From positions 1 to 64,000 of IMG/VR virus record IMGVR_UViG_3300036857_000203: DNA of 64,000 bases. The stretch is one strand, 5' to 3'. Positions within the stretch are counted from its first letter, which is position 1; each line of letters begins with the position of its first letter. Below are positions 1 to 64,000 of the stretch, one piece after another. Source of the stretch: a virus. A model generated the notes under the pieces. That model had not been told where the DNA came from, did no database searches, and saw only the letters and a list, made by a program, of their open reading frames with translations. The translations under genes were made by a program, and so were the position numbers.

Positions 1-3000
1 GCCAAGCCATTCGCTCTGGTAACGCCTTCGGCGGTGACCGCGCTGGCATCGCCGAAGGCATCCTCTCCGGGCAGCAGCAGCTGGCGCAGGCACCCGTCAT
101 CGCCGGCCTGAGACAAGCCGGCTATACCCAGGCGCTAGACGAGTACAACCGGCTCAAACAGTTCGGCCTGCAGGGTGCAGGCGCGGCGCTGGGCTGGGGC
201 GGACTTCAACAGCAGCAACAGCAGCGTGAGTTCGACGTCGCGCAGCAGAACGCGATGATGTCGTCGGCATATCCGTTCCAGACTTTGAACTGGTACGGCT
301 CGATCCTGGGCGGCATAGCGCCATTGCTGGGCACGACTGCTTCCGGTGCCAACAACCCGCCCGAGCAAAGTGGGCTGGGTGGCGCTCTGGGCGTTGGCTC
401 GGCGGCGGTGGGTCTGGGCAGTGCTGCGCTTGGTGCCTTCGGTGGCGGTGGTGGCAGTGCTCCCGGTGTTGGTCCTGGCGGCAAGCGCGGCGGCATCGTC
501 GGGCATGGTGGTATCGGGAGCTACGCACGCGGCGGCGGCATTGTCGATCTTGAACCGGGCGAGTGGCGCTATGCCGAGGGTGGCTCGGTCTGGGGTGACA
601 GCGACGACGAGGACCGACCCAGCGAGAGCAAGGCCGAGAGCTACAGCAGAGAGCCAGAACCTTTCCGCCCGCCAGAGACGACGTCGACCACAGCTGGCGG
701 CAGCTGGGGGCGCAATGTCGGTCAGCTCAAGACCTCGGCGCGGCAGCTGCCGCAGCCGGTGTTCCCGAGCGCGGGCGGCGGTGGCGGCGGGCAGCAGAAG
801 AGCGAGGCCGAGCAGTGGCTCAACCTCGGCAAGGGGGCGCTCGATCTCGGCATCAAGGCAGCGCCGTATCTGGCGATGTTGTCCGATCCCAAGACCAAGA
901 CCGATGTCCAACGTGTGGGCAGGACCGACGACGGCGAGCCGCTCTATGGGTTCCGGTATCGTGGCGATCCGAAGAGCTATCCCAAGGTGGTCGGGCCGAT
1001 GGCTCGGCCAATGGCCTGGGGTGGATACATTCCGCGCTTTGCCGACGGCGGTCCCACCGACGAGGACGACCAGCTCACGCTCACCGACCTGGGCGTGCTG
1101 TCTCCTGGTGGGAGAGAACTCCCACCCTCGATTGCTGGCCCGGTGCGCGGCTCGCCCGGCGGATTGCCGGTATCGGCCGAGGACATGCCCAACCTCGCGC
1201 GGGTGCGGGAGCGGTTTAGACCGGTTCTAGAGAATGATCCCAAGCTGGCGCGGCAGTTCGACGTCAACACCACGGCCGAGGTGGGTACGGACCCTGGGGC
1301 GCGGCGCTTCTATCAGGCGCTCACGCTCGACCGCGCTGCAGCGCGCGGCGAGAGTCTCCCGTATACGCTGAGCCGGGGGCCTGGGACGCCAGACCGGTTC
1401 TATCCCGCCTCGACCATGGCGGCGACCCGGCCGTCAGGCATGGGGCCAGCTCCCTCGCTGTGGATGGGCGCCAACCCAGCGAATTACGGCACCGGCAATG
1501 CCAGCTACGACCCACGCACTGGTCGCCATGTGGGGTTCGCGGGAGGTCCTCAGACGGGCTCCATACAGACCGGCAGCGGGATAGAGCGAGCCGGCGTCGA
1601 AGGGCCTGATCTGCCGGCGGTGCGGCGCTGGGGCTACGCGGGGCCGACGAGGACCGCCATTGGTCCCAGTGGTCCGCAGGGCACGGGTGTCATCTCGGCG
1701 AAGATGATCGACCGGGGCGAGCAGCTTGAGACCGGTCCTAGCGCAGCAACTGGTCCTGGCGGCACCCGCAGCAGTGGCGAGCGTACCGGCAGCATGCAGC
1801 CTTCCCTGCGCGCGGGCGAGACGAAGGATTACCCCAGCCTCGCCAAGCCGGCGCCGACGTTCGCGCAGCGGCTGGCGACCAATCCGTTCTGGCAGTTCGG
1901 CACCGCACTCATGGCAAAGCCGGGGATCAAGGGCCGCGAGCTGTCGGCCATTGGTGGCGCTGCTCAGTTCATGAGTGAGCAGCAGATTAAAGAGCGCAAC
2001 CGGGTGCTCGACGAGAAGCCGCAGATGATCAAGCAGGACGACGGCTCGATTGGTTTCCTGAGCAGCGATGGCAAGTTCACCCAGATGTTCGGGCCGAGTG
2101 CATCTGAGCAGCGCGAGGCGCAGAAGCACGCCCGCGACATGAGCCTGCCGAAGGAGGTCACCACCGAAAGAGAGGGGCGGTTCGGCAGCACTCAGACCAT
2201 CAAGACGCCGTATGTCTGGGATGAGCGGCAACAGAAGATGGTTCCGATGAACCCGGCGGCGACGCCGCAGCCAGAGACCCCGCAGGTCGCACCACCGGCA
2301 GCGCCTCCGCAGCCACCTGCAGCGACCCCTCCGCAGCAGCCGGCGCCAGATCAGCCGGCGCCACCGACCTCGCAGCGTCCGGTACGCCAGACCCAGGCAG
2401 CGGAGCCCACCGACTGGATGGAGATCGGTGCCAACACCGGCACGTTCTACAGCGCCTCGACGCAGCAATATAAGCAGCCCGATGGTTCCATCGTCCCTGC
2501 GCTCGATAAGGGCGTGCGGCCCACGATACCGTCGCAGACGCCCGCCGCTTCTGGGCCGGCGGTTGCGGCTGAAGGACCGGGCCTGCAGAACACCCAGCGC
2601 GCTTGGACGAGCGGCGAGGTCGCGCCGGCTGGTAGCATCACTGATCCAGCGGCGCTGGCTGTGCGCCGCAACGAGGCTGCACTGGCGGGGCTGTCGCCAG
2701 AAGATCAGCAGACGATCAAGAATATCGTCGACTACAAGGCCGATCCCAACAAGCTGTTCGTCGGCAGGACGGCCAACCTGCGCGATCCTGCGATGCGCAA
2801 GGCGCTGGAATACGATCCCACTTACAATCCTCAGTTATTGGCGCAGCGGCAGAAGGCTGCAGTCGCCTTCGGCGTCAATGGCGTAGAGGCGCGCAACATC
2901 CAGTCGCACGACACCGCTATCCAGCATCTGGGTCGCGCCATGACCAACATCGAGCGGCTCAACAACTATGACTATCAGTGGGTCAACCAAGCCAGGGACT

Positions 3001-3512
3001 GGGCGCAGAAGAAGATTCCCGGCATGCGTGATCCCGCACTGCAGCAGGCCATTGGCGCGCTGGACTTCGACTACCATGCCGTGGCGAGCGAGCTGATGCG
3101 TGCCTTCCGGGGCACCGGCTCGGCAAGCGAGCGCGAGGCACATCGCATCGCCGAGAAGCTCAACGTCTATGCGCCGTTGGATGTGCAGCGCGAGACCATC
3201 AGGGAGGCCACCGAGCTGCTCTACGGTCGTGTCGAGGCCTCGGCCAAGACCTACAACAGCGCGGTTGGCCCGGGCTACGAGCGCTCGCCGGAGTCCTGGC
3301 TGAGTGGCAAGAGCCGCGAGACGCTGGGCCGCGCGATCAGCATCGATCCTAACAAGCCGATCCCGGCGGCACCCACATCTGGTGCTACGCCGCAGCAACC
3401 GCAGGGGCCGGGCGCTCTGTCTGCCGAGGATCAGAAGGCGGTCGATTGGGCGCGGCGCAATTCTGATAATCCCAAGGCGAAAGAGATACTGCAGCTGCAC
3501 GGGTTACAGTGA
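1..3512 (+). CDS. Internal virion/DNA-ejection polyprotein (5'-truncated) with a truncated S74-type autocleavage motif and a putative cell-wall hydrolase-like domain
   Basis: Frame is open from position 3 (..GNAFGGDRAGIAEG.., Q-rich), so it extends upstream of the 255 start in the ORF track. Contains SDPKTKTDVQRVG..LYGFRYRGD..VGPMA (S74-like) and several (F/Y/M)AxGG motifs. Confidence 0.7.
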   Translation, partial: QAIRSGNAFGGDRAGIAEGILSGQQQLAQAPVIAGLRQAGYTQALDEYNRLKQFGLQGAGAALGWGGLQQQQQQREFDVAQQNAMMSSAYPFQTLNWYGSILGGIAPLLGTTASGANNPPEQSGLGGALGVGSAAVGLGSAALGAFGGGGGSAPGVGPGGKRGGIVGHGGIGSYARGGGIVDLEPGEWRYAEGGSVWGDSDDEDRPSESKAESYSREPEPFRPPETTSTTAGGSWGRNVGQLKTSARQLPQPVFPSAGGGGGGQQKSEAEQWLNLGKGALDLGIKAAPYLAMLSDPKTKTDVQRVGRTDDGEPLYGFRYRGDPKSYPKVVGPMARPMAWGGYIPRFADGGPTDEDDQLTLTDLGVLSPGGRELPPSIAGPVRGSPGGLPVSAEDMPNLARVRERFRPVLENDPKLARQFDVNTTAEVGTDPGARRFYQALTLDRAAARGESLPYTLSRGPGTPDRFYPASTMAATRPSGMGPAPSLWMGANPANYGTGNASYDPRTGRHVGFAGGPQTGSIQTGSGIERAGVEGPDLPAVRRWGYAGPTRTAIGPSGPQGTGVISAKMIDRGEQLETGPSAATGPGGTRSSGERTGSMQPSLRAGETKDYPSLAKPAPTFAQRLATNPFWQFGTALMAKPGIKGRELSAIGGAAQFMSEQQIKERNRVLDEKPQMIKQDDGSIGFLSSDGKFTQMFGPSASEQREAQKHARDMSLPKEVTTEREGRFGSTQTIKTPYVWDERQQKMVPMNPAATPQPETPQVAPPAAPPQPPAATPPQQPAPDQPAPPTSQRPVRQTQAAEPTDWMEIGANTGTFYSASTQQYKQPDGSIVPALDKGVRPTIPSQTPAASGPAVAAEGPGLQNTQRAWTSGEVAPAGSITDPAALAVRRNEAALAGLSPEDQQTIKNIVDYKADPNKLFVGRTANLRDPAMRKALEYDPTYNPQLLAQRQKAAVAFGVNGVEARNIQSHDTAIQHLGRAMTNIERLNNYDYQWVNQARDWAQKKIPGMRDPALQQAIGALDFDYHAVASELMRAFRGTGSASEREAHRIAEKLNVYAPLDVQRETIREATELLYGRVEASAKTYNSAVGPGYERSPESWLSGKSRETLGRAISIDPNKPIPAAPTSGATPQQPQGPGALSAEDQKAVDWARRNSDNPKAKEILQLHGLQ

Positions 3513-6500
3513 TGGCCGACGACTTCGACCCAGATGCCTATCTGGCGGGGAAGCGTTCAGCGCCGGCTGAACCAGAGTTTGACCCGGATGCTTACCTGCG
3601 CAGCAAGGCGCCACCTGAACGCGGCGTGCTGCACCGTGCCGTTGCGGCTCCGTGGGAGAGTATCAAGGAGAGCGGGCGGGCAATCGCCGCTCCTTTCATC
3701 CCGCCGAAGACCAAGAAGGAAGCGGAGGAGAGGGGAGGTGTCCTCTCCAGTGCAGGCGAGGTCGGCGGTGCCATCCTCAGCGCGGCCGGTGCAATCCCAG
3801 GCGCCATCCTTTCGCCGGCACAGTCGCTGGTCTCATCCGGCTTGGCGGCGATTACACCCGGCGAGAAGACCTCCGAGCAGAAGTACGAGGAGTGGATGCC
3901 CAAGGTGGGCACCGCCTTCATGGGGCTGGGACGAGCGCCGGGCGTCGCGGGCGCTGGCAAGTTCCCGATGCCGGACCCGATCCTGGCACGCACGAAGAAG
4001 GTCCCAGCCCAGGGCAAAGAAGCCGAGGCTGGGCGCTTCCTGGAGTCGCAGGCGACCGACCCAGCCAAGCTGCGGGCCGACCTTGCTGCGGCCGACCAGG
4101 AGATCGTGCCGGGCTCCCAGCCCACCACGCACCAGCTGACCGGACAGCTCGGGCAGCAAGAGCGGGTTGCCGCGCGCACCGATCCCGAGATGGTGGAGGC
4201 GTTCAAGCAGCGGCAGGCGGCACAGAACCGCGCCCGCCAGCAGGCGTTTGAGGGCGCCGAAGGGACAGGGTCGCCGGCCGAGGTCTCGCAGCACCTGCGC
4301 AACGAACTCAACGCGACGAACGCTGCCAACGAGGCTGCCGTCAGGACTGCTGAGCAGCGGGCTTTCGAAGCCCAGCAGCGGCTGGGCGCCGAGTACGACC
4401 CCACTGTCATGGGCGAGCGCATGCGCCGCGAGATCGAGATCGCGGAGACGGCGGCGCGCGAGCGCGAGCGTGGACTCTGGCGGGCGGTCGATCCCGAAGG
4501 CACGCTGGTTGCTGATCCCGCCGGCATCCAAGCGGTCGAACGGGGCATCTATAGCCCCGCAAGGATGACACCCACGGCACGGGCTGGGGTCTCCCAGGGC
4601 GAGGCAGAGATCAGCAACCTGATACAGAACTACGGGCGCTACATCCCGTTCCAGGAACTCACCGACTTGCGCTCTCTGGTCTCGACGCGCATGCGGGAAG
4701 AGCGCATGGCGCGCGGCGCCAACTCGCCATCGTTCGTGCGCCTCGTGCGGATGCGCCAGGGCATCGAGGATGCGTTGGTGTCGAGCGTGTCTGATGTGCA
4801 GCCCACAGGCGTGGCGCGCGGAGCCGGCGCCATCGGCGCCCAGGAGCGGGTGCAGGCGGCAAGCGCGGCCACCCGGCAGCGCGCCGAGCAGTTCAATCCT
4901 TTGCGCAACATCACGCGCAGCGAGGCTGGCGAGGCCTACAAGCTGGGACCGTCCTCGGTCCCGGGCAAGATCGTGCTGCCGGGAGCCAAGGGCTACGACA
5001 GCGTGTCGAACTATCTGCGCGCTGTCGGTAACGACGCCGGCATGTCCACGGTGCAGGATGCACTGCTTGGTCGTCTGCGTGCCGAGGTGTTTGACCGCGC
5101 CGGCACGTCACAGCAGGCGCAGAACAGGCTCGAAGGCTTCTTCCGCCGTTACGGGGATACGCTACGTGCCATCGATGAGCGTGACGGCGGGGCGTTCTCG
5201 CAGCGGCTGCGCTCGGCTGGTGGTGCCCAGGGCGCCGTCGAGGCCGCACAGCTGCGGCAGCGGACAGCAGAAGCCGCGCAGGCTACTGATCAGTTCAGGA
5301 AGTTGGCGGGCCTCACCGAGGAGGCCGACATTGCCAAGACCATCGGCAACATCTTCGGCAAGCAGGACTCCGTGCAGCGTGCCGCCGACCTGATGCGCCG
5401 GCTCGTCGGCAACCCGGCGGCAGAAGAGGGCGCTCGCCGCGCCGTTATCCAGCACATGCGCAATGTCCTGACCGGTGACGTGCTGGTGGGCGACACTCCC
5501 AACGTGCGGGCGCAGGCGTTCCAGAAGTACGTGCGGCTCAACAAGCCTGCGCTGCAACAGATACTGCGGCCCGAGCAGATCGAGACGCTGGAGCTGATCG
5601 CGCGCGACCTCCTGCGCGAGACCCGCACCAACCAGACCAAGGCTGTGGGCGGTGGCTCCGACACCTATCAGATGTTCAAGGCTGGCGAGCAGAAGCAGGG
5701 GGCGATCAGGAGTATTGCTAAGCGGCTCACCAGCCCGCTGGTGGGCAAGGTCATCACGCACTGGCTCGCCGGCACCTTCGGTGGCCCGGCTGCGTCAGTG
5801 GCGCTGGCGGTGGGTGAGGGCGGGCTTGAGGCCGGGCGAGCGGCGCGTGCCGGGCGCCGGGCGCAGGAGGCCATCGACATCCAGCGCATGATCGATGAGG
5901 CCATGCTCGACCCTGCCAAGGCGAAGCAGTACCTCGGCAAGACCCACACCTACAAAGCAAGGACCCCAGGTGCAAAGACCATCCTCGGATATGAAGCAGG
6001 CGCGGCCGAGAAACAACGACAGTCGATCCCACGCCAATCGGGCGGTGGTGTTCCTGCGATTGGCGGCACAGGAGGGCGATCCCCGGGAGCGAGAGAGATT
6101 GCTCGCGCTCGCCAAGCACGCCAAGGGGCAAGCCAAGCTCTACGCGATGGTGGAGAGGCGGGGCAGCAAGAAGCCGATCAAGGCTCGCGTGAGAAGCTAG
6201 CCACAGCACTGACCAGTGCCGGGCCGTTCGGCGGCTCGCCTGCCGGTGGCGGCGAGATGACGGGGGGTATGTTCAAGACCAAGGGCAAGATGGGCGAGCC
6301 GTTGACGCGCCAGAAGGTGGTCGACACTCTGCGCCAACACGGCATCACCGATCCCGAGGTGCTCAAGGGCTGGACCGAAGGCTGGGCCCATACCGCTGAG
6401 TCGCGTGCTGCGGGTGGGGGCGTCGATGAAGAGGGTGAGAGCCTCACGCAGCCGCTGTTCACCGACAAGGACCCCGACGACGATCCGGTCGACTACGCGA

Positions 6501-9500
6501 GGCGGATGCGGGGCTGGGCTGCCGGGCGCCGCGATCCGGGAGAGTACAAGCCCAACCTCATGCGACCGGAGATGCGGCCCGAGGAGGTTGAGCAATACGA
6601 GGGCTGGCGTGGCCCGACCGGCCGGCGCTTCCTGCAGGGGGGTGGGGGTGTGGACCCGACGCCGCCGCCGGTTCCCGACCCGCCGCCAACACCGGAGCCG
6701 ACGACCGACGCAATCGCTGGCTCGGACCTGATCCATCCATCCCTGCCGTTCTCGGACCAGGATCAGCAGCGCAAGCAAAGGGGTCTCGGCCTGATCCCAG
6801 GCATGTTTGCGGAAGGCGGTGGAGTGGACGATGACAAGCTCCCGCTTCCCGGCCAGAGCATCGGCCTGGGCAAGGAGCCGCGCGTGCCGCTGCCCACCAA
6901 CAAGGCCGGCGAGACCCTGCCCGAGTACATCGTCAAGGCCTGGGGGCGCGGCGCCCGTGACTGGGCGACGACGCCGGGCCGCGCCTACCGCGAGGGTCTT
7001 ACCCCCGAGGAGGAGACGAACTGGGGCGCCGGCACTGCCATGGGCATGATGGGGACCGGCACACCGTTCGCTGGTCCGGGTCTCGGTATCTTCGGTGGGC
7101 GCGGCGCGCACACGGCGAACCTCAAGATGCTGGAGAAGGCTGAGCAGATGCGTGCCAAAGGCGCCAGCCCGGAGGAGATATGGAACCAGACCGGCTGGTA
7201 TCGCGGCGCCGAGGGCAAGCCCCGCTTTGAGATATCAGATGCAGAAGCGCGGTTGGCGGAGCTTGATCCCGACCAGCTCAAGCGCGCCCGCGCGAGCGGC
7301 ACGGCACATCGGTTCAGCCCGGTTCTTAGCGACGTGCTGGAGCACCCCGAGCTGTATCGGGCCTATCCCGAGATGAAGGGGGTCACCGGAGAGGTGGTGA
7401 CCGATCCTCTCGGGCCTAGATACGGTGGTTTCTTTCAGCAACCCCAGCCGACTCTTGTGGGCGTGGACCCGCCCTACATCAGCGTGACCGGCCAGACCAG
7501 CGACCTCGCGCTCGAAGCGCTGCTGCACGAGGCGCAACACGGCGTGCAGAACCTGGAGCGCTTCACGCCCGGATCAAGCCCGGCCCTGGCCGCCAAGGTT
7601 GTCGGACGGGGGCGTCTTGGCCAGATGGCGGAGGTGCTGGCGCAGGATAAAGGGCTGGATTACCGGATGCTCTCGCCCAAGCAGAAGCAACAGTTTCGCG
7701 ACGAGGCCGGCGTCACGTCCTACGAGCTGATGGCCGGCGAGGTCGAGCCGCGCAACGTCCAGCTCCGTTGGAGGAAGGGCATCTCCCAGCTGCCGCCCTG
7801 GGAGACGGAGAACCCGGGGCGGCCATACCAGCTCGTCCCCTCGGGCCAGAAGCGCAAGCCCTTCGTCAAGCCGGTTCCCTACCAGGAGGGCGGCGCGGTC
7901 GAGGAGGAGAAGCCGCCCGAGATGCCTCCCGCCGTCATGGACAGCTGGGGTGATCCGTTCGAGCACGCTGCTCAGCGACAGGCGCGGGCGGTGCGGCCAA
8001 GGTCAGTCACCCAGGAGGGACGTAAGGAGGGCTTGGCGACCCGCGCCATCGAGAGCATGGCCCCTGATCCGACCTCGCCGCTGGACATCGGCATGACCGT
8101 GGCGGGCGGCCCCTTCGGCCGCGCTGCCAAGGTTGGCGCGGTCAGCCTGGGCATGTTGCTCGAAGGTCTGTCCCCAGCAGAGGCCGGCAGGGTCAAGACA
8201 CTGGTTGAGCTGGGCGTCGATCCGGCCGTCATCCGGCGCATCCTGAAGGGAACCAAGGAGCAAGGTGGCGGCACCTTCCCATTGCATGGCCCATCGCCAA
8301 CCGAAGGCCTGATGATGGGCAAGTACAGCAACGTCGACCCTCGCAGCCTCAGACTGCCGCCTGGGGAAGAGCTGTCCCGCAAGAACCTGGATGAGTTCAT
8401 CCGGCGTAACTACAAGACGCTGGAGGACAAGGATCGCTTCATTGGAACATGGCGCGATCCTGATACGGGCAAGACCTACGCGGAGGTATCGCAGCGCTTC
8501 CCGGCCGAGGATGTTCGACAGGCGGTGAAGTTCGGCGAGCGCACCGGACAGATCGCCGGCTACAACCTTGGCAAGGGCGAATCATTCCCGGTTGGTAACT
8601 GGCAGGAGTTCATCCGCTCGCCTGAGTTCCGCAAGCGCATGGCCGAGATGGAAGAGGTCGGTCATGAGTATCTCAAGGGCCAGAAGTACCCGGACTGGTG
8701 GACGAACGTACCGTTCGCGCGGGTGTACGGCGAGCGGCGTCTGCCCCAGGTCGCCGGCTACACCGCATCGACCGCGCCAAACGCGGCGCCACGCGAGAAC
8801 CTGCAGACCATGTCGGAGTACATGCGCCGCTCGATCAGGGGCGAGCCGATCGTCCAGCCCAGCTGGCGGATACCGGAAGGCACCATGAGCCGTCAGGCTG
8901 GCTCCGAGATCGGCATGGAGCAAAGCCGCATCCCCAACCTATTGAAGTCCGAGCGTGGCGCGCTGGGTGAGTTGCAGCGCAACAAGGTGCGCGAGGAGGC
9001 TGCAGCCTTCATGGGTGACCCCGGCGCCGTGGTGCTCGACCGGCATCAGATCAGGCTGTCGGAAGCCCCCGAGCGCAACATCTTCGCTGGTGTTGGAGAG
9101 GGCACGATCGGATCACGGCCGCTCGCTGGTGGGCAGCTCAATGATTACGAGAAGCTCAAGCGTGAGTTCACAGAGCACGGTGCCCGAACCGGGCGCGATC
9201 CACGCAGTCAAAGCGCTGATATCTGGACCGGTATCCGAGACACTATCCAGAGAACCGACGAGCTGTATGGCACGCCGTACCGAGGCTCGGCTATCCCCGG
9301 CGAGAGCAAGTCTTATGCTGATCACTTCGAGGACTTGCTGGAGGACAAGGCCAAGCACCTCAACATCAGCAAGGCGAAGATGGAGAGCGAGCTGAACAAG
9401 GGCAACGAGAACCTGCTCAGCTGGCTTCTGGTGACGACCCCGGCGCTTTACGCGGCTTATCGGCAGATGCAGGCACCTCGCGAAAGCGGAGCGCCATCCA

Positions 9501-9535
9501 GCGGAGGAATCCCGCGTGGCGGCGGCGAGCTATGA
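3509..9535 (+). CDS. 2008-aa large polyvalent/internal virion protein with an LPD23-like HExxH metallopeptidase, a SAM-lyase-like domain and a HhH glycosylase-like C-terminal domain
   Basis: IWNQTGWYRGAEGKPRFEISD..LEHPELYRAYP..LLHEAQHGVQ..GEVEPRNVQLR; IGTWRDPDTGKTYAEVS..GQIAGYNL; VVLDRHQIR..QSADIW. Domains are separated by xxxGGxV motifs. Confidence 0.7.
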   Translation: MMADDFDPDAYLAGKRSAPAEPEFDPDAYLRSKAPPERGVLHRAVAAPWESIKESGRAIAAPFIPPKTKKEAEERGGVLSSAGEVGGAILSAAGAIPGAILSPAQSLVSSGLAAITPGEKTSEQKYEEWMPKVGTAFMGLGRAPGVAGAGKFPMPDPILARTKKVPAQGKEAEAGRFLESQATDPAKLRADLAAADQEIVPGSQPTTHQLTGQLGQQERVAARTDPEMVEAFKQRQAAQNRARQQAFEGAEGTGSPAEVSQHLRNELNATNAANEAAVRTAEQRAFEAQQRLGAEYDPTVMGERMRREIEIAETAARERERGLWRAVDPEGTLVADPAGIQAVERGIYSPARMTPTARAGVSQGEAEISNLIQNYGRYIPFQELTDLRSLVSTRMREERMARGANSPSFVRLVRMRQGIEDALVSSVSDVQPTGVARGAGAIGAQERVQAASAATRQRAEQFNPLRNITRSEAGEAYKLGPSSVPGKIVLPGAKGYDSVSNYLRAVGNDAGMSTVQDALLGRLRAEVFDRAGTSQQAQNRLEGFFRRYGDTLRAIDERDGGAFSQRLRSAGGAQGAVEAAQLRQRTAEAAQATDQFRKLAGLTEEADIAKTIGNIFGKQDSVQRAADLMRRLVGNPAAEEGARRAVIQHMRNVLTGDVLVGDTPNVRAQAFQKYVRLNKPALQQILRPEQIETLELIARDLLRETRTNQTKAVGGGSDTYQMFKAGEQKQGAIRSIAKRLTSPLVGKVITHWLAGTFGGPAASVALAVGEGGLEAGRAARAGRRAQEAIDIQRMIDEAMLDPAKAKQYLGKTHTYKARTPGAKTILGYEAGAAEKQRQSIPRQSGGGVPAIGGTGGRSPGAREIARARQARQGASQALRDGGEAGQQEADQGSREKLATALTSAGPFGGSPAGGGEMTGGMFKTKGKMGEPLTRQKVVDTLRQHGITDPEVLKGWTEGWAHTAESRAAGGGVDEEGESLTQPLFTDKDPDDDPVDYARRMRGWAAGRRDPGEYKPNLMRPEMRPEEVEQYEGWRGPTGRRFLQGGGGVDPTPPPVPDPPPTPEPTTDAIAGSDLIHPSLPFSDQDQQRKQRGLGLIPGMFAEGGGVDDDKLPLPGQSIGLGKEPRVPLPTNKAGETLPEYIVKAWGRGARDWATTPGRAYREGLTPEEETNWGAGTAMGMMGTGTPFAGPGLGIFGGRGAHTANLKMLEKAEQMRAKGASPEEIWNQTGWYRGAEGKPRFEISDAEARLAELDPDQLKRARASGTAHRFSPVLSDVLEHPELYRAYPEMKGVTGEVVTDPLGPRYGGFFQQPQPTLVGVDPPYISVTGQTSDLALEALLHEAQHGVQNLERFTPGSSPALAAKVVGRGRLGQMAEVLAQDKGLDYRMLSPKQKQQFRDEAGVTSYELMAGEVEPRNVQLRWRKGISQLPPWETENPGRPYQLVPSGQKRKPFVKPVPYQEGGAVEEEKPPEMPPAVMDSWGDPFEHAAQRQARAVRPRSVTQEGRKEGLATRAIESMAPDPTSPLDIGMTVAGGPFGRAAKVGAVSLGMLLEGLSPAEAGRVKTLVELGVDPAVIRRILKGTKEQGGGTFPLHGPSPTEGLMMGKYSNVDPRSLRLPPGEELSRKNLDEFIRRNYKTLEDKDRFIGTWRDPDTGKTYAEVSQRFPAEDVRQAVKFGERTGQIAGYNLGKGESFPVGNWQEFIRSPEFRKRMAEMEEVGHEYLKGQKYPDWWTNVPFARVYGERRLPQVAGYTASTAPNAAPRENLQTMSEYMRRSIRGEPIVQPSWRIPEGTMSRQAGSEIGMEQSRIPNLLKSERGALGELQRNKVREEAAAFMGDPGAVVLDRHQIRLSEAPERNIFAGVGEGTIGSRPLAGGQLNDYEKLKREFTEHGARTGRDPRSQSADIWTGIRDTIQRTDELYGTPYRGSAIPGESKSYADHFEDLLEDKAKHLNISKAKMESELNKGNENLLSWLLVTTPALYAAYRQMQAPRESGAPSSGGIPRGGGEL

Positions 9536-9644
9536 ACAGCTCGCGCTGTCGCTCGAAGCGTTCGCGCTGGAGCAGTTCAGCCCAGGCCTGATTGTATTGT
9601 TGCTTCGTCCAGCGTCGCATGCGTTACAGGTATAGCTCGGCAGC

Positions 9645-10052
9645 ATGAAAGTCAATCGCGCAGCGTTCCTCTACCTGGACCCGGTGCGGCCGGCGGCGAA
9701 CTTCGCCCAGTGCGTGCGCTGCCGCGACTGGGTGCGCGGCGATCGCAAGTGCGTGATCCATGGCCCAACGGTCAACGTGCCCGGCACCGCCTCGTGCGGC
9801 TTCTTCGTTGACGGACCCACGCAGCCACCAGGGACTAAGACCCACGCCTGGGTGACGCCCGAGGAGTCGGGTCTCGTGAACCGCGATGTGCGCTGCGAGA
9901 ACTGCAAGTATTACGAGAACGAGGACAATGAGAGTGAGTGCGGGCTCTTCCGCATGTTGAACGGCTGGCACCACGACATGTTTGAACTGGATGAGAAGGT
10001 GGACAAGCACGGCTGCTGCAACGCTCAAACACCGGGAGGCGACCATGGTTGA
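9645..10052 (+). CDS. Cys-rich hypothetical protein with two CxxC modules
   Basis: AQCVRC..C..CGFF and RCENCKYY..C..GCCNA. Confidence 0.65.
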   Translation: MKVNRAAFLYLDPVRPAANFAQCVRCRDWVRGDRKCVIHGPTVNVPGTASCGFFVDGPTQPPGTKTHAWVTPEESGLVNRDVRCENCKYYENEDNESECGLFRMLNGWHHDMFELDEKVDKHGCCNAQTPGGDHG

Positions 10053-10248
10053 GCGGGTGATCTACGCGCTGATCTACATCTGCGGGATCGCGCTCTGCTA
10101 CTTTCTTATTGTCTGGGTACTTGGGGCTATAGGCCTGCACCTGCCGGCGATGGTGTTGAACATCCTCATGGTGGTGCTGGTGCTGGTCGCGATCCTGATC
10201 CTGTGGCGGTTGTTCGCGGGCGCCGGCATCCCATGGTGGCCGCGCTGA
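10045..10248 (+). CDS. Small two-TM membrane protein (holin candidate)
   Basis: MVERVIYALIYICG.. with two hydrophobic helices, GGAGG RBS, upstream of the endolysin. Confidence 0.55.
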   Translation: MVERVIYALIYICGIALCYFLIVWVLGAIGLHLPAMVLNILMVVLVLVAILILWRLFAGAGIPWWPR

Positions 10249-10510
10249 TGCGTGACCGTGGCCATAACGATCTGCCGTGGGCGATGGTCATTCTAGTGAC
10301 GACAGTCATCTTGACGTTGTTCGTAATCTGGTTGTTCTCTCACTAGCGTACGGTCAGGGTGAGAGCGCGCCGGCCGCACGCCGGCACTGCGGCAGGAGGA
10401 TTACGGACACTCTCTGCTACGACAGTCTGTTTACCGCACCGGGGCCCGGCGGCCTCGAACCACGCCGGGTCCTGCGTGGTACCATAACGACCTGATTCGG
10501 AGGTCGTTTC

Positions 10511-12097
10511 ATGGCCGATATCCCGCCCTGGCTCTCTGTGATGCGGACCCTGACCGGGACCAAGGAGGTCTCAGGTCCCGAAGCCAACCCCGTCATTACC
10601 GGCATGACCACGGAGATTGCCCGCATCTGGGAGGATGTCCCGGGCATGGCGACCTACTGTAACCAGCCCGCCTGGGACAGCGACGAGACGGCATGGTGTG
10701 GGGTGGCCGCCGGCTTCTGTGTCAGCGAGGCCGGCTATATGCCCCCGTTCGGGGCAACCGACACCGACAAGTTCGGCTGGGCCGATAGCTTCCGCACCGA
10801 TCCCAACTTTGTGCAGCTCTCGGACTATGTGCCGGGTGCGATCGTAGTGATGACTAGAAGTGGCGGTAATCACGTCACGTTCTACGAGAGCGATGCCGGC
10901 GGCGGCTACATCAACTGCCGGGGTGGCAACCAGAGCAACAGCGTGAACGTCTCCTCGTTCGCGAAGTCTGGCGTCACCGGGATCATGTGGCCGCGCGAAG
11001 CGCCGATGCCGGACATCCCGCGCGGCACCATCCAGAAAGGCTCGAAGGGGCCGGACGTCGTGGCCTGCCAGACGATCCTCGGGGTGTACCCGGCGGACGG
11101 AGACTTCGGAAGCATCACTGACAGTGCCGTGCGTGGCTATCAGGCAGCGTGTTCTATCTCGGTCGACGGCGTGGTCGGCCCCACCACCTGGGGCAAGCTC
11201 GATGATCTCGACCTGCGAGTAAAGAAGGGCAACGACGGGCTCCCTCCTGAGTTGATCGGCGAGATCGTCGACGTTGCCGAGAATAGCGCCATCGCGAACT
11301 TCAGCTGGAAGGATCGCGGCAAGGCGCCGCTTGGCTACACCGCCGGTATAGCCCTCTGCTTCGCGCTCGCCCTTGACCGGCTCAATGCCGAGGACGAGGC
11401 GGCCTGGGAGATGGCCAAGGCCAACACCCACAACGCCGACAAGGACGTATTCGCTTGGTACGCGAGTGAGTTCACCAGCCAGGGCATGGACAACAGCGAA
11501 GATGCCGATCCGGAAGATCGGCTACGGCACCTGTTCGCCTTCATGCTGGGCCTGGGGCCACGAGAGTCCTCTGGCCGGTACCCCGAGGGCCGCGATCAGT
11601 CCGCGAGCAACGTGTCCGCCGACACAGCCGAGGCGGGAATGTTCCAGACCTCCTGGGATGTTCGCTCGTGCAGCGAGAACATCCCGCCGCTGCTCACCCA
11701 ATACTGGGCCAACCCCTGCGGCTTCCGCGAGGCGTTCAAGAAGGGTGTCACGCTCAAGTCATCTGATCTGGGAGGCTATGGCAGTGGACCCGGTGCGCAG
11801 TACCAGTTCCTGTCAAAGTTCGCACCCTGCTTTCATGCTCTAGTCACTGCGCTGGGGCTCAGGGATCGGCGCCAGCACTGGGGTCCGGTGAACCGCAAGG
11901 AGGTGCAGCTGCGGGCCGAGGCCGATCAGATGCTCTCTGCCGTGCAAGCGATGGTCGAGGATGCGCCGGAACCGGAGCCGCCCGAGCCTGAGCCGAGCGC
12001 GAACCGGGTCGACATCATCGCTGAGCACGTTGACGAGATCACCATCACCGGGGATGTCGATGTCACCCTCAATGGCGAGCCCTATGAGCAGCAGTAA
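10511..12097 (+). CDS. Modular endolysin: CHAP/NlpC-like (TIGR02594-like) domain, peptidoglycan-binding domain and a third putative catalytic domain
   Basis: DETAWCG..GNHVTFY..GGNQSNSV; GSKGPDV..DGDFGSITDSAVRGYQ..DGVVGPTTW; RESSGRY..AGMFQTSW. Confidence 0.85.
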   Translation: MADIPPWLSVMRTLTGTKEVSGPEANPVITGMTTEIARIWEDVPGMATYCNQPAWDSDETAWCGVAAGFCVSEAGYMPPFGATDTDKFGWADSFRTDPNFVQLSDYVPGAIVVMTRSGGNHVTFYESDAGGGYINCRGGNQSNSVNVSSFAKSGVTGIMWPREAPMPDIPRGTIQKGSKGPDVVACQTILGVYPADGDFGSITDSAVRGYQAACSISVDGVVGPTTWGKLDDLDLRVKKGNDGLPPELIGEIVDVAENSAIANFSWKDRGKAPLGYTAGIALCFALALDRLNAEDEAAWEMAKANTHNADKDVFAWYASEFTSQGMDNSEDADPEDRLRHLFAFMLGLGPRESSGRYPEGRDQSASNVSADTAEAGMFQTSWDVRSCSENIPPLLTQYWANPCGFREAFKKGVTLKSSDLGGYGSGPGAQYQFLSKFAPCFHALVTALGLRDRRQHWGPVNRKEVQLRAEADQMLSAVQAMVEDAPEPEPPEPEPSANRVDIIAEHVDEITITGDVDVTLNGEPYEQQ

Positions 12098-12336
12098 TCT
12101 GCCCATGCACACGCTTCCGCAGCATCAGTATCCCAGGCTGCGGGGTTATCAGGTGGGAGAGGACGGTGAGGTCACTGTTCATCTTTGTCTCGGCCTTCCT
12201 TGTTGTGGTCTTGATCTGCTGATCGAGCACCCGCCCACCATGACGGCGCTGGAACTCTACCGCATTGCGGGGGAGTTCGTTGCAATGCGGGAGCGAGTCA
12301 AGCAGCTACCGAGCTTCCAGAGCTGTCGGATACCCC

Positions 12337-12549
12337 ATGAGCCCGACCGCTGAGATCGGTAAGACGGCAAACGCCGCGATCGAGGCGCTCAAGACCTCGC
12401 CGGCCTTGCTCGTCCTGACGATCTTCATGGTGCTCTACATCGGCTTCAACAGCTATCTGGGCCTGCAGGAGCGCGATCGATGGAAGGAGCTGGTCGAGAC
12501 CGCCATGAAGTGGTGTCCGGCAGGCACGTATGAGAGGCCGAAACAATGA
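12337..12549 (+). CDS. Small membrane protein (lysis cassette)
   Basis: One TM helix; resembles 13047-13247 (ALKTSPALLVL vs ALSSTPLVLSL; ..RW...AM/L..C). Confidence 0.55.
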   Translation: MSPTAEIGKTANAAIEALKTSPALLVLTIFMVLYIGFNSYLGLQERDRWKELVETAMKWCPAGTYERPKQ

Positions 12550-12720
12550 GGCGTGAACGGGTCAAGCAGCTTCCGGCGTTCAGTGTGTGCGCGGTTCCCC
12601 ATGAGCAAGGTTGAGTTCAACCTTGGAGGGGTGCTGCGCTTCATCACTGAGCCGGATAACGCCGGAGCCTTCTTCACGATCCGCTATCGAGACTTCGAGA
12701 TAACCGCAAGAGGGAAAGAT

Positions 12721-13050
12721 ATGGCATACACACTGTCGGTTGGCACACAAGTTCATGTTCAGGTTGCCTACGTCGACTCGGCCGGCAATCCCGCCACGGT
12801 TGATGGTGAGGTGGGCTGGAACAGTTCCGACGAGACAATCGCCACGGTCACGGTCGAGAGTGGCGATACGACGAAGGCGTTGGTCCAGGCTGTTGGCAAG
12901 CTCGGACAGGTTCAGATCACGGCCACGGCAGATGCCGATCTTGGCGATGGCGTGCGCCCGCTGGTGACGCCAATGGATGTCGAGATCGTGGCTGGCGAGG
13001 CGGTGGCCGGAACCATTACCCCGGTGGGCGCCGCTGAGCCGATCCCGTGA
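12721..13050 (+). CDS. Ig-like domain protein
   Basis: YVDSAGNPATVDG.V.WNSSDETIATV..GQVQITATADADLG. Confidence 0.6.
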   Translation: MAYTLSVGTQVHVQVAYVDSAGNPATVDGEVGWNSSDETIATVTVESGDTTKALVQAVGKLGQVQITATADADLGDGVRPLVTPMDVEIVAGEAVAGTITPVGAAEPIP

Positions 13051-13247
13051 ACTCTGGCATCACAGAACAAGCTGGCAAGACAGCACAGGCGACCATCTCG
13101 GCGCTGAGCAGCACGCCTCTGGTCTTGTCGCTGGTGATCTTCAACATCCTGTTCATGGGGCTGATCGCCTGGAGTACGCACGAGAGTGGCGCGCGCTGGG
13201 AGCGGATGATGCAGAAGGCTCTGGAGACTTGCGCCTCGAAGACATGA
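13047..13247 (+). CDS. Small membrane protein (lysis cassette)
   Basis: One TM helix; paralogue of 12337-12549. Confidence 0.55.
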   Translation: MNSGITEQAGKTAQATISALSSTPLVLSLVIFNILFMGLIAWSTHESGARWERMMQKALETCASKT

Positions 13248-13627
13248 CGTTTGGCACCCGGTTCCTGCTTACGGTCGTGATCGTGCTGGCGATCCTGTTC
13301 GCGCTGGCAGCGTTGGGCTATTTCACCGGCAACTGGGATGAGGACGAGAGCGCGCGGCCGGGATACGGGCTGGCGAGCGCGAAGAGCCAGATCATCCAGC
13401 CGGAAATATGTATGGACGAAGCCACGCGCGAGCGTATTCGCGACATCGTACTGGAAGGCATAGACGAGGCCCTCAAAGAGCACACCAAGCACATCTTCTC
13501 TATCTGGTTAAAGGACAGCACCGACCAGCCACGACGAGCGGTCACCGGCATGGCAACCGGCATTCGTGCATATCTCGGGAGTCGAGCAAACGCTTTGAAG
13601 TGGATGCCACCCGTATGTCCGGGATGA
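13244..13627 (+). CDS. Membrane-anchored hypothetical protein (spanin-like position)
   Basis: N-terminal TM helix followed by a helical domain; last gene of the rightward operon. Confidence 0.5.
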   Translation: MTFGTRFLLTVVIVLAILFALAALGYFTGNWDEDESARPGYGLASAKSQIIQPEICMDEATRERIRDIVLEGIDEALKEHTKHIFSIWLKDSTDQPRRAVTGMATGIRAYLGSRANALKWMPPVCPG

Positions 13628-13926
13628 AGAACCCCGGCGCTGGATGACGCTCATACGGTGGTGATCAGTCCAGCTGCAGCTTGCTGAAGCGCGCCTCGGC
13701 CGGGTCGGGTGGCTCTGGTTTGGGAGGCTCTGGTTTGGGAGCCAGTGATGCCGGCGGCCGGGACAGAGACAGATACCTGTACAGCTCCGTATACTGGTTC
13801 GTCTGTGCCAGAGCCATCTGCTCGGCCTGTTGTCGCTGCGCTTCCATCGATCGATAGTAGGCAGCGGGGGGAGGCGGATCGCAGACGCCAAGCACGACGG
13901 GTGGCCCTCCTCCGCTCTTGCACATG

Positions 13927-14307
13927 TCACTTCCCATTGTAGCGCTGGAAGCTCTGCAGCAGCTCGCTCGACATATCCTCCAAGTCGCGCTCTAGCTTCT
14001 GGAGTTCCTCCCACCTCGCCTTTGCTTTGGCACGCTGCTCCTCTGCTTCCGCTTCGATCTGGTGGAGGAGGCCCTCCGCGCGAGTGACTTGGCGGCGCGC
14101 CGCTTCGATGGCTGCGTCGTAGAGCTTGTCAGTGAGTTCGACAAAGCGTGGTACTCCTTGGTTATGATGCAGCGGCGGCTTGTTGGGTGGGCGCGCATTG
14201 AGATCGCGGGCCACACCCTTCAGCGCCGCTTCGACGCGGCTAATATCATGCGCCGTGTCGGCATTCGCCAGCACCTGCTTCATCGGTACCTTCTGTTGCT
14301 CGTCCAT
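13927..14307 (-). CDS. Coiled-coil hypothetical protein
   Basis: AAAGGA RBS; heptad-rich C-terminus. Confidence 0.6.
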   Translation of the reverse strand: MDEQQKVPMKQVLANADTAHDISRVEAALKGVARDLNARPPNKPPLHHNQGVPRFVELTDKLYDAAIEAARRQVTRAEGLLHQIEAEAEEQRAKAKARWEELQKLERDLEDMSSELLQSFQRYNGK

Positions 14308-14522
14308 TGTCGTGTCCTTTCACTCGCCTAAGTCTCACATCCTTGACGATCTCGCGGCCCAGCTCGGTGATCTCCCAGCCGTCAGGGTCGGAAACCTTGC
14401 GCAGGTAGCCTCGGATCACCAGCGCACGCCACACTCCATAAGGGAAGTTGATCTTCTCCCGCGAGCTGAACGGCAGGTAGTCGACTGCCGCAGCAGCCTT
14501 CAGCACGATGCACTGTCGCCAG

Positions 14523-14972
14523 CTAAGCAGTACGCTCACGCAGCATTGCCTCGATCTCATCACGCAGTTGCTTGCGCGTAATCCCTGGCATGATTTCTTC
14601 GATGATCACGTTGGTGATCTTCTCCGTCAGAAGGCGGAGCTGTTCGTCGCTGATTCGCGTCAGGCTCTTACCCTTGGCCTCGATCTTACGTGTGTGTGGA
14701 TCGTAGATCGCTTTGCTGTAGCCGACACGCACCTTGAACGCTTCCATGGCATGATCCTTGTCGAGAAATTCGTCCGAATTGTTTGCAACAAGATGAACGA
14801 GAGCCCAAAGATACCGTAGCAACTGGATGTTCTTCTCACGTCTGATGGTGGCAGTCACATCGCTGTCCATGGAGATGATATGCAGGTCCTCTTCCGCCAT
14901 TTCAGAGGACGGAAACAATCCGACCTCACCACGATAGTGGGCACGACGCTTTCGAAGAAAGGTTTCGATCAC
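14523..14972 (-). CDS. NinB/DUF1367-like recombination accessory protein
   Basis: GTG start after AGGAGG. RREKNIQLLRYLWAL..FKVRVGY..KSLTRISDEQ. Located downstream of the ERF gene. Confidence 0.6.
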   Translation of the reverse strand: MIETFLRKRRAHYRGEVGLFPSSEMAEEDLHIISMDSDVTATIRREKNIQLLRYLWALVHLVANNSDEFLDKDHAMEAFKVRVGYSKAIYDPHTRKIEAKGKSLTRISDEQLRLLTEKITNVIIEEIMPGITRKQLRDEIEAMLRERTA

Positions 14973-14987
14973 GTCGCGCCCCTCCTT

Positions 14988-15069
14988 GCCTGCCTCACCT
15001 CGCCGAGCCAAGCCACACCGAGGCCTGTCTTGCCGTGACGAGCCAAGCCGAGCCGAGCCGCGCCATGAA
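14988..15069 (-). ncRNA. Stand-alone GGC-NN guide unit B (14 pentamers plus GGCAGGC end)
   Basis: Intergenic minus-strand sequence AT GGC GC GGC TC GGC TC GGC TT GGC TC GTC AC GGC AA GAC AG GCC TC GGT GT GGC TT GGC TC GGC GA GGT GA GGCA GGC; same grammar as the main array. Confidence 0.8.
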
Positions 15070-15075
15070 CGGGCA

Positions 15076-16212
15076 TCATTGGGTGCTCGGCAACCCTCCG
15101 CCCGTATCCTCATCATCCGGCGGATTGAGCCGCATCTCGGTGCGCTGCCATTCCGCCATCAGCATGCTCCAGTCGCTCTCATCAAAGTCGTTCTCGCGTG
15201 GGGCGACATACTGGTTCCAGAACGCCTCGGCAGCTTCCATGCTTTGCAGCTGGGCGAGTTGATTGGCGACCCAGTTCAGCGCCTCGCCTGGGTCGCTCGG
15301 CATGTTGCCGCCGCCGACCTCCGACAGGTCATTGAGCCGGCGTCCAGTCGCGGCCTGAATCATGTCGTAGGTGCCGGGGAAGTTATCGCTGATGTTCTGC
15401 AAGATCGGCTCGTTGATCGCATCCCAGGCTCTCACCTCGTCCACCGACTGCGCCTTGCCGATGTAGCGGATGAAGGCGCTCGCCCACTCATCTGGGCCCT
15501 TGCCCTGGCCAAGCACGATGCGATGCGGCTTGCTGTCGTCTGGTGTTGTCTGCGCGGGCGCCGTCTCGGCTGGCCGCTGCGAGGGCCCCGGCACCGGAGC
15601 CTTCTCCTGACGCTGATTCGCGTCCTCGTCTACATCGGGGAAGTCACCGGCAGGCACCTGGAACAAGGCCAGCAGGAAGTATTTGCGCGCGTTGGTGTGG
15701 CACTTGGCGACCGCCTTCTCGTCCCAGTTGCCCTTGCGATCGCGCGAGATGCACACCCCTGTGAAGCGCGGCTTCTCGGGCCATACCTCGCCCGATGAGT
15801 GGAGGATGCTGAACTCGTAGGTGACCGCGAGCCGGTTGCCCTCCAGTATCTCCTTGGAGACCTCGTTCTGGATCACGGCCAGACCAGCGGCGCCCATCAG
15901 CGGCGTCACCGCATAGAGCACGTCCTCCATGCGGGCATAGTTGTAGCCGAAGTACTCGTTCCGGCCCCGCTTCTCGATGGTATCGACCTTGGACATGACG
16001 GCGGCGATGGCGCCGGCAATGTGCCCGACCGGTGAGCGAAAGAACGGCGTTTCGCTGCGCGGAGCCACCGGGCCACCGTTGGTCTTCTGCGGGAGGGCCT
16101 GCTGCTCGCGCACGGCAATGGCGCGCTGAGCAATACCGCCGCCGAGGCCGCCCGGGCTCGGCTCTTTAGGCGTTGGGCTTGGAACGAGGGGCCGGCGTGG
16201 GGTGGTGGTCAT
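15076..16212 (-). CDS. ERF-family single-strand annealing recombinase
   Basis: IEKRGRNEYFGYNYARMEDV..GLAVIQ..KAVAKCHTNARKYFLLALFQVPAGD. Confidence 0.85.
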   Translation of the reverse strand: MTTTPRRPLVPSPTPKEPSPGGLGGGIAQRAIAVREQQALPQKTNGGPVAPRSETPFFRSPVGHIAGAIAAVMSKVDTIEKRGRNEYFGYNYARMEDVLYAVTPLMGAAGLAVIQNEVSKEILEGNRLAVTYEFSILHSSGEVWPEKPRFTGVCISRDRKGNWDEKAVAKCHTNARKYFLLALFQVPAGDFPDVDEDANQRQEKAPVPGPSQRPAETAPAQTTPDDSKPHRIVLGQGKGPDEWASAFIRYIGKAQSVDEVRAWDAINEPILQNISDNFPGTYDMIQAATGRRLNDLSEVGGGNMPSDPGEALNWVANQLAQLQSMEAAEAFWNQYVAPRENDFDESDWSMLMAEWQRTEMRLNPPDDEDTGGGLPSTQ

Positions 16213-16565
16213 TGGTCATCCTTCCAATCGTCTTCCTGTTCCTTGATCCTGGCTTTCAGCGCATCAACCGCAGCCTTGTTCTCGAAATGCAGTTCTCGCA
16301 TAGAGACAGTGCACTCTGTCGTGTATTCGTTAGGTTCTTGGATGTGCAAGCCGTCCTCGTAGAAGTAGAACGCGGCGTTCTTCAGGTACGTCTCGATTGC
16401 CTCGTGGATGATCTTGCGAATGAGGGAGTGAAACAGCGATTCATCGACGTTGATGTCGATCGAGTAGCGATCTTTGTCGATCGATACTGCCTTCCACAGG
16501 TCTTCGGGCCATTCACCCAGCTCCCAGGCCGTCAGGTCAACCTTGATAAGTCGCTTCTTTGTCAC
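16209..16565 (-). CDS. Hypothetical protein
   Basis: Translationally coupled between neighbouring genes. Confidence 0.55.
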   Translation of the reverse strand: MTKKRLIKVDLTAWELGEWPEDLWKAVSIDKDRYSIDINVDESLFHSLIRKIIHEAIETYLKNAAFYFYEDGLHIQEPNEYTTECTVSMRELHFENKAAVDALKARIKEQEDDWKDDQ

Positions 16566-17467
16566 ACGGCCCTCGCGTCCTCGATTACGGTAACTCCTGG
16601 AACCTTGGCCCCCGCACGCACCGCCCTGTTGGCGAGCATCTGCACGGTGCCCCTCACGTCTTCGCTGTCCTCGAAGAACTTCAGACAGACCGCGTAATCA
16701 TCGATCCGCGCCTTCTTGGTCGACTTGAGCGTCTGGGCGCGGCCACGAGTACCAGCACGGGGACGAGGGGCATCAGCTGCAGCTGGCTCGCCCCTCGCCG
16801 CCGCTGCCTCGGCTTCCTGTTGTTGCGCCTCCGTCTGGCGCTGGAGCCAAGGCGTAGTGAGCCGGTACTTCAGGTTCTTGTAGACCTCGGCGGCAGTCTG
16901 GAGCGGCGACCACCGCGCTTGTATTCGCTTGAGTTCTTCGTCGTGGGGCTTGCGGTCGGCCTTGCGCTGCTCCTCGGCCTTCTTCCAGAGTTCCGCCAGA
17001 CGATCGGCGAGGTTGGCGATCCTGTTGGCTTCGTCCTGGTCCTGGATAGGTCCGCCCTTCAGGCGCTCCTCGGCCTCGCGCGCCAGGGGCTCGATTGCGT
17101 CCCGTAATCCTTCGAAGCTCTCATCGTCGGGCGGCTGGTTGTCGCCCATAGCGACCAGTTCGTGCTCGTCCGGCCACAGCCCACCGTTCTGAGCAACCTC
17201 ACGATAGGCCTGCTCGCTTACTGGGTGCTGACCGACCCGCGTCCAGAGTTCCAGGGCGCGCTGGGGCGTCACATCATCGTCGCCAATACGACAGTGCAGC
17301 TGACCGTTCTCGTTGGGCCAGTACGCGACAGGCCGGAACGTGCGCCGCGCGCCGTAGTGCTCCTTGCGCGGCTCCCGGTAGAACCCAGCCTGTGGGTGGC
17401 TCGGGCTCATCTGCACGGGCTTGCCGTTGAGCCGGTCGTGCCAGTACTGCCATTCCCATTCAGCCAT
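16562..17467 (-). CDS. Conserved phage recombination-region coiled-coil protein
   Basis: MAEWEWQYW..PQAGFYR..; coiled coil ..RKADRKPH..; C-terminal VPGVTVIE; GGAG RBS. Confidence 0.65.
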   Translation of the reverse strand: MAEWEWQYWHDRLNGKPVQMSPSHPQAGFYREPRKEHYGARRTFRPVAYWPNENGQLHCRIGDDDVTPQRALELWTRVGQHPVSEQAYREVAQNGGLWPDEHELVAMGDNQPPDDESFEGLRDAIEPLAREAEERLKGGPIQDQDEANRIANLADRLAELWKKAEEQRKADRKPHDEELKRIQARWSPLQTAAEVYKNLKYRLTTPWLQRQTEAQQQEAEAAAARGEPAAADAPRPRAGTRGRAQTLKSTKKARIDDYAVCLKFFEDSEDVRGTVQMLANRAVRAGAKVPGVTVIEDARAV

Positions 17468-17723
17468 TGCTCCTCCGCACGATGTTGCGCCAGACGCGCT
17501 CTTTGCCGAGTGCCCTCCCAGCGGCTTCAATAGTTGCGTTCTGCGGGCGCTTGGTGCCCTCGGGATTGAACCACGCCCTCATGCAGGCTTGGGATGGGCC
17601 GCCACCCTTCACGACTGATGACAGCTTGGTGTCACCCAGCATCTGCTGGATTTGGTAAATGACCGGGTCTTTGTCGCGGAACGTGTAGGCGCCGTAACCG
17701 TGTCCGTTCTTCTTTGCCATCAC
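17460..17723 (-). CDS. Small HTH-like regulator
   Basis: YTFRDKDPVI..SQACMRAWFNPEGTKRPQNATIEAAGRALG. Confidence 0.6.
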   Translation of the reverse strand: MMAKKNGHGYGAYTFRDKDPVIYQIQQMLGDTKLSSVVKGGGPSQACMRAWFNPEGTKRPQNATIEAAGRALGKERVWRNIVRRSNG

Positions 17724-18082
17724 GCACCTTTAGCCACTGTATAGGTGAAACTACCCGTCTTGCCCTTGCCCGCCTTGCGGCGAGTAAGGACCTTCGCCTT
17801 CAGGGCGCCGTGGAGCACGTTGGAGTAGCTCTTCTCGCTGAGCCCGTGCGTCACACAGAACTCGCGAATCGTGCTCGGCCCCTTCATCTCGGTAATCTTG
17901 TTCTCGCGCAGGTACTGCATCAGCATCCCAACGCGATCCTGCGCTTTCGCGCGCACCTTGCCGTTCTTGACCTGGGCATTGGCGACGGGCTGCGGTGGCT
18001 TCATCTCCAGGACATGCCCGGAGAGCGCCCAAAGCACGTAGGAAAGTTTCCGGTCGTCAACGAATATCTCGATCCTAAACAT
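17720..18082 (-). CDS. Basic hypothetical (winged-helix-like) protein
   Basis: GGAGG RBS; Lys-rich C-terminus. Confidence 0.55.
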   Translation of the reverse strand: MFRIEIFVDDRKLSYVLWALSGHVLEMKPPQPVANAQVKNGKVRAKAQDRVGMLMQYLRENKITEMKGPSTIREFCVTHGLSEKSYSNVLHGALKAKVLTRRKAGKGKTGSFTYTVAKGA

Positions 18083-18142
18083 TGGCTGGCCTCCGATAAC
18101 GACGACGGATGCGCTCGCGGTTGATCTCGTAGAGGTTCTTTC

Positions 18143-18478
18143 TCACTGCAGTGTCCTTCCATAGGGTTGGTGTGGAGAGATCGGCGGCGCCTGGGACTCC
18201 GCCAGGATGTGCTGGTGCATGCGCGTGAGGCATTCGTTGGCGATCTTGTCCAGCTCAGTCTCCATCTCCTTGCGCCACTTCTCGGTGATGCGCGGAGAGA
18301 TAAGCCACATGAAGGCGATGCCGGCGTGGATGCCAGAGCCGAATATCCAGACTAGCTGCGCGGGAGGCTCGTTGTAGCCATAGAGCCCAACCCCAGCGAA
18401 CGCGATGCACATCACCGCGCCGTACGTGATGGAGAAGCCCCTGCTCATCAGCACTTCAAGTGCGCGGTCTGGTTTCAC
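18143..18478 (-). CDS. Two-TM membrane protein
   Basis: Two hydrophobic segments. Confidence 0.5.
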   Translation of the reverse strand: MKPDRALEVLMSRGFSITYGAVMCIAFAGVGLYGYNEPPAQLVWIFGSGIHAGIAFMWLISPRITEKWRKEMETELDKIANECLTRMHQHILAESQAPPISPHQPYGRTLQ

Positions 18479-18601
18479 GTTTCACCTTTGGGAGCGTCAC
18501 CTTCACCTTCTTGGCGCGCTGCGTGTAGATCGCCTTGCGCACGCCCTTGGAGCCCGCGCCCGGCCACCGCTTGGTCTTGTTGAGCGATACCATCCTTGTC
18601 G

Positions 18602-19159
18602 TCATCGCTTCACCACTGTTCCATCCATCTTGCGCTTGAAGCGCTTGTCGAAACCGCGTGAGCGAAGTGTGCGGGCTGGACGAATGGCCACTGCTGAGAC
18701 GTCATCAGCTTTCCGGCACTGTCCGTCCAGCCCTATCCGCAGCTGCGAGACTGCGGAGTTCTTGACTTGTCTGGAGGCCGGACGAGGGGCTGCTGCGACG
18801 TGAGCACCATGTCCAGCATGCCGTTTAGACTCGCCCGACCCTGTCCGCAGCGTAGGTGCTTCCGCTGCGGCATTCATAAACGGTTCGTTCCACGCCCGGA
18901 TGCGTCGGCCCTTGTCGATGATCTTGCGATCTCGCTTTGTCTTCTCACGGTGGGCCTTGATCGGGAGCGGAGTCAAGTTCCAGAACCTGTCGGCATCCGG
19001 GTGGCCACTCTCGTGAAAGATGTTGTGATCAAAGTGGTAGAGCGAGATGATCTGGTCTTCCGTCATCTGCTTTGCGTCGTTATACGGAACACCACCCGGC
19101 AAGCGCAGCAGTGTTGCTGCAAGCTTCGTCTTCAAGCTGATGTGCTTGCGTTTAGCCAC
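18602..19159 (-). CDS. HNH-like endonuclease
   Basis: YHFDHNIFH..WNLTPL..HREKTKRD..FKRKMDGTVVKR. Confidence 0.65.
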   Translation of the reverse strand: MAKRKHISLKTKLAATLLRLPGGVPYNDAKQMTEDQIISLYHFDHNIFHESGHPDADRFWNLTPLPIKAHREKTKRDRKIIDKGRRIRAWNEPFMNAAAEAPTLRTGSGESKRHAGHGAHVAAAPRPASRQVKNSAVSQLRIGLDGQCRKADDVSAVAIRPARTLRSRGFDKRFKRKMDGTVVKR

Positions 19160-19183
19160 ACCCAGATATATACATTACATGCC

Positions 19184-19378
19184 ATGACAGTCAACAACGA
19201 CACCCCAACTATCCAGGTCTCGTTTCGGTTGGATCGCGATCTGGTCGAACGCATGCGCGAGGTTGCGAGTTCCAAGGACTGGCCGCCGCCGCCCAGCCAG
19301 ACCGAGATCGTCTCCCGAGGCATTGAGCTGGTCTTGTCCAAGCTCAAGAGCAAGCGGACTCGGGCGCGCGCAGCATGA
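19184..19378 (+). CDS. Ribbon-helix-helix regulator
   Basis: IQVSFRLDRDLVERMRE..SQTEIVSRGIE; divergent from the leftward operon. Confidence 0.7.
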   Translation: MTVNNDTPTIQVSFRLDRDLVERMREVASSKDWPPPPSQTEIVSRGIELVLSKLKSKRTRARAA

Positions 19379-19498
19379 TGATCCACATCGTGCTGCTGCA
19401 GGGCGTCCGGCCGGTCGAGGCCTGGACCGACAAGCTCTATGCCATGCGCCGGTCGCAGGAGCTTGGCGGTGGAAGTGTGATGACACTGGAGCTTCGCA

Positions 19499-20125
19499 GT
19501 GAGAACACCCCCGAGACCGCTGCCGACAACGCGATCGCGGACGCGGACAGGGAACCCAGGGCGCGACCCGCTCAGCGAACGCGGAGCTGATTGCTATCCG
19601 ACCCCGCCCGAGGCCACCTGGGCTCTCCTGAGAGCTGAGCAATTACCGGAATACATCTGGGAGCCGGCGGCCGGGCGTGGTGCCATCGCGGGCGTGTTGC
19701 GTGAGGCTGGCCACAGGGTCTCCTGCAGCGATCTTGTGGACTACGGCGGCCTGGATCAGCACGCCGACTTCCTGATCACCGTGGGTCCGCCGGTCGGATG
19801 CACCTGCATCGTCACCAACCCTCCCTACAAGCTCGCGGCACCGTTCGTGCGCCATGCGATCAAGCTCGTCCCGAAGGTGTGCATGCTTCTGCGGTTGGCG
19901 TTCCTGGAAGGCACCGGCCGCGACGATATCCTGGACAAGCTCACGAGGGTGCACCTGTTTAAGAACCGGCTCCCGCGCATGCACAGAGACAATTGGAATG
20001 GTCCGAGGGCCACCTCCACGATCGCCTTTGGGTGGTTTATTTGGGAGTGCGAGCACCAGGGGCCGGTCGCGCTGCATCGCATCAGATGGGAGAAGCTAGA
20101 TGGCAATGCGGATCGCGCTGCTTAA
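19499..20125 (+). CDS. DNA amino-(adenine) methyltransferase
   Basis: DCYPTPPEAT..IWEPAAGRGAI (SAM-binding motif I)..IVTNPPY (motif IV); start uncertain. Confidence 0.85.
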   Translation: MRTPPRPLPTTRSRTRTGNPGRDPLSERGADCYPTPPEATWALLRAEQLPEYIWEPAAGRGAIAGVLREAGHRVSCSDLVDYGGLDQHADFLITVGPPVGCTCIVTNPPYKLAAPFVRHAIKLVPKVCMLLRLAFLEGTGRDDILDKLTRVHLFKNRLPRMHRDNWNGPRATSTIAFGWFIWECEHQGPVALHRIRWEKLDGNADRAA

Positions 20126-20336
20126 TACGCAGATAGCTCTGCGCGCGCGCCAGATCGCACACGAGGCGACCAGGACCTGCAAGGGTGAACTGTTGCCCCC
20201 CGATGACGACCATCACACGCCGAAGTGCAACAAGCTCAAGCACGAGATCGAAGACCTCTGTCGGCTAATCAAGCTCGCTTCGCACCAAGGTGAACGGCGC
20301 GAGGAGGCGGAACCGTTTGCGCTGTCGGTGGAATAG
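20100..20336 (+). CDS. Hypothetical protein
   Basis: ORF in the rightward operon. Confidence 0.45.
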   Translation: MAMRIALLNTQIALRARQIAHEATRTCKGELLPPDDDHHTPKCNKLKHEIEDLCRLIKLASHQGERREEAEPFALSVE

Positions 20337-20348
20337 ATTGGTAGTTCG

Positions 20349-21086
20349 ATGCTGATAAGGGACTGGTATCGGCAGCAGAGACCGCTGATGGAGGCGCACG
20401 CTCGGCAGCGTGAGCGGCTGAACTACGGCGCAGGCGGGCGGCTGTGGGGACCACACAGAGAGATAGCCGGGATGGAGGGCCAAGCCTCGCTGGCGTGTGC
20501 CACCGGCAGCGAGATTCAGATGATCGACTTCGCGCAGGGCGGCGACGGCGGCGTGGACGTCTGGCTGCTCCTGTTCTTTGATGGCGAGTACCACTGGATC
20601 AAGGTTGATGCGAAGGGCGTATGGAACAAGCCGGTCTACATGCTGATCCCGACCAGGGACCTCGTCCATCGGACTGAGCCGCTGACGTTCGATCCTGTTG
20701 GAGGCAGGCTCCAGGTCGGCGCAGTGGTTGCAAACACCATCTACGTCCAGGCCTATCGCCACCGGGGCCAGGATGGGAACGAGAACAACGTCGATCTCGG
20801 CCCCTGGCCAATCAACGGCTGGGCGTGGGGCCATGAGGTGATGAAGTACTCGGCGGATTGGTACAAGGGGAACAATAGGTACGTCCACATGGTGCCGTCC
20901 TGGGGCGAGGAGAGCGTGCTCCACCCCATGGAGGAGCTGATGGCGATGTACTGTGACCGGTGGCGCATGCAGAACCTTCGGGAGCGGGTCGCCATGTACT
21001 GCGATGACGTGACGCTACGTGGAGGATACGGGGGACAGCCCCCACATGGTGGTGGACGACCAACACAGGAGGCACATCATGCCTAG
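20349..21086 (+). CDS. Hypothetical protein, possibly a PD-(D/E)xK nuclease
   Basis: E..G..GE/Q..GDGGVDV..IKVDAKG motif. Confidence 0.5.
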   Translation: MLIRDWYRQQRPLMEAHARQRERLNYGAGGRLWGPHREIAGMEGQASLACATGSEIQMIDFAQGGDGGVDVWLLLFFDGEYHWIKVDAKGVWNKPVYMLIPTRDLVHRTEPLTFDPVGGRLQVGAVVANTIYVQAYRHRGQDGNENNVDLGPWPINGWAWGHEVMKYSADWYKGNNRYVHMVPSWGEESVLHPMEELMAMYCDRWRMQNLRERVAMYCDDVTLRGGYGGQPPHGGGRPTQEAHHA

Positions 21087-21384
21087 CGAATTATTCGACT
21101 CTGACAAGCTCATCGCATGGCTGCGCCAGCAGCCGCCCGACGAGGAATACACCTGGAGCGATCCGGTGTTCTGCCTGATGGGGCGCTACGTCACCGACGT
21201 GGGGAGGCCCAAAGACCTCTACGGCTATAGCGACATGCCGCACTATCACGAGATTGCCGAGACCAAGCCGCACACGTTCGGAGCAGCGCTCCAGCGGGCC
21301 GAGGCACTCAAGGCGCTGCCGGCACCCGCGCTGCAGATCGAGGACAAGAGCCGCGAGCTGGTGACGGTGGAAGCGGCGGGATGA
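21079..21384 (+). CDS. Hypothetical protein
   Basis: GGAGG RBS; LIAWLRQQPPDEEY..C..TFGAALQRA. Confidence 0.6.
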   Translation: MPSELFDSDKLIAWLRQQPPDEEYTWSDPVFCLMGRYVTDVGRPKDLYGYSDMPHYHEIAETKPHTFGAALQRAEALKALPAPALQIEDKSRELVTVEAAG

Positions 21385-21860
21385 ACTTCTGGGCGGACCT
21401 TCAGTACGAACCGGAAACCGGTAAGTTCTACCGGCTGAAGTCCGCTCGCAGCGTGAAGGCTGGAGATGAGGCTGGTTGCCTGAACCCCTCAACTCAGTAT
21501 TGGATCATCCGCGTCGGAGGGAGAAGTTATCGCCGTGGGCGATTGGCATGGCTTTATATGACCGGTCGCTGGCCGATCGCGCAGATTGATCACATCAATG
21601 GGGTAAAGACTGATGACCGGATCGAGAATCTCCGAGAGGCGACTAATTCACAGAACGCCTTAAACAAACGACGGACACGCCAGAACACATCAGGTTTCAA
21701 GGGCGTCACTTGGCATAAACGCACTCGCCGCTGGCATGCTCAGATCAACATCGGCGGCAAGAATAAGTACATCGGTAGTTTCCGGTCTCCCGAGGAGGCC
21801 CATGACGCTTATTGGCGGGCTGCGCAGGATGGTCACGGTGCGTTTGGGAGGAAAGAGTGA
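21381..21860 (+). CDS. HNH-AP2 homing endonuclease
   Basis: IDHINGVKTDDRIENLREAT..SGFKGVTW..WHAQI..YIGSF..EEAHDAY. Confidence 0.9.
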   Translation: MNFWADLQYEPETGKFYRLKSARSVKAGDEAGCLNPSTQYWIIRVGGRSYRRGRLAWLYMTGRWPIAQIDHINGVKTDDRIENLREATNSQNALNKRRTRQNTSGFKGVTWHKRTRRWHAQINIGGKNKYIGSFRSPEEAHDAYWRAAQDGHGAFGRKE

Positions 21861-23467
21861 AGGAACTCAGACCTTACCAAGAAGACGCCCTCCAGGCGAT
21901 CCGGCAGACGGTAGGCCAGGGGGTGAAACGTCTCGTGTGTCAATCACCTACTGGGTCAGGCAAGACGTTGCTCGCGGCAACGATCGTTGACGGCGCGCTG
22001 CGCAAGGGCAACCGGCTGTGTTTCACGGTGCCGGCGATCGACCTTGTCGATCAGACCGTGGAGATGTTCTACGCCCAGGGCATCAAGGACGTCGGCGTCA
22101 TCCAGGCTGACCACCGGATGACCAACTGGCAGATGCCAATCCAAGTCGCGAGCATCCAGACTATCCGCTCGCGCGGAATCTATCCCGAGGCCCAGGTCGT
22201 CGTCATTGACGAGTGCCACCAGTTGCACAAGGCGCACGTCAAGTGGTTGAGCGATCCTGACTGGCAAGCAGTGCCGTTCATCGGGCTCAGTGCAACTCCC
22301 TGGACGCGCGGCCTCGGGAAGCACTTCTCGTCCTTATTGGTGATGTCTACGACGAAAGAGCTGATCGAGGAGGGGTACTTATCCAGGTTCCGGGTGTTTG
22401 CGGCGGATCATCCTGATCTGAGCAATGTTCCGACCATGGGCAAGACCGGCGATTACAAGGAAGCGCCGCTGTCCACCGTGATGAGCCAGCAGCAGCTGAT
22501 GGCGAACGTGATCGAGACCTGGAGGGTGCGCCACAACGCTGACAAGACGCTGTGCTTCGCAGTTGATCGTGCGCACGCGAAGTCGCTGCAAGAGCGCTTC
22601 CTCGACGCTGGCATCTCATGCGCGTACCAGGACGCCAACACACCGAGCGCAGAGCGTGCAGAGATCAAGAGGAGATTCCATAGTGGAGATTATCGTGTGG
22701 TTTGCAGTGTCGGAACATTGTGCACGGGCGTCGACTGGGACGTCAGATGTCTCGTCTTGGCAAGGCCGACGAAGAGCGAAATGCTTTACGTGCAAATCAT
22801 TGGTCGAGGCTTACGAACGGCTGAGGGCAAGACTCACCTGCTTGTTCTCGATCACACGTCCACAACGGAGCGGCTCGGGCTGGTGACCGACGTTCACCAC
22901 GATAGCTTGTCGATGGGCAAGCTCGATGAGAATAAGGCTGCTCCGCGTAAGCCGCCGCTGCCTCGACCCTGTCCGCAGTGCAGCTGCCTGATGGCGGTCG
23001 GTGTACGAGTCTGCGAGGAGTGCGGCTTCGAGCGCAAGATCGTGTCGAAGGTCACCGAGAGAGACGGTCAGCTGGTGGAGTTCGATGGGACGTTTCGCAA
23101 GAAGGGCAAGACTGATCCCAAGTTGCTGCCGTATTCGTTCGCGGAGAAGATCAAATACTTTCAGCAGCTGCGCGGCTATGAGGTAATGCGTGGCTATCGG
23201 AAAGGTTGGGCCGCGAATCAATTCCGGGAGAAGTTCAATGAAGGCTGGCCCCCGTGGTCCTGGAACGATCTCGCACCAATGGCGCCCGGCCCCGAAGTCA
23301 CGTCCTGGATCAAATCCCGACTCATTGCATGGGCACAGAGTAAAGCTCGAACTGCTAGCGCTGCAGCTGGCACTCCACGGTCCGACAGCGGTAACACCCA
23401 GCGCAGTTCGTATTCTGGCGCGAAGCCCGCTGTGGCTGGAGACGAGACTACTCCTCCGTGGGAGTAA
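21857..23467 (+). CDS. Superfamily 2 (DExH) helicase with C-terminal zinc ribbon
   Basis: LRPYQ, SPTGSGKT, VIDECH, LSATP, GVDWD, QIIGRGLR, CPQC..CEECG. Confidence 0.92.
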   Translation: MKELRPYQEDALQAIRQTVGQGVKRLVCQSPTGSGKTLLAATIVDGALRKGNRLCFTVPAIDLVDQTVEMFYAQGIKDVGVIQADHRMTNWQMPIQVASIQTIRSRGIYPEAQVVVIDECHQLHKAHVKWLSDPDWQAVPFIGLSATPWTRGLGKHFSSLLVMSTTKELIEEGYLSRFRVFAADHPDLSNVPTMGKTGDYKEAPLSTVMSQQQLMANVIETWRVRHNADKTLCFAVDRAHAKSLQERFLDAGISCAYQDANTPSAERAEIKRRFHSGDYRVVCSVGTLCTGVDWDVRCLVLARPTKSEMLYVQIIGRGLRTAEGKTHLLVLDHTSTTERLGLVTDVHHDSLSMGKLDENKAAPRKPPLPRPCPQCSCLMAVGVRVCEECGFERKIVSKVTERDGQLVEFDGTFRKKGKTDPKLLPYSFAEKIKYFQQLRGYEVMRGYRKGWAANQFREKFNEGWPPWSWNDLAPMAPGPEVTSWIKSRLIAWAQSKARTASAAAGTPRSDSGNTQRSSYSGAKPAVAGDETTPPWE

Positions 23468-23593
23468 TCTGTTCACCGGGGCCGAGATCAACATCTTGAT
23501 GGGCGGAGTGCACCCCCATGGCTGTTGCTGCTGGGGGTGCATCCGTCAGTTACGACAGCGGGTGATAGCCCACCGTCGCAGGCTGGAGGCTAA

Positions 23594-24152
23594 GCCTGCC
23601 AAGCCCGGCCAGGACTGAACGCACCAAGCCAAGCCCGGCCCTGCCTTGCCTCGCCTCGCCAAGCCCTAGCTAGCCGGGCCAGGACTGCCACGCCAAGCCA
23701 AGCCCTGTCAGGTCCTGGCGTGCCGTGCCTTGCCGTGCCGTGCCTGCCGGGCCAAGCCGTGCCTGTCCGAGGCCTGCCGCGTCTTGCCGGGCCTAGCCCT
23801 GCCGGGCCTGCCGCGACATGCCGCGTCTTGTCAGGTCGGGACATGCCGGGCCATACCGCGCCCGCCTTGCCTCAACTGCCGCGACATGCCGAGCCTGGAC
23901 CTGCCATGTCCAGCCGTCCGAGCCGGGCCAATGCCACGCCTGCCGAGCCAAGCCAGCGTCGGGCCAAGGCATGCCGTGACATGTCATCCACGTAGATGAC
24001 GTGCCTGCCATGCCCCGCCTTGCCGCGCACCGCCGGGCCGAGCCTCGCCGGGCCAAGCCCCGCCGCACCGGGCCTGCCGGGCCGCGCCATGCCGAGCCAC
24101 GTCCCACCGGGACGCGCCACGCCAAGCCGCGCCGAGCCTGCGTTACCGTGCC
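23594..24152 (-). ncRNA. GGC-NN pentamer array: eight 59-70 nt guide-like units plus a 19-nt remnant
   Basis: The minus strand reads GGC-NN with 5-nt period (minor GGT/GTC/GAC/GCC variants). Register is reset by a 4-nt GGCA step. Units: 24075-24138, 24006-24074, 23941-24005, 23877-23940, 23809-23876, 23745-23808, 23686-23744, 23616-23685. Starts about 8 nt after the stop codon of 24161-24691. Confidence 0.85.
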
Positions 24153-24160
24153 TAAGACTT

Positions 24161-24691
24161 CTACCGTTGGGCCGCAGCCCTCGGTCTCTCCCCCGGCCGC
24201 CGACGCGGCGGCTGCGGGCGAGATGGCGGTTTCTTCTCGTCGTCTTTGCCAAGCTCATTCACGATGCTGTCGAGCCGGGCGTAGAACTCGCTTTCCAGTT
24301 TGGTTGTTCGCGCATGACCATGTGCATCGACCAGCAAGTTGCGGACTCGATCCATGAGCACTGCCAGGATGCGCGAGTTCTTCTCCTTCGTTGCACTCGC
24401 AACATCGACGTACGTGCCGACCGCCGACCTGGGATCGGGGTCGTGCCGATATCGCGGAAGCACGCGCGAGAGATCGATGTCGTTGATCTCGGGACGGGGA
24501 CAGCTACGGATGATCTCCTCGGCACGCGCCAAGAGATACCTTCGATGAACTCGCGCCGGGTCCCAATCGAACAACTTGTTCAACTCGCTGTTCTGATCCC
24601 TCCCCGCCTCCACGACATCGCGTGCGTTGATCGTGCCGTTACCGTCGCGCAGCTCATCGAGTGCGGTGATCTGCTCGGTCGTAAGATTCAT
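24161..24691 (-). CDS. Accessory protein of the RAMP-array locus (unknown function)
   Basis: Overlaps the RAMP stop codon by 4 nt. GTINARDVVEAGRDQNSELNKLFDWD..YLLARAEEIIR. Confidence 0.8.
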   Translation of the reverse strand: MNLTTEQITALDELRDGNGTINARDVVEAGRDQNSELNKLFDWDPARVHRRYLLARAEEIIRSCPRPEINDIDLSRVLPRYRHDPDPRSAVGTYVDVASATKEKNSRILAVLMDRVRNLLVDAHGHARTTKLESEFYARLDSIVNELGKDDEKKPPSRPQPPRRRPGERPRAAAQR

Positions 24692-25506
24692 GTGCTCGCT
24701 CCTGGTTGCTCGGGTTGATCGCTTGAACGAGAGCGCGTTACGGGATCGCGCCGCCGCATCACCTCAGCGTCGTACCAGCCCAGCAAGTCGGCGCTCTCTT
24801 CGTCAGCGAACGATGGATCATCGAGCGCTGCGAGCTGTGCCTCGCGCCCCTCTTTCTCGACAATGTCCATCCATTCGGGATGATCGTGGCTCACGACATC
24901 CCAGGAGCCGAAAGAGAATGCGCCGCGTTCCTGGCGCCCGTCGCCGACACCGACAATCATGCCGGCGTTCATCGCTAGATTGAGCACGTCGTCGAGCGTG
25001 ATCAGGTCGCGCACATAGCGAAAGCTCATGGAGCACGCCCAGCGCGGGAAGTAGGCGCGCGTGCGGATGTCGGGCGTCTTGGCGATGCCGGCCTGCCGCA
25101 CCATCGACATGTGCAGCTGCGGGATGCCGTACAGGAAGATCGTCGGCGTGGTTACGGTAATGAGCCGGCCCACTTCCGCTCGTGTTGCGCCCGGCGTGTC
25201 GACTGCCGCCTGGGCGAGCGCTTTCTTGATGCTGTTGCCGGGGAGGTGGACGGCGGCTGGCGCATCGGCGTCGCGGCAGCGATAGACCGAGGCGCGGAAC
25301 TCTTCGAGCGGATCGTGCTTGAGGGTGGCTGCGCGTGCTGCCCGGTTGGGAGCGCGTGGGGGGAGGAGTATCTGGCGCTTCGCCTTCTCGGTGAAGCGGT
25401 TCATCACGAGCGCGCTTGTGCCCAGGAGATGGAGAGTCGCGCCCACCATCTGCAATCGACTGATGAGCGGGCGCTCCGCACCAGTCTGCTTTGCCGCTTT
25501 CGCCAT
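24688..25506 (-). CDS. Cas7/Csm3-like RAMP-fold RNA-binding protein
   Basis: RAMP hallmarks: N-terminal strand ATLHLLGTSALVM, HLPGNSIKKAL (cf. IPGSSLKG of Csm3/Cmr RAMPs), a long insertion MVRQAGIAKTPDIRTR, and a C-terminal Gly-rich loop GMIVGVGDGRQERGAFSFGSW. Confidence 0.75.
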   Translation of the reverse strand: MAKAAKQTGAERPLISRLQMVGATLHLLGTSALVMNRFTEKAKRQILLPPRAPNRAARAATLKHDPLEEFRASVYRCRDADAPAAVHLPGNSIKKALAQAAVDTPGATRAEVGRLITVTTPTIFLYGIPQLHMSMVRQAGIAKTPDIRTRAYFPRWACSMSFRYVRDLITLDDVLNLAMNAGMIVGVGDGRQERGAFSFGSWDVVSHDHPEWMDIVEKEGREAQLAALDDPSFADEESADLLGWYDAEVMRRRDPVTRSRSSDQPEQPGAST

Positions 25507-25582
25507 ATTGAGGGTTCCTGTGATCGAGTGTATATAGAACAGGCGGATGCCTATCCAACGCAGACTATATCAGGAAACTACG

Positions 25583-25792
25583 ATGCACAAGCGGGAAGAG
25601 TCGGCGAACCTGAACGAGGGACTACGCGCCGCGATCGACGCTTGCGGTTCGCGCTATGCCCTGGCCAAGCGGCTCGGCCTGACACCGGTAGCAGTGCTTG
25701 ATTGGTGGCGCATCCCGGCGGACTTGGTGGTCGAGGTGGAGAGAGTATCGGGCGTGCCCCGCGAGAGGCTACGCCCGGAGCTGTACTACTAA
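25583..25792 (+). CDS. Cro/YdaS-like HTH regulator
   Basis: AIDACGSRYALAKRLGLTPVAVLDW..IP..VERVSGVPRERLRPELY; divergent from the RAMP gene. Confidence 0.85.
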   Translation: MHKREESANLNEGLRAAIDACGSRYALAKRLGLTPVAVLDWWRIPADLVVEVERVSGVPRERLRPELYY

Positions 25793-26337
25793 CGCCCGCG
25801 CAGGAAGCGCTCAGCCTCGCGACCGGTGAGCGGCGGCTTGCGCAGCTTGCCGGTCAGCGCGGCTTGCTTGTGCTCCTCACGCACCCTACGCTTCTCCTTC
25901 TCCACGAGCCGCCTCTGCTCGACAGTGGGAGCTTTGTTGTGACTGTTAGCGACGGCGTAGGCCGCCTCAGCGACATCCTTGGCGAGAGGGCTCCGCTTGA
26001 GATAGGTGGGAATCTCAAGCTCATCCAGCTGACCAGCAAGTGGTTTGTCGCCGGGCTTCTCCTGCACGACGGGCGCGTCGTTAACGTCGCTCCGATCCTC
26101 GGCTACATGCACGGCTGGACCCGGCAGCGGGTCCTTCGCTACGCCCGCATCCGGCACTGGACGGCCACAGAGCTTTGAAGCTTGCCGCAGCCTAAGCCGG
26201 TCGAGCGTCTTGCGCAGACCAGGAAGCTTGACCTCGGCATTCACCAGGGCCGCGAGCGCGCCGTTGCGTTGCATCTCCAGGCGAGCGACTTGGGCACGCA
26301 GAAGGCGGATGTCTCTTTGGAGCTTTGTCTCTTTCAT
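25789..26337 (-). CDS. Hypothetical protein
   Basis: MKETKLQ.. after CATGAAAGG and a strong promoter; contains LEIPTYLKR. Confidence 0.6.
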   Translation of the reverse strand: MKETKLQRDIRLLRAQVARLEMQRNGALAALVNAEVKLPGLRKTLDRLRLRQASKLCGRPVPDAGVAKDPLPGPAVHVAEDRSDVNDAPVVQEKPGDKPLAGQLDELEIPTYLKRSPLAKDVAEAAYAVANSHNKAPTVEQRRLVEKEKRRVREEHKQAALTGKLRKPPLTGREAERFLRGR

Positions 26338-26370
26338 GGTGTTACCTTTCATGTATCGCACTAGATAGGT

Positions 26371-26406
26371 AGTGTAGCACATCTGCAACACTATGTCAAG
26401 ATGGCA
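26371..26406 (-). promoter_or_regulatory. Sigma70-like promoter with overlapping operator
   Basis: TTGACA-17 nt-TACACT on the minus strand; TGTCAAGATGGCA at 26394-26406. Confidence 0.7.
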
Positions 26407-26512
26407 GATACCTATCTCAGTGGCATCTGACAGCCGCCCATTATTGCGATTACGCTGATGCAGATCGCCACCGCCAGGACGAGGATCGCCACCTCGCGCA
26501 TGGTGTAATGCC

Positions 26513-27097
26513 TCATCGGCCAACCCTCTCTGAGGCCGGCACCCAATGCGTGAGTGGCCACGGCACATTGCGCTGATCAGGATGATCACCCGGCCATCCG
26601 TTGCAGTGCCCGATCTCGTGCCGCAGCAGCAGACCAGTGTTCCAGCCGCGCGTACGCATCACCTCGTCCTCGACCAAATAGATCACGCAGCTCTTAGCGT
26701 TGTGACGGGCGCATGCCAGCATCTTTGGATTATAGACGTTGCATGCTGCGCGCAGCGCTTCGAACGTCGGCAGCATTATGATCGTCAGGTCGCCATCGTA
26801 GGGCTTGTCGTACTCAGGTGGCGGCAAGATCGGATACTGCGTCTGCGGCGGACGTGGTGCCGGCGCCAGATACCCCATGTCATTCGGATTGTGGGGTCGA
26901 TTGTTGGTGGGCTGGAGATCAGCCTTGGGCGCCGGGGGCGGTATGGGCACGACCTTGGAGGGCAGCGGCACGATCTTGGGAGCGGCTGTGATGTTGTTCA
27001 CGCGCTGGGGGTGGACCGGCGAACTGATGCTGATCACCCCCAGCGTTATTGCCGCCAGAGCAAGCGCGAACCAAGCTAGCTGCTTGTCGGTGAACAT
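26513..27097 (-). CDS. Secreted or membrane-anchored HExxH metallopeptidase-like protein
   Basis: N-terminal hydrophobic helix, Pro-rich linker, LLRHEIGHCNGWPGDH. Confidence 0.65.
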   Translation of the reverse strand: MFTDKQLAWFALALAAITLGVISISSPVHPQRVNNITAAPKIVPLPSKVVPIPPPAPKADLQPTNNRPHNPNDMGYLAPAPRPPQTQYPILPPPEYDKPYDGDLTIIMLPTFEALRAACNVYNPKMLACARHNAKSCVIYLVEDEVMRTRGWNTGLLLRHEIGHCNGWPGDHPDQRNVPWPLTHWVPASERVGR

Positions 27098-27271
27098 GTT
27101 GGACCTTTCATGCGTTACCTGTGAGGATTATCCCCACAGCGATGACGACGATGACGACAAAGATAGTTGCGCGTATAGATGTTCCCGCCGAGAACATCTA
27201 ATTCGGGCCGTTGTGTATGCGGTCGAATACCTGCCCCATTGTGTGGGTCTATGTGTTGAAGTGACGTCATT

Positions 27272-27487
27272 TCAGCCCAGCTGGCTCACGATCTGCTCGA
27301 ACTTCCGCTCGCTGGTGGTGAGCCGCATGATCACCAGGAGCCGCAGCAAGCGTGCTGCAGGCTCTGGGATGGTGGCGCCCTCGGCGTAACGGTAGGGCGT
27401 ACGACGCCCGAGACCGAGGACCTGGGCCATACGCAGATGCGTCCAGCCCAGGGTCTCTCGTGCATTACGGTATTCGCTCGTGGTCAT
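27272..27487 (-). CDS. XRE-type HTH protein
   Basis: EYRNARETLGWTHLRMAQVLGLGRRTPYRYAEG..IPEPAARLL. Confidence 0.8.
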   Translation of the reverse strand: MTTSEYRNARETLGWTHLRMAQVLGLGRRTPYRYAEGATIPEPAARLLRLLVIMRLTTSERKFEQIVSQLG

Positions 27488-27495
27488 GGTCTCCT

Positions 27496-27690
27496 CTAAT
27501 CTTCCATCAGTGCTGATCCAGGATCGACGTTGCCCTCGATGATGAAGCAGTCCTTGCGTGTCAGCGGCTTGCCGCCGTTGAACTCCAGGCTGATCGTTGA
27601 GCCTGGGAGCCAGACCTTGACCTCGCGGTCCAGGTCCTCGGGTTTGACTGCGTCGATGATCGTCCGCAGCTGTCGAGCGCTGAGGCTCAT
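27496..27690 (-). CDS. Hypothetical protein
   Basis: Coupled ORF in the leftward early operon. Confidence 0.5.
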   Translation of the reverse strand: MSLSARQLRTIIDAVKPEDLDREVKVWLPGSTISLEFNGGKPLTRKDCFIIEGNVDPGSALMED

Positions 27691-27918
27691 CGTCCTCTCT
27701 CCTTCAGAAACGCGATGGTGGCCGCAATCTCCGCAGCCCAGGCCTCCAGGTCGGCGATGGTGTGCGCGACGTTGGAATGCTGTCGCAGCGTCTCGGTGCG
27801 GATGTCCGCCAGCGAGAGCGGCAATGGCCTGTTCTCGGTGGGCTGCGATGGCGTCGGGACCGGCGGATCGCTCAGCAGCGGCCCGTGCTCCTGGATGGCG
27901 TCCTCCAGGGTGCTGATC

Positions 27919-28746
27919 TCACGCTTCTTGTGCTTGCGCTTCGCCATGGTCTTGCTCCTTTCTGAGTTGGGTTGAGACATAGTCGTGGTGGTCGAACGGG
28001 ATTACCGGAATGTTGTCGGCGAGCCCGTCCAGGTCGGGGCAGTCGCCGCCGATGTAGTTGGCGACCATGTGCCCGATGATCGCGCCCTGGTGGCGCTGGC
28101 GTAGCTGATAGGGCTTATCGGCGTCGGGCGGCAGCACGGTGAGCACATCGAAGAAGCTGTAGGACCCCCCCTTGTGCCGCAGCACGCCCACGGCAGTCAG
28201 TTCGGTGTTGGCGAGGCTGATCGACGTGTTCCGGTGCTTCTCGCTCTCGCGCATGATCATGCCGGCGAAGCCGCACATGGCGACCATGCCGCCGGCCTCA
28301 AAGATGTCGAGCTTGCTGCGCTCGGCAATGCCGCCCAGGGCGTGCCAGGAGAAGAACGCGAGCTTGGTGCGCTGAGCACTGAGCTTGCCTCTGCGCTGTA
28401 GCCGCATGACATAGGTGCGCACCATCACGCCATGCTCGCGGCCCGGGACCAGCGGATGCTTGTCCACCTCCCAGGTGAGTAGCTCCACGATGGCAGAGCG
28501 CTTGCGCTTGAAGTGCCCGTTGACGAAGCAGCAGCGCTCGCCCTGGGCGGCCTTGAGGCGCTGCACGCCGGCCATGAACTGGTCGGCAGCTTGCCTGGGG
28601 CCGCCCGTGATCGAGCCCAGGAACTTCTCCATGGCCTGGGTCCAGAGCGTGCAGCCCGGGGTGAGTATGCCGGCGCCCATCATCTGGCGTTCAGCCAGAT
28701 CGCGGGTGAGTTGCGCGATGAAGATGCGGCCGGCGGTGCTGATCAT
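27919..28746 (-). CDS. Hypothetical protein
   Basis: 275-aa ORF in the early operon. Confidence 0.6.
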   Translation of the reverse strand: MISTAGRIFIAQLTRDLAERQMMGAGILTPGCTLWTQAMEKFLGSITGGPRQAADQFMAGVQRLKAAQGERCCFVNGHFKRKRSAIVELLTWEVDKHPLVPGREHGVMVRTYVMRLQRRGKLSAQRTKLAFFSWHALGGIAERSKLDIFEAGGMVAMCGFAGMIMRESEKHRNTSISLANTELTAVGVLRHKGGSYSFFDVLTVLPPDADKPYQLRQRHQGAIIGHMVANYIGGDCPDLDGLADNIPVIPFDHHDYVSTQLRKEQDHGEAQAQEA

Positions 28747-29207
28747 CGCAGCATCCCCATGAAGCGGCCCTGCATCGCGTCGTAATCGTTCATGTGTAGC
28801 GGCGAGAGCGTCGCCGGCCCACGCTCGGGGCGCAGGATGAAGAAGTTCCCAGAGAGCACGTTTCCCCAGCGATCCTCGGCATTGATTATCAGCACCTCGC
28901 GCCGGTCAGGGTGCTCGCTCGGGCGCGGTCCCTCTTTCGCTTCGGTCATCGTGTTCACCGTGGCAATCCAGGCCTCGCAGATGAAGGCTAAGCGCTTCAC
29001 ATGCTTTGCCTGGAACATCATGCGCAGCCCGCGCTGGGTGATGTCCTTCTCCTCGTCGCTCGACCAGGGTGTGGCGATCAAGACGTGCTCATCATTGCCA
29101 TCGACGACATGCCACATCGGAAGAATCTCCCCGCTCTCGCCGAATATCCGCATGGCGTTCTCGGCAGCGTTGGCAAAGAAGTCTTCAAGCTCGGTCTTGG
29201 GGGTCAT
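28743..29207 (-). CDS. Hypothetical protein
   Basis: FICEAW..PSEHPDRREVL motif seen in phage early proteins. Confidence 0.65.
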   Translation of the reverse strand: MTPKTELEDFFANAAENAMRIFGESGEILPMWHVVDGNDEHVLIATPWSSDEEKDITQRGLRMMFQAKHVKRLAFICEAWIATVNTMTEAKEGPRPSEHPDRREVLIINAEDRWGNVLSGNFFILRPERGPATLSPLHMNDYDAMQGRFMGMLR

Positions 29208-29303
29208 GTCTCGCGTCCCTTCATGTTCTCCGGTAATCACGCCCGCCCCGGAAGCTCCTCAGCAAACAGGGCGGGCGCTTATCCGCTGGGAGCGGTCGGG
29301 GGA

Positions 29304-29525
29304 CTATTCCCCAGCGGCATCTGGCGGCAGGAGCCTGCCATCGACGTACCGGTAATTGACCGGGTCGTCGCTCTCTACGACGCGGGTCTCGCGCACCATC
29401 ATCCAGCGCATGGAGAGGTCGAAGACGTTCTGCTCGGCCTCCTCGCGAGTGGCGAATCGCAGTGCGTTGCCGCACCATTGCCCAGAGTTGTCGGCGATCA
29501 CTTCGGGGGCGTAGCTCTTGGGCAT
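29304..29525 (-). CDS. Conserved small phage early protein
   Basis: MPKSYAPEVIADNSGQWCGNALRFATREEAE..RVVESDDPVNY. Confidence 0.7.
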   Translation of the reverse strand: MPKSYAPEVIADNSGQWCGNALRFATREEAEQNVFDLSMRWMMVRETRVVESDDPVNYRYVDGRLLPPDAAGE

Positions 29526-29526
29526 G

Positions 29527-29805
29527 TCAGTCTTTCCTTTCATGGTCTGGGTTGGGGTCCTTGGCTTCACTGTCAAACACCATTGCCGCTGCCTCCAGGA
29601 ACTTCTTCTTGTTCTCCTGGTGTGCGCCATGCACCTGCACGACGATCATGGCGGCGGCCTTGAGAAACATCGCGATAAGACATGAGAAGACATCGCGCCG
29701 CCGGCCAGCAATCTCAAATGCCTGAGTCGTGTCCTTGATCAGGTGATAGAGCTTGCCCTCGGCATAGCCCTGCAGGTCCTGCTGGAGTTGGGTGAGCGGC
29801 ATCAC
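29527..29805 (-). CDS. Hypothetical protein
   Basis: Coupled ORF. Confidence 0.5.
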   Translation of the reverse strand: MMPLTQLQQDLQGYAEGKLYHLIKDTTQAFEIAGRRRDVFSCLIAMFLKAAAMIVVQVHGAHQENKKKFLEAAAMVFDSEAKDPNPDHERKD

Positions 29806-30074
29806 ACGGGCTCCTTCTGCCAGATGCCCTGGGCAATGCAGGCAATCTGAAGCTCGCGTTCAAACGCCTTCACGACACGCTTGAAGGTGGCCTTCGTCGG
29901 GTCGCAATGGCGGGTGCGGCTCCAGGTGCCGCTGCTTACGCTGTATTCCCATTGGCTCCATTCCCAGGCGGGATGCGCGGCTACGCGGGTGCGCTTCACC
30001 CGATATTGCTGATCGCCCACGACAATGTCGTAGCGCTCGGTGACGTTTCTCCAATCAATGGCTGGCTTGGTCAT
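29802..30074 (-). CDS. Hypothetical protein
   Basis: CATGAAAGG RBS. Confidence 0.55.
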   Translation of the reverse strand: MTKPAIDWRNVTERYDIVVGDQQYRVKRTRVAAHPAWEWSQWEYSVSSGTWSRTRHCDPTKATFKRVVKAFERELQIACIAQGIWQKEPV

Positions 30075-30272
30075 GTTTCAGTTCCTTTCATGGGTTCACG
30101 GCGGATAATTTCGGCGCGCTGGCACTCCCAGCCGCGTTCGTCCGCGACAGCGCCGGCCACTGCCAGGGCGGTGGCATCGTCAGTGGCGTTCACGGTGAGG
30201 CTCTGAGGATCGAAGACATCCAGCGAGCCCTCGGGGCGGACGTGGACGAGGAGGAGATAGCGGGTCATGGGT

Positions 30273-30617
30273 TTAGTGGTCATGGTGCCAAGTCACTTTG
30301 CCGCCATGACCAACGTGGGCGTGCATGCCGGCGTGGGTGTTGGGAGCGCGACCCGCTAAGGCCTGAGCTTGACGAACGAGTTCAATGAACATTGGCGACC
30401 CGGTCTTGGCCAAGATTCTGAACGAGCACGCATCCGACACGCCGTCCTTGCTCGTGTCCTCCCAGCCGGCGAAGGCGGGCGCGCCGGTTGCGGGATCGAT
30501 CACGAGGCGGATGCGCCCAGCAGCGAGCCCCTGGGCGAGGCGGGTGACCGCCTCGCGTACTTCCTTGGCGCGCTCCTGGATGGTCTGGCGCGGACGCAGT
30601 TTCGTGTCGCATGCCAT
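30273..30617 (-). CDS. Small partner of the AAA module
   Basis: MACDTKLRPRQT..FAGW..DGVSDAC; GAGG RBS. Confidence 0.65.
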   Translation of the reverse strand: MACDTKLRPRQTIQERAKEVREAVTRLAQGLAAGRIRLVIDPATGAPAFAGWEDTSKDGVSDACSFRILAKTGSPMFIELVRQAQALAGRAPNTHAGMHAHVGHGGKVTWHHDH

Positions 30618-30627
30618 AGTGCCCTCC

Positions 30628-31410
30628 TCACAGGTCCAGCTGGCGCGGCGTAGCGCTGTAGCCCTCGAAGGGCAGATCATCGTCCAGGTCCACGCCCCGG
30701 CCCTCGCCCTCGCTTGCCTCGACCGGGGCGGCGTCGTCCAGGTCCAGGAACGAGATGCGGGCTTCCTCCAGGCGCTGGATGGCGACGTTGTCCACCTCAA
30801 CGGCAGCGCCCTCGCCGGCCTTGACGATGTCGCGGGCAACCTTCCTGGCCACCTCGATGGCCTTGCTCACGCGCTCGCTGGCGTTGGGTTCCAGCATCTT
30901 GCCCAGGGTGCGGGCTTCGTTGGCGGCCTTGCGGATGGCCTGGGGATCGAGGTTCTTGACGCCATCGCGCATGGCGTCGACGAAGTCGCGCACCTGTTCG
31001 TTGATGGCGCGCACCGCCTCTACGTCATCGGCACTCACGCGGCCGATCATCACAGTGACGCCCACGTAGGTCCAGGTCGCGGTGGCGTTGAAGTCCTCGG
31101 CAAGCTGGCGCGCCTCGCGCACCGCCTGACGAAGCCTCTCCTCGCGCTCGGTCGGGCACATCAGGCCGAAGTCGCCGGCCTTGACGCAAGCCGACTGAAT
31201 CTTGGAGCGGGCAGCGGAGCGGACCTTGGAGGCGCGAGCTTGCTCGGCGGGGTCCTTGGTGGTGCGCTCGGTTTCCCAACGGGCGCGGCCCTCACCCTCG
31301 GCAGTGATATGATCCTGCTCAAGCTCCAGGGTCTTGTACTTGACGTTGCCCTTGACGGTGGTGCGGGCGCGCACCAGCAGGCCGGGGCGGAGGGTTGCGA
31401 TATCAGACAT
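30628..31410 (-). CDS. DUF3150-like partner of the Ycf46-type ATPase
   Basis: Helical protein ending in R.LDL motifs, like the ATPase; adjacent to it. Confidence 0.6.
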   Translation of the reverse strand: MSDIATLRPGLLVRARTTVKGNVKYKTLELEQDHITAEGEGRARWETERTTKDPAEQARASKVRSAARSKIQSACVKAGDFGLMCPTEREERLRQAVREARQLAEDFNATATWTYVGVTVMIGRVSADDVEAVRAINEQVRDFVDAMRDGVKNLDPQAIRKAANEARTLGKMLEPNASERVSKAIEVARKVARDIVKAGEGAAVEVDNVAIQRLEEARISFLDLDDAAPVEASEGEGRGVDLDDDLPFEGYSATPRQLDL

Positions 31411-31452
31411 CGTGGGTTCCTTTCACCGGGTTGGAGTAACCCGTGCCACGTG

Positions 31453-31481
31453 TATATGTCACCGTGGCACGGTCTTGTCAA
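31453..31481 (-). promoter_or_regulatory. Sigma70-like promoter with palindromic operator
   Basis: TTGACA-17 nt-CATATA; TGTCACCGTGGCA at 31457-31469. Confidence 0.7.
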
Positions 31482-31487
31482 TACATG

Positions 31488-33110
31488 TCATGCTAAGTCT
31501 AGCGCACGCTCGGTAGAGAACGCCGGACGCTCGGCGTCGGGGGTGGTGGCGAGACGAGCGCGCTTGCTCCAGGTGCGCAGGCGCTTGACTTGGTCGGCCA
31601 TGCTGTCCACCAGCGGCACGACCTTGCTGGCGGCGTTGAGGATGTCGGTGGCTGCGAGCGCACGCTGACCATCGGTGAAGCTCGCGAACAACGCCTCCTG
31701 CACGAGGTTGGCGACCTCTGCCGCCGTGAAGGTGTCGGTGGCTTTGACGATGGCCGCCGTGTCCTCGGTGCTGAACGGCTGGCGCTTGAACTTGGCCAGG
31801 GTGACGTTGAGCACTTCGGCGCGCTCGCGCGCAGTCGGAACGTCCAGGAACCACATCTCATCCCAGCGCCCCTTGCGGAGAAGCTCGACGGGGAGCCGGT
31901 CAGGGTCATTGGCCGTTGCCAGGATGAAGGCCTCGGACTTGCGGTCATTCATCCAGCTGAGCAACACCGCGAGTTTGTCTGCGGCCACGCCGCCGTCACC
32001 GGCAGGACCCGCGCCACCGGAGAGGGTCTTGTCCACCTCATCGAGCCAGAGCACGCACGGCCCCAGGGCATCGACGGTGTCGAGCATGGCGCGGATATTC
32101 TGCTCGCTCTCGCCCAAGAACTTGCTGCCGGTCGCGCCCAGGTCGCCTTGGACGAGCGGGCATAGCCATGACGTGGCGAGGGCTTGGGCAGTGAAAGTCT
32201 TGCCGCTGCCGGGAATGCCCACGAGCAAGCAGCCCTTGGGGCGCTGGATGCCGTAGGCACGAGCCTCGGGGCTCCAGGCGAGCTTGCGCTGGACAAGCCA
32301 GGGCTTCAGGGCATCGAGCCCGCCCACCGCGTCCAAGCCGCCAGGGAGCGGCTCAACCCAGCGCAGCATGCCGTTGGAGGCGATGATGCGCTTCTTCTCC
32401 TCACTGATCACCGCTGGCTCGATGGCGCGGCTTTGCACGATGCTCTTGGCGAAGCAGCCTTCGGCCTGCGGGCCGGTGAGGCCGACAGCGGCGTCCACGA
32501 TGGCTTCGCGCTTGCCGTTGAGCGGCTGCACCTTGCCAGGGTTCTGCCGGATGGCAGTGGCAATGGCCACATCGGCCATGCGGCCAAGCTCTTCACGGTC
32601 GGGCAATGGCCACTCCACCGTGACGGCGTCGTTGGCAACATCACTCGGAACCTTGGCCCCAGGCGCAAGCACGATGACGCTGGTGCCGGTGGCGGGCAGG
32701 GTGCGGGAGAGATTGCGCAGCCAGCGGGTGACGGTGACACCCGGGCCGCCATCGCACCACTTGTGCAGATCGCGGAGAATCCAGACCTCCTTGCCGCCGT
32801 CACGGGAACGCTCGCTGATCTTCTTGAGCAGGCTCACCGCATCGATGGGGGCGTTTGCCCCACCCTGGAGGGCGGCTGCGATGGGGTCGGTGGAGGCATC
32901 GTTGCCCATGCCGGCGACGGGATTGCCGCCCACATCGGTGGCACCCTCGGCGCAATCCCAGAAGAACGGCATGTAGCCCGCGCTCTTGGCGGCTTCGATC
33001 AGGCATAACTCGATCCGCCTCTCCTCGCGGGAGTTGACCCAGAGCACGCCGTTGCGTGCCTTGATCAGTGATGCGACATCAGCGCCCTGGACTTGAGACT
33101 TGGTCGGCAT
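31488..33110 (-). CDS. Ycf46/SpoVK-like AAA+ ATPase
   Basis: Degenerate N-terminal AAA domain (WVNSREERR, ILRDLH), VGGLDALKPW, GIPGSGKT, WLDEVDK, ATAND..ELLRKGRWDE. Confidence 0.9.
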   Translation of the reverse strand: MPTKSQVQGADVASLIKARNGVLWVNSREERRIELCLIEAAKSAGYMPFFWDCAEGATDVGGNPVAGMGNDASTDPIAAALQGGANAPIDAVSLLKKISERSRDGGKEVWILRDLHKWCDGGPGVTVTRWLRNLSRTLPATGTSVIVLAPGAKVPSDVANDAVTVEWPLPDREELGRMADVAIATAIRQNPGKVQPLNGKREAIVDAAVGLTGPQAEGCFAKSIVQSRAIEPAVISEEKKRIIASNGMLRWVEPLPGGLDAVGGLDALKPWLVQRKLAWSPEARAYGIQRPKGCLLVGIPGSGKTFTAQALATSWLCPLVQGDLGATGSKFLGESEQNIRAMLDTVDALGPCVLWLDEVDKTLSGGAGPAGDGGVAADKLAVLLSWMNDRKSEAFILATANDPDRLPVELLRKGRWDEMWFLDVPTARERAEVLNVTLAKFKRQPFSTEDTAAIVKATDTFTAAEVANLVQEALFASFTDGQRALAATDILNAASKVVPLVDSMADQVKRLRTWSKRARLATTPDAERPAFSTERALDLA

Positions 33111-33144
33111 AGGAGGATTACCTTTCATGGGTTACGGGAATACG

Positions 33145-33173
33145 TATATGCCACGGTGGCATCCTGGTTTCAA
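33145..33173 (-). promoter_or_regulatory. Sigma70-like promoter with palindromic operator
   Basis: TTGAAA-17 nt-CATATA; TGCCACGGTGGCA at 33149-33161. Confidence 0.65.
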
Positions 33174-33312
33174 GCCCCACGGCGAAAGATTACATTGATC
33201 ACAGCGAGCGCGGCTATTACGACGACAACGGTGCCTGCTGTGGTCTGTAAGCTGTAGCCGTTCCAAAGCGTAATTGCCGCCACAATAATCACGGTTGCCC
33301 AGTTATCGCTGG

Positions 33313-33516
33313 TCATGACGCGCACCCCTCGCACACGACTTGGACGTGGCGCACGCTCGCCTTGGGAAACTTGGCCTGAAGCTCGGCCCGCACGAGGTGG
33401 GCTGGGGCATCGGCGTGGAACGGCAGCGGATAGGTGCCGGCGGGATAGGCGCCGCCCTCGGGGAAGGTGGCGGTCCAGCAATGGCCTGGGCGGTTGGGCT
33501 TGATGACGATGGTCAT
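33313..33516 (-). CDS. Hypothetical protein
   Basis: CATGAAAGG RBS; YPLPF motif. Confidence 0.5.
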   Translation of the reverse strand: MTIVIKPNRPGHCWTATFPEGGAYPAGTYPLPFHADAPAHLVRAELQAKFPKASVRHVQVVCEGCAS

Positions 33517-33544
33517 TGTCAGGTTCCTTTCATGCGTGTATAGC
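33516..33544 (+). promoter_or_regulatory. Putative promoter for guide unit C
   Basis: TTGTCA-17 nt-TATAGC; predicted start about 33550, immediately before the first GGC. Confidence 0.55.
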
Positions 33545-33551
33545 GGTTGAT

Positions 33552-33640
33552 GGCAAGGCAAGGCGCGGCAGGGCACGGCCCGGCGATACAGGGCTGGGCC
33601 CGGCACGGCGCGCCTCGGGGGGGGGTCATGCCCCCTCCCC
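33552..33640 (+). ncRNA. Stand-alone GGC-NN guide unit C (13 pentamers) followed by a G/C hairpin
   Basis: GGC AA GGC AA GGC GC GGC AG GGC AC GGC CC GGC GA TAC AG GGC TG GGC CC GGC AC GGC GC GCC TC, then G9-TCATG-CCCCCTCCCC. Confidence 0.8.
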
Positions 33641-34336
33641 AATATCGAGCTTGTCTTCACCCCAGGGCAGGCCATAGCGGACGGCGCAGGCCTTGCCGTA
33701 GCCTACTGCGAGGCTCTTCTTGGCGGTGGGGCTGTCGCCGCCCAGGGCAAGGTTGCAGAACACGCAGCGGCCGGTGAGCGTGGCGCTCTCCTTGGCGACC
33801 TTGGCCGGCTCGCAGGCGAACTCACGCAGGCGCTTGGCGATGGCCTCGGTGCGACCGTTGGCAACGCGCGCCGGCTGATACTGCCCATCGACCGTTACGC
33901 GGCCCAGCCACACGCGGCGCGGGCCCCAGTCGCCTTCCTCGAAGACGTCATTGTCCTTCACATCGATGCTGCCGGGGACCTTCGCCTTGGCGCTGGCGAT
34001 CGAGAGGCGAACGACGGTGTCGGCCTCGGGGACGGCCAGGGTGATGGCGGGCTTCTTGAGGCTGACCTTGGCGCGGTCGAACAACTGCAACACGCCGCCC
34101 AGGTCGCCAACGGCTTGAATGGCCTGCGCGGGCTTGGCCTGGGGCGCTAGCGACCAGACCTGATCGCCGTAGCGGTTCTTGCCCTGGTAGGTACCCAGGG
34201 TGACTTCCTGGGTGCGGCCGTCGCGCTTGTAGACGATGACGGTGCCACCGGGCTCGGCGTTGGCGGCCTTGTCCTCGGGGATGCGAACGCCCCAGGTGGT
34301 GGCGTCGAGCTTCACGTAGGAGGTCGGGAAAGACAT
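33626..34336 (-). CDS. DUF6011-like Zn-finger early protein
   Basis: C-terminal GRCVFCNLAL..SLAVGYGKACA..LPWG; start MSFPTSY after CATGAAAGG. Confidence 0.75.
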   Translation of the reverse strand: MSFPTSYVKLDATTWGVRIPEDKAANAEPGGTVIVYKRDGRTQEVTLGTYQGKNRYGDQVWSLAPQAKPAQAIQAVGDLGGVLQLFDRAKVSLKKPAITLAVPEADTVVRLSIASAKAKVPGSIDVKDNDVFEEGDWGPRRVWLGRVTVDGQYQPARVANGRTEAIAKRLREFACEPAKVAKESATLTGRCVFCNLALGGDSPTAKKSLAVGYGKACAVRYGLPWGEDKLDIGEGA

Positions 34337-34375
34337 GTTCAGTGGCCTTTCATGGGTGAGAGCGACAACGGGATA

Positions 34376-34404
34376 CACGTATAGCACCGCAATGCATCTG
34401 TCAA
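34376..34404 (-). promoter_or_regulatory. Sigma70-like early promoter
   Basis: TTGACA followed by GCTATACG at promoter spacing; head of the leftward early operon. Confidence 0.55.
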
Positions 34405-34943
34405 TGGGTGGATTACGGTAATCGTCGCTGCGGTGCAGCAATAAGTTCCTGGGTGGGGATAGTGGGGATAGCGCGCAAAGGGCTTCCCGAATCAGACGCA
34501 ATCGCTTAAACGCATCAAGCCCCACAAGGATCGCTCCCTGCAGGGCTTGGTTTATGTCCGCGAGCTTGGTCGGCGCTCGGACACAAGGTCTGAAACACAA
34601 GACCTTGTACTCCGCCCCCCGACCAACAGCAAGCGGTAGATGCGCTCGATGGAACGCGACCATCGAGGCGGTGCGCTCTCAACGTTGCCGGAACCGCACC
34701 TTCCGGCACGCTAGCGGAGCATTGGCGGTGCCTCGCGCGCGCGTGCGCGGCAGCGGATATCTGGAGAGAAAGAGAGGGGTCTACCGAGTAGAGCACTATC
34801 TCTCACACTCACTGTTACCTTTGGATAGAACAGAAAGGTTCTTAGTAATTAGAAAGAATCTTTCTAGAACATCTAAGGAAGATAGGAAGAGGAGAGAATG
34901 GTGGTAAGGCACTAGAGGGGCAGAACCGGGTTGTAACAACTGA

Positions 34944-35420
34944 GTGGATACTGCCACGATGGCACGAGACAACTGGAGACGCATAGCGCAAGAGGCCTGG
35001 AATGCTCCTGGCTGGAAGCAAGCGGCCACTGAATACGCTCGTGATCCGCATGGATTACTTGATGACATGCCAGCAAGGGACCCTTGGGTGCGCCGGCATC
35101 AGTGGGAGAGACACAAGCGGCTTGTGCAGTTGGAGCGGGTACTGATTGGCATTGCTGTGCATGGGCCAAGCACGATGCAAGAGCCTGAGCATGCGAAGTT
35201 CATTGCGTGGGCCAAGGTGAGCTGGCGGTATACATATACGCAGATCATGGCCAAGCAGCGCGAGGAGTGGTTGAGGCGCGAGGCCGAATCGCGTCAAGCT
35301 CCTGCTGCCCATCCTGCTGGCTGTGCGTGTTGGGACTGTGTGCTGGCGCTGTATGGGGCAGCTGCCAAGCACCGTGCGGTGCTCGACCAGAGGGCGAGGG
35401 CAAAGGACGAGGCGTTCTGA
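34944..35420 (+). CDS. Hypothetical protein
   Basis: AWNAPGWKQAATEY motif; HPAGCACWDC. Confidence 0.55.
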   Translation: MDTATMARDNWRRIAQEAWNAPGWKQAATEYARDPHGLLDDMPARDPWVRRHQWERHKRLVQLERVLIGIAVHGPSTMQEPEHAKFIAWAKVSWRYTYTQIMAKQREEWLRREAESRQAPAAHPAGCACWDCVLALYGAAAKHRAVLDQRARAKDEAF

Positions 35421-35596
35421 TGAGCCCGGAGCAGGATGATAAGGGAGCGTGGTTCATTACGTTGCCCAATGGCGAGCGGGCGGAATTTGGCAGCAACGCT
35501 GAGGCGTGGCGCTGGCTTGACCGGCATGAGCGGCGCGAGACGTGGGTGAGCAGCAAGGCACAGTGGCGCATGCCGGCAAAGTACGATGCGCCGTGA
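35420..35596 (+). CDS. Hypothetical protein
   Basis: FGSNAEAWRWLDR motif. Confidence 0.5.
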   Translation: MSPEQDDKGAWFITLPNGERAEFGSNAEAWRWLDRHERRETWVSSKAQWRMPAKYDAP

Positions 35597-36619
35597 TGGT
35601 ATCGTGGTGGGACACATATTAGTGTCACGGTGGCAGATAAGTTCCAATGGAAATGGAGGTACCAAGGTACGCGGTTGTGGTCTACAACCAACAGCTGAAA
35701 TGGCCGTACAGCGGTTTCTAGCGCTGGACCTTATGCAGGGTAGCTCCCCGTAGTCAGACCCCGCAGAATCGCTTCTAATGGCGAATGGCGATGGGGTCGT
35801 GTAGTCACATATTGACATGTAAAGCGTCAGATGGTTGCAGATGTAACGATCGGGCTATGAGCTAAGTGCCTGATATTGTTGGTAGTCGCCGGAAACTACA
35901 ATCAACTACGTAGCTATACGTTGCTACGCATGTAGTTGGGGGTACGCAGATGCCACAGACACAGGACTTTGCGGTTGGCCCCGGCCCGGACGGCAAGCCG
36001 CTCTTGCATGTCGCGCACTGCCCAGCGGTGCGTGCCCAGGCCGAGGCGGGCGAGCCGGTGATGACGCTGATCGGCTGCGAGCGCCACCCGCGCGAGCTTG
36101 ACGTTGCCAAGCACGATTGCCTGCGCGAGACCCTGTCATGATCGAGCCCACCTACACGATCGAGCACGACGACGGCAGCGGCGACCTGCCGGGCTGGTAC
36201 GTGCGCCGCACCCTCCCTACGCCAGTGCGATCGCCCCCAGGCGGCGCCGTCTCCATCGCCGGCCCCTTCAAGCATGAGCGCAGCGCCCAACGCTGGCTGA
36301 CCTTGCGCAGGCTCGAAGGCTCGCTGACCCGCATGCTGCCCATCCCACCCGCCAGCATGATGCGGCGCGAAGGTCCAACAGCATGAGAACAAGGGATGGC
36401 CAATGGCTGCGTGGACGCCTGTGCGGCAAGGGCACATCAGTGGGCCGCGACACCACAGTGCGGTTCGTCTGCGCTCAGTGCGGTGCAACAGCTGCCAGCG
36501 CCCAGATGCTGTGCTATCCAATCCCGGCGCAATCGCCCAGCGGAGCCCGTACAGCCCTCGACGGCGACCCGGAGCTGGGGTAGAGGTCGACAGGTCGCGG
36601 TCCAGCAGAAACAGCTGTA

Positions 36620-37078
36620 ATGGCTAAGAGAACACGGTCTAAAGCCAGACCGAAACAAGCCGTAGTCCAGGCACCCGACGATGCACCCGCCCAAGTCGCT
36701 AGACGCCGCGCCAACGGCCAATGGCGGCCAGGGTATTCAGGCACGATGGGCACCGACGCGGCACGCGCACGGCGTCAACTGAATCTCTCGACCATCTCGG
36801 CCCTACAGTCCGCCTTCGACCGTTACGGTAGATCGGCCATCGAGAAGGTCGCGCGTCAGCAGCCCGCGATCTTCCTCAAGATGTTGGTATTGCTTGTCCC
36901 GCGCGAGCTTGAGATTACCCAGGCGCAGGGCCCGCGCGGGATGAGTGACGAGGCATTGGAGCAGGCTGTCCAGGCCATCGAGGGCTTCCTGGCCAAGCGC
37001 GCCGCCGGCCCTGGCGCCGACGCGCGGGTGATCGAGGCGCAGCCAGCGGCGGATGATCCATCCGCTGACAAGCCTTGA
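36620..37078 (+). CDS. Putative terminase small subunit (DUF5681-like)
   Basis: RRANGQWRPGYSG..G; AIEKVARQQPAIFLKML..PRE..MSDEALE. Confidence 0.6.
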   Translation: MAKRTRSKARPKQAVVQAPDDAPAQVARRRANGQWRPGYSGTMGTDAARARRQLNLSTISALQSAFDRYGRSAIEKVARQQPAIFLKMLVLLVPRELEITQAQGPRGMSDEALEQAVQAIEGFLAKRAAGPGADARVIEAQPAADDPSADKP

Positions 37079-37394
37079 TCCATAAGGGATATTCGGCGAA
37101 GTTCCCGTTCTGCCCATATCCTTACCCACACCCCAGGTCGCGACCCCACCCCAGCGCCGTTACCGTAATCCATTGATATTACGGGAGAACCGCGCGCCGC
37201 GCCACGCAGCCCCAGGGCAGGGCGCCCGGGCCCCCGAGGGGGGGTGGGGGGGGCGGCACAGAGAGCAGCTCATGGCTCAGGCCCCTCCCCCAAATCCCTC
37301 GCATTTCTCGGTCCCCGACCCACAACCAACTGATCTTACTATGATTTCGTCCGGGTTGCGCAGCAGACCCCCGGCCTTATTTCTGCGTACCTCC

Positions 37395-37895
37395 TTATTT
37401 GTGAAATTTCGCGCGGTGTTTCCGGGAGCGCAGGGTGGAGGGGCTGGGGTTTGCAACACGAGGACGTCCGCCTGGGTTTGCAACGCCCCCCTTTGCAACG
37501 CGCTTGGGGTTTGCAACAGTGGGGTTTGCAACGGGTGGTGACGATGGCGAGGTATGCGGGGTATCTGCGGCCGGTCCGGGATGCGATCTTGTACCGGCGT
37601 CGGCTGGGGTGGTCGTGTTTGGAGATTGCGCGTGACCTGATGGCGCGTGGGTTGGTGGAGCGGATGTGGGATGAGCGGCTGGCGAACTCGGTGCGGTATC
37701 TGTTGCGGCGGGAGGGGCAATGGGAGCCGCTGCCTTGGTGGAATAACGATCCGGCACGAGTGGCCGACGTTTCGGCTTGGGAGGAGGAGCTGGTGCTTTG
37801 GCTTCGGCGCGGGGGGTGCCGTGTGAGGGGTTGAGGTCTGGACATTCGGTCGTCCAGTGGTCGTATGTCTGGCAGTGGCGGCAGTAGGGTTTCAT
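37395..37895 (-). CDS. Zn-knuckle, Pro-rich protein with VANP repeats
   Basis: CRHCQTYDHWTTEC; C-terminal VAN/VAK x5. Confidence 0.5.
   Translation of the reverse strand: MKPYCRHCQTYDHWTTECPDLNPSHGTPRAEAKAPAPPPKPKRRPLVPDRYSTKAAAPIAPPAATDTAPSSPAAHPTSAPPTHAPSGHAQSPNTTTPADAGTRSHPGPAADTPHTSPSSPPVANPTVANPKRVAKGGVANPGGRPRVANPSPSTLRSRKHRAKFHK
37446..37532 (+). repeat. Five copies of (GGGG)TTTGCAAC
   Basis: Copies at 37446, 37474, 37492, 37506 and 37521. Confidence 0.9.
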
Positions 37896-37909
37896 GAAAG
37901 GGTTCTCCG

Positions 37910-38194
37910 ATGGACGAGGAGCGCATTCATCACGAGGTGGTTCGCGGGGTTGAGCGGGTGGATGATCCGCTGATTGTGCAGCAGTGCAAGGTTGCGCTGG
38001 CGAGGTGTGTGGCGCTGGACGGGGTGTTTGTGGGGGTGGCGTTCGAGGGCTTCCAGGGGCTTGGTGGCGAGCGTGAGGAGGTTGCTGGCGAGCTGGTGCT
38101 CACGGTTGAGCTGGCGGAGGCGGTGGCTGAGTTGCTGGTCAAGGCGGTGGCGAAGGCCAGGGCGGCGGGAGCGGACCATGATACCCAGCAGTGA
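37910..38194 (+). CDS. Hypothetical protein
   Basis: GAAAGG RBS; plausible globular sequence. Confidence 0.5.
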   Translation: MDEERIHHEVVRGVERVDDPLIVQQCKVALARCVALDGVFVGVAFEGFQGLGGEREEVAGELVLTVELAEAVAELLVKAVAKARAAGADHDTQQ

Positions 38195-38407
38195 GGCGGT
38201 GGCCGAGAACGTGCGCAGGCACTGCGAGGCGATGGCTGAGGAGATCGCCCGGCGGTGCGAGGTGAAGGGGCTGGATCGGGTTCTGGTGATCCGCGAGAAC
38301 GCGGTGATGGTGCTGCTCGACTGGTTCCTGGGAGACTGGGTTCCACCGCACGGAAACAGTGCTAAGCTCCCGCTGGAAGGTGATTCTAACATTCCAGCTC
38401 AGGGAGA

Positions 38408-38740
38408 TTGAGCATGCCCAGGAGCCGCACGCGACCGATCGTCGGGGATATTGTCTGGTTGCTGGATGCCTCGCCGCCGACCGCCTATCCGACGGCGGCG
38501 ATCGTGGTGGGGATTGCCACCCCGGCCGGTTCCGGCTTCGGCATCGGCATGCCGGGCGCCGGGCCGATCCTCGACCTGTGCGCGTTCCTGGCCACCGGCA
38601 ATACCGCGCCTGCGCTCGGGGTGAGGTTCTATTACGGCACCCGCCCGCCACCCGGGGCGGTGAACTGGTGTACCATGCCGCGGGTGAACATGCCGGCCAG
38701 CCCGACCTCGTTCCCGAGCGGCGCGGCAGTCGGCGAGTGA
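38408..38740 (+). CDS. Hypothetical protein
   Basis: PIVGDIVW..AAIVVG..CTMPRV. Confidence 0.6.
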   Translation: MSMPRSRTRPIVGDIVWLLDASPPTAYPTAAIVVGIATPAGSGFGIGMPGAGPILDLCAFLATGNTAPALGVRFYYGTRPPPGAVNWCTMPRVNMPASPTSFPSGAAVGE

Positions 38741-38779
38741 TCCAGTTCATCCCGTTTGCGCAAACAGGAGGAGACCACC

Positions 38780-39097
38780 ATGGCGGGCGCGGCGAAGAGC
38801 GAAGGCGGCGAGACCCTGCACGAGCAGAGGAACCTGACCGAAGAGGAAATCGCGGAGCGCACGGCGGCCAAGCTCAAGGCTGACGAGGAGAAGAGCCAGA
38901 AGGTGCGTGACGAGCTGGACGCCGAGAGGAAGAAGGCCGAGGAGCAGGCCAAGAAGGAGGCCGAGGAGGTCAGGGCCGACAAGGAGAAGGCCGAGCAGGA
39001 GGCCAAGAAGGGCGCCAAGGCCAAGAAGGAGGAGCCCGCCGCGTCCCAGCCGGCCGCCGCCGCCCCAGCCGGCAGCCACGGCAGCCGGGCGCGCTAG
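38780..39097 (+). CDS. Charged coiled-coil hypothetical protein
   Basis: AGGAGG RBS; E/K/A-rich. Confidence 0.6.
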   Translation: MAGAAKSEGGETLHEQRNLTEEEIAERTAAKLKADEEKSQKVRDELDAERKKAEEQAKKEAEEVRADKEKAEQEAKKGAKAKKEEPAASQPAAAAPAGSHGSRAR

Positions 39098-39360
39098 CTC
39101 TCGCCTCGCAGCTTCCCGGCCAGCGCGCGGCAGTCGCCGGCATACATCGCTCGGTTGGCGAACAGCTCCAGCTTGGCTGGTGTTGCCAGATTGGCAGCCA
39201 GCGCATCGAGGAAGGCGGCGGCCTCGGTGTTCTGCGCCCGCAGTCGCTCGATCTCGTCGGCGCCGTCAAACGGCGCGTCATCTGGCGTGAAGCCCATCCC
39301 TGTCAATTCGCGGTAGCCCCACTCGTGTGGACCCATCAGCCGTTTAACGATATCGCTCAT
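39094..39360 (-). CDS. Cassette gene 1 with shared C-terminal module
   Basis: ..GADEIERLRAQ..AAAFLDALA..DCRALAGKLRGES. Confidence 0.65.
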   Translation of the reverse strand: MSDIVKRLMGPHEWGYRELTGMGFTPDDAPFDGADEIERLRAQNTEAAAFLDALAANLATPAKLELFANRAMYAGDCRALAGKLRGES

Positions 39361-39677
39361 GGCTTCATTCCAAACTCGGCGTCATCACAGGGCGCGACAT
39401 CGGGGTCGTACTCGCGCTCGCCCCGCAGCTTCGCCGCCATTGCGCGGCAATCGGCGGCGGCTTGCTGTTGCTCCTTCAGGTGATTGCCGATGGCTGGCCA
39501 GCGCGTCATGTGGTGCGCCAGCACGTCAAGGAAGGCGGCGGCTTCGGTGATCTGTTCGCGCTGTTGCGACCGTTCGCGCGCAAGCTCGCTGGCGTCCCTT
39601 GCAAGCTCGCGATAACACTCCGCGCACATCGCGGGGGCGGTATGGCCGCATGACCAATCCCACGTTCCCGGCCTCAT
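39357..39677 (-). CDS. Cassette gene 2 with shared C-terminal module
   Basis: AAAFLDVLA..AADCRAMAAKLRGE. Confidence 0.65.
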   Translation of the reverse strand: MRPGTWDWSCGHTAPAMCAECYRELARDASELARERSQQREQITEAAAFLDVLAHHMTRWPAIGNHLKEQQQAAADCRAMAAKLRGEREYDPDVAPCDDAEFGMKP

Positions 39678-39916
39678 GTCTCGCCCCGCAGCTTGCGCGC
39701 CAGCGCGCGGCAGTCGGCGGCTTTATTCGGCCAATCGTCGCGCTCGAAGATATCCGCCAGTCCGTCGAGGAAGGCGGCGGCGCGGCGGTTGCGCTCCTCG
39801 GCAAGCTCCAGCTTGTTCCAGACTGTCTGGTTCTCGGCGCGCAGATGCTCCAGCTCGTTGCGCTCGTCCTGCGCCCGCATCGGCCAGGGCTTGTCAGGTT
39901 CGCTCTTGTTGTTCAT
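39674..39916 (-). CDS. Cassette gene 3 with shared C-terminal module
   Basis: AAAFLDGLA..AADCRALARKLRGET. Confidence 0.65.
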   Translation of the reverse strand: MNNKSEPDKPWPMRAQDERNELEHLRAENQTVWNKLELAEERNRRAAAFLDGLADIFERDDWPNKAADCRALARKLRGET

Positions 39917-40098
39917 GGCATGTACATACATGCATGGTGGGCCATGGTGGGGATGTGCAAGCTCCATCCCCGGGGAAGGGGCGGCTTGCCGGGCTTCGCG
40001 GCTCGCCTGTTGCAGGTCCGCCGAGCCCGGCCTTGTTGGAACCATGAAAGGTATAACGGGCTCCTCGCGCGCTGCCGCCGCGCCTGCGTAGGGGCACC

Positions 40099-40302
40099 CT
40101 AATCGACGGCGTCGTATGCCTGCAACGCCGCCTGCAGGCCACTGGCACAGGCGCGGCAGTCCGCCGCCGCCTTCCGAAACTCGGGGATCGATGCCTGCAG
40201 CGATCGAGTGCTCAGATTATCCAGGCGGCTCGCCATGCCGCGCAGAAAGCCGGCGGCCAGGGTGAGGTTGGCAACGAGGTGGTCCTCGCGGTCGCTTGCC
40301 AT
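40099..40302 (-). CDS. Cassette gene 4 (diverged module)
   Basis: AAGFLRGMA..AAADCRACA. Confidence 0.55.
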   Translation of the reverse strand: MASDREDHLVANLTLAAGFLRGMASRLDNLSTRSLQASIPEFRKAAADCRACASGLQAALQAYDAVD

Positions 40303-40360
40303 CGGGGGGTCCTTTCATCTGGGTTGTATAAGTGATTGGTCGCAGCGAAGTTCGCAGGGT

Positions 40361-40753
40361 TCATGCCAGCTCGCCCAGCTCCTTGAAGCCCACCAGGATG
40401 TCGGGCGGCGTGGGAAGCTCCCCGCGCGTGTAGCGCCACATGTGCAGCACATTGGAGTAGTTGTTGATGTAGCGGCTCTTGGGTGGATGAAATTGGATCA
40501 CGCAGTCTTCCGGCTCCCAGCAGCGGTCCTTGACCCAACTCATCTCCAGCCAGTTCGGAATGCGGCGCCTTGTCGACACCGAGCAATGTTCCCAGCCCTG
40601 GGCTTCGGGATCGCTGGCGTCAGCCACGATGATGGTCAGCTTCTCGCCGCACGGCCCGGGCACCTCGTGGAAGGCGCCATAGCTGGCGCCCGGCGGGCTA
40701 CGGTACTCGCCGCGCACAATACGGTAATGCTCAAGATGTGGATCGATCTTCAC
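40361..40753 (-). CDS. Conserved phage protein
   Basis: GWEHCSVS..RIPNWLEMSWVKDRCW..IQFHPPKSRYINNYSNVLHMWR. Confidence 0.75.
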   Translation of the reverse strand: MKIDPHLEHYRIVRGEYRSPPGASYGAFHEVPGPCGEKLTIIVADASDPEAQGWEHCSVSTRRRIPNWLEMSWVKDRCWEPEDCVIQFHPPKSRYINNYSNVLHMWRYTRGELPTPPDILVGFKELGELA

Positions 40754-41730
40754 GCGCTCTCCTCATGGCGGCCAGCGCCTGCGATTTCGGCGGGCAATGT
40801 GGACCAGATGATGATGAACCGCGACCGAGACCCAGAAGCCCAGGTTGAACATGATCGTGCTCCACAGGAACAGCCATGCCCAGAAGTCTTCCATAACCCC
40901 CTCCCTCAGAAAGAAACCGCCGCCGGGTACGGACTGGGTTCCCGGCGGCGGCGGCTGTTCCCCTACGTAGGCGTACGACGCGGGAACAGTGCGGCAACGG
41001 CTTTGCATAGCATGGTAGACGACACTATGCACGCATATACCTGTGGATAAACGTATGTCAGGTACCCGACCCCCAAACGGGTCAACGGTCATGGCCAAAC
41101 AGCTTCTTCATCGCTTCGTTCCACTTCAGGTGCGCAGCCTGCAGCGCTGCGCTGGGCGGCCGGTCGGCAAGCCGCAGATCGGCCATCAAACCGTCGATCA
41201 GCACCGTCGAGGTGTTCAGGGCGTTGCCGAGAAGCGTATTGCGCTCGACGTGCTGCGCCAGATTCTGCGCCATGAACTTGTAGGCCATGTCCTTGCGCTT
41301 CACCTCCTCTTCCAGGCCAGCGATCTTGCCGTGGGCGGCATGTAGCTCCTGCTCCAGCTGCTTGATCTCGAAACTGTGCACATTGGCCCGCTCACGCAGC
41401 TCTTTCGTCAGGTCCTCAAGGTCCTGGGCGTGGTCCTCCTCGCTCACTTTGCGTTCCTTCAGCGCCGGATCGCCTGCATCGCCCGCCTCCAGGCCTCGTG
41501 CGCGGTCGCCAGCCCGGGGCTCATCACCTGTCCCTCTGGTAGCCATAGCATCAGCGCCTCGATCAGCTGGCAGGAACGATCGAGCGCGTGGATCACCAAC
41601 GCAGCATCGCGCCGGCATGCTGCCAGCTCGTCCTTGAGCTGCGCGACCTCGTGCAGTGCCTCGACCCCGTCGTCCATGCCCGCTGCTACCATGTATTGAT
41701 TATGGATACAACGGCGCGTATTGTCGAATC

Positions 41731-41931
41731 ATGGGGACAAAGCGCAAGCTTCCCACCGGGCCGGTCAAGGCCCTGCGCTCGTCGGCGATGATGATCCGCG
41801 TCACCGACGTCCAACGCCGCGCCTTCGAACGCCGGGCATCGATGTCGGGGCTCAGCACATCGTCGTGGGCCCGGATGATCCTGCTGCGGCAGGTCTCGCG
41901 CGAGGAATTGGAGGAGGGAGACGAGAAATGA
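41731..41931 (+). CDS. RHH-like regulator
   Basis: MMIRVTDVQRRAFERRA..GLSTSSWARMILL. Confidence 0.65.
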   Translation: MGTKRKLPTGPVKALRSSAMMIRVTDVQRRAFERRASMSGLSTSSWARMILLRQVSREELEEGDEK

Positions 41932-42224
41932 GCCTGGGTGAAGATCGCGTGCGGCTGGGGTTCAATCCCTCAGCGGATAACGTGGTGGATCAGTTCAAGC
42001 GGATGACCGCAGATTTGATCGATGCGTGCAACGAGAACAACAGCATCGGCAAGTCCTCCGAAGAGGGCCGGCTGTGGGCATTGGCTATGACGTACTATGA
42101 GATCGCTGCGATGTTCGCGGTGAAAGCAGCAACCGCATCGCAGAAGCCGAGCATCGATCCTGCGGTGAAAGAATATCCCGCCGACCATCCGGCGTCCGGT
42201 GACCTCGGGAGCGTGCCGCTTTGA
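41928..42224 (+). CDS. Acb2/Tad1-like helical-hairpin protein (possible nucleotide sponge)
   Basis: RVRLGFNPS..RLWALAMTYYEIAAMFAVKAAT. Confidence 0.55.
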   Translation: MSLGEDRVRLGFNPSADNVVDQFKRMTADLIDACNENNSIGKSSEEGRLWALAMTYYEIAAMFAVKAATASQKPSIDPAVKEYPADHPASGDLGSVPL

Positions 42225-42688
42225 GCTGGGTTGACGGCGAGGCGGCCTGGATTGCCGCGCACTATCTGCATGGCCACACCCAGCGCCAGATTGCCGATGA
42301 GCTGGGGCTTACTCCCGCCTGCATCAATGTCCAGGTCAGAAGGTTCTGTGAAGTGTGGGCACGGCAATCGGTGGAGCTGGTCTACGACAGTGCGCGCAAG
42401 GTCGTCCTGCGCCGCGCACTCGATCGCTATCTCATTGGCGGCGGTGTGCCCATTAAGCCGGACACGGCGACTAAGCGCGCCTTGCTGCGGCCAATCCCGT
42501 ACTTCGATGAGACTTACAGCAAAGCGCGTTATGAGCACGCTTGGCTGTTGCGGGCCGAGGGCGAATCCCTGCAAGTGATCGGAGATCGCGTCGGGGTCAG
42601 CAGGGAGCGGGCGGGCCAGATGATCCTGAAGTACGGCCGGACCATGACGTGGGCGATGCTGCGCACCCGGTTCAGGATTGCAGCATGA
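42221..42688 (+). CDS. Double HTH (sigma region-4-like) protein
   Basis: GHTQRQIADELG; GESLQVIGDRVGVSRERAGQMI. Confidence 0.7.
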   Translation: MSWVDGEAAWIAAHYLHGHTQRQIADELGLTPACINVQVRRFCEVWARQSVELVYDSARKVVLRRALDRYLIGGGVPIKPDTATKRALLRPIPYFDETYSKARYEHAWLLRAEGESLQVIGDRVGVSRERAGQMILKYGRTMTWAMLRTRFRIAA

Positions 42689-44409
42689 CCGACACTGCCG
42701 TCGCAGCGCTCAACACCGGGCTCGATAAGTTTCCGATCACCGAGCAGCAGGCGCTTGAGACGCTCAAGACGCTCAAGGCGGAGATCGCCGTCCGCGCCAA
42801 TCGCAAGAAGCAGGCCAAGGCCGGCGGGCTGATCGAGTTCGTGCGCTACTTCTGGAGCGTGCTGGAGCCCGAGACCAAGATGGTCGAAGGCTGGCTCCTG
42901 GAAGCCATCTGCGAGCACCTGGAAGCGATTACCTTCGGCAAGATCACGCGCTGCCTGATCAACGTGCCGCCAGGATCGATGAAGTCGCTCATGGTGAACG
43001 TGTTCTGGCCCGCCTGGGAATGGGGGCCGATGAACATGCCGCACCTGCGCTACGTCTCTTTCAGTTATTCGAGCGGCCTGACCGAGCGCGATAACACCAA
43101 GTTCCGCAAGCTGGTGATGAGTGAGAAGTACAAGGAGCTGTGGGGTGAAAGGTTCAACCTTGAGAAGGAAGGCGAGATCAAGATCACCAACGACAAGACG
43201 GGGTCGAAGTTCGCGTCGTCGGTCAAGGGCATCGGAACCGGAGAGCGTGGAGATCGCGTGGTCATCGATGACCCTCACGATGTTCATAAGAGCGAATCAG
43301 ACGTGGTTCGAACTGACACCGTGCGCTGGTTTCGAGAGACGATCACGGATCGACTTAACAACCTTGACGACAGTGCCATCATCATCATTATGCAGCGCGT
43401 TCATCAGTCTGATATCAGCGGCTTTATCCTTGAGCAGGGTTGGGCGTACTGCCACCTCATGGTCCCCATGGAGTTCGAAGCCGGACGTGAGCCATTCAAT
43501 CCGCTCGGCTGGAAGGACCCGCGCACCGAAGATGGCGATCTCGCATGGCCCGAACGTTTCTCCCCCGAAGCGGTCGCCAACATCGAGCGCGAGAAGGGCA
43601 GCTTCGCCTACGCCGGGCAGTATCAGCAAAGACCTTCGCCCCGAGGGGGAGGAATAATCCAGCGCAACTGGTGGCGACCCTACACTGAAGCTGAATGCCC
43701 AAAGTTCGGCGTCCCGTGGCCGAAGTTTCCGGTGATGAGCTACACCGTGCTCTCGCTCGACACCGCGCAGACCGAGAAGAAGCAGAACGATCCCACGGCG
43801 GGCGTCGTGTTGGGTGTGTGCCGCGACATCTGGGAGAACCGGAGATTAATACTCATGTGGGCGTGGGCGGAACGCCTGGAGCTGTACGAGCTGGTCAAGA
43901 AGATCGAGGAAACCTGCAAGAAGTTCAAGGTCGACCGGGTTCTGATCGAGGACAAAGCCTCGGGTTATCCGGTCAGCCAGGAGCTGCGCCGTCGCGGGAG
44001 AGTGATCTCCGATGTGATGAGCCACAACCCCAAGACCGCCGACCGCGCTGACTTCGGTGTGACGCTCATTACGCCGGAAGGCGATCACGTCGCCCGCGCC
44101 TATGCCTGCCAGAACCTGTTCGAGTGCGGAATGATCTATGCCCCGGCCGAGGGCACCGGCATGGGCGACTTCCTGTTCAAGGATTGGGCCGATCGCGTCA
44201 TTGGCGAGCTGGCCGACATGCCCAAGGGCACGCACGATGATCTTGCGGATGCCATGACCCAGGCGCTCACGCATATGCGGAAATTGGGCCTCGCGACCCT
44301 GCCGGACGAGGACGAGCTGGAGGATCTGATCGAGAAGAAGACCTACCGGCGCGAGCCCTCTCCATTGTATCCGGCTTACGGCGGCGGATTGACCATTCCC
44401 CTGCGATAA
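42685..44409 (+). CDS. terL: Terminase large subunit
   Basis: LINVPPGSMKS, GTGERGDRVVIDDPH, IMQRVHQSD, YQQRPSP, SLDTA, LIEDKASG, THDDLADAMTQAL. Confidence 0.95.
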   Translation: MTDTAVAALNTGLDKFPITEQQALETLKTLKAEIAVRANRKKQAKAGGLIEFVRYFWSVLEPETKMVEGWLLEAICEHLEAITFGKITRCLINVPPGSMKSLMVNVFWPAWEWGPMNMPHLRYVSFSYSSGLTERDNTKFRKLVMSEKYKELWGERFNLEKEGEIKITNDKTGSKFASSVKGIGTGERGDRVVIDDPHDVHKSESDVVRTDTVRWFRETITDRLNNLDDSAIIIIMQRVHQSDISGFILEQGWAYCHLMVPMEFEAGREPFNPLGWKDPRTEDGDLAWPERFSPEAVANIEREKGSFAYAGQYQQRPSPRGGGIIQRNWWRPYTEAECPKFGVPWPKFPVMSYTVLSLDTAQTEKKQNDPTAGVVLGVCRDIWENRRLILMWAWAERLELYELVKKIEETCKKFKVDRVLIEDKASGYPVSQELRRRGRVISDVMSHNPKTADRADFGVTLITPEGDHVARAYACQNLFECGMIYAPAEGTGMGDFLFKDWADRVIGELADMPKGTHDDLADAMTQALTHMRKLGLATLPDEDELEDLIEKKTYRREPSPLYPAYGGGLTIPLR

Positions 44410-44423
44410 TTGGAGTTACGTGG

Positions 44424-44729
44424 ATGATTGCGGATATTCGTGATACCGACGAGGTCGACTTCCTGCGGCATTGGTCGGAACGGGTCTGGGACACCGTGCA
44501 GCTCGCGCAGATCAAGGCCATCGAAGAGCAGATGGTCAACTACGCCATGACGGCGTGGCGGCCGGCAGGAAGCATCCTCCCACCAAGCGACATCCTCATT
44601 ATCTGCGCGTGCGAAGAGGGCGTGGTGCTGATGGTGCAGAACCAGTTCGGCGAGTGGCGCACCTCGGAGGGCAAGCCGCACAAACCCCCCAGGGCTTGGA
44701 TGCCCTGCCCGGCGCCCCCCAAGGCTTAG
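44424..44729 (+). CDS. Hypothetical protein (DUF551-like C-terminus)
   Basis: AWRPA..AWMPCPAPP. Confidence 0.55.
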   Translation: MIADIRDTDEVDFLRHWSERVWDTVQLAQIKAIEEQMVNYAMTAWRPAGSILPPSDILIICACEEGVVLMVQNQFGEWRTSEGKPHKPPRAWMPCPAPPKA

Positions 44730-44803
44730 TGTAAGCCTAGCGAATCGCCGGCATTACGGTAGACTGCCGCCCGATCCTCCTTTGAGGGAGCGCGGGCTGG
44801 GTC

Positions 44804-45775
44804 ATGCTGATTCTTGCCTCTACCAGTGACAAGCTGCGGGTGAACTGCAGCGCCGGCACTGTCAATATCCATGCCAGCTGGCTCGACAACGTGTCGGGGG
44901 CGGTCAATCCGGGCCGGACCAATACCACGCTCACGGGCGCCGGCACCTTCGACGTCGTGGCGGCACCGGCCGCTGGCGTGTTCCGCAACGTCAAGACGCT
45001 CTATGTGCATAATCTCGACGCCACCAGCAAGGACATCACCGTCATCCACACCGACGGCACCATCGTCGCCGAGCTGTACAAGACTACGCTGGCCGGGCAC
45101 GCGACACTCTCTTACATCGACGAGCTGGGCTTCGTCAGCGACCTGTCGGCCACCCAGCTGGTTGAAGGGCTGGTGCGGCGTTGGACCTTCACCAAGATCA
45201 CCGCCACCAACGCGGCATGGCCGGTCCCAGCCGGAACCAGGGAGCTGAAGGTCGAGGCGTGGGGCGGCGGCTCGTCCGGTGCCGGCGCATCCGCTGGCTG
45301 GCGCGGCGCGGGCGGCGGTGGCGGCGGCTACGTGTGCAAGTTCTACAGCGGCATCATGGATGCGACCCTGAACATCACCATCGGTCAGGGCGGCCCTGGT
45401 GCCGGCGACGGCTCCAACGGCAACCCTGGCGCCAGCACCACGGTGGTCGGCGCCAACCTGGGCACCTTGACGGCCGGCGGCGGCCTGCCGGCTCCCCGCA
45501 CCGGGCGCTCGGAGGGCGGCTCTGGCGGCGGTGCCAGCGGCGGAGACATCAACATCAATGGCGGCGACGGTTACGCCAATGCCTTCAACTTCAACGATAG
45601 TCCTGACGGCATCTACGGCTTCGGCGGCGACTCGCCGCGTGGCGGCATGGGCGGCAAGGCCAATGTCACCACTCCCGGAGGCATCCCCGGTGGCGGCGGG
45701 GCCGGCGCCAACCATCCCGGCGGCACCAGTAGCGGCGCCGGGGCGCGCGGCGAGGTGCATATCTTCTCGCGATAG
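44804..45775 (+). CDS. Virion accessory protein with glycine-rich domain
   Basis: WPVPAG..VEAWGGG..GGGGGGY..ITIGQGG; N-terminal domain paralogous to 45801-46154. Confidence 0.7.
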   Translation: MLILASTSDKLRVNCSAGTVNIHASWLDNVSGAVNPGRTNTTLTGAGTFDVVAAPAAGVFRNVKTLYVHNLDATSKDITVIHTDGTIVAELYKTTLAGHATLSYIDELGFVSDLSATQLVEGLVRRWTFTKITATNAAWPVPAGTRELKVEAWGGGSSGAGASAGWRGAGGGGGGYVCKFYSGIMDATLNITIGQGGPGAGDGSNGNPGASTTVVGANLGTLTAGGGLPAPRTGRSEGGSGGGASGGDININGGDGYANAFNFNDSPDGIYGFGGDSPRGGMGGKANVTTPGGIPGGGGAGANHPGGTSSGAGARGEVHIFSR

Positions 45776-45800
45776 TGGGATACCCCAGGGGTAATGCAAG

Positions 45801-46154
45801 ATGCTGCTTCTGACCTCGGTCAATGATCTTCTGCAGATCGCGCTCAGCACAGCCGGGCCGGTCGACGTGCACACCAGCTGGGTCGATACCGTGACGGCGA
45901 CCGGAAGTATTACGCCTGGGCGCACCAATATTGCCGCGATCTCAGCCGGGCTGACGGTCGTCGTGAGCGCTCCTGTTGCCGGTGCCCAGCGTAACGTGAA
46001 GACCCTGCACATCCGCAACAAGAGTGCGGCACCATGTCAGGTGATTGTGATGCACAGCGACGGCACCAACACCGAGCACCTTTATGACACCACGCTTGGC
46101 GGTGGCGGCGCCCTGCAGTGCACCGACCAGGGCGGCTTCCGGTTATTGGGTTGA
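45801..46154 (+). CDS. Stand-alone paralogue of the N-terminal domain of 44804-45775
   Basis: VHTSWVD..PGRTN..RNVKTLHIRN..VMHSDGT..LY. Confidence 0.7.
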   Translation: MLLLTSVNDLLQIALSTAGPVDVHTSWVDTVTATGSITPGRTNIAAISAGLTVVVSAPVAGAQRNVKTLHIRNKSAAPCQVIVMHSDGTNTEHLYDTTLGGGGALQCTDQGGFRLLG

Positions 46155-46166
46155 TGTGAGAGCCAG

Positions 46167-48461
46167 ATGGCAAACGGTGTCGCTCCCACCGAGCATTACC
46201 TCAACGAAAGCGACCACTACCGTAATCTGGCGCGCAATCTTGAGATCGACAGCGGCGGCCAGGAGGGCGGCGAGGACGATCTGACCGTCGTCGTCCAGCC
46301 TGAGGCCGAGGAGCCAGTCGAGCAGATCGGCATCGAGCGCGCCGACGGTGCGCTGATTATCCGCCTGGACGGCAAGCCCTTCGTGCGCGAGCCCAAGGTC
46401 GCCGCCAAGGAGCACGACGCGAATTTAGCCGAGTTCGTCGACCAGATCGAGCTGGCTCGCATCTGCGACGAACTCTTGAACGGCATCGACAGCGATCTGC
46501 AGACGAGACTGGAGTGGCTGGAGCGGCGTGCGGCCGGCATCAAGCACCTCGGGCTGAAGATCGAGAACCCGCGCTCGCCTTCGGCCGATGCCGATACCGC
46601 CGTCGAGGGGCAGGCCACCATCCGCTCTCCCGTCATGCTGGACGCGGTCTTGCGCTTCCAGGCCAACGCCCGGGGCGAGCTGCTCCCGGCCGGCGGCCCA
46701 GTGAAGATGCGCAATGACAGCATGCCGAAGACGCCCCATCGCGACTTCATGGAGCAGCAGATGCAGGTGCCGCGCGAGCGGCGCGGAGACGACCGGGACA
46801 TCCAGGCCGACGCCCTGGAGATGCTCTTTAACCGTTACCTGACTGAGGTCGACAAGGAGTACTACCCCGATACGACCCGCATGTTCTTCATGCAGGGCTA
46901 TGGCGGCTGCGGCTTCAAGAAGGTCTACCGCTGCCCGATCAGGCGCCGCCCAGTGTCACGCGCCATCGATGCCGCCGATATCATCGTGTCCGACAACGAG
47001 GTGTCGCTGCACGAGTGCGGAAGGGTCACGCATCGTATCGAAATGCGACAGAGCGTGATGCGACGCATGCAGCTCGCCGGCACGTATCAGGACATCGATC
47101 TCACCACGCCGGTCGGGCCACAGCCCGATGCCATGGAGCAGGCCGAGAGCGACGTCGCCGGCCTCGCCAGCTGGTCTCAGCGCCCGGAGGATTACAAGCA
47201 CTGCGTCTACGAGACTTATTGCGAGCTGGACATCGCCGGCTTCGAGCACACCGAGAATGGCAAGATCACAGGTCTGCCTCTCCCATACCGCGTTTCCATC
47301 GACAAAGATTCCCAGACCATCCTGGAAATCCGCCGTAATTGGGCCGAGAACGACGACCGCTACATCAAGCACATGCCGATCGTGAAGTACCCGTTCGTGG
47401 ACGGCATGGGTTTCTACGGCATCGGCCTCCTGCACATCATGGGCAATGCCACCGCCGCGATCACCACGGCGTGGCGGCTGGCGCTCGACAGCGCAGGGTT
47501 CGCGTCCTGGCCGGGCTTCCTCTACAGCGAGACCGTCGGTCGCCAGGACACCATGACCTTCCGGGTCGGCCTGGGCGCTGGCGTGCGAGTGAACACGGGC
47601 GGCCAGCCGATCGCCCAGCACATCATGGACCTGCCGTACAAAGACGTGACGGCGGGGCTGGTGCAGGTCACCACGCACATCGAAGAAGAGGCCCGCCGGG
47701 TTGGCGGGACGCCCGAGCTGATGGTGGGCGAGGGCCGCCAGGACGTGCCGGTGGGCACCACCATTGCGATGCTCGATCAGGCGGTGAAGGTCTTGGACTC
47801 TGTGCACAAGGGCATGCACATCGCCCAGGCCGAAGAGTTCGGGCTGATGCGCGAGCTGTTCAAGGAGGACCCCGACGCGCTCTTGTGTGCGGAGCCGCAG
47901 GAGGGCGCGGTCTGGCAGTGGCAGCGCGAGGACCTCGTCCGGGCGCTCAACGACTGCAACCTGACGCCGCAGGCCGACCCCAACACCCCATCACACACCA
48001 TAAGAGTGATGAAGGCGGTCGCCCTCGTGCAGCTCGTCCAGCTCAACCCGGCGATGTTCGACCTGCACGCCGTGGTGCGAAGAGTGTCTACCATGGTTGG
48101 CTTGGGCAACATCGATGAGCTGTTCGCGCCCCCGCAGGCGCAGCAGGACGCCAAGACCGCCGGCAAGGCGGCCGAGCTGGCGCAGAAGGCGCAGAAGCTG
48201 GCGGCCGACGAGCGTGACTCTCAGCGCAAGGCGGCACTCCAGCAGTTGGAGATGCAGCTCAAGGCGCTGGTCGAAAGCGCGACCATTCAGGACAACGCGG
48301 CCGAGAGACAATCGCGTGAGCGCATCGAGGGCGCGAAATTGAGCCAGAAGAGACTTGAATTGGCGCAATCGGCATTGGTTCATCCGACCGCGACTCCAGT
48401 AGCGCAAGAGTTTCCTGGTCTTCCGCCGGGTATGCAGCTGCCGAGGGGGAGGCTCATCTGA
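46167..48461 (+). CDS. Portal protein
   Basis: 764 aa after terL; RFQANARGELLPAGGPVK, GCGFKKVY, GFYGIGLLH, PVGTTIAML, C-terminal barrel coiled coil. Confidence 0.92.
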   Translation: MANGVAPTEHYLNESDHYRNLARNLEIDSGGQEGGEDDLTVVVQPEAEEPVEQIGIERADGALIIRLDGKPFVREPKVAAKEHDANLAEFVDQIELARICDELLNGIDSDLQTRLEWLERRAAGIKHLGLKIENPRSPSADADTAVEGQATIRSPVMLDAVLRFQANARGELLPAGGPVKMRNDSMPKTPHRDFMEQQMQVPRERRGDDRDIQADALEMLFNRYLTEVDKEYYPDTTRMFFMQGYGGCGFKKVYRCPIRRRPVSRAIDAADIIVSDNEVSLHECGRVTHRIEMRQSVMRRMQLAGTYQDIDLTTPVGPQPDAMEQAESDVAGLASWSQRPEDYKHCVYETYCELDIAGFEHTENGKITGLPLPYRVSIDKDSQTILEIRRNWAENDDRYIKHMPIVKYPFVDGMGFYGIGLLHIMGNATAAITTAWRLALDSAGFASWPGFLYSETVGRQDTMTFRVGLGAGVRVNTGGQPIAQHIMDLPYKDVTAGLVQVTTHIEEEARRVGGTPELMVGEGRQDVPVGTTIAMLDQAVKVLDSVHKGMHIAQAEEFGLMRELFKEDPDALLCAEPQEGAVWQWQREDLVRALNDCNLTPQADPNTPSHTIRVMKAVALVQLVQLNPAMFDLHAVVRRVSTMVGLGNIDELFAPPQAQQDAKTAGKAAELAQKAQKLAADERDSQRKAALQQLEMQLKALVESATIQDNAAERQSRERIEGAKLSQKRLELAQSALVHPTATPVAQEFPGLPPGMQLPRGRLI

Positions 48462-48490
48462 CGAAGACACACCTCGATGCTCGCAAGGGA

Positions 48491-48928
48491 ATGGAGACGC
48501 CTGAGTATAGGGCATGGCTGAACATGCGCCGTCGTTGCCGCGCTAAGAACCGCTGGAGCTACAAGTATTACGGCGGGCGTGGCATCAAGATATGCGAGCG
48601 CTGGAGCAGCTATGAGAACTTCTTGGCTGACATGGGCCGCAAGCCATCACCGGCTCACAGCTTGGACCGGATCAATAACGACGGGGACTACGAGCCCGGT
48701 AACTGTCAGTGGGCGACATCAGTGCAACAGGTGCGGAATCGTCGTCACCCCGCGGGTCCTTCCGGGGCCAGAGGGGTCCTGATCAAGCGAGACCCGCGAG
48801 GTTACGTCTATATCCATGCGCGAATCTGGCAGAACGGTCGTCTCCGTCAGCTTGGCGCGTTCAATACTGTGGAAGAGGCGGCAGCGGCCTATGATGCTGC
48901 AAAGCGCGAATCAGGAGGCCTCCGATGA
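48491..48928 (+). CDS. HNH-AP2 homing endonuclease
   Basis: YRAWLNMRRRC..YGGRGIKICERW..SLDRINNDGDYEPGNCQWAT..LGAFNTVEEAAAAY. Confidence 0.9.
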   Translation: METPEYRAWLNMRRRCRAKNRWSYKYYGGRGIKICERWSSYENFLADMGRKPSPAHSLDRINNDGDYEPGNCQWATSVQQVRNRRHPAGPSGARGVLIKRDPRGYVYIHARIWQNGRLRQLGAFNTVEEAAAAYDAAKRESGGLR

Positions 48929-50085
48929 GCCACCCATACAAAGGTCAAGCGGACAGCTCGCAGCGCGCGCGTCTCAAGCGCCTCGGCGCCACCGCCGGCA
49001 AGAGCTTCGGCTCATCGGCGATGTACAGCAAGAAATCATACCCGAAAGGGGCTGGCACCCAGCGGGAGTACACGATCTCTGGCGGCAAGGCGAAGAGCCG
49101 GCCCGATCGCTTCGCCTATGGCGGCGGCGTAAAGAGCAAGAAGCGCCGGCCGCACGCAACGACCAATATCATCATCTCTCACGCTGGCGGCAGAGGCGGC
49201 TTCGGTGGTGCTGGTGGCCAGCCCGGTGGACCCGTTCCGGTGCCGGTACCCCGACCAGTGCCGGTGCCGGTCGGTGCCGGCCCGGGGCCGATGGCGCCTG
49301 GGCCGGCACCTGTACGCCCACCGATTGCAGGTGGACCGATGCCGGCAGGACCGCCGCCCATGGCGCGGCCTCCGATGCCGGGTGGCCCTCCCCCTGTCCC
49401 CGTACGCCCTCCCGGCATGAAAGCCGGTGGTGCGGTAAAGAAGGCTGCCAATGGTGGCTTTCTGAAGGAGAGCCCGGGCAAGGGCTATCCCGGTTACCCG
49501 CACTCACCGATCAAGGAGGGCGGCGACAAGGTCTCCGCACACAAGAAGGGTGGTGGCGTCAAGAAGCTGCAGTTCGGCGGTGGCTCGGGCCTGGGCTCGG
49601 GCGCAAATCCGGGGACCGCGCAGGGGCAGGGCCTCGCGGGGCTCCTCGGCACTGCGGCGCCTGGGCGCTCACCGATGCCGGCACAACGCGGCACGCCGAC
49701 GATCTCTGGGGTCGACCAGATTCCGGCGCAGCCGCTGACGGTGCCGCAACCCAAGCTCGCCAGCGCGTTCCTGCAGCGGCCGGCTCCTGGGACCACCACC
49801 ACCTTCAACAAGGGTGGTGCGGTGCATGACGATGAGGCGCAGGACAAGAAGCTCTTCAAGCGGATGATGAAGTCCGAGAAGCGGGCGGCCGGCGGCATCG
49901 TGAAGACCCCGGTCACCAATGCTTCCGGCGGCGGTGCCGGCGGCAAGGCGCGGCTCAAGAAGACCGGCGCCGCCAAGAGCGTGCCGGCCAAGACCGAAAG
50001 CGGGTCACCCAACCCCGGCCATAATCCAGCTCCTCGTGGGATGACCGGGTCGAGCTATCACCAGTGGGGCAAGGGAGTGTCCTGA
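48925..50085 (+). CDS. Basic, disordered head-associated protein with repeated xxxGGxV motifs
   Basis: FAYGGGV, MKAGGAV, HKKGGGV, FNKGGAV, RAAGGIV; HDDEAQDKKL. Confidence 0.7.
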   Translation: MSHPYKGQADSSQRARLKRLGATAGKSFGSSAMYSKKSYPKGAGTQREYTISGGKAKSRPDRFAYGGGVKSKKRRPHATTNIIISHAGGRGGFGGAGGQPGGPVPVPVPRPVPVPVGAGPGPMAPGPAPVRPPIAGGPMPAGPPPMARPPMPGGPPPVPVRPPGMKAGGAVKKAANGGFLKESPGKGYPGYPHSPIKEGGDKVSAHKKGGGVKKLQFGGGSGLGSGANPGTAQGQGLAGLLGTAAPGRSPMPAQRGTPTISGVDQIPAQPLTVPQPKLASAFLQRPAPGTTTTFNKGGAVHDDEAQDKKLFKRMMKSEKRAAGGIVKTPVTNASGGGAGGKARLKKTGAAKSVPAKTESGSPNPGHNPAPRGMTGSSYHQWGKGVS

Positions 50086-50337
50086 TTGGAGGGTCTCGAC
50101 AGTGCATTCGCGGCTGCGCTGCACCGCTGGCTGGTGCGCGAGATCAGTGGCGACGTCGCCGAGAATTACCAAGGGCAGCTGCGTGCGCTCTACACGGCGC
50201 ACGACTGGGACGCGGTGTGCCGGATCAAGGGCATCATCTTCGCTTATGACCAAGTGCTGAAGGTGATGGAAGAGATCGCCCGGAAGATGAACGAGCCGCA
50301 CGAGCGGCCACAATACGTGACGGGGAGAGTTAATTGA
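50086..50337 (+). CDS. Small head-morphogenesis-region protein
   Basis: DWDAVCRIKGII motif; located between portal and GroES-like genes. Confidence 0.55.
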   Translation: MEGLDSAFAAALHRWLVREISGDVAENYQGQLRALYTAHDWDAVCRIKGIIFAYDQVLKVMEEIARKMNEPHERPQYVTGRVN

Positions 50338-50837
50338 ACATTCCGATAATTGGCCGGACCAGCGAGCTGCCTCCTCCGAGGCTGAGTTCTCTGGCGACCA
50401 TGCACCAGGGGCCGATGCCGCCCTGGCGCACCGACGAAGAGAAAGAAGACTACAAGGCCGACCCGAAGGGATTCCTGCTCGATCGTTGGGCGCTGTTGGA
50501 GGACAACGTCGAGCCGTTCCACAACTGGGTGATCACGGCGACCTACTTCCTGCCCGACTACCTGGAGACTGCTTCGGGGCACAAGCTCTACCTGCCCGAC
50601 AAGACCCACGACGAAGCGTTGTGGCAGGGGAAAGTTGGTCTGGTGGTCGCCAAGGGGCCGCTGGCGTTCCTGGACGATGACCATGTCAAGTTCCAGGGCC
50701 AGAACGTCGAGATCGGCGACTGGGTGATGTACGACATCATGGAAGGACGTCAGTTCACCATCGAGCGGTTGCACTGTCGCAGGTTAAAGGACCTGCAGAT
50801 CGTCGCCCGCATCAAGGACCCCAGATTAATCTACTAG
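50334..50837 (+). CDS. GroES-like co-chaperonin
   Basis: ETASG..LYLPD..GKVGLVVAKGPLAF..VEIGDWVMY..RLKDLQIVARI. Confidence 0.8.
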   Translation: MNIPIIGRTSELPPPRLSSLATMHQGPMPPWRTDEEKEDYKADPKGFLLDRWALLEDNVEPFHNWVITATYFLPDYLETASGHKLYLPDKTHDEALWQGKVGLVVAKGPLAFLDDDHVKFQGQNVEIGDWVMYDIMEGRQFTIERLHCRRLKDLQIVARIKDPRLIY

Positions 50838-50864
50838 CGCCACCGCATTGGCGTGGAGGCAGTT

Positions 50865-51860
50865 ATGGCAGACGAGGTTAATCCCACCGCAGGGGAGAAC
50901 GAGAACCTCATCGTTAACCTGGACGAGGAGGACAACCCGGGCACAACTCAAGCCAGCTCAGGGGCGGACGGCAAGCCGCCACCCGTCCCCAGCCCATCGG
51001 CGCCCCCAGCGGCGCAGGAGGGCCTTGCCGAGCTGAACCGGCAAGTGGAGGCCGAGCGCGCCGAGCGCGTTCGCGTCACCCAAGTGGCGCAGCAGATCGC
51101 CCGCGAGCGCGATGAGGCGGTGGCCTTTGCGCAGGAGGCCGAGCGCAGGGGTGTCTCCACCTACGAGCTGTACAACGAGAACCAGATCAAGGCTGTCCAG
51201 GACAAGATGATCGCGCTGTCCAATGGTGCCGAGCAGGCCATGGTGGACGGCGATTTCAAGCGCGCACAGGCGCTGAACCTGGAGATCGGCCGCCTGGGTG
51301 GCAATCTCGCCGTGCTGGAGCGTGATCAGGCGATCCTGACGCAACAAAGGGAGCAAGCTGCGCAACAGGCGCGGCAGCGTCCGCAGCAAGCACAGCAACC
51401 ACGTCCTGCTGCGCCTGTGCAGCCAACCGACCCGCTGGAGCGCGCCATCCAGGGCAAGACCGAGGCGGCCAAGGAGTTCATCAGGAAGCATCCCGAGATC
51501 GTGCGCAGCGATGGCACCATCAAGCGGGTGGCGCTGGACGCCCACGAGCGTGCCCTGGACGAGGGGCACCGGGCGGACAGCCCCGGCTACTTCGAGTACA
51601 TCGAGAGGTCGATCATGGCACAGCAACCCCAGAACGGTGGGGGCAATCCTCCGCCGCGCGGCGCGCCCACTCTCCAGCATGGTGCGGCACCGGTCTCGCG
51701 TGGCGGTAGTCCAGGAGGTGGCGGTGGCGGCGGCAACGGCACCTTCGTGATGACACCCAAGATGCGGCGCCTCGCCGAGGAGCAAGGGGTCGAGCCGCGC
51801 GAGTGGGCCAGGAACTATGTGAGGCTTCTGGCCGAGGGCCGGATCACGCCCATTACCTAA
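50865..51860 (+). CDS. Capsid scaffolding protein
   Basis: Coiled coil, APVSR, C-terminal MTPKMRRLAEEQGV..WARNY; upstream of the head genes. Confidence 0.75.
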   Translation: MADEVNPTAGENENLIVNLDEEDNPGTTQASSGADGKPPPVPSPSAPPAAQEGLAELNRQVEAERAERVRVTQVAQQIARERDEAVAFAQEAERRGVSTYELYNENQIKAVQDKMIALSNGAEQAMVDGDFKRAQALNLEIGRLGGNLAVLERDQAILTQQREQAAQQARQRPQQAQQPRPAAPVQPTDPLERAIQGKTEAAKEFIRKHPEIVRSDGTIKRVALDAHERALDEGHRADSPGYFEYIERSIMAQQPQNGGGNPPPRGAPTLQHGAAPVSRGGSPGGGGGGGNGTFVMTPKMRRLAEEQGVEPREWARNYVRLLAEGRITPIT

Positions 51861-51875
51861 CCCAGGGGGTTAACT

Positions 51876-52451
51876 ATGATGGAAGTCCCGTCGCCCTTCC
51901 GAGAGGCGCCACATGAGGGCGGCCTCGCAGGAGGGCTTGCTGCCGGCGAAGCGATACTCCGGTCCGAGGTGCATGGTGAGCTGCGCGTCGATCCCGATCG
52001 TACTCGCCAGCATCAGGGCACTGCCTCTATCGATCCGTACGACATCGCCGACATCATGGCGAAGTACGCTCCCACCAGGGGCGATCCGACCAAGGGCAAC
52101 GTCAACAACGAGATCGACTTCAACTGGAAACGCTTCGAGACCTACGGCAAGCCCGACTTCGCCGAGGGCCGGATGTATCAGCAGCAGGGTTGGCGGGCGG
52201 TGCAGCACCATCACTTCCCGGGGCGCTTTGCGCCTCCTGGCACTCAGGGACCGGTGGTGGTCAAGGACATGATCCTGATGGAAAGGCCCATGCGCTTGAC
52301 AGTGCAGGCCAGAAATGAGGAGATACTGGAAGCGACTCGCGCTATGCAGGTGCACCGCCAGAAGGTGGCGGAGACCCCGGACGGTCACTCCGAGCGTGTC
52401 GTGTACGCCAACCGCACCCAGCGCGAGGCGATCTCTATCCCCGACGAATAA
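51876..52451 (+). CDS. Conserved head-region protein
   Basis: FNWKR..GWRAV..DMILMERP. Confidence 0.7.
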   Translation: MMEVPSPFREAPHEGGLAGGLAAGEAILRSEVHGELRVDPDRTRQHQGTASIDPYDIADIMAKYAPTRGDPTKGNVNNEIDFNWKRFETYGKPDFAEGRMYQQQGWRAVQHHHFPGRFAPPGTQGPVVVKDMILMERPMRLTVQARNEEILEATRAMQVHRQKVAETPDGHSERVVYANRTQREAISIPDE

Positions 52452-52563
52452 CGTCGGCGGCTTCAGGTAAGAGCGTCCACCGCCTGGACGCTGGGCACAT
52501 CCACCGCTCGGACTGCGGCGAAGCTCGCCAAGGCCGGCAACCCTTGAGGAGGGGAGCCAGCTC

Positions 52564-53154
52564 ATGGCGAACACCAATTCACCGTTTGGACTGCGCGCTG
52601 TCCGCCGTGGCGATGGTGCGGCTTGGACGAGCGCTCACAACACCCGCAAGATGCAGAACAACGCTGGCGCCTGCAATCGGGGCGACATCGTCAAGACGCT
52701 CGTCGATGGCACCGTTGCCGTCAGCACGACCGCCGACGCGGCTGTGAACGTCGGCGTCGTTGAGGGCTTCCACTACCTGTCGGCGGCCCTCGGTTATCCG
52801 ATCTGGACGAATTATTGGCCGGGCGCGGGTGCGCTCGGGCTGGTCGACGTCTTCGTCATCGATGACCCCAACGTGGTGTTCGAGATCATGGCGAGCGCCG
52901 GGCCGATCACTTTGGCCGACATCGGTTCCAGCGCGAACATCGTCATCAATGCGAGCACCACCGGCTTCTCCAAGTGGGCGCTCGGTGCTCCCGCCGCTGG
53001 TGCGGGCAGCGACGTGCTGCCGTTCAAGATCGTCGCGCTCGGCAACAATGGCGTGAATGTTGGCGAGAACGGCTACGACGCCGCTTCGGCGAACAACATT
53101 GTCGAGGTGGCGTGGAACGCCCACTACCTCAAGCCCGGCACGCTGTCGGTCTGA
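52564..53154 (+). CDS. Head decoration/cement protein
   Basis: MANTNSPFGLRAV..VIDDPNVVFEI; immediately upstream of the capsid gene. Confidence 0.75.
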   Translation: MANTNSPFGLRAVRRGDGAAWTSAHNTRKMQNNAGACNRGDIVKTLVDGTVAVSTTADAAVNVGVVEGFHYLSAALGYPIWTNYWPGAGALGLVDVFVIDDPNVVFEIMASAGPITLADIGSSANIVINASTTGFSKWALGAPAAGAGSDVLPFKIVALGNNGVNVGENGYDAASANNIVEVAWNAHYLKPGTLSV

Positions 53155-53183
53155 GGTCGGCAAAGGCAACGGAGGGATAGGTC

Positions 53184-54095
53184 ATGGCAATCGACATGGC
53201 ATCGATCAAGAACGAACTGTTCCCCGGCCTTGCCGCCGTGGAAGGTCGTTACAAGAAGATCGAGACCAAGTGGTCTCGGCTGTTCGAGAAGCGCTCATCC
53301 AAGATGGCGCTCGAAAGACGTACGCAGATGGCGTACCTGCCGCTCGCCCGTGAGAAGGGCGAAGGCGCTTCGACCTACTTCGATGAGAGAGCAGGTGAGC
53401 GCTGGATGTACAGCGCCGAGATGCGAGAATTGTCGCTCGGCTACATCATCACCCGGCGCGCTGTGGAGGACAATCAATACAAGGCGGAGTTCAACCCGTC
53501 CAATCTCGGCCTGCAGGACGTCTTCGCGACGACCAAGGAAATCTACGCGGCGAACATCTTCAACACCGGCACGGTGTTCGATCAGACCGTCGGTGGTGAC
53601 CAGAAATCGTTGTTCGCGATCGACCACCCGGTCGACGTCGGTGTGATCGGCAACCGGCCGGCAGCCGACATCGACCTCAACGAGAGTTCGTTGCTGACGG
53701 CGATGACCGTCATCCGCAACAACTGGGTCGACGAGCGCAACATCAAGATCAGTGCGCGAGCGGAACTGGTGCTCGTTCCAGCTGCCCTGGAACAGGTGAT
53801 CGTAAGACTGCTCCGCACTGAGCTGCGTCCGGGAACCAACGACAACGACGTCAATGCCATCCAGCACGTCGGCGGCGGGCTGCGCGACTACATCGTCAAC
53901 GAGTTCCTCACGTCGAACTTCGCGTGGTTCATCAAGACCGACAAGCGCGGGCTGATCTACTACGACCGCGTGCCGTTCGAGATGGACATGTACGTGGATT
54001 TCGACACTGATAACCTCAAGGTGAAGGGCCGCGAGCGCTACGCATTCAGCTACTTCGACTGGCGCGGCGTCTACGGGTCCTACCCCACCAGCTGA
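53184..54095 (+). CDS. Major capsid protein (Mu gpT-like HK97 fold)
   Basis: ELFPGL..KGEG..LGYIITRRAVEDNQY..GGDQKSLF..HP..DFDTDNLKVKGRERYAFSYFDWRGVYGS. Confidence 0.92.
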   Translation: MAIDMASIKNELFPGLAAVEGRYKKIETKWSRLFEKRSSKMALERRTQMAYLPLAREKGEGASTYFDERAGERWMYSAEMRELSLGYIITRRAVEDNQYKAEFNPSNLGLQDVFATTKEIYAANIFNTGTVFDQTVGGDQKSLFAIDHPVDVGVIGNRPAADIDLNESSLLTAMTVIRNNWVDERNIKISARAELVLVPAALEQVIVRLLRTELRPGTNDNDVNAIQHVGGGLRDYIVNEFLTSNFAWFIKTDKRGLIYYDRVPFEMDMYVDFDTDNLKVKGRERYAFSYFDWRGVYGSYPTS

Positions 54096-54101
54096 GCAAA
54101 C

Positions 54102-54127
54102 GTCGGCACATCCACGCATGTGCCGAC
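54102..54127 (+). terminator. Stem-loop after the capsid gene
   Basis: GTCGGCACAT/ATGTGCCGAC perfect 10-bp inverted repeat; weak U-tract. Confidence 0.5.
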
Positions 54128-54372
54128 ATTCATTCTGGGGAGGAGCTGATGGCGCGTCCACCTTCTGGTCCGATTGGCAACTCTCCCCGCGACTTGCGCG
54201 ATGACTTTGTCGGAGAGGAGCCCGACCCGTGCAAGGGCGGCGCGATCCCGACCAAGACGCGCGGCCCCAGGCGGGTCACCGGCAATACGTTCCACGCAAA
54301 GGTGAGTGGTGGCGGTGCGAGCAAGCGCGCCGATCGCGAGCCTCACTTCAGGCGGGGAGGCTTCGTGCGCCG

Positions 54373-55206
54373 ATGAAGAAGGACGATCCGAAGAAGAAGA
54401 AGAAACTGCCGTTCTATGGCCGGGCCTACGGCGGTGCCGCGCGACGGCGTGCCGACCGCAAGGCTTATCGTAGGGGTGGTGCGGTATCGAAGGCAGACGG
54501 CGAGCCGATCTCCCCCAACGAGCCTAATGCGCCGGTCGGCGGCAAGGTGCTGCAGACGTTCAAGAGGGGTGGCGTGGCCAAGCGTCAAGATGGTGGTGCT
54601 ACTGAGAAGCCGAAAGAGTCGCCGCGACCCTTTGACCGAGCGAATGAGCCGAAAGGTCTAGGTTGGGAGCCGCCGGGTGGCTGGAAGCCGCCAGATAAGG
54701 CGGTAACCGGGTCATCGATCGATAGGCCGACGTTGAGGCGCAGGAGCGGCGGCGCGGTAAAGAAGCGCGCCGTCGGTGGGACATCGGATGACGACAGGCC
54801 GACCGTGCCGAGGAGCAGCAGTGTCGACGACCTCACGACAGCCGGTCTCAAGCCGCTGCTCCCTGCCCTGGGTGCCGGTGATCTGACCGGCGGGCTCGGT
54901 GCCGGCGCCGCTGCTGCGCCACCCCCGCCCATGGCGGGGACACCGAGTGGACCGCCAGGGCCGGTGCCTGCGGGTGGGCCAGGGATGCGGCGCGGCGGCG
55001 CGGTGAAGAAGCGCCAGGACGGTGGCCCTACCGATGCCGAGCGCGAGGAGGGACTGGATCAGCTTAAGAAGAAGATGACCTCTCCGCTGGGCGGCAAGAT
55101 TGGTCGTTATCAGGAGGCGCAGTCCAGGAACATCGTTGATTCGCTACGGCCACGAAGCTTCGGTGGCCGTGCTGAGCCCGCGCTGCGCAAGAGCGGCGGT
55201 GACTGA
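54373..55206 (+). CDS. Basic, disordered protein with about 9 xxxGG motifs
   Basis: RAYGGA, YRRGGAV, FKRGGVA, RQDGGA, RRSGGAV, RAVGG, MRRGGAV, RQDGGP, RKSGGD. Confidence 0.7.
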   Translation: MKKDDPKKKKKLPFYGRAYGGAARRRADRKAYRRGGAVSKADGEPISPNEPNAPVGGKVLQTFKRGGVAKRQDGGATEKPKESPRPFDRANEPKGLGWEPPGGWKPPDKAVTGSSIDRPTLRRRSGGAVKKRAVGGTSDDDRPTVPRSSSVDDLTTAGLKPLLPALGAGDLTGGLGAGAAAAPPPPMAGTPSGPPGPVPAGGPGMRRGGAVKKRQDGGPTDAEREEGLDQLKKKMTSPLGGKIGRYQEAQSRNIVDSLRPRSFGGRAEPALRKSGGD

Positions 55207-55327
55207 TACCCGCGTGCGGCCCGTCTGCACACGCTCCACACGCGGATAGGGGAGGCTGGACCCGCGTTTAGGCCCTCCCCCTGGCGTACGGCGAGGTCCA
55301 GTCTCCCCGCACAATGAGGGAACGATA

Positions 55328-55579
55328 GTGGTAGCTCCGACGAACGCACTTCCGGTCCAGGATCAGGGCGCTGTTCCCTACGCGAAGGTCAAGGCGCTGC
55401 CGGTGATCTTGGTCACTGCCGGGGACCAGCCGTTTGCGCCAGTCGCCATTCTGCCGGTCAGGGTGTTCCCGAATGATGGCTCATATCCGGTCGCCAAGGT
55501 GCAGCCGCAGTATGCATCGTTGGTGGCAAGCGGGCCGCTCGCAAAGGTTACCCCCATCCCCATCGTTGTTGTGGGGTGA
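55328..55579 (+). CDS. Small protein with internal AKV..P repeats
   Basis: Three AKV motifs. Confidence 0.5.
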   Translation: MVAPTNALPVQDQGAVPYAKVKALPVILVTAGDQPFAPVAILPVRVFPNDGSYPVAKVQPQYASLVASGPLAKVTPIPIVVVG

Positions 55580-55582
55580 GTC

Positions 55583-56305
55583 ATGACGGCTGGGACCAAC
55601 ACCAGCAGGAGCTACAACTTCGCGCCCTCGCTCGCCGATGTGGTGATCACGGCCTATGGCCGTTGCCAGATCAGGCGCAGCGCCATCACGCCCGAGCATC
55701 TGCACGATGCCGCCATGGAGGCGAACCTGCTGCAGAGCGAGTGGTCGAACAACCAAGTCAACCTCTGGACCGTGGACTTGCAGAGCATCCCGCTGGTGCC
55801 CGGGAAAGCCAAGTACGACGTAGACCCAGCCACCGTGATGATCCTTGGTAGCTACATCGCAACTGGCAGCTCGCCCGAGAAGGATAGGCTCATCACCTCG
55901 CTCGACCGCGACACCTACGCGGCGTTCCCAGACAAGACTACGCCGGGTACTCCGAGCCAGTACTGGTACGATGCACAGATACTGCCGACAATCACGCTCT
56001 GGCAGCCGCCCGATGACATCGAGCCGCGCTGGCTGAAGTTCTATCGCGCGCGGCAGATACAGGATGCGCTCTTGCCCGATGGCCTGGAGCCAGAGGTGCC
56101 TTATCGGTTTCTCGACGCCTACGTCGGAGGTCTGGCGTGGCGGTTGGCTGTGCACTACGCGCCGGCCATGGCGGACAGCTTGAAGACGTTGGCCAAAGAA
56201 GCGTTTGATACCGCGAAGAACCGTGACGTCGAGAAGAGTTCACTACGCATCGTGCCGGCCATGTCGATATACACGAATGCGGTTTATTCCAAGGAGGATC
56301 GATGA
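55583..56305 (+). CDS. Head-tail adaptor / tail tubular-type protein
   Basis: NLLQSEWSN..VNLWT..PDKTTPGTPSQYWY..ITLW..VPYRFLDAYVGGLAW. Confidence 0.75.
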   Translation: MTAGTNTSRSYNFAPSLADVVITAYGRCQIRRSAITPEHLHDAAMEANLLQSEWSNNQVNLWTVDLQSIPLVPGKAKYDVDPATVMILGSYIATGSSPEKDRLITSLDRDTYAAFPDKTTPGTPSQYWYDAQILPTITLWQPPDDIEPRWLKFYRARQIQDALLPDGLEPEVPYRFLDAYVGGLAWRLAVHYAPAMADSLKTLAKEAFDTAKNRDVEKSSLRIVPAMSIYTNAVYSKEDR

Positions 56306-56784
56306 CGCCAGCTGAGGTTCGCGAGCTGTTTGATTACGATGCCAGCACAGGTGAGCTGCGCTGGCGTGGCGGGCGTAGGGCTGGTGGCATCGCTGGCATG
56401 GTGAACAAGGCCGGATACCGGGTGGTGTGGGGCAGGGGTGGCAAGGAATCGCGGAAGATGTTCTTAGCGCACCGCTTGATCTGGCTGTGGGTTTACGGTG
56501 AATGGCCGACTAAGATCGATCACATCAGCGGCGATAAGGCGGACAACCGGCTCGCCAATCTGCGACAGGCCACAAACTCCGGTAACAGCGCTAACTCAAG
56601 ACTTCAGGCCCGGAGTAAGAGCGGCTTCAAGGGCGTGTGGCGGCACGGGCCGGGTTGGGCAGCGAGCATCCGCAAGGACAATGTGACCCGTCACTTGGGC
56701 ACCTTTCCTACACCAGAGCTGGCATACGCTGCTTACTGCAGGGCCGCTGATTCGCTTCATGGTGAGTTCGCGAGGTTCGTGTGA
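56302..56784 (+). CDS. HNH-AP2 homing endonuclease
   Basis: AHRLIW..IDHISGDKADNRLANLRQAT..SGFKGV..HLGTFPTPELAYAAY. Confidence 0.9.
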   Translation: MTPAEVRELFDYDASTGELRWRGGRRAGGIAGMVNKAGYRVVWGRGGKESRKMFLAHRLIWLWVYGEWPTKIDHISGDKADNRLANLRQATNSGNSANSRLQARSKSGFKGVWRHGPGWAASIRKDNVTRHLGTFPTPELAYAAYCRAADSLHGEFARFV

Positions 56785-57089
56785 TGGGTGGATTCGCCCC
56801 GAAGGGCCATGCAAGGCTAGACCCCAGTAAACCCAGTGCCTTTGCACTGTGCGATACATGTGGCTTCATGTATTGCCACCGCGATCTCAAGTGGAAGGTT
56901 GAATGGACCGGCAACGAGCTGCGGCGCACCGGCTTCCTCGCCTGTCCGACCTGCTGGGATCATCCCAACTACACGCTTCGCGCCAAGGCTCTTCCGCCCG
57001 ACCCAGTGCCGATCCTCAATCCGCGCGGTACGGAGCAGAAGGCGACACCGCCGGTTAATCCAGACTTCGTGCCGCCGAAGATACCGTAG
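56781..57089 (+). CDS. Conserved Zn-ribbon protein of the tail module
   Basis: ALCDTCGF..LACPTCWDHP..DPVPILNPR. Confidence 0.75.
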   Translation: MMGGFAPKGHARLDPSKPSAFALCDTCGFMYCHRDLKWKVEWTGNELRRTGFLACPTCWDHPNYTLRAKALPPDPVPILNPRGTEQKATPPVNPDFVPPKIP

Positions 57090-57098
57090 GAGACGGAT

Positions 57099-57530
57099 GT
57101 GGCGACTGGGAACAAGATATATCCGCTCTGGAAGCAGGCGTTGATGCAGGAGCTGCCCGAGGACAAATCGCTCGATCAGGGCGGCATCGATCCATTGCAG
57201 GGTGTTTATGTCTCGCTGGTCGACACCGATGCCTACGTCTATTCGGACGGGCACGAGTTCTACAGCAGCATCGTGGGCGTACAGGGCACGCCGCAGATGC
57301 TGATCGATGCCACGGTGGTGGGTCGCATCTTTGCCGGCGGCACTGTCGTCTACACCAATGTTACCGGCACCAAGGTTGGTGGGCTGGTGCTCGCCCGGCA
57401 GAACGAGGGCGCGAACACTTCTTGGCGCCTCGTGCTTTACGAGGACACCGGGATTATTGGTCTTCCGCTCGTGCCTAGTGGCGGAAACATCATGGTCGAG
57501 TGGAACGTGCAAGGTATCTTTGGACTGTGA
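57099..57530 (+). CDS. Virion structural protein
   Basis: [23 protein letters not shown]-terminus. Confidence 0.65.
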
Positions 57531-57534
57531 ACCT

Positions 57535-57852
57535 ATGAGCAAAGACCCGCTCGATACCCAAGGCGCCGAGCGTGAACTCTTTGAGTCGATCGCCAAGCTG
57601 GTGGTCGGCAGGCCCAACCTTGTCGTGCAGAGCGTGGGGATGAACCTCATCGTCAATGCGATCCGGCAGACAGTGGCCAAGCGCAGCGATGCCGAGGCGA
57701 TGTTCGATGAGCTGTTCGGGCGCGGCAAGAGCGTGCTGCTCGACGTGCACTATGACTCTGTGACCGGCAATCGGCGCAGCGTCTTCCCGTTCACCCAGGT
57801 GATAAAGGCGCCCTTCCACGACGAAGGCAACGTGATCTTCCATGGGAAGTGA
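57535..57852 (+). CDS. Hypothetical protein
   Basis: Coupled ORF in the late operon. Confidence 0.55.
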
Positions 57853-57855
57853 TGG

Positions 57856-58212
57856 ATGCAGCCAGCCAACCTTCCGCTGGAGATATATCGCGGCGACAGC
57901 CAGCGCATGCGGGTCAAGCTCTATGTACCCGGTACGCCGCCGTCGCCGGTCGATCTGACTGACGTTGTCGCCAAGGCGCAGATACGCGACCGCCCGGCCG
58001 GCGACACGATCATCAACCTGATCTGCACCATCGAGCTTCCCAACATCATCGAGATCGAGCTGACGGCCGGCGACAGCTTCAAGCTTCCGGTCGCCGGGGT
58101 CTGGGACCTGCAGCTCACGTTCTCCTCGGGCGAGGTGAAGACGCCGCTGGCCGGGCAGGTGTCGGTCACCCCAGATGTGACGGACAGCACGCCCTTCCCG
58201 CAGCCGGTGTGA
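57856..58212 (+). CDS. Fibre-attachment (BppU-N-like) protein
   Basis: [38 protein letters not shown]. Confidence 0.65.
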
Positions 58213-58219
58213 GGGGGCG

Positions 58220-60226
58220 ATGAACGGCAGCGTCGAGATCGTCAACCTGGAGATCACGAGCTTCCTGGTCGAGGCCGATCTCCTGCTCGTGCCCGGTCCC
58301 GAGTTCGTTGAGGTCCAGGTCGACATCGGTCCGGTCGGTCCGGTCGGCCCGGCAGGGCCTGTCGGTCCCGTGGGTCCTATGGGGGAGACGGGTCCTCCCG
58401 GCCCGGATGGTGCTCCCGGGGGTCCCGGCCCGGCCGGCGCGGATGGTGCGGTTGGTCCGCAAGGGCCGGTCGGCGCCACGGGCGCTACCGGAGCGACCGG
58501 AGCGACTGGTCCGCAGGGTGATACCGGCCCGCAAGGCCCGGTCGGCGACCAGGGTCCTGCTGGCTCGACCGGGCCGCAGGGTCCGCAAGGGGTGCCCGGT
58601 ACGCCCGGGGCAACCGGGCCACAGGGGCCGCAGGGCGATACTGGCCCCGCAGGGCCGCCGGGACCGGGCAACGTCATCAGTGTCGGCACACCGGTCGCTG
58701 GTCAGGTCGCCGAGTGGACTGACGCCACGCACATCCAGGGTGTCAGCACCTACGCCAAGCTCGCCTCACCCGCGCTGACTGGAACGCCGACCGTCCCGAC
58801 TGCGGCGCCCGGTACCAACACCACCCAGGCTGCCAGCACTGCCTACGTCACCGCCGCCGACAATGCGGTGAAGACCCAGCTCATCGGCTCTGCCAGCTCT
58901 GGCATGGACACGTTGGGCGAGATCGAGAACTACATCCTCGCCAACATCAATCCTGTGCTCGGCAACAAGGCGGACATCAATTCGCCGACCCTGACAGGAG
59001 ACCCGAAGAGCGTAACCCCCGCTACTTCAGATAACGATACCTCCATTGCCACCACAGCCTACGTCAAGTCCAACCTCGCCAACTATCAGCCGCTCGATGC
59101 TGATCTCACGGCAATCGCGGCGCTGACTGGCACCAATGTCATCTATTACAGGTCCGCCGCCAACACTTGGTCGCCGGTCACCATTGGCACCGGGCTGACG
59201 TTCAGCTCGGGTACGCTGTCGGCGCCATCTGGTGGCGGCAACGTATCCAACGTCGGCACACCTACCAACGGTCAGTGGGCGCGCTGGACCTCGGCGACGA
59301 CCATCGAAGGGGTGGCAGCAGGTTCGACCGGCTTCGTGCTGAAGACCGGCGATACTATGTCGGGGACGCTTACTGTCATCCCGACCGGCAGCACCGATGG
59401 CGTGCTTCTGAGTGGTGTCACGACGCAGGCCCGCGTCCAGGCCACCGGCGGCACCGACGTCAGTTTGTTGCACGCCAGCAAGGGTACAGGGGCGCATTAT
59501 TTCTACACCAATGGCTTCAGCAATCTGCAAGCCGTGATCATCCATCAGACAACTAGTTCTGCGTATCTGCAAATCTCGGGCGGCGACGGCGTCACTAATT
59601 TATCGATGTCTAATGGCAGTAATGTTAGGGCGACGACGCCTGCCGCTGCGTCGAATGACACGAGCATTGCAACGACGGCGTGGGTGCAGGCCGCGATCCC
59701 CAAGGGTACTTTGGTGCAGATCGCGCGGGCGGATGTGTCGAGTGCGGTGGCGACGGTGGACTTCACATCAGGGATTAATACGACCTACGATGAATATGAG
59801 ATACATTACTTTAATGTGCGGGGTAATGTAGAAAACTCACTGCTGTTTCAAATCAGCCAAGATGGTGGGGCGACCTGGAAAGCAGATGGAAACTATCAAT
59901 ATGGTGGGTTTGCAGTTGGCTCTCTCGGTTCGCCGAGTTGGCTTCAACAAACGGCTTCAACTGGTGGGATAGCGTCTTACCCAACTGTCGCGGTAACGAG
60001 TAATGGGGCAATTAATGGAACTCTCAAGATGTGGAAGCCTAATTTGAACCAATTCAATATGATTATGGTTGATGCGGTGTCACACTATTCGGCCAGTTCA
60101 TTTACTCGTATCAGTATTGCCAATGGTTATGCGGGAAATACAAACGGATTTAATGCTATTCGTTTCTTCGTTAGTGGTAGCAACATCACGCAAGGCACCT
60201 TCATCCTATACGGGATCAAGAAATGA
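58220..60226 (+). CDS. Tail fibre with collagen-like GXY repeats
   Basis: Long G-X-Y run at about 58328-58668; three TxxxxxNxTxxAxTAxV fibre repeats; AT-rich C-terminal tip. Confidence 0.88.
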
Positions 60227-60373
60227 CCGATTACAAGCTGGTTGACGGCGAGCTATTCCCGCTTTCTCCCGAAGAGCAGGCGGAATTGGACAAGCAGCGC
60301 TCTACGCCAAGGGTCGCTACTGCGCCCTGGCTGAACGGACCTACTGTGGCGCAGGCCTTCGAGGAGCACATCA

Positions 60374-60727
60374 ATGTCAAGTCTTAATCACATTGCCGCA
60401 GCGAGAGACGACACCTTCGCCGGCCGCGTGACGATGATCTCGCTCAAGGTGGCGCAGAACGTGGCGGCGGAGGATCCGGGCGCGGCCGATCATGAGGTGC
60501 GGGTGCAGTACGCCCAGCGCATCTTCCGGGGCGCGGATCAGACAAAGTTACTATCGGCTCACGTCATTGCCAGCAATCCGACCATTCAGGCGAAGATCGA
60601 TGAGGAGCCCACGCAGTACGGCGCAAATGTCGGAGACGACGAGATCGAGTTTGCGCTGTCCAGCATCTGGACCGCCAGGGCCATGGCATTCGTTGACGTT
60701 CCCGCAACGCAGGTCGGGGGCGTCTGA
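60374..60727 (+). CDS. Hypothetical (fibre-associated) protein
   Basis: DDEIEFALSSIWTARA motif; follows the fibre gene. Confidence 0.6.
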   Translation: MSSLNHIAAARDDTFAGRVTMISLKVAQNVAAEDPGAADHEVRVQYAQRIFRGADQTKLLSAHVIASNPTIQAKIDEEPTQYGANVGDDEIEFALSSIWTARAMAFVDVPATQVGGV

Positions 60728-61101
60728 TGGCTTTCACTGTCCCTCCGTATGTTTACGAGATATTCGACCACGAATATCGGCGCCCCGAATGGTTCGGTAC
60801 TCCGACGACTGTTGCCGCTGGCTGGTTCGATGCCCAGAGGACGGTAACGGCATGGTTTGATGACGAGCTGATCAATGGGGCCGAGATCGTTCCCAAGCAG
60901 CTCGCCACACTCTGGGCGCCGTTCGTTGACGACGACGATGTGATCTTCAAGATGGAGGGCGAGAATGGCGAGTCGCTGATCACGGTGATCGTGTTCCCGG
61001 CGATGTTCGATGACGAGGACCTCATCTTCAGCCCGGTCGCGATCCGCAAGCTTGAGCCGCCGGATCGTTACCTCAAGAACGAGATCATCAGGACCCGGTA
61101 G
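60727..61101 (+). CDS. Hypothetical protein
   Basis: Acidic repeated FxDDDxIF motifs. Confidence 0.5.
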   Translation: MAFTVPPYVYEIFDHEYRRPEWFGTPTTVAAGWFDAQRTVTAWFDDELINGAEIVPKQLATLWAPFVDDDDVIFKMEGENGESLITVIVFPAMFDDEDLIFSPVAIRKLEPPDRYLKNEIIRTR

Positions 61102-61120
61102 AATCAGATAGGTTCGTGCC

Positions 61121-61468
61121 ATGTATCTGGGCAGAGAGTTCTCACCGCAGGAGTTCAACGAGTCCGAAGTGTTCGGTCTCGACTTCGTCAACGATCTCGA
61201 TGACGAGGAGCAGCTGCTGTCGTCGGTGTGGACGATCAAGGTGGCGCAGGGCTCCGATCCCAATCCTAAGGTTCACTTGCAGGGTCCGCCAATGGTGGTG
61301 GTGCCGCTCGGCAGTATCTGGAAGACGGCGACCATCCAGCGCATCGGTGGGCTGTGGCCGGACGTGACCTATGTGGTACGAGCGGTGGTGATCACCGACC
61401 GGGGAAATACCCGCAGCCTGTGGACGCATATCCGTGGAGTGAGAGAGCTGCAGCTGAGCTTCGGGTGA
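61121..61468 (+). CDS. Fibre-tail adaptor-like protein
   Basis: ESEVFGLDFVNDL..SSVWTI..YVVRAVVITDRG. Confidence 0.6.
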   Translation: MYLGREFSPQEFNESEVFGLDFVNDLDDEEQLLSSVWTIKVAQGSDPNPKVHLQGPPMVVVPLGSIWKTATIQRIGGLWPDVTYVVRAVVITDRGNTRSLWTHIRGVRELQLSFG

Positions 61469-61480
61469 GGAGACCGTGCA

Positions 61481-62299
61481 GTGACATACGATGAGGTCCT
61501 GACATCTCTGATGACGCTGGGCGCGATCCCGCTCAACAGCGAGGACTCGAACTTCCTGCGTATTATCACGGCGATGTTCAACTACGCCGAGGGCAGGATA
61601 TATCGCGAGCTGTCGTTCCTGGCGACCGACACCGTCGAGAAGGTCACGCTGCCGGCGATGGAGCGCGAGGTCGAACTCCCGGATAACGTCCTCACGGTGC
61701 GCTCAATCGGCATCTATGTGCCGCCGCCGTCTACGCCGACCCCCCCGCCCGAGGGGCCGCCCACGCGCCATATCCGCAGGCATTACCCGGAACGCATCTC
61801 GCCCGAGGCGCTCGACATCTTCTGGCCGCAGCCCAACTTCAAGCCCAGTGTGCCGAAGAAGTATGCCATCAGAGCCATCCGGTTGGTGGGTACTGAGGCG
61901 CCCAATCCCGATCCGCCGGGAACGCAGCCGCTGCCGCCGATCTACATCCCGGAGCAGTTCCGGCTGATTGCCGCTTTCATGCCGTCGCCCGATCGTATCT
62001 ACATCGGCGAGGTGTACGGCGGCATTCAGCCGAGGCCGCTTTCCGACAGCAATCCCGAGACCTACCTCAGCCGCTACTATGCCGAGCTGCTCATCGCTGC
62101 TTGCATGGTGTTCCTCACCGGGTATCAGCGCGATTACGGGGCACAGTCCGATGATCCGCAGCGGGCGATGAGCTGGGAGGCACAGTATCAAACGCTGAAG
62201 GCGGGCGTCACACAGGAGACTGGCAGGCAACGCGGCGAAGGACCCGGCTTCACGGCGCTGCCGCCGGCACAGCAGGCGCAGCAGCCGAGGTCGCCCTGA
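61481..62299 (+). CDS. Head-tail adaptor / tail tubular protein A-like
   Basis: MTYDE..YAEGRIYREL..PSPDRIY..LSDSNPETYLS..ELLIAACM..WEAQYQ. Confidence 0.75.
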   Translation: MTYDEVLTSLMTLGAIPLNSEDSNFLRIITAMFNYAEGRIYRELSFLATDTVEKVTLPAMEREVELPDNVLTVRSIGIYVPPPSTPTPPPEGPPTRHIRRHYPERISPEALDIFWPQPNFKPSVPKKYAIRAIRLVGTEAPNPDPPGTQPLPPIYIPEQFRLIAAFMPSPDRIYIGEVYGGIQPRPLSDSNPETYLSRYYAELLIAACMVFLTGYQRDYGAQSDDPQRAMSWEAQYQTLKAGVTQETGRQRGEGPGFTALPPAQQAQQPRSP

Positions 62300-64000
62300 T
62301 GCCGCTGGTCAAGCCGCGCGCAGACCCTGGCTTCCTCTCGCAGGCCACCCAGGTCCAGGCCGTCGGTGGCTGGTACGCCGGCAATCTTGTGCGCTGGCGC
62401 ACGGCACTGCTGGAGAAGATGGGCGGCTGGCGCCGGCTGATCCAGCAACCGTTTCCGACCATCATCCGCAGGATGCATGCGTGGCTCGATCTCGGTAACC
62501 TGAAGAACCTTCTCATCGCCTGCGACGACGGCGTGCGTCTGCTGGTCGAGAAGACGCTGTATGTGATGGGCCGCGCCCTCACCATGCAGGGCGGCTTTAT
62601 CCCGCAGCTGGGTGCGACGGCGGACGCGACAAGATTCAGCGTTGCGCTCAACGCCACCGAGGTGACGGTCAAGACGCCCGTCCATATCGCTGCTGGCGAG
62701 ATATTCTTCGTCAGGGTGCCGATCTCGATCGGCGGGCGGATCATCCTGGCTGGCTCGTCCTTCTCGGTGAAAGCTATCACTCCTACTGGCTTTACCTTTG
62801 ACATGCCGATGCCGGCGCTGGCGGCAGAGACCGATACCTATGGCATTCCGTTGCTCACCAACGACATCGTCAATGGGTTTACCGTCACCTGGAAAGCGCA
62901 TGGATTGGGGGTTGGTTCTCAGATCAAATTGTCGCAAGCGACATCGCTCAAGGTCGGTGCCGCTGGCGTGTGGGAGAAGGTGAAGTTCTCGGCGCCCGGC
63001 GGTTCGGCTGGGATCGTTGCCAGCGTGGTCGACGCCGATCACTTCACCTTCAACATGGGGACGCTCGGCACCGGCGACGGTGCCGGCGGTGCCTCGCATC
63101 AGGTCTATGTCGGCAGCTCCATCGAGATACCGACCGCTGGCAGCGTCATCGCGACAGCTGGCTCCGTCATTGGGGTGGTTCAGCCGACCACGCCCATCAA
63201 TCCGCAAAGAGACGCATGGTTTCTGGCCAACCTCGGCGAGGACGGGCTGGCGCTGGCCTCTGGACGGCAGCTGGAGGTGTACAAACCACCGATCAGCAAC
63301 GGGCCATTCCTCACCCCCGTGGGGGCTGGCTCGCCAGCGACCGCGCCGCAGAAGAGCAGAGGCATGATCGTGGCCATGCCGCAGGCGCAGGTGATCCTGT
63401 TCGGTACCGAGGTCGGCACCAAGGCTGCCGACGGCATCACGACGCTGTTCGGGGATGGTGTGGTCGATCCGCTGCTCATCCGCTGGTCGGATGTCGGCAC
63501 CTACGACAACTATCAGCTGGGAGTGGCCACCCAGGCTGGCAGCTTCCGGCTCTCGCGCGGCTCCAAGATCGTGGGGATGCATCAGGCGCCGCAGGCCACG
63601 ATGATCCTGACCGACACTGATCTGTGGCAGATGAGCTATATCGGCCCGCCGCTGATCTACGGCTTCACCATCATGGGCAGTGGATGTGGTCTGGCAGCGC
63701 CGCATGCAATCGGCACGATCGGGCGAACGACCATCTGGAAGGGACAGAAGAACTTCTGGCGGTTCGATACCGGCGTGCAGCCGTTGCCCTGCACGGTGTG
63801 GGATTACATCTTCGAGGACCTCGATACTGTCAACCGCAACAAGTGTCACGCTGCACCCAATTCCACGACCGGCGAGCTGGGGTTCTACTTCCCGTCCAAG
63901 ACCACGATCATTGGTGTCGAAACCAACCTGTTGCTGTTCTCGCAGGACTTCACCAGAGGCTGGCTGGCGAACAACGTCGTTGTAACGAGGCTGTCGACCT
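62299..64000 (+). CDS. Tail nozzle / tail tubular protein B-like (3'-truncated)
   Basis: MPLVKPRADPG..GGWYAGNLVRWR..EKMGGW..DPLLIRWSD..QAGSFRLSRGSKIV..MSYIGPPLIYGF; runs off the window, so absent from the ORF track. Confidence 0.85.
   Translation, partial: MPLVKPRADPGFLSQATQVQAVGGWYAGNLVRWRTALLEKMGGWRRLIQQPFPTIIRRMHAWLDLGNLKNLLIACDDGVRLLVEKTLYVMGRALTMQGGFIPQLGATADATRFSVALNATEVTVKTPVHIAAGEIFFVRVPISIGGRIILAGSSFSVKAITPTGFTFDMPMPALAAETDTYGIPLLTNDIVNGFTVTWKAHGLGVGSQIKLSQATSLKVGAAGVWEKVKFSAPGGSAGIVASVVDADHFTFNMGTLGTGDGAGGASHQVYVGSSIEIPTAGSVIATAGSVIGVVQPTTPINPQRDAWFLANLGEDGLALASGRQLEVYKPPISNGPFLTPVGAGSPATAPQKSRGMIVAMPQAQVILFGTEVGTKAADGITTLFGDGVVDPLLIRWSDVGTYDNYQLGVATQAGSFRLSRGSKIVGMHQAPQATMILTDTDLWQMSYIGPPLIYGFTIMGSGCGLAAPHAIGTIGRTTIWKGQKNFWRFDTGVQPLPCTVWDYIFEDLDTVNRNKCHAAPNSTTGELGFYFPSKTTIIGVETNLLLFSQDFTRGWLANNVVVTRLST

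What the first reader, a model, noticed from the sequence alone, without database searches (positions are those of the whole stretch)
14745..34117. Guides sit next to resistant alleles of their target genes, as free-standing homing endonucleases do
All four guides with an in-window match lie about 0.2-1.1 kb from that match: B and the NinB-like gene, unit 8 and the helicase, unit 1 and the RAMP, C and the DUF6011-like gene. The local allele always carries several mismatches. Established: free-standing phage homing endonucleases target the rival allele of a neighbouring gene and spread with the resistant allele. Inference: these guides act in the same allele-drive or exclusion manner during co-infection, or are generated locally from nearby sequence by an unknown acquisition route.
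Basis: inference. Interest (0 to 1): 0.85.

Follow-up and report, generated by a model that had tools for sequence, protein, structure and literature searches.

The report
Phage VIPR guides beside resistant alleles
This phage carries a recently described CRISPR-like silencing system (VIPR), and several of its guide-RNA genes lie right beside the phage's own altered copy of the gene they are aimed at in rival phages, so weapon and immunity appear to be inherited together.

Summary
Observation confirmed. The 'guides' are vrRNAs of a VIPR system, described in 2026 preprints. Parts: Vipr RAMP 24688-25506, partner 24161-24691, staggered GGC-NN array 23595-24152, solo units 14992-15064 and 33552-33616.

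Under the published 1-nt-skip rule, the genome-wide best hit of 4 of 10 units lies 0.2-1.1 kb away in a neighbouring gene, in wobble phase. 0 of 1000 shuffled sets reach 4.

Own alleles match 68-83%. Relatives match better for 3 of 4 guides:
- ninB: 24/24 over 12 dinucleotides in two guide-less contigs.
- DUF6011: up to 23/26.
- vipr: predicted 23/24, from protein only.
- helicase: unresolved.

A second phage (L211) has a different guide in the same place, aimed at another ninB motif (24/26 elsewhere, 17/26 own). Among 484 units of other contigs, strong self near-matches are enriched within 1.3 kb (11/17 vs 117/405). ninB and DUF6011 change ancestry at the footprint.

No nuclease was found, so homing is unproven. 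Tests for accelerated escape, and for wobble phase in other contigs, were not significant.

The linked layout is absent from the VIPR text I could read; supplements were closed. This scan noted the same layout before in other genomes.

The parts
24688..25506 (-). vipr gene (272-aa RAMP / Cas7-like protein)
   Evidence: A profile of 46 homologues hits PDB 36pp_D 'SUSP1 Vipr protein' at E 9.1e-07. The AlphaFold model has pLDDT 85.7. The top Foldseek matches are Csm3/Cas7-type RAMPs, E 5e-05. It matches PHROG 4652, of unknown function.
24161..24691 (-). vipr-accessory (vap-like) gene, 176 aa, function unknown
   Evidence: tblastn relatives lie directly downstream of vipr in 35 of 81 related loci. 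No Pfam family for the window's protein. The model has pLDDT 88.7. No Foldseek match at E<=0.001. Only weak winged-helix-like and helical-hairpin rows, Z about 5-6.
23595..24152 (-). staggered vrRNA array: units of 11-14 GGC-NN pentamers separated by a 4-nt GGCA step
   Evidence: Register by dynamic programming. Period-5 tandem repeats. Pattern matches. The form fits the 'staggered arrays with 1-nt overlap' in the legend of fig. S18 of 10.64898/2026.04.26.720920.
24079..24138 (-). unit 1 (guide aimed at vipr genes)
   Evidence: NN series. Best genome hit is 20/24 in own vipr.
25175..25209 (-). own vipr site near-cognate to unit 1 (codons AAVDTPGATRAE)
   Evidence: 20/24, with the skipped base at the wobble position. 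Relatives P0003 and P0011 read AAIDTPGATKAE, which is 11/12 residue classes against 9/12 for the own allele.
23616..23685 (-). unit 8 (guide with near-match in the helicase gene)
   Evidence: NN series. Best genome hit is 19/28.
23126..23166 (+). own helicase site near-cognate to unit 8 (LPYSFAEKIKYFQQ)
   Evidence: 19/28, in codon phase, including Ser TCG against guide AG. No better-matching relative found.
21812..23467 (+). helicase gene (551 aa)
   Evidence: Pfam ResIII, Helicase_C and DEAD. PHROG 16 DNA helicase, E 2.9e-81.
14992..15064 (-). solo guide B, inserted between erf and ninB on the coding strand of both
   Evidence: Sequence and register. Relatives without a guide have no spacer upstream of ninB.
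14523..14972 (-). NinB/Orf-like gene (149 aa, GTG start at 14972)
   Evidence: PHROG 319 NinB/Orf recombination mediator, E 1.6e-06. 35 homologues besides the window's own protein.
14749..14789 (-). own ninB site near-cognate to guide B (VANNSDEFLDKDHA)
   Evidence: Own allele 19/28. L203 and L204 score 25/28, with the first 12 dinucleotides perfect (24/24).
14748..14972 (-). guide-proximal 5' part of ninB, of different ancestry from the rest of the gene
   Evidence: Identity to L204 is 160/225 here against 191/222 in the rest of the gene, Fisher p 8.6e-05. The best change point is at nt 210, inside the footprint. Relatives compared with each other show no such drop.
33552..33616 (+). solo guide C, in the spacer after the DUF6011 gene, antisense to the flanking genes
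   Evidence: Sequence and pattern match. No consensus promoter or terminator by the scan.
33626..34336 (-). DUF6011-family gene (236 aa as called in the protein collection; the ORF is open up to 34663)
   Evidence: Homologues carry PF19474. The window's own protein did not reach Pfam's threshold.
34080..34117 (-). own DUF6011 site near-cognate to guide C (QAVGDLGGVLQLF)
   Evidence: Own allele 19/26. L277 scores 23/26, and L266 and L267 score 22/26.
34118..34162 (-). recombination junction in the DUF6011 gene, just upstream of the footprint
   Evidence: Informative residues on the N-side are own=P0160 at 23 against own=P0158 at 6. From the footprint onward they are 9 against 38, Fisher p 2.7e-07. 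Best change points fall at residues 59-71.

Best explanation
The locus is a VIPR system: a Vipr RAMP protein plus an accessory protein, with guide RNAs made of GGC-NN pentamers.

Established for other VIPR systems in the 2026 preprints:
- Vipr polymerises on the RNA and holds each GGY triplet.
- It presents the NN pairs to double-stranded DNA, skipping every third base.
- Binding silences transcription.

Shown here by computation:
- Four guides of this phage spell conserved motifs of gene families that the phage itself carries: vipr, ninB, DUF6011 and probably the helicase.
- Each guide lies 0.2-1.1 kb from the phage's own copy of that gene.
- The own copy has 4-9 mismatched bases at codon positions 1-2.
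- Relatives carry copies that match much better, up to a perfect 12-dinucleotide match.

Inferred:
- During co-infection, or on meeting a prophage, the guides silence the rival's allele while the resident allele escapes.
- Guide and escaping allele are kept side by side because recombination between mosaic phages would otherwise place a guide in a genome with a sensitive allele.
- The changes of ancestry at the footprint in ninB and DUF6011 suggest that the guide and the adjoining gene segment move together as a cassette.

Whether the own alleles really escape is not tested, and U1 at 83% match is the doubtful case.
For: Family membership:
- The profile hits SUSP1 Vipr in PDB at E 9.1e-07.
- The fold matches Csm3/Cas7 RAMPs.
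- GGC-NN arrays are present.
- A conserved partner gene follows vipr.
- Only the 1-nt skip gives the neighbouring hits.

Position and phase:
- 4 of 10 units have their best genome-wide hit within 1150 nt; 0 of 1000 shuffled sets reach 4.
- 4 of 4 hits are in wobble phase.

Rivals match better than self:
- Guide B: 52 of 63 ninB loci score above the own 19/28, and 25 of 63 reach >=23/28. L203 and L204 are perfect over 12 dinucleotides. At protein level, 30 of 35 homologues beat the own allele.
- Guide C: 10 of 80 DUF6011 loci score above the own 19/26, the best at 23/26. 30 of 82 homologues beat the own allele at protein level.
- U1: 6 of 120 Vipr homologues beat the own allele, and they include the closest relatives.

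Guide-less targets:
- 60 of 63 ninB loci and 80 of 80 DUF6011 loci have no unit in the DNA fetched.
- Guide-less relatives have no spacer upstream of ninB.

Independent recurrence:
- L211 has another guide directly upstream of its ninB, aimed at a different motif. It scores 24/26 in L221 and L241, and 17/26 in its own gene.

General trend in 484 units of other contigs:
- Self near-matches with z>=3 lie within 1300 nt in 11 of 17 cases, against 117 of 405 for z<1, Fisher p 0.003.
- No two of the loci with strong hits share sequence.

Cassette signature:
- ninB, p 8.6e-05.
- DUF6011, p 2.7e-07.
Against: - U8/helicase: none of 150 representatives (at most 55% identical) fits the guide better than the own allele (own 9/14, best 7/14). 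An exact scan for 9 of its dinucleotides found nothing.
- U1 matches the own vipr at 20/24 (83%), above the 80% limit the preprint used to call targets, so self-binding is possible. Only 2 of 81 viral vipr genes score higher at DNA level. Exact scans for its predicted target found nothing.
- There is no significant excess of own-lineage change inside the footprints: ninB 6/28 vs 35/268, p 0.17; conserved columns 2/12 vs 5/71, p 0.27; Vipr 1/8 vs 7/89.
- In other contigs the strong self near-matches are not significantly enriched in wobble phase (17/34 against a 41% control rate, p 0.2). Several may therefore be noise.
- Most guides (about 93%) have no notable self near-match at all.
- Vipr shows no mosaic signal.
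- Junctions at conserved motifs could arise because both recombination and guides favour conserved sequence.
- Expression of B and C is not shown, and the scan found no consensus promoter.
Confidence: 0.6

Rival explanations
1. Local origin. Each guide was made from the neighbouring gene of an ancestor by an unknown copying route, which explains the short distance. The resident gene then changed, or was replaced by recombination, which ended self-silencing. The match to relatives then reflects the ancestral sequence, not aiming at rivals.
For: - The guide is closer to the family consensus than to the own allele, as an ancestral copy would be.
- The diverged or replaced gene segment includes the footprint and adjoins the guide in ninB.
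- No route of guide acquisition is given in the VIPR text I read.
Against: - No machinery that turns NNx codons into NN-GGC pentamers is known, and none was seen in the locus.
- Guide B fits a 65%-identical homologue best at protein level (13/14). It is perfect over 12 dinucleotides in an 80%-identical relative, which fits an allele still circulating.
- In L211 a different guide at the same place hits alleles of distant ninB lineages.
- This reading does not exclude the main one. It concerns origin, not present function.
Confidence: 0.2
2. Self-regulation. The near-cognate guides bind the phage's own genes weakly and tune their expression, for example as feedback on vipr by unit 1. Proximity would then reflect operon logic.
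For: - U1 matches the own vipr at 83%, above the preprint's 80% limit.
- B lies in the same operon, directly upstream of ninB.
- VIPR is a transcriptional silencer.
Against: - If self-regulation were selected, the guide should fit the own allele best. Instead 52 of 63 ninB loci and 10 of 80 DUF6011 loci fit better.
- The closest Vipr relatives also fit U1 better.
- The own matches of B (68%) and C (73%) are below the published limit.
Confidence: 0.1
3. Chance together with a shared liking for conserved motifs. The matches are the best of very many positions, and their closeness is accidental.
For: - Taken singly, the scores of U8, B and C are reached by 6-22% of shuffled guides.
- The wobble-phase test in other contigs is not significant.
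Against: - 0 of 1000 shuffled sets place 4 of 10 top hits within 1150 nt.
- All four hits are in codon phase, and the mismatches are largely conservative replacements, including a Ser TCN/AGY switch.
- Homologues elsewhere fit up to 24/24.
- The layout is repeated in L211.
Confidence: 0.02

Closest known systems
VIPR systems (Vipr RAMP + vap + GGY/NN vrRNA), bioRxiv 10.64898/2026.04.26.720920; structure paper 10.64898/2026.04.26.720927
   Same: - A RAMP protein related to SUSP1 Vipr.
- A two-gene operon with a flanking pentamer array.
- The 1-nt skip rule with the skip at the wobble base.
- Targets in other phages, including other vipr genes.
- The array form fits the 'staggered arrays' of that paper.
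   Different: - The protein is 272 aa and only distantly similar to SUSP1 Vipr: one 49-residue stretch at E 9e-07.
- No 3' tail or pseudoknot was evident.
- The type (I-VII) was not determined.
- That paper reports no self hits at >=80% NN match. Here U1 has 83% to the own vipr.
- The paper's text does not mention guides lying beside the own homologue of the target. The words 'allele' and 'homing' are absent. Its supplements could not be read.
Solo (orphan) vrRNAs of VIPR-null SUSP1-like phages and F5 satellites, bioRxiv 10.64898/2026.10.15.759431
   Same: - Stand-alone guide genes away from vipr.
- Some are aimed at rivals' vipr genes and vrRNAs.
- Self-match scores are lower than scores to other phages, read there as avoidance of autoimmunity (section 8).
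- Targets are wobble-aligned.
   Different: - There the solo guides sit at the former VIPR locus, or in satellites, and aim at vipr, vrRNAs, satellites or host REP decoys.
- Here the solo guides are scattered in a VIPR-positive phage. Each lies next to an ordinary phage gene (ninB, DUF6011) whose foreign alleles it spells, and the gene changes ancestry at the footprint.
Free-standing homing endonucleases of T4-like phages (SegB: PMC2330249, abstract seen in the search listing; SegF and SegG recalled from memory)
   Same: - An intergenic insert that recognises the neighbouring gene as rivals carry it.
- The carrier's own copy differs at the site.
- Flanking sequence of the carrier seems to travel with the insert, like a co-conversion tract from the site to the insert.
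   Different: - No nuclease gene. Recognition is by RNA, not protein.
- The known output of this kind of VIPR is silencing, not cleavage.
- Copying into the rival genome is not shown.
- The effector protein is encoded 9-10 kb away from guides B and C.

Membership tests
VIPR system | Vipr protein: a minimal RAMP (RRM core, G-loop, thumb) related to known Vipr | tested here: met
   The profile of 46 homologues hits PDB 36pp_D 'SUSP1 Vipr protein' at E 9.1e-07, over profile positions 150-198. The model has pLDDT 85.7. The best Foldseek rows are all Csm3/Cmr/Cas7 RAMPs, E 5e-05 to 1e-03.
VIPR system | vrRNAs of 9-16 tandem GGY-NN pentamers next to vipr | tested here: met
   The array at 23595-24152 has units of 11-14 pentamers. 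There are 29 pattern matches against 0.01 expected.
VIPR system | Accessory (vap) gene in an operon with vipr | tested here: met
   The 176-aa gene overlaps the vipr stop. Relatives lie directly downstream of vipr in 35 of 81 loci. Which vap class it belongs to was not determined.
VIPR system | Targets follow the 1-nt skip rule, with the skip mostly at the codon wobble position | tested here: met
   Only skip 1 yields the neighbouring hits. All are in wobble phase. External targets reach 24/24 (B, over 12 dinucleotides) and 23/26 (C).
VIPR system | vrRNA is expressed, binds Vipr, and the complex binds dsDNA and silences | not testable with these tools
   No RNA data were examined. The consensus scans found no promoter at B or C, which decides nothing.
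Free-standing homing endonuclease | Encodes a site-specific DNA endonuclease | tested here: inconclusive
   No nuclease family was found for Vipr or the partner in Pfam. One of 17 partner homologues had a sub-threshold PD-(D/E)XK hit at E 0.0058. No nuclease appears among the fold matches. A missing match does not prove absence.
Free-standing homing endonuclease | Recognises the rival allele of a nearby gene while the carrier's allele is resistant | tested here: inconclusive
   The sequence relation holds for ninB, DUF6011 and vipr. Resistance of the own alleles is inferred from 68-83% match and was not tested.
Free-standing homing endonuclease | Spreads by gene conversion, with co-conversion of flanking markers | tested here: inconclusive
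   The ancestry change at the footprint, with the guide-proximal segment distinct, is seen in ninB and DUF6011 but not in vipr. This is compatible with conversion tracts and also with ordinary recombination at conserved motifs.

The most novel reading that the evidence does not exclude
VIPR guides act as RNA-guided homing-like cassettes. Binding of the Vipr-guide filament to a rival's allele (an R-loop/triplex) not only silences it. It also provokes recombination there, perhaps through stalled forks and the phage's own Erf/exonuclease/NinB module. The stretch from the target site to the guide is then copied into the rival, carrying the resistant allele along. This would explain three things: why guides lie within about 1 kb of the own homologue, why ninB and DUF6011 change ancestry at the footprint, and how guides spread without any Cas1-like machinery.
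Probability: 0.15. Interest if true: 0.9.

Novelty: new variant of a known kind. Interest (0 to 1): 0.63.

Why it matters
VIPR was described only in 2026. The text I could read does not say how guides arise, spread or avoid self-targeting, apart from noting lower self-match scores.

A rule that guides sit beside an escaping copy of the gene family they attack would have several consequences:
- It would make VIPR guides poison-antidote cassettes.
- It would predict targets from genomic context alone, which helps for the many guides without database hits.
- It would explain mosaic junctions in ordinary phage genes.
- It would give a concrete, testable route for guide spread.

It also warns that an 80% match cut-off hides biologically meaningful near-self matches.

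Tried and rejected
- **Tandem-repeat protein, TRAP-like RNA-binding sites, G-quadruplex.** I considered these before the literature search and dropped them once the gapped code and the RAMP were verified.
- **Close relatives.**
  - Megablast of 14000-35000 against INPHARED gave no match.
  - tblastn of Vipr gave only 6 distant records, 5 Gordonia phages and 1 cyanophage.
  - Single-protein search for related loci gave 2 loci for Vipr and none for ninB or DUF6011.
- **Accelerated escape in footprints.** Not significant.
- **Wobble phase of self near-matches in other contigs.** Not significant.
- **Proximity by the 5% rank measure in the second set of loci.** Weak: 3/16, p 0.054. The 1300-nt measure is clearer.
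- **Helicase.** No better allele among 150 representatives.
- **Exact pattern scans for predicted targets.** All gave 0 hits: U8 in viral contigs, U1 in viral and genome contigs, B in genome contigs.
- **Mosaic test.** No signal for vipr.
- **Promoter and terminator scans at B, C and the array.** Nothing useful.
- **Partner protein.** No clear fold match. Foldseek gave nothing at E<=0.001 and VIA-align gave Z below 6.
- **Not done.** Complex prediction, sequencing-run search and read laying were not used.
- **Closed material.** Supplements of the three VIPR preprints were closed. Data S3 and Supplementary Tables 14-18 of the October preprint (self-targeting scores, guide placement) may already hold related observations.

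Full report
**What is there.** The window is the first 64,000 nt of a 72,435-nt IMG/VR virus record rated 100% complete. The region 14-35 kb holds phage early genes:
- Erf, 15076-16212.
- An exonuclease, 16562-17530.
- A NinB/Orf-like gene.
- A superfamily-2 helicase, 21812-23467.
- A Cro-like regulator, 25547-25792.
- An AAA ATPase, 31488-33128.

Three non-coding tracts have a strict 5-nt period with a constant GGC and a variable dinucleotide:
- 23595-24152, minus strand.
- 14992-15064, minus strand.
- 33552-33616, plus strand.

They are supported. The pentamer pattern gives 29 matches with up to 2 mismatches, all in these three places, against 0.01 expected. The large tract is cut into units of 11-14 pentamers by a 4-nt GGCA step. 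No further tract lies in the last 8.4 kb of the genome.

- I read each unit as NNxNNx and scanned both strands.
- The gaps from unit to site are 1037, 450, 203 and 464 nt.
- All four hits have the skipped base on codon position 3 of the gene hit.
- The mismatches are largely conservative replacements: V/I and R/K in vipr, S/T and L/V in ninB. In the helicase, Ser is written TCG in the gene and AG in the guide.
- Over the whole genome, no set of 1000 shuffled guide sets placed 4 of 10 top hits within 1150 nt; the maximum was 3, in 8 sets.
- Skips of 0, 2 or 3 bases gave 1 close hit in 30.
- Singly, only U1's score is beyond all 200 shuffles. U8, B and C are reached by 6%, 22% and 8% of shuffles.

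**What it is.** A literature search found three 2026 bioRxiv preprints on VIPR systems.
- Of 10.64898/2026.04.26.720920 I read the Results, the Discussion, the methods section on natural targets, and passages.
- Of 10.64898/2026.10.15.759431 I read the abstract, sections 8 and 26, and passages.
- Of 10.64898/2026.04.26.720927 I read the abstract and passages.

They describe:
- A phage-borne RAMP protein (Vipr), an accessory gene (vap), and vrRNAs of 9-16 GGY-NN pentamers.
- Recognition of dsDNA with a 1-nt skip that mostly falls on the wobble base.
- Transcriptional silencing, with targets in rival phages, satellites and other VIPR systems.
- Staggered arrays, and solo vrRNAs.

The 272-aa protein at 24688-25506 belongs to this family. 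A profile of 46 homologues hits the PDB chain 'SUSP1 Vipr protein' at E 9.1e-07. Its model (pLDDT 85.7) matches Csm3/Cas7 RAMPs.

The 176-aa partner is conserved downstream of vipr in 35 of 81 related loci. It has no recognisable family or clear fold match, and no nuclease signature.

The system is common:
- More than 120 viral contigs hold seven GGC-NN pentamers in a row, with G+C from 0.37 to 0.76.
- At least 448 viral stretches encode relatives of this Vipr.

**Do relatives carry the better-matching allele?** For three of four guides, yes.

*Guide B (ninB)*
- The guide decodes to S S [DE] [KN] T [DE] L [FL] V [DE] [KN] [DE] [DE] A.
- The own allele reads VANNSDEFLDKDHA (7/14 classes). The family consensus is VADNTDLFLDKDDA.
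- 30 of 35 homologues fit better than the own allele, up to 13/14.
- At DNA level, 52 of 63 metagenomic ninB loci exceed the own 19/28, and 25 reach at least 23/28.
- L203 and L204 are perfect over the first 12 dinucleotides, 24/24 against 18/24 for the own allele.

*Guide C (DUF6011)*
- The own allele scores 19/26. L277 scores 23/26, and L266 and L267 score 22/26.
- 10 of 80 loci score above the own allele.
- At protein level, 30 of 82 homologues fit better.

*U1 (vipr)*
- The own allele AAVDTPGATRAE fits 9/12 classes.
- The closer relatives P0003, P0011 (AAIDTPGATKAE) and P0002 fit 11/12.
- 6 of the 120 listed homologues beat the own allele.
- By the genetic code, P0003 and P0011 would give 23/24 at DNA level.
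- Among 81 viral vipr genes the best are 21/24, in 2 genes.

*U8 (helicase)*
- Unresolved.

**Are the targets guide-less?** 60 of 63 ninB loci and 80 of 80 DUF6011 loci show no pentamer unit in the DNA fetched. In guide-less relatives, ninB abuts the upstream gene with no spacer. These loci are fragments, so a VIPR system elsewhere in those genomes is not excluded.

**Does the layout recur?**

*L211, an independent case*
- In contig L211, an unrelated guide lies directly upstream of that phage's ninB.
- It decodes to [IM]G[DE]VGLFPT[KN]P[IM]A, a different conserved ninB motif.
- It scores 24/26 in L221 and L241, 23/26 in four others, and 17/26 in its own gene.

*All-against-all scan*
- I scanned 505 units against 2.2 Mb of fetched loci.
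- 8 units had a clear external target.
- For 4 of those 8 (G000-B, G000-U1, L140, L211), the own locus's best hit falls in the guide's own copy of the targeted gene, 97-1224 nt away.

*Self-scans of 484 units from other contigs*
- Units with a strong self near-match (z>=3) have it within 1300 nt in 11 of 17 cases. Units with z<1 do so in 117 of 405, Fisher p 0.003.
- For loci of at least 8 kb the figures are 8/13 against 39/241, p 0.0005.
- The loci with strong hits share no sequence with each other or with this genome.

*Limits*
- Most guides have no notable self match.
- The wobble-phase check on these other hits is not significant (17/34 against 41%).
- The rank-based proximity test is weak in the second set.

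*ninB*
- The 5' 225 nt, from the start next to guide B through the footprint, are 71% identical to L204. The remaining 222 nt are 86% identical, Fisher p 8.6e-05.
- The best change point is at nt 210, inside the footprint.
- The own allele shows this drop against all six relatives tested, while relatives compared with each other do not.

*DUF6011*
- Residues 1-73 side with P0160/P0161 (23 informative residues against 6).
- Residues 74-236, from the footprint to the end next to guide C, side with P0158/P0159 (38 against 9), p 2.7e-07.
- The best change points fall at residues 59-71.

*vipr*
- No such signal.

Guide and adjoining gene segment therefore look like a unit in two of four cases. Because both guides and recombination favour conserved motifs, coincidence of junction and footprint is not proof.

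**Mechanism, with what is shown and what is inferred.**
- Shown by others: Vipr-vrRNA binds dsDNA by the gapped code and silences.
- Shown here: family membership, the code, the positions, the better fit of foreign alleles, and the mosaics.
- Inferred: the guides silence rivals' ninB, DUF6011 and vipr. The own alleles escape. Tight linkage is kept because recombinants that separate guide and escaping allele would silence themselves.
- Not shown: escape itself. U1 at 83% is above the preprint's 80% limit, and that preprint reported no self hits at that limit. Also not shown are expression of B and C, and any copying into rivals.
- I found no significant excess of own-lineage substitutions inside the footprints.

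**Known or new.** The system, the code, solo guides, guides against rivals' vipr, and lower self-match scores are all in the preprints. I did not find the following in the text I read:
- Guides scattered through a VIPR-positive genome.
- Each guide lying beside the phage's own mismatched copy of an ordinary gene family that it targets.
- The change of ancestry at the footprint.

The words 'allele' and 'homing' occur in neither paper. Supplements were closed and may hold more.

This scan's notes report the same layout in several other genomes. Those are unchecked notes and I did not use them as evidence.

**Verdict.** The finding is a new organisational feature of a known system.

Noticed in passing
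window 23945-24005: The third array unit is degenerate and holds an inverted repeat (a hairpin around 23975-24003) in place of regular pentamers. It may be a processing or termination element, or a decayed unit.
   Followed up: no
window 23609-23619 and 23678-23688: The distal end of the array has two copies, 69 nt apart, of an 11-nt word followed by similar pentamers. The last units therefore look like a recent duplication.
   Followed up: no
window 14523-15116 and 33313-33675: The longest ORFs here run through guides B and C. The likely true starts are a GTG at 14972 and an ATG at 33516, each preceded by a ribosome-binding site, so the guides are intergenic. The 3' end of guide B overlaps the ribosome-binding site of ninB.
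   Followed up: partly
window 33617-33640: Guide C is followed by a run of nine G and a C-rich complement, a possible hairpin without a T tract. The terminator scan did not call it.
   Followed up: partly
L209:634-838 and 1954-2281: A ninB relative has uninterrupted pentamer runs of 28-41 repeats directly upstream of ninB. This is much longer than the usual 9-16. The structure preprint mentions vrRNAs of up to 30 repeats.
   Followed up: no
L019, L025, L049, L084: GGC-NN arrays also occur in viral contigs of only 37-40% G+C, so the motif is not a by-product of high G+C.
   Followed up: no
window 24010-24074 (unit 2) and units 3-7: These units have no match above shuffles in the phage's own genome or in the 2.2 Mb of fetched loci. 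Their targets remain unknown.
   Followed up: partly
window 25175-25209: Unit 1 matches the phage's own vipr gene at 20/24 (83%). This would count as a self-target under the 80% limit used in the first VIPR preprint, which reported none.
   Followed up: partly

Follow-up and report, generated by a model that had tools for sequence, protein, structure and literature searches.

The erf–ninB junction

The DNA analysed here (the window) comprises 64,000 nucleotides, positions 1 to 64,000 of the IMG/VR record IMGVR_UViG_3300036857_000203. In full, the record comprises 72,435 bp and is, by CheckV estimate, a complete virus genome. Guide B, a unit built of short repeats, lies in a leftward operon of this genome, between a gene of the ERF family (erf) and a NinB/Orf-like gene (ninB) that stands near the end of the operon. 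The features at this junction, in the direction of reading, are listed below.

15076..16212, minus strand: gene for an ERF-family single-strand annealing protein (PF04404, E 5e-18; phrog_155, E 2.4e-26), directly upstream of guide B and in the same operon
15065..15066, minus strand: dinucleotide AT, directly 5' of the first GGC, fitting the Met codon that is invariant among the targets
14990..15064, minus strand: body of guide B, 15 GGY-NN pentamers, of which the last is GGCAG
14988..14994, minus strand: end motif GGCAGGC, which also closes the units of the resident array, in register, with a 4-nt GGCA step
14981..14987, minus strand: AAGGAGG, Shine-Dalgarno-like, 8 nt ahead of the GTG at which the NinB-like gene begins, and within the inserted segment
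14523..14972, minus strand: NinB/Orf-like gene of 149 aa (weak match to phrog_319, E 6.7e-7; no Pfam match), with its GTG start at 14970-14972

We took the GTG at 14970-14972 as the true start of the NinB-like gene because its homologues begin at the same MIETFL. Neighbouring genes in the operon all overlap or abut, and the 103-nt spacer between erf and ninB is the only sizeable gap. The stop codon of the ERF-like gene occupies 15076-15078 on the minus strand, and the pentamers of guide B start 11 nt further on. From 15064 down to 14990 they read GGCGC GGCTC GGCTC GGCTT GGCTC GTCAC GGCAA GACAG GCCTC GGTGT GGCTT GGCTC GGCGA GGTGA GGCAG; twelve of the 15 have a canonical GGY and three are degenerate (GTC, GAC and GCC), giving a unit-caller conformity of 0.93. 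The AT that stands ahead of the first GGC is the first dinucleotide of guide B in RNA order. At the other end, 0 nt separate the unit from AAGGAGG. A first-pass annotation of this DNA had placed a unit between the ERF and NinB-like genes, ending in a GGCAGGC that runs into the ribosome-binding site, and had given its series of plus-strand dinucleotides; both descriptions were borne out in the sequence. The GGCAGGC heptamer is not rare by itself, with 24 occurrences in the window against 26 expected, and its meaning derives from its in-register position at the ends of units, not from rarity.

No promoter-like or terminator-like site of guide B's own was found in the erf–ninB spacer. The region 14960-15085 showed no unusual fold or structured tail (fold z-score -0.26), and Rfam gave no match within the window at the gathering threshold.

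The resident VIPR locus and other guides

VIPR systems, in print since April 2026, consist of a phage Vipr (a minimal RAMP), vap and a vrRNA (bioRxiv 10.64898/2026.04.26.720920). As described there, a vrRNA contains 9-16 GGY/NN (YNNGG) repeats in which NN alone pairs with double-stranded DNA, one base being skipped per unit; the skipped bases usually fall on the wobble position, and the targets lie in competing phages (10.64898/2026.04.26.720920). Four consecutive GGCNN units were over-represented in our window, with 125 matches against 40 expected and as many in none of 100 shuffles. The matches clustered at three places, namely guide B, an array at 23596-24138 and a further unit, guide C, at 33552-33611. 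The features away from the erf–ninB junction are as follows.

24688..25506, minus strand: vipr, encoding a RAMP protein of 272 aa, the presumed protein partner, 9,624 nt from guide B
24161..24691, minus strand: partner gene of 176 aa, in the position of vap
23596..24138, minus strand: resident staggered vrRNA array of about 550 nt, downstream of the two-gene operon of vipr and the partner gene
33552..33611, plus strand: guide C, a second detached guide of 60 nt, with its best partial self-match 0.5 kb away

The genome holds one copy of vipr only. A profile made from 58 homologues of its product matched the SUSP1 Vipr chain 36pp_D with an E value of 6.4e-7, over a 50-residue G-loop stretch only, and this was the sole match below E 0.2. 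An AF2 model computed from the alignment had a pLDDT of 89.7, compared with 36.7 for the single-sequence model, and Foldseek aligned the structure with 32 PDB entries (E <= 0.001), the best of them being RAMP subunits of type III Csm/Cmr complexes. On the profile match and the predicted structure together we count the 272-aa product as a Vipr with a RAMP fold, and the protein that had been annotated simply as a RAMP is thereby identified as a Vipr homologue. It is longer than the Vipr of SUSP1, which has about 200 aa in the published description. Among isolated phages, a tblastn search with Vipr returned just five Gordonia phage records, at 28-30% identity. The 176-aa partner gene had no Pfam or PHROG match and no meaningful PDB match, and in Atlas it fell into viral hypothetical clusters only; none of these four sources (Pfam, PHROG, PDB and Atlas) revealed a recognisable nuclease in it.

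The units of the resident array follow one another in GGCA/GGC steps. These fit the published staggered arrays, in which each vrRNA begins where its predecessor ends and the two overlap by 1 nt (legend of fig. S18, 10.64898/2026.04.26.720920). Guide B carries the identical end motif, with no unit after it.

Guide B scored against its own genome

We scored guide B by reading its NN dinucleotides with one target base skipped per unit (1-nt-skip), which gives 30 read bases. The working threshold for a target is an NN match of at least 80%, equal to 24/30 for guide B; it was derived from VIPR types other than the clade of the 272-aa protein, and no self matches above it are described in the published account (10.64898/2026.04.26.720920). 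The best match in the phage's own DNA is the following.

14746..14789, minus strand: partial self-match of guide B, 21/30 nt and 8/15 dinucleotides, in codons 62-76 of the NinB-like gene and in codon phase

This is the match in the next gene that the first-pass annotation had pointed out, and its score of 21/30 was confirmed. It was the single best match over the entire 72,435 bp, both strands included, the runner-up scoring 18. With skips of 0, 1 and 2 nt the maxima in the genome were 18, 21 and 17, and a skip of 3 nt found guide B itself alone. A maximum of at least 21 arose in 16 of 500 shuffles of the dinucleotide order and in 4 of 500 base shuffles; taken by itself, the self-match is modestly unusual and only suggestive. 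What makes it convincing is that it lies in the adjoining gene, that it is in codon phase, and that homologues of this gene contain far better matches. At 70%, the best match in the own genome is under the 80% threshold, and there is thus no self-target at or above that level. Windows of 10 units taken from every guide likewise gave no match at 18/20 in the own genome.

Guide B scored against homologues of ninB

Homologues of the NinB-like protein were collected in a first protein search (36 proteins) and in a second, overlapping one (56 matches). We scored 66 loci (374,704 bases), of which 55 were from metagenomes (L001-L055) and 11 from IMG/VR (L056-L066). Guide B scored 27/30 in four of them, 26 in one, 25 in 22 and 24 in 11. 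The 80% threshold was thus reached in 38 of the 66 loci, corresponding to 31 of 53 distinct site sequences. Shuffled guides scored over the same loci reached a maximum of 23, with none of 200 at 24, and the other skip lengths (0, 2 and 3 nt) gave at most 20 in L001-L055 and at most 19 in L056-L066. The first-pass proposal that guide B matches a homologue of the downstream gene was therefore supported, and scoring homologues of 14523-14972 with the gapped pattern, the check it had recommended, came out in its favour.

In 61 of the 66 loci the best 1-nt-skip match was on the gene strand, 150-200 nt past the match start, and by the visible motif it coincided with the homologous site in 64, the exceptions being a truncated locus (L055) and a distant one (L066). 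The matches were in phase with the ninB frame; in 58 of the 66 loci their offset, counted from the match start, was 180 or 183. Over 51 distinct homologous sites, the mean entropy was 1.38 bits at the skipped position, compared with 0.60 and 0.51 bits at the two read positions. At the protein level, three homologues (P0015, P0157 and P0167) agree with the decoded sequence at 14 of its 15 residues, which would allow 29/30 at most in nucleotides and is the best fit among the 62 homologues in which the site was located; close homologues fit 10-14 and the phage's own NinB-like protein 8. By comparison of these sequences, the NN dinucleotides that would be read correspond to codon positions 1 and 2 in codons 62-76, a conserved part of the NinB/Orf-like gene, in the form found in colinear sibling phages.

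The fit is closest at the 5' side of the RNA. In two of the alleles (L001 and L002), 13 consecutive dinucleotides on this side are perfect (26/26), and all three mismatched bases fall within the two 3'-most units. None of the sampled alleles fits all 15 dinucleotides of guide B. Assembly and unwinding of the SUSP1 vrRNA proceed from the 3' end, as seen by cryo-EM (10.64898/2026.04.26.720927), and since the two 3'-most units of guide B are, at variance with the SUSP1 type, those that mismatch the sampled targets, the L001 and L002 alleles might be poorer targets than their scores indicate.

Other searches returned no further targets. In the viral-contig collection, the exact 30-base gapped pattern and a 26-base version of it had no matches each, and a locus search with the single NinB-like protein gave none. 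In the genome-contig collection, searches with the NinB-like alignment and with a degenerate motif pattern both came back empty, so that neither a host nor a prophage was identified. Among isolated phages, tblastn found no counterpart to the NinB-like protein. Within the ninB-centred loci, nothing at or above 18/20 was found for the units of the resident array and guide C, or for the arrays of two relatives (L007 and L010).

These results bear directly on whether guide B could be a chance tandem repeat or a slippage product without function. Tandem Repeats Finder detected only a weak period-5 repeat at guide B (score 38), and GGCAGGC is common in this G+C-rich DNA, both of which would suit such an origin. 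Against it stand the scores of 27/30 and 26/26 in homologues of the adjacent gene, where none of the 200 shuffled guides exceeded 23, as well as the presence of the same scaffold beside the Vipr gene in the same genome. We consider a chance origin, already contradicted by these data, to be hardly credible. Readings of the repeat as a TRAP-like or other protein-binding triplet repeat, as G-quadruplex runs or as rut-like sites were dropped, the NN series having proved to be a code.

Insertion of guide B and recurrence of guides at the junction

Four of the relatives (L001, L002, L003 and L056) run colinear with the window across the exonuclease, erf, ninB and lysis genes, at 71-82% nucleotide identity. 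They are without guide B, since the alignments break at about 15110 and 14970. A search for Vipr in related virus records (five, with a completeness of 90% or more in four) found it in none; the same search recovered the Vipr of the window as a positive control (E 5e-116). We then surveyed the junction in the 60 loci that had enough upstream sequence; in 44 of them, ninB was preceded by the ERF C-terminal motif. In 23 of these 44 the junction was tight, the erf stop overlapping the ninB start or lying within 12 nt of it, and the remaining 21 contained 84-2214 nt of other content. Because the junction is often tight or translationally coupled, and colinear kin lack the unit, guide B, along with the ribosome-binding site that it brings, is an insertion.

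The same junction has guides or guide-like units in other loci. In L009, a different guide of 13 units at the erf–ninB junction spells another conserved ninB motif (codons ~13-25); it scored 24/26 in L019 and L039, 23/26 in four more loci and 17/26 on its own allele, and it ends 15 nt ahead of the ninB start. In L007, a complete VIPR locus of another type is inserted at the junction, in the order array, 197-aa Vipr, 166-aa gene and two arrays, the last ending 3 nt ahead of ninB. The 197-aa Vipr matches that of SUSP1 over its full length (E 7e-15). The units in L007 and L010 end in GGCAGGG followed by an A/T-rich spacer, unlike those of guide B. In L032, degenerate units on the opposite strand upstream of ninB fit a third ninB motif at 16-17/18, the own allele included. 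An 85-nt erf–ninB gap in L049-L051 was considered as a guide and rejected; it encodes a tiny hydrophobic ORF.

A contig of 598 bp carrying guide B and most of ninB was identical in a DNA sequencing run of a second study. As a separate observation, a diverged relative contig of 4,735 bp co-occurs in a run that may be the source of this DNA; against the 517 letters of the window between 14667 and 15185 it has 698.

A junction of this kind could also retain relics, and guide B might be a left-over unit of a former VIPR locus or guide that the resident 272-aa Vipr does not use. The erf–ninB junction is a variable insertion spot, L007 carries there a whole VIPR locus of a different Vipr type, three of the 15 units of guide B have a degenerate GGY, and L032 has degenerate units upstream of ninB, all of which would accord with a remnant. 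The end of guide B, on the other hand, is the GGCAGGC of the resident array and not the GGCAGGG with A/T-rich spacer of L007 and L010, and 13 consecutive dinucleotides are still perfect against extant alleles. Degenerate internal units are frequent in working vrRNAs, according to the methods of 10.64898/2026.04.26.720920, and the sequence was unchanged in the run of the second study. On balance we regard the relic as improbable.

The position of guide B within the messenger RNA raises a further alternative, namely that the unit acts mainly in cis. Vipr coating or processing near the ribosome-binding site would then set how much NinB-like protein the phage itself makes, or the 70% match would serve weak autoregulation, with rivals of secondary importance. 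The unit replaces a junction that is translationally coupled and ends immediately ahead of AAGGAGG, the last L007 array and the L009 guide likewise end close to the ninB start, and, with no promoter or terminator of its own, guide B must lie within the mRNA. A purely cis-acting element would not, however, need an NN series that spells foreign alleles at 26/26 in codon phase. Moreover, disturbing the NN pairing abolished silencing (Results of 10.64898/2026.04.26.720920), which makes it unlikely that a site with 9 mismatches in 30 is bound. An effect in cis, which the first-pass annotation had raised as an additional possibility and which circumstantial anatomy alone favours here, would be compatible, as a side effect, with a guide directed at other phages; as the main role of guide B we find it very unlikely.

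Changes in the own ninB allele

The NinB-like allele of the phage differs from guide B at 9 of the 30 read bases. Three of the residues concerned are rare in the family, N64 occurring in 2 of 36 homologues, E68 in 1 of 36 and H74 in 2 of 36. In comparison with L001, differences at codon positions 1 and 2 amounted to 6/26 inside the target and 35/270 outside it (p = 0.13), and rare residues of the own protein to 3/15 within the site and 10/134 elsewhere (p = 0.13). These sequences show a trend towards local escape of the phage's allele that was not significant in either of the two tests. The target window is conserved, though not the most conserved part of the protein (rank 23 of 135). The allele offers a natural example of self versus non-self discrimination, in which the carrier's copy differs by a handful of non-synonymous changes.

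Guide B as a probable detached vrRNA gene

Judged by its sequence, guide B has the attributes by which a vrRNA is defined: a series of GGY-NN units, a Vipr encoded in the same genome, non-self targets read in wobble phase, and no self-target. We therefore consider it likely that guide B is a detached vrRNA gene of the phage's own VIPR system, one that spells the ninB of sibling phages and spares the own allele.

Guide B would be transcribed within the leftward exonuclease–erf–ninB operon. By analogy with the published systems, Vipr made from the operon 9.6 kb away would cover the RNA at its GGY triplets, with a single protomer on each pentamer and NN presented, and the RNA would then be trimmed. 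The resulting ribonucleoprotein may bind the ninB-like site in the DNA of a co-infecting or resident rival, the vrRNA pairing with the coding strand, and transcription of the rival's recombination operon would be blocked, as suggested by the published work on SUSP1 and P. fulva. The own allele should be spared, since its 70% match is under the 80% survey level. No break-driven gene conversion is implied, because published VIPR of this kind silences and does not cut.

NinB/Orf is dispensable in lambda. Given this, and the place of the NinB/Orf-like gene near the operon end, the harm that a rival would suffer from its silencing is not obvious.

Comparison with known systems

Guide B shares with the published staggered-array systems the pentamer scaffold, the 1-nt skip, wobble-aligned targets in coding sequence and the lack of a self match at or above 80%. 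It differs from them in lying outside the vipr locus, in another operon 9.6 kb off, and in having no recognisable tail. The SUSP1-type (type II) vrRNA is bound by one protomer per repeat, with GGY sequestered and NN presented (10.64898/2026.04.26.720927), an arrangement that we count, by analogy, as probably shared with guide B. The invariant pseudoknot 3' tail described for type II (SUSP1 and P. fulva) is absent, guide B running instead into AAGGAGG and a start codon.

The solo vrRNAs of F5 satellites and VIPR-null SUSP1-family phages resemble guide B more closely in some respects. They are single, lie away from an array and are aimed at kin; they are also wobble-aligned, with a self-match below the non-self match (10.64898/2026.10.15.759431). 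A lower self than non-self match, wobble alignment and guides against relatives are accordingly published properties (10.64898/2026.10.15.759431). By definition a solo vrRNA has no Vipr within 20 kb (10.64898/2026.10.15.759431), and guide B falls outside this definition, with vipr on the same genome at a distance of 9,624 nt. In the published description, solo vrRNAs sit at vipr–vap1 deletions or on satellites and carry a pseudoknot tail, neither of which applies to guide B. Their targets are vipr, vrRNAs, satellites and host decoys, whereas those of guide B are homologues of its own neighbouring gene.

Some viruses carry mini-CRISPR arrays that act against their relatives, and free-standing homing endonucleases lie next to cleavage-resistant alleles. 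Both resemble guide B in being a weapon against the version of a gene found in kin, to which the carrier's copy is insensitive, and homing endonucleases share the further feature that the weapon adjoins the resistant allele. The recognition chemistry of both is different from that of guide B.

VIPR has been known for only months, and the published work draws mainly on phages of enterobacteria and Pseudomonas. The present system belongs to a lineage of uncultured soil phages and has a longer Vipr. It shows that the guides of a VIPR-positive phage can be dispersed singly into operons other than that of vipr, and it marks a NinB/Orf-like recombination gene as a repeated target in phage–phage conflict. 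The repeated use of one junction, by guide B, by the guide of L009 and by the whole locus of L007, suggests that there are rules on where guides are placed.

Possible linkage of the guide to the spared allele

Placed beside an allele that it spares, guide B would not be separated by recombination from the immunity that goes with it. To carry a guide directed at a conserved motif would be safe only where the own allele had escaped. These phages are mosaic and recombination-proficient, and selection would therefore keep the guide within about 1 kb of the resistant allele. A recombinant that takes the guide would also take the immunity, and the pair could spread in the manner of poison–antidote or homing elements. 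Whether guide B and the spared allele indeed form such a linked weapon-and-antidote cassette is a tentative suggestion, to which we give somewhat less than even weight.

The main-text passages searched in 10.64898/2026.04.26.720920 and 10.64898/2026.10.15.759431 contain no such linkage of guide and allele. The same passages mention no guide in another operon of a VIPR-positive phage beside a spared target allele, and no junction that such guides occupy repeatedly.

We also compared 12-unit windows of every guide with the own genome and found four partial self-matches of at least 18/24. Three of the four lie 0.3-1.1 kb from their guide: guide B and ninB are 0.3 kb apart, guide C and a neighbouring gene 0.5 kb, and unit 1 of the array and vipr ~1 kb. 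The fourth is 34 kb away and is probably due to chance. The support so far for a linkage of guide and spared allele comes from sequence comparison, and consists of these near self-matches, of the L009 guide, whose own allele would be spared at 17/26, and of the L032 units that fit the third motif.

Guides and other inserts in related loci

A complete VIPR locus, comprising the minimal RAMP Vipr and vrRNAs built of GGY-NN pentamers, was found at L007:634-2281, between the erf and ninB genes of the related soil contig L007. The elements of this locus, in order, are:

vrRNA array
Vipr gene, 197-aa product
gene with a 166-aa product
two further arrays, of 28 and 36 units

The 197-aa protein matched the Vipr of the published reference SUSP1 with an E value of 7e-15, and the arrays of L007 have GGCAGGG at the ends of their units, with an A/T-rich spacer after it. 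A comparison of the L007 guides with the collected related ninB-centred loci gave no match of at least 18/20 (NN bases matched, allowing the 1-nt skip).

The same junction in the relative L009 harbors an independent 13-unit guide (L009:597-661), which is directed against NinB-like genes at their GEVGLFPNNPMA-type motif. This guide scored 24/26 in two other loci, L019 and L039, as against 17/26 on the allele of L009 itself. Degenerate pentamer units were also seen just upstream of ninB in L032, on the opposite strand (L032:880-1070, minus strand). In a dozen loci, a third motif of ninB scored 16-17/18 against these units, and the ninB gene of L032 itself scored 16/18. They may represent a decayed guide, which if intact would target its own genome.

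Three relatives (L049, L050 and L051) carry no guide at the junction, and the 85-nt gap between erf and ninB (L049:3916-4000 in the first of these) encodes a tiny and very hydrophobic peptide of ~30 aa. The erf-ninB junction takes varied small inserts.

Six guide units of 13-30 pentamers each follow one another at L010:92-734, set apart by GGCAGGG and short A/T-rich spacers, and are located upstream of the exonuclease gene of this relative. The vipr gene of this system would lie beyond the contig.

Additional observations in the window

From the 3' end of guide B, a detached vrRNA of the window, to the start of ninB (14973-14994, minus strand), the pentamer rhythm seemingly persists past the GGCA step for 3-4 units (GGCAA GGAGG GGCGC GACGT), spanning the ribosome-binding site and reaching the start codon. 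These pentamers may be a vestigial second unit that now serves as the ribosome-binding site, or may have arisen by chance.

A diverged relative contig of 4,735 bp (record 2 of sequencing run X1), from what is probably the source sample of this DNA, has 698 letters, compared to 517 in the window, across 14667-15185, which takes in the 5' part of ninB, guide B and the 3' end of erf.

In the resident array, the third unit (23980-24005, minus strand) contains the inverted repeat GTCATC-TACGTG-GATGAC and also shows slips in register, in contrast to its neighbours. Unit 2 has a partial match (18/24) at 58583-58617, 34 kb from the array, which is probably due to chance.

What the first reader, a model, noticed from the sequence alone, without database searches (positions are those of the whole stretch)
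23616..24138. The NN code skips every third base and is locked to codon positions 1-2
Concatenating NN with one skipped base (NN-x-NN-x) gives interpretable protein text for 5 of 8 array units and both stand-alone units, always with the gap at the wobble position. Such guides would tolerate synonymous variation and so recognise a whole clade of phages. Six guides are antisense to the decoded coding strand (units 1, 2, 4, 6, B, C) and one is sense (unit 8). Having both orientations favours a dsDNA target over mRNA.
Basis: partly seen in the sequence, partly recalled or inferred. Interest (0 to 1): 0.92.

Follow-up and report, generated by a model that had tools for sequence, protein, structure and literature searches.

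The report
Phage VIPR guide array, wobble-skipping code

Summary
On the minus strand, 23590-24142 is an array of GGY-NN pentamers cut into about 8 units by 4-nt GGCA breaks. It lies downstream of a RAMP-fold gene (24688-25506) and a conserved partner gene (24161-24691). Two stand-alone units lie at 14995-15064 and 33552-33611.

The RAMP protein matches the solved "SUSP1 Vipr protein" by profile (E 1.2e-6, G-loop GVGD[G/W]R aligned). Its relatives carry same-strand GGN-NN arrays in 53 of 80 viral loci.

Two 2026 bioRxiv preprints describe this system (VIPR). NN dinucleotides pair with dsDNA, every third target base is skipped, and the skip falls on the wobble position.

My tests agree for some units.
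- Unit 2 (gap 1) gave 38 exact IMG/VR hits, against 1 (reversed NN order) and 5 (gap 2). 36 of the 38 are in frame on the DUF5681 motif PGESGNPAG.
- Unit 1 gave 9 of 9 exact metagenome hits in vipr homologues (23/24, against 20/24 in the phage's own gene).
- Unit 8 (sense) and units B and C fit homologues of adjacent genes better than the phage's own alleles.
- Unit 6 found nothing. Units 3, 4, 5 and 7 have no identified target.

Verdict: a new member of a known kind, and the code itself is already known. The scan had noted this locus before, on this same genome only.

The parts
24688..25506 (-). vipr gene: 272-aa RAMP-fold protein (phrog_4652). The G-loop is G186-V-G-D189-G190-R191 and the thumb arginine is R150.
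   Evidence: AF2 model has pLDDT 84. The top Foldseek PDB hits are all Csm3/Cas7/Cmr/gRAMP chains (E from 1.9e-4, prob 0.9-1.0, TM only 0.26-0.37). The best VIA match is Z 7.8 to a Csm chain, which is borderline. The profile of 28 homologues hits PDB 36pp_D 'SUSP1 Vipr protein' at E 1.2e-6. It is 30% identical (E 1e-13) to Mycobacterium phage Donkeykong gp49.
24161..24691 (-). vap-like accessory gene (176 aa), lying between vipr and the array.
   Evidence: BLASTP finds relatives in 48 ORFs that start just after the vipr homologue in fetched loci. No hit in Pfam, PHROGs, NCBIfam or PADLOC. AF2 model has pLDDT 87, with no Foldseek match at E<=0.001.
23590..24142 (-). Staggered vrRNA array: GGY-NN pentamers on the minus strand (NNGCC on the plus strand). 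The 4-nt GGCA breaks (TGCC on +) begin at 24075, 24006, 23877, 23809, 23745 and 23686, plus one near 23941.
   Evidence: It is on the same strand as vipr, as in 211 of 218 units across 56 sources.
24079..24138 (-). Unit 1 (12 NN). It is antisense to the vipr motif A-I-D-T-P-G-A-T-K-A-E found in related phages.
24010..24074 (-). Unit 2 (13 NN). It is antisense to the DUF5681 N-terminal motif [F/W]xPGESGNPAG.
   Evidence: The best full-unit match is 23/26.
23616..23685 (-). Unit 8 (14 NN). It has the same sense as the helicase motif LPYxxEEKxRFYAQ.
   Evidence: Own allele 19/28 at 23126-23166. Homologues reach at most 25/28. The 10-NN seed found 0 IMG/VR hits.
23690..24005 (-). Units 7 to 3 (23690-23744, 23749-23808, 23813-23876, 23881-23940, 23945-24005). 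No target identified. Unit 3 contains a 6-bp-stem hairpin (GTCATC/GATGAC) at about 23983-24000.
   Evidence: for the parse. for the window best hits (P 0.5-1.0). for the U6 seed (0 hits). The hairpin was read and was not folded.
14995..15064 (-). Stand-alone unit B (14 NN), followed by GGCA and the ribosome-binding site of the NinB-like gene.
   Evidence: Own-allele hit 19/28 at 14749-14789. 5 of 7 mismatched codons are compatible with homologue residues, against 3.07 expected. The 2 IMG/VR seed hits do not extend.
33552..33611 (+). Stand-alone unit C (12 NN). It is on the strand opposite to the flanking genes and is followed by a G-run/C-run inverted repeat.
   Evidence: Own-allele hit 18/24 at 34080-34114. 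Homologues with AVGDLGGVLALF allow 21/24.
25175..25209 (-). The phage's own vipr allele of the unit-1 target (AAVDTPGATRAE): 20/24 bases, 9 of 12 dinucleotides.
23126..23166 (+). The phage's own helicase allele of the unit-8 target (LPYSFAEKIKYFQ).
36620..37078 (+). The phage's own small ORF with a diverged version of the unit-2 target motif (WRPGYSGTMGT).
   Evidence: for the translation. No Pfam hit at E<=0.01.
23509..23541 (.). 10-bp inverted repeat (TGCACCCCCA / TGGGGGTGCA) between the helicase stop codon and the array end. It is a possible two-way terminator.
   Evidence: Read only. The terminator scan did not list it because it has no T run.

Best explanation
The stretch is the vrRNA array of a phage-encoded VIPR (Viral Interference Programmable Repeat) system with the 'staggered' array architecture.

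Inferred by family membership: the minus strand is transcribed, probably together with vipr and the vap-like gene. One Vipr (RAMP) protomer binds each GGY-NN pentamer, buries the GGY and presents the NN. The filament pairs the NN dinucleotides with double-stranded target DNA while every third target base is flipped out. This gives a gapped R-loop that silences transcription.

Because the skipped base lies on the codon wobble position, one guide covers all synonymous variants of a conserved protein motif.

Shown here:
- the anatomy of the locus
- the homology to Vipr
- the conserved protein-array linkage
- gap-1, in-frame natural matches for units 1 and 2

Inferred from the preprints: RNA expression and processing, filament formation, dsDNA binding and silencing.

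Likely targets are competing phages:
- other VIPR systems' vipr gene (unit 1)
- DUF5681 small proteins (unit 2)
- homologues of the helicase (unit 8), the NinB-like gene (B) and the gene at 33626-34336 (C)
For: (1) Repeat anatomy. Over 2269 pentamers from 203 distinct units, the composition is G 0.97, G 0.93, pyrimidine 0.88, and 1.95 and 1.99 bits at the two N positions. 148 of 218 units are followed by GGCA and 148 of 218 are preceded by it. Unit sizes are mostly 8-14, with 8 the minimum I kept. The preprint gives 9-16 YNNGG repeats.

(2) Protein. RAMP fold. Profile hit to the SUSP1 Vipr chain at E 1.2e-6. It aligns the thumb arginine and GVGDWR with the window's R150 and GVGDGR. These are the residues the cryo-EM preprint names as GGY contacts: R138, D177, W178 and R179.

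(3) Linkage. 464 of 599 candidate IMG/VR stretches encode a relative. 53 of the 80 kept loci carry parsed arrays, and 52 of 80 by the first lag-5 scan. Arrays lie mostly 0.5-2 kb downstream on the gene's strand. The same module occurs in 27 Mycobacterium phage records.

(4) Code. Unit 2 gave 38 hits at gap 1, against 1 for reversed order and 5 for gap 2. 36 of 38 are in frame.

Unit 1 gave 9 of 9 metagenome hits in frame in vipr homologues, in 2 distinct alleles.

(5) At the 20 codons where the phage's own alleles mismatch units 1, 8, B and C, 15 guide dinucleotides fit residues present in homologues, against 5.07 expected (binomial P 4.6e-6).

(6) 'Staggered arrays' with 1-nt overlapping vrRNAs are described in the legend of fig. 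S18. This fits the 4-nt GGCA break.
Against: There is no expression data. No RNA run holds the stretch, which says nothing either way. I found no target for units 3-7.

Exact-match scans cannot see the >=80% matches that the preprint used.

In 197 units from 55 other sources, gap-1 best hits within the unit's own locus were no better than shuffles (mean Z 0.007; 5.1% at P<=0.05). In a pooled 1.06-Mb set, the only gap-1 outlier among 202 units was unit 1. My material therefore confirms the code for only two to five units of this one phage.

Fold scores are modest (TM 0.26-0.37, Z 7.8). tblastn of the protein against 50,697 phage records did not reach SUSP1.

The window's Vipr is 272 aa against 202 aa for SUSP1, and it has G in place of the stacking W178. 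The VIPR type and vap class could not be assigned because the supplements are closed.
Confidence: 0.9

Rival explanations
1. The RNA is only a scaffold. The protein polymerises on GGY every 5 nt, the NN positions drift neutrally, and the 'protein text' is chance.
For: Arrays show internal duplications typical of tandem-repeat drift, for example repeated blocks in L007 and Donkeykong. NN entropy is near the maximum. 197 units of other loci show no local gap-1 signal. Units 3-7 have no match.
Against: Unit 2 gave 38 hits against 1 and 5 in controls, and 36 of 38 fall in one protein motif in frame. Unit 1 gave 9 of 9 hits in one gene family at the homologous site. 15 of 20 mismatched codons fit homologue residues. 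The preprint reports reprogramming by changing NN only.
Confidence: 0.03
2. The guides act on mRNA rather than on double-stranded DNA.
For: Units 1, 2, B and C are all antisense to the coding strand, so they could pair with mRNA. The cryo-EM preprint saw vrRNA-RNA duplexes with ssRNA.
Against: Unit 8 has the sense of the helicase motif. The preprints report targets on both strands, dsDNA binding, repression from either strand, and mostly incomplete filaments on ssRNA.
Confidence: 0.05
3. The pentamer run is a protein-coding gene with a 5-residue repeat, as annotated in Mycobacterium phage Donkeykong (gp48).
For: A 5-nt repeat gives the same 5-aa pattern in all three frames. Donkeykong's record annotates the array as a CDS.
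Against: In the window no ORF spans the array; it holds only fragments of 53-128 aa on both strands. Brocalys leaves the same stretch unannotated. Related phages differ by block indels. The conserved features are GG plus the 4-nt breaks, not a reading frame.
Confidence: 0.01

Closest known systems
VIPR systems, type II (Escherichia phage SUSP1, Pseudomonas fulva prophage); bioRxiv 10.64898/2026.04.26.720920 and 10.64898/2026.04.26.720927
   Same: Both are phage-encoded with a minimal RAMP (Vipr) and an accessory gene. Both have vrRNAs of GGY/NN pentamers. In both, NN pairs with the target with a 1-nt skip on the wobble position. Targets lie in competing phages, including other VIPR systems. 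The G-loop GVGD[W/G]R and the thumb Arg are conserved.
   Different: There is no conserved ~40-nt 3' tail or pseudoknot between units; units abut through a 4-nt GGCA. The protein is 272 aa against 202 aa. Glycine replaces the stacking tryptophan in this phage, although many relatives have W. Two vrRNAs lie about 9 kb from vipr on either side.
VIPR 'staggered vrRNA arrays' (fig. S18 legend of the first preprint, seen as a passage)
   Same: [quoted passage not shown] This fits the GGCA phase break found at 148 of 218 unit borders.
   Different: I saw only the legend. The figure and supplementary data are not held, so I could not check whether it shows this clade or this break sequence.
Class 1 CRISPR-Cas Cas7/Csm3 backbone filaments
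   Same: Both have the RAMP fold and one protomer per guide segment, with a thumb that flips bases out periodically.
   Different: The guide period is 5 with 3 buried bases, against 6 with 1 flipped base. The target period is 3. There are no CRISPR repeats, and I saw no adaptation genes. Spacer information is spread over dinucleotides.
Free-standing homing endonucleases beside resistant alleles (recalled, not from a call)
   Same: In this phage, four guides lie within 0.2-1.1 kb of the phage's own mismatch-bearing allele of the gene they fit.
   Different: The presumed action is silencing, not cleavage. The linkage was not seen in 197 units of other loci.

Membership tests
VIPR system | Vipr protein: a minimal RAMP with an RRM core, glycine-rich loop and thumb | tested here: met
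   The top Foldseek hits are all Csm3/Cas7-type chains. The profile hit to PDB 36pp_D 'SUSP1 Vipr protein' is E 1.2e-6, with GVGDWR aligned to GVGDgR and R138 aligned to a nearly invariant Arg. VIA Z 7.8 alone would be inconclusive.
VIPR system | vrRNA of tandem YNNGG repeats (9-16), with GGY conserved and NN hypervariable | tested here: met
   Window units have 11-14 pentamers. Composition is G 0.97, G 0.93, Y 0.88, and N 1.95 and 1.99 bits over 2269 pentamers.
VIPR system | Array next to vipr and on its strand; adjacent accessory (vap) gene | tested here: met
   211 of 218 units are on the locus plus strand, the strand on which vipr lies in the oriented loci. 5 of the 7 minus-strand units are in this genome, where vipr is also on the minus strand. 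A vap-like ORF follows vipr in 48 ORFs. Which of vap1-6 it is cannot be tested here because the supplements are closed.
VIPR system | Targets obey the 1-nt skip rule, with the skip on the wobble position | tested here: met
   Unit 2: 38 hits against 1 and 5 in controls, 36 of 38 in frame. Unit 1: 9 of 9 in frame. Units 8, B and C are in phase in the phage's own genome. Units 3-7 are inconclusive.
VIPR system | vrRNAs are expressed, processed and bound by Vipr; the RNP binds dsDNA and silences | not testable with these tools
   No RNA run is listed for the stretch. This needs small-RNA sequencing, pull-down and reporter assays.
VIPR system | Encoded by a virus or provirus | tested here: met
   The contig is 72,435 bp with identical ends. 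It carries a large terminase, portal, head protein, Erf, NinB-like protein and helicase.
VIPR type II (SUSP1 clade) | Conserved ~40-nt 3' tail or pseudoknot after each repeat tract | tested here: not met
   Units abut through GGCA with no spacer. The locus is therefore not filed under type II. It fits the 'staggered array' architecture.
CRISPR-Cas | Array of identical 25-40-nt repeats that alternate with unique spacers | tested here: not met
   TRF and the parse show only 5-nt periodicity with 4-nt breaks.

The most novel reading that the evidence does not exclude
In this phage, guides are physically linked to the phage's own 'immune' alleles. Every unit with an identifiable target (1, 8, B, C) sits 0.2-1.1 kb from the phage's own copy of the target gene. 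That copy differs from the guide at the very codons where related phages agree with it.

Such guide-plus-resistant-allele cassettes, two of them scattered about 9 kb from vipr, could act as poison-antidote modules. They would silence a co-infecting relative's allele and so drive the linked allele through phage populations by recombination.

I did not see this in the parts of the two preprints that I read.
Probability: 0.25. Interest if true: 0.65.

Novelty: new member of a known kind. Interest (0 to 1): 0.35.

Why it matters
The gapped, wobble-skipping guide code is a striking mechanism, but it has been in print since April 2026. The value here is confirmation and extension.

- A reader without tools recovered the rule from one soil-phage contig.
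- An independent test gave the predicted result for two guides.
- The locus documents the tail-less 'staggered' architecture across 53 of 80 IMG/VR loci.
- The same module sits in cluster-F-like Mycobacterium phages (Cheoctovirus). There the array is annotated as a protein gene or left blank. These phages grow on a laboratory host, so they offer an easy experimental system.
- If the guide-beside-immune-allele arrangement holds up, it would say how such guides spread and how self-targeting is avoided.

Tried and rejected
Rfam at gathering thresholds found 0 matches and tRNA search found 0 genes.

Two early paper searches for pentanucleotide repeats found nothing relevant. Two more did not find the system. 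One search found the VIPR preprints.

Donkeykong replicate. Five units were searched against its 59-kb genome. Gap-1 P values were 0.045, 0.845, 0.98, 0.14 and 0.77. Two top hits were nearby but low-scoring, so there was no clear signal.

Local replicate. 197 distinct units were tested at gaps 0-3. There was no excess at gap 1, and the share of top hits within 1.2 kb was 17.3% against 17.3-18.8% for the other gaps. Splitting units into stand-alone, terminal and internal gave the same result: gap 1 had 6/43, 7/70 and 8/84 within 700 bp, against 3-5/43, 6-7/70 and 10-11/84 for the other gaps.

Pooled tests. 202 units against 1.06 Mb of loci gave a mean excess of 0.035 at gap 1. 202 units against the 38 unit-2 hit loci gave only unit 2 as an outlier.

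Exact scans without result:
- Unit 1, 11 NN, in IMG/VR: 0 hits.
- Unit 6, 9 NN: 0 hits.
- Unit 8, 10 NN: 0 hits.
- Unit B, 9 NN: 2 hits that do not extend.

Reciprocal targeting: two units of L145 and all other units gave nothing notable against this genome.

The genome-contig scan gave 10 loci in unrelated taxa, so no host could be named.

tblastn against phage records gave 13 records (Gordonia 8, Mycobacterium 3, Pseudomonas 1, cyanophage 1). It reached neither SUSP1 nor Cheoctovirus.

vap-like protein: no Foldseek match at E<=0.001.

The promoter and terminator scan gave nothing usable.

No RNA holder was listed. Contigs of three runs laid on the stretch showed no differences.

The protein-coding reading of the array was rejected (see the rival explanations).

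Supplementary files of both preprints are closed. Type assignment, vap classes and the list of 664-667 loci could bear on novelty, including whether this clade or the Mycobacterium phages are already listed there.

Full report
WHAT IS THERE

On the plus strand, 23590-24142 reads as NNGCC pentamers. GCC recurs at a spacing of 5 in 48 of 77 successive gaps. The register shifts by one base at 4-nt TGCC tokens. On the minus strand this reads as GGC-NN with GGCA breaks.

The breaks cut the run into about eight units of 11-14 pentamers. Unit 1 is 24079-24138 and unit 8 is 23616-23685.

Deviations from GGC (GAC, GTC, GGT) often lie in small hairpins, which I read. A lag-5 scan finds only two more arrays in the whole 72,435-bp contig: 14995-15064 (minus strand) and 33552-33611 (plus strand).

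The contig has identical ends. It encodes a large terminase, portal, head protein, Erf, a NinB-like protein and an SF2 helicase, so it is a complete tailed-phage genome.

THE PROTEIN PARTNER

The array follows two minus-strand genes. The 272-aa product of 24688-25506 has no Pfam family, only phrog_4652 of unknown function.

It is 30% identical (E 1e-13) to gp49 of Mycobacterium phage Donkeykong. That gene flanks a nearly identical pentamer array. I found that array because blastn of the region hit 27 Mycobacterium phage records through the array itself.

The protein has 201 relatives at E<=0.001 among 8000 scored candidates. In IMG/VR, 464 of 599 candidate stretches encode a relative. Of the 80 loci kept, 53 carry parsed arrays (52 by the first lag-5 scan). 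The triplet is GGC, GGT or GGA, and arrays lie mostly 0.5-2 kb downstream.

Of 218 units in 56 of 83 sources, 211 lie on the locus plus strand, where vipr lies. Five of the other seven are in this genome, where vipr is on the minus strand too.

A 176-aa gene like 24161-24691 follows the RAMP gene in 48 ORFs.

The AF2 model (pLDDT 84) finds only Csm3/Cas7/Cmr/gRAMP chains at the top of Foldseek. E values start at 1.9e-4 and probabilities are 0.9-1.0, but TM is only 0.26-0.37. VIA gives Z 7.8, which is borderline.

IT IS A KNOWN SYSTEM

A literature search found two bioRxiv preprints of 2026.

From the first (10.64898/2026.04.26.720920) I read the abstract, all Results, the Discussion, the Methods section on type classification, and found passages that include supplementary figure legends. 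From the second (10.64898/2026.04.26.720927) I read the abstract and part 1 of the Results.

They describe VIPR systems as follows:
- A phage-encoded ancestral RAMP (Vipr) and an accessory gene (vap).
- vrRNAs of 9-16 YNNGG repeats.
- GGY is buried by the protein.
- NN pairs with double-stranded DNA while every third target base is skipped.
- The skipped base falls overwhelmingly on the codon wobble position.
- Targets lie on both strands, mostly in competing phages and sometimes in other VIPR systems.
- Seven types exist, including 'staggered arrays' whose vrRNAs overlap by 1 nt.

Direct membership evidence: a profile of 28 relatives hits PDB chain 36pp_D, 'SUSP1 Vipr protein', at E 1.2e-6. 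It aligns SUSP1 R138 and G-V-G-D177-W178-R179 with the window's R150 and G186-V-G-D-G-R191. The cryo-EM preprint names these residues as the GGY contacts.

Pentamer statistics fit the description. Over 2269 pentamers the composition is G 0.97, G 0.93, pyrimidine 0.88, and 1.95 and 1.99 bits at the two N positions. GGCA follows 148 of 218 units and precedes 148 of 218.

The locus lacks the type II 3' tail, so I file it as a VIPR system with a staggered array, type unassigned.

TESTING THE CODE HERE

In the window, with the arrays masked and both strands searched, gaps 0, 2 and 3 gave nothing. At gap 1, four of ten units had a unique best hit:

| Unit | Score | Position | Shuffle P |
|---|---|---|---|
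| 1 | 20/24 | 25175-25209 | 0.0075 |
| 8 | 19/28 | 23126-23166 | 0.06 |
| B | 19/28 | 14749-14789 | 0.24 |
| C | 18/24 | 34080-34114 | 0.065 |

All four have the gap on the wobble position. All four lie 0.2-1.1 kb from the unit. Shuffled guides put their top hit that close only 2-5% of the time. The other six units scored no better than shuffles.

Because the hypothesis came from these same data, I looked for independent material.

Unit 2. Its last nine NN at gap 1 have 38 exact hits in IMG/VR. The same NN in reversed order have 1 hit, and at gap 2 they have 5. Of the 38, 36 are in frame on [F/W]xPGESGNPAG, 4-105 residues into ORFs of 95-249 aa. The other two lie in a 39-aa ORF. Nine of nine tested ORFs pass Pfam's cut-off for DUF5681. 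PHROGs calls them unknown. That such proteins are small terminase subunits is recalled, not shown.

The 36 hits are 32 different 26-mers, with all four bases at four-fold wobble sites. The best full-unit match is 23/26. The phage's own ORF 36620-37078 carries the diverged form WRPGYSGTMGT.

Unit 1. Its last 11 NN have 0 hits in IMG/VR but 9 in JGI metagenome contigs. All nine are in frame in genes 65-66% identical to the window's Vipr, at the homologous motif A-I-D-T-P-G-A-T-K-A-E. There are 2 distinct alleles. This gives 23/24, against 20/24 for the phage's own gene. I could not run a control scan for this search. [quoted passage not shown]

Units 8, C and B. Protein homologues of the adjacent genes fit better than the phage's own alleles.
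- Unit 8: LPYTYEEKRRFYAQ in 4 of 18 helicase relatives allows up to 25/28, against 19/28 for the phage's own allele.
- Unit C: AVGDLGGVLALF allows 21/24, against 18/24.
- Unit B: the improvement is weaker.

Over the four units, 15 of the 20 codons where the phage's own allele mismatches the guide carry, in some homologue, a residue compatible with the guide. The chance expectation is 5.07 (binomial P 4.6e-6). These are upper bounds, because the codon families of Ser, Leu and Arg are unknown.

Unit 8 has the sense of the helicase mRNA. Units 1 and 2 are antisense.

RESULTS AGAINST A BROADER CLAIM

- Unit 6 (9 NN) found nothing.
- Unit 8 (10 NN) found nothing.
- Unit B's two hits do not extend.
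- Units 3, 4, 5 and 7 have no candidate target.
- In 197 distinct units of 55 other sources, gap-1 matches within the unit's own locus are at chance. This includes stand-alone and terminal units.
- In 1.06 Mb of pooled loci the only gap-1 outlier among 202 units is unit 1, at 21/24 in the vipr homologue of L006.
- Donkeykong's five units gave no clear hit in its own genome.

The guide-beside-own-allele pattern is thus supported in this phage only.

VERDICT

Two units are strong, three are moderate or weak, and the rest are open.

The locus is a new member of the VIPR family. The code itself is not new.

Noticed in passing
L001 2500-2850 (NC_051648.1 36870-37256); L002 2512-2747: Cheoctovirus Mycobacterium phages (27 records hit) carry the same GGC-NN array with GGCA breaks next to a Vipr homologue (Donkeykong gp49). 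Donkeykong annotates the array as a protein gene (gp48), and Brocalys leaves it blank. The array length differs between the two phages by block indels. The word 'Mycobacteri' does not occur in the main text of the first VIPR preprint.
   Followed up: partly
window 14749-14789, 23126-23166, 25175-25209, 34080-34114: Each of the four guides with an in-genome match lies 0.2-1.1 kb from that match. The phage's own allele mismatches the guide at codons where homologues agree with it (15 of 20, against 5.07 expected). This was not seen in 197 units of other loci.
   Followed up: partly
window 14960-14995: Relatives of the NinB-like protein start about 28 residues earlier than the ATG at 14891. A GTG preceded by AAGGAGG lies directly after unit B, so the vrRNA's 3' end (GGCA GGCAAGGAGG) would overlap that gene's ribosome-binding site. 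This was read.
   Followed up: no
window 33552-33640: Unit C is on the strand opposite to both flanking genes. It is followed by a G9 / C-rich inverted repeat that overlaps the stop codon of the upstream minus-strand gene. It would need its own promoter.
   Followed up: no
window 33626-34663: The public gene call for this ORF is 236 aa (P0141), not the 345 aa of the longest ORF. One relative carries Pfam PF19474.
   Followed up: no
L043 9240-9600; L031 9340-9560: In clades whose pentamers are GGA-NN or GGT-NN, the unit break is still GGCA followed by GGC. The break is therefore more conserved than the third base of the repeat.
   Followed up: no
L007 9593-10316: Some arrays hold very short 'units' of 1-3 pentamers between GGCA breaks, along with tandem duplicated blocks. 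This hints at growth by slippage or duplication.
   Followed up: no
window 31488-33128: This is a 546-aa AAA+ ATPase (Pfam AAA, E 5e-24; phrog_8638) lying between the main array and unit C. No link to the system was examined.
   Followed up: no
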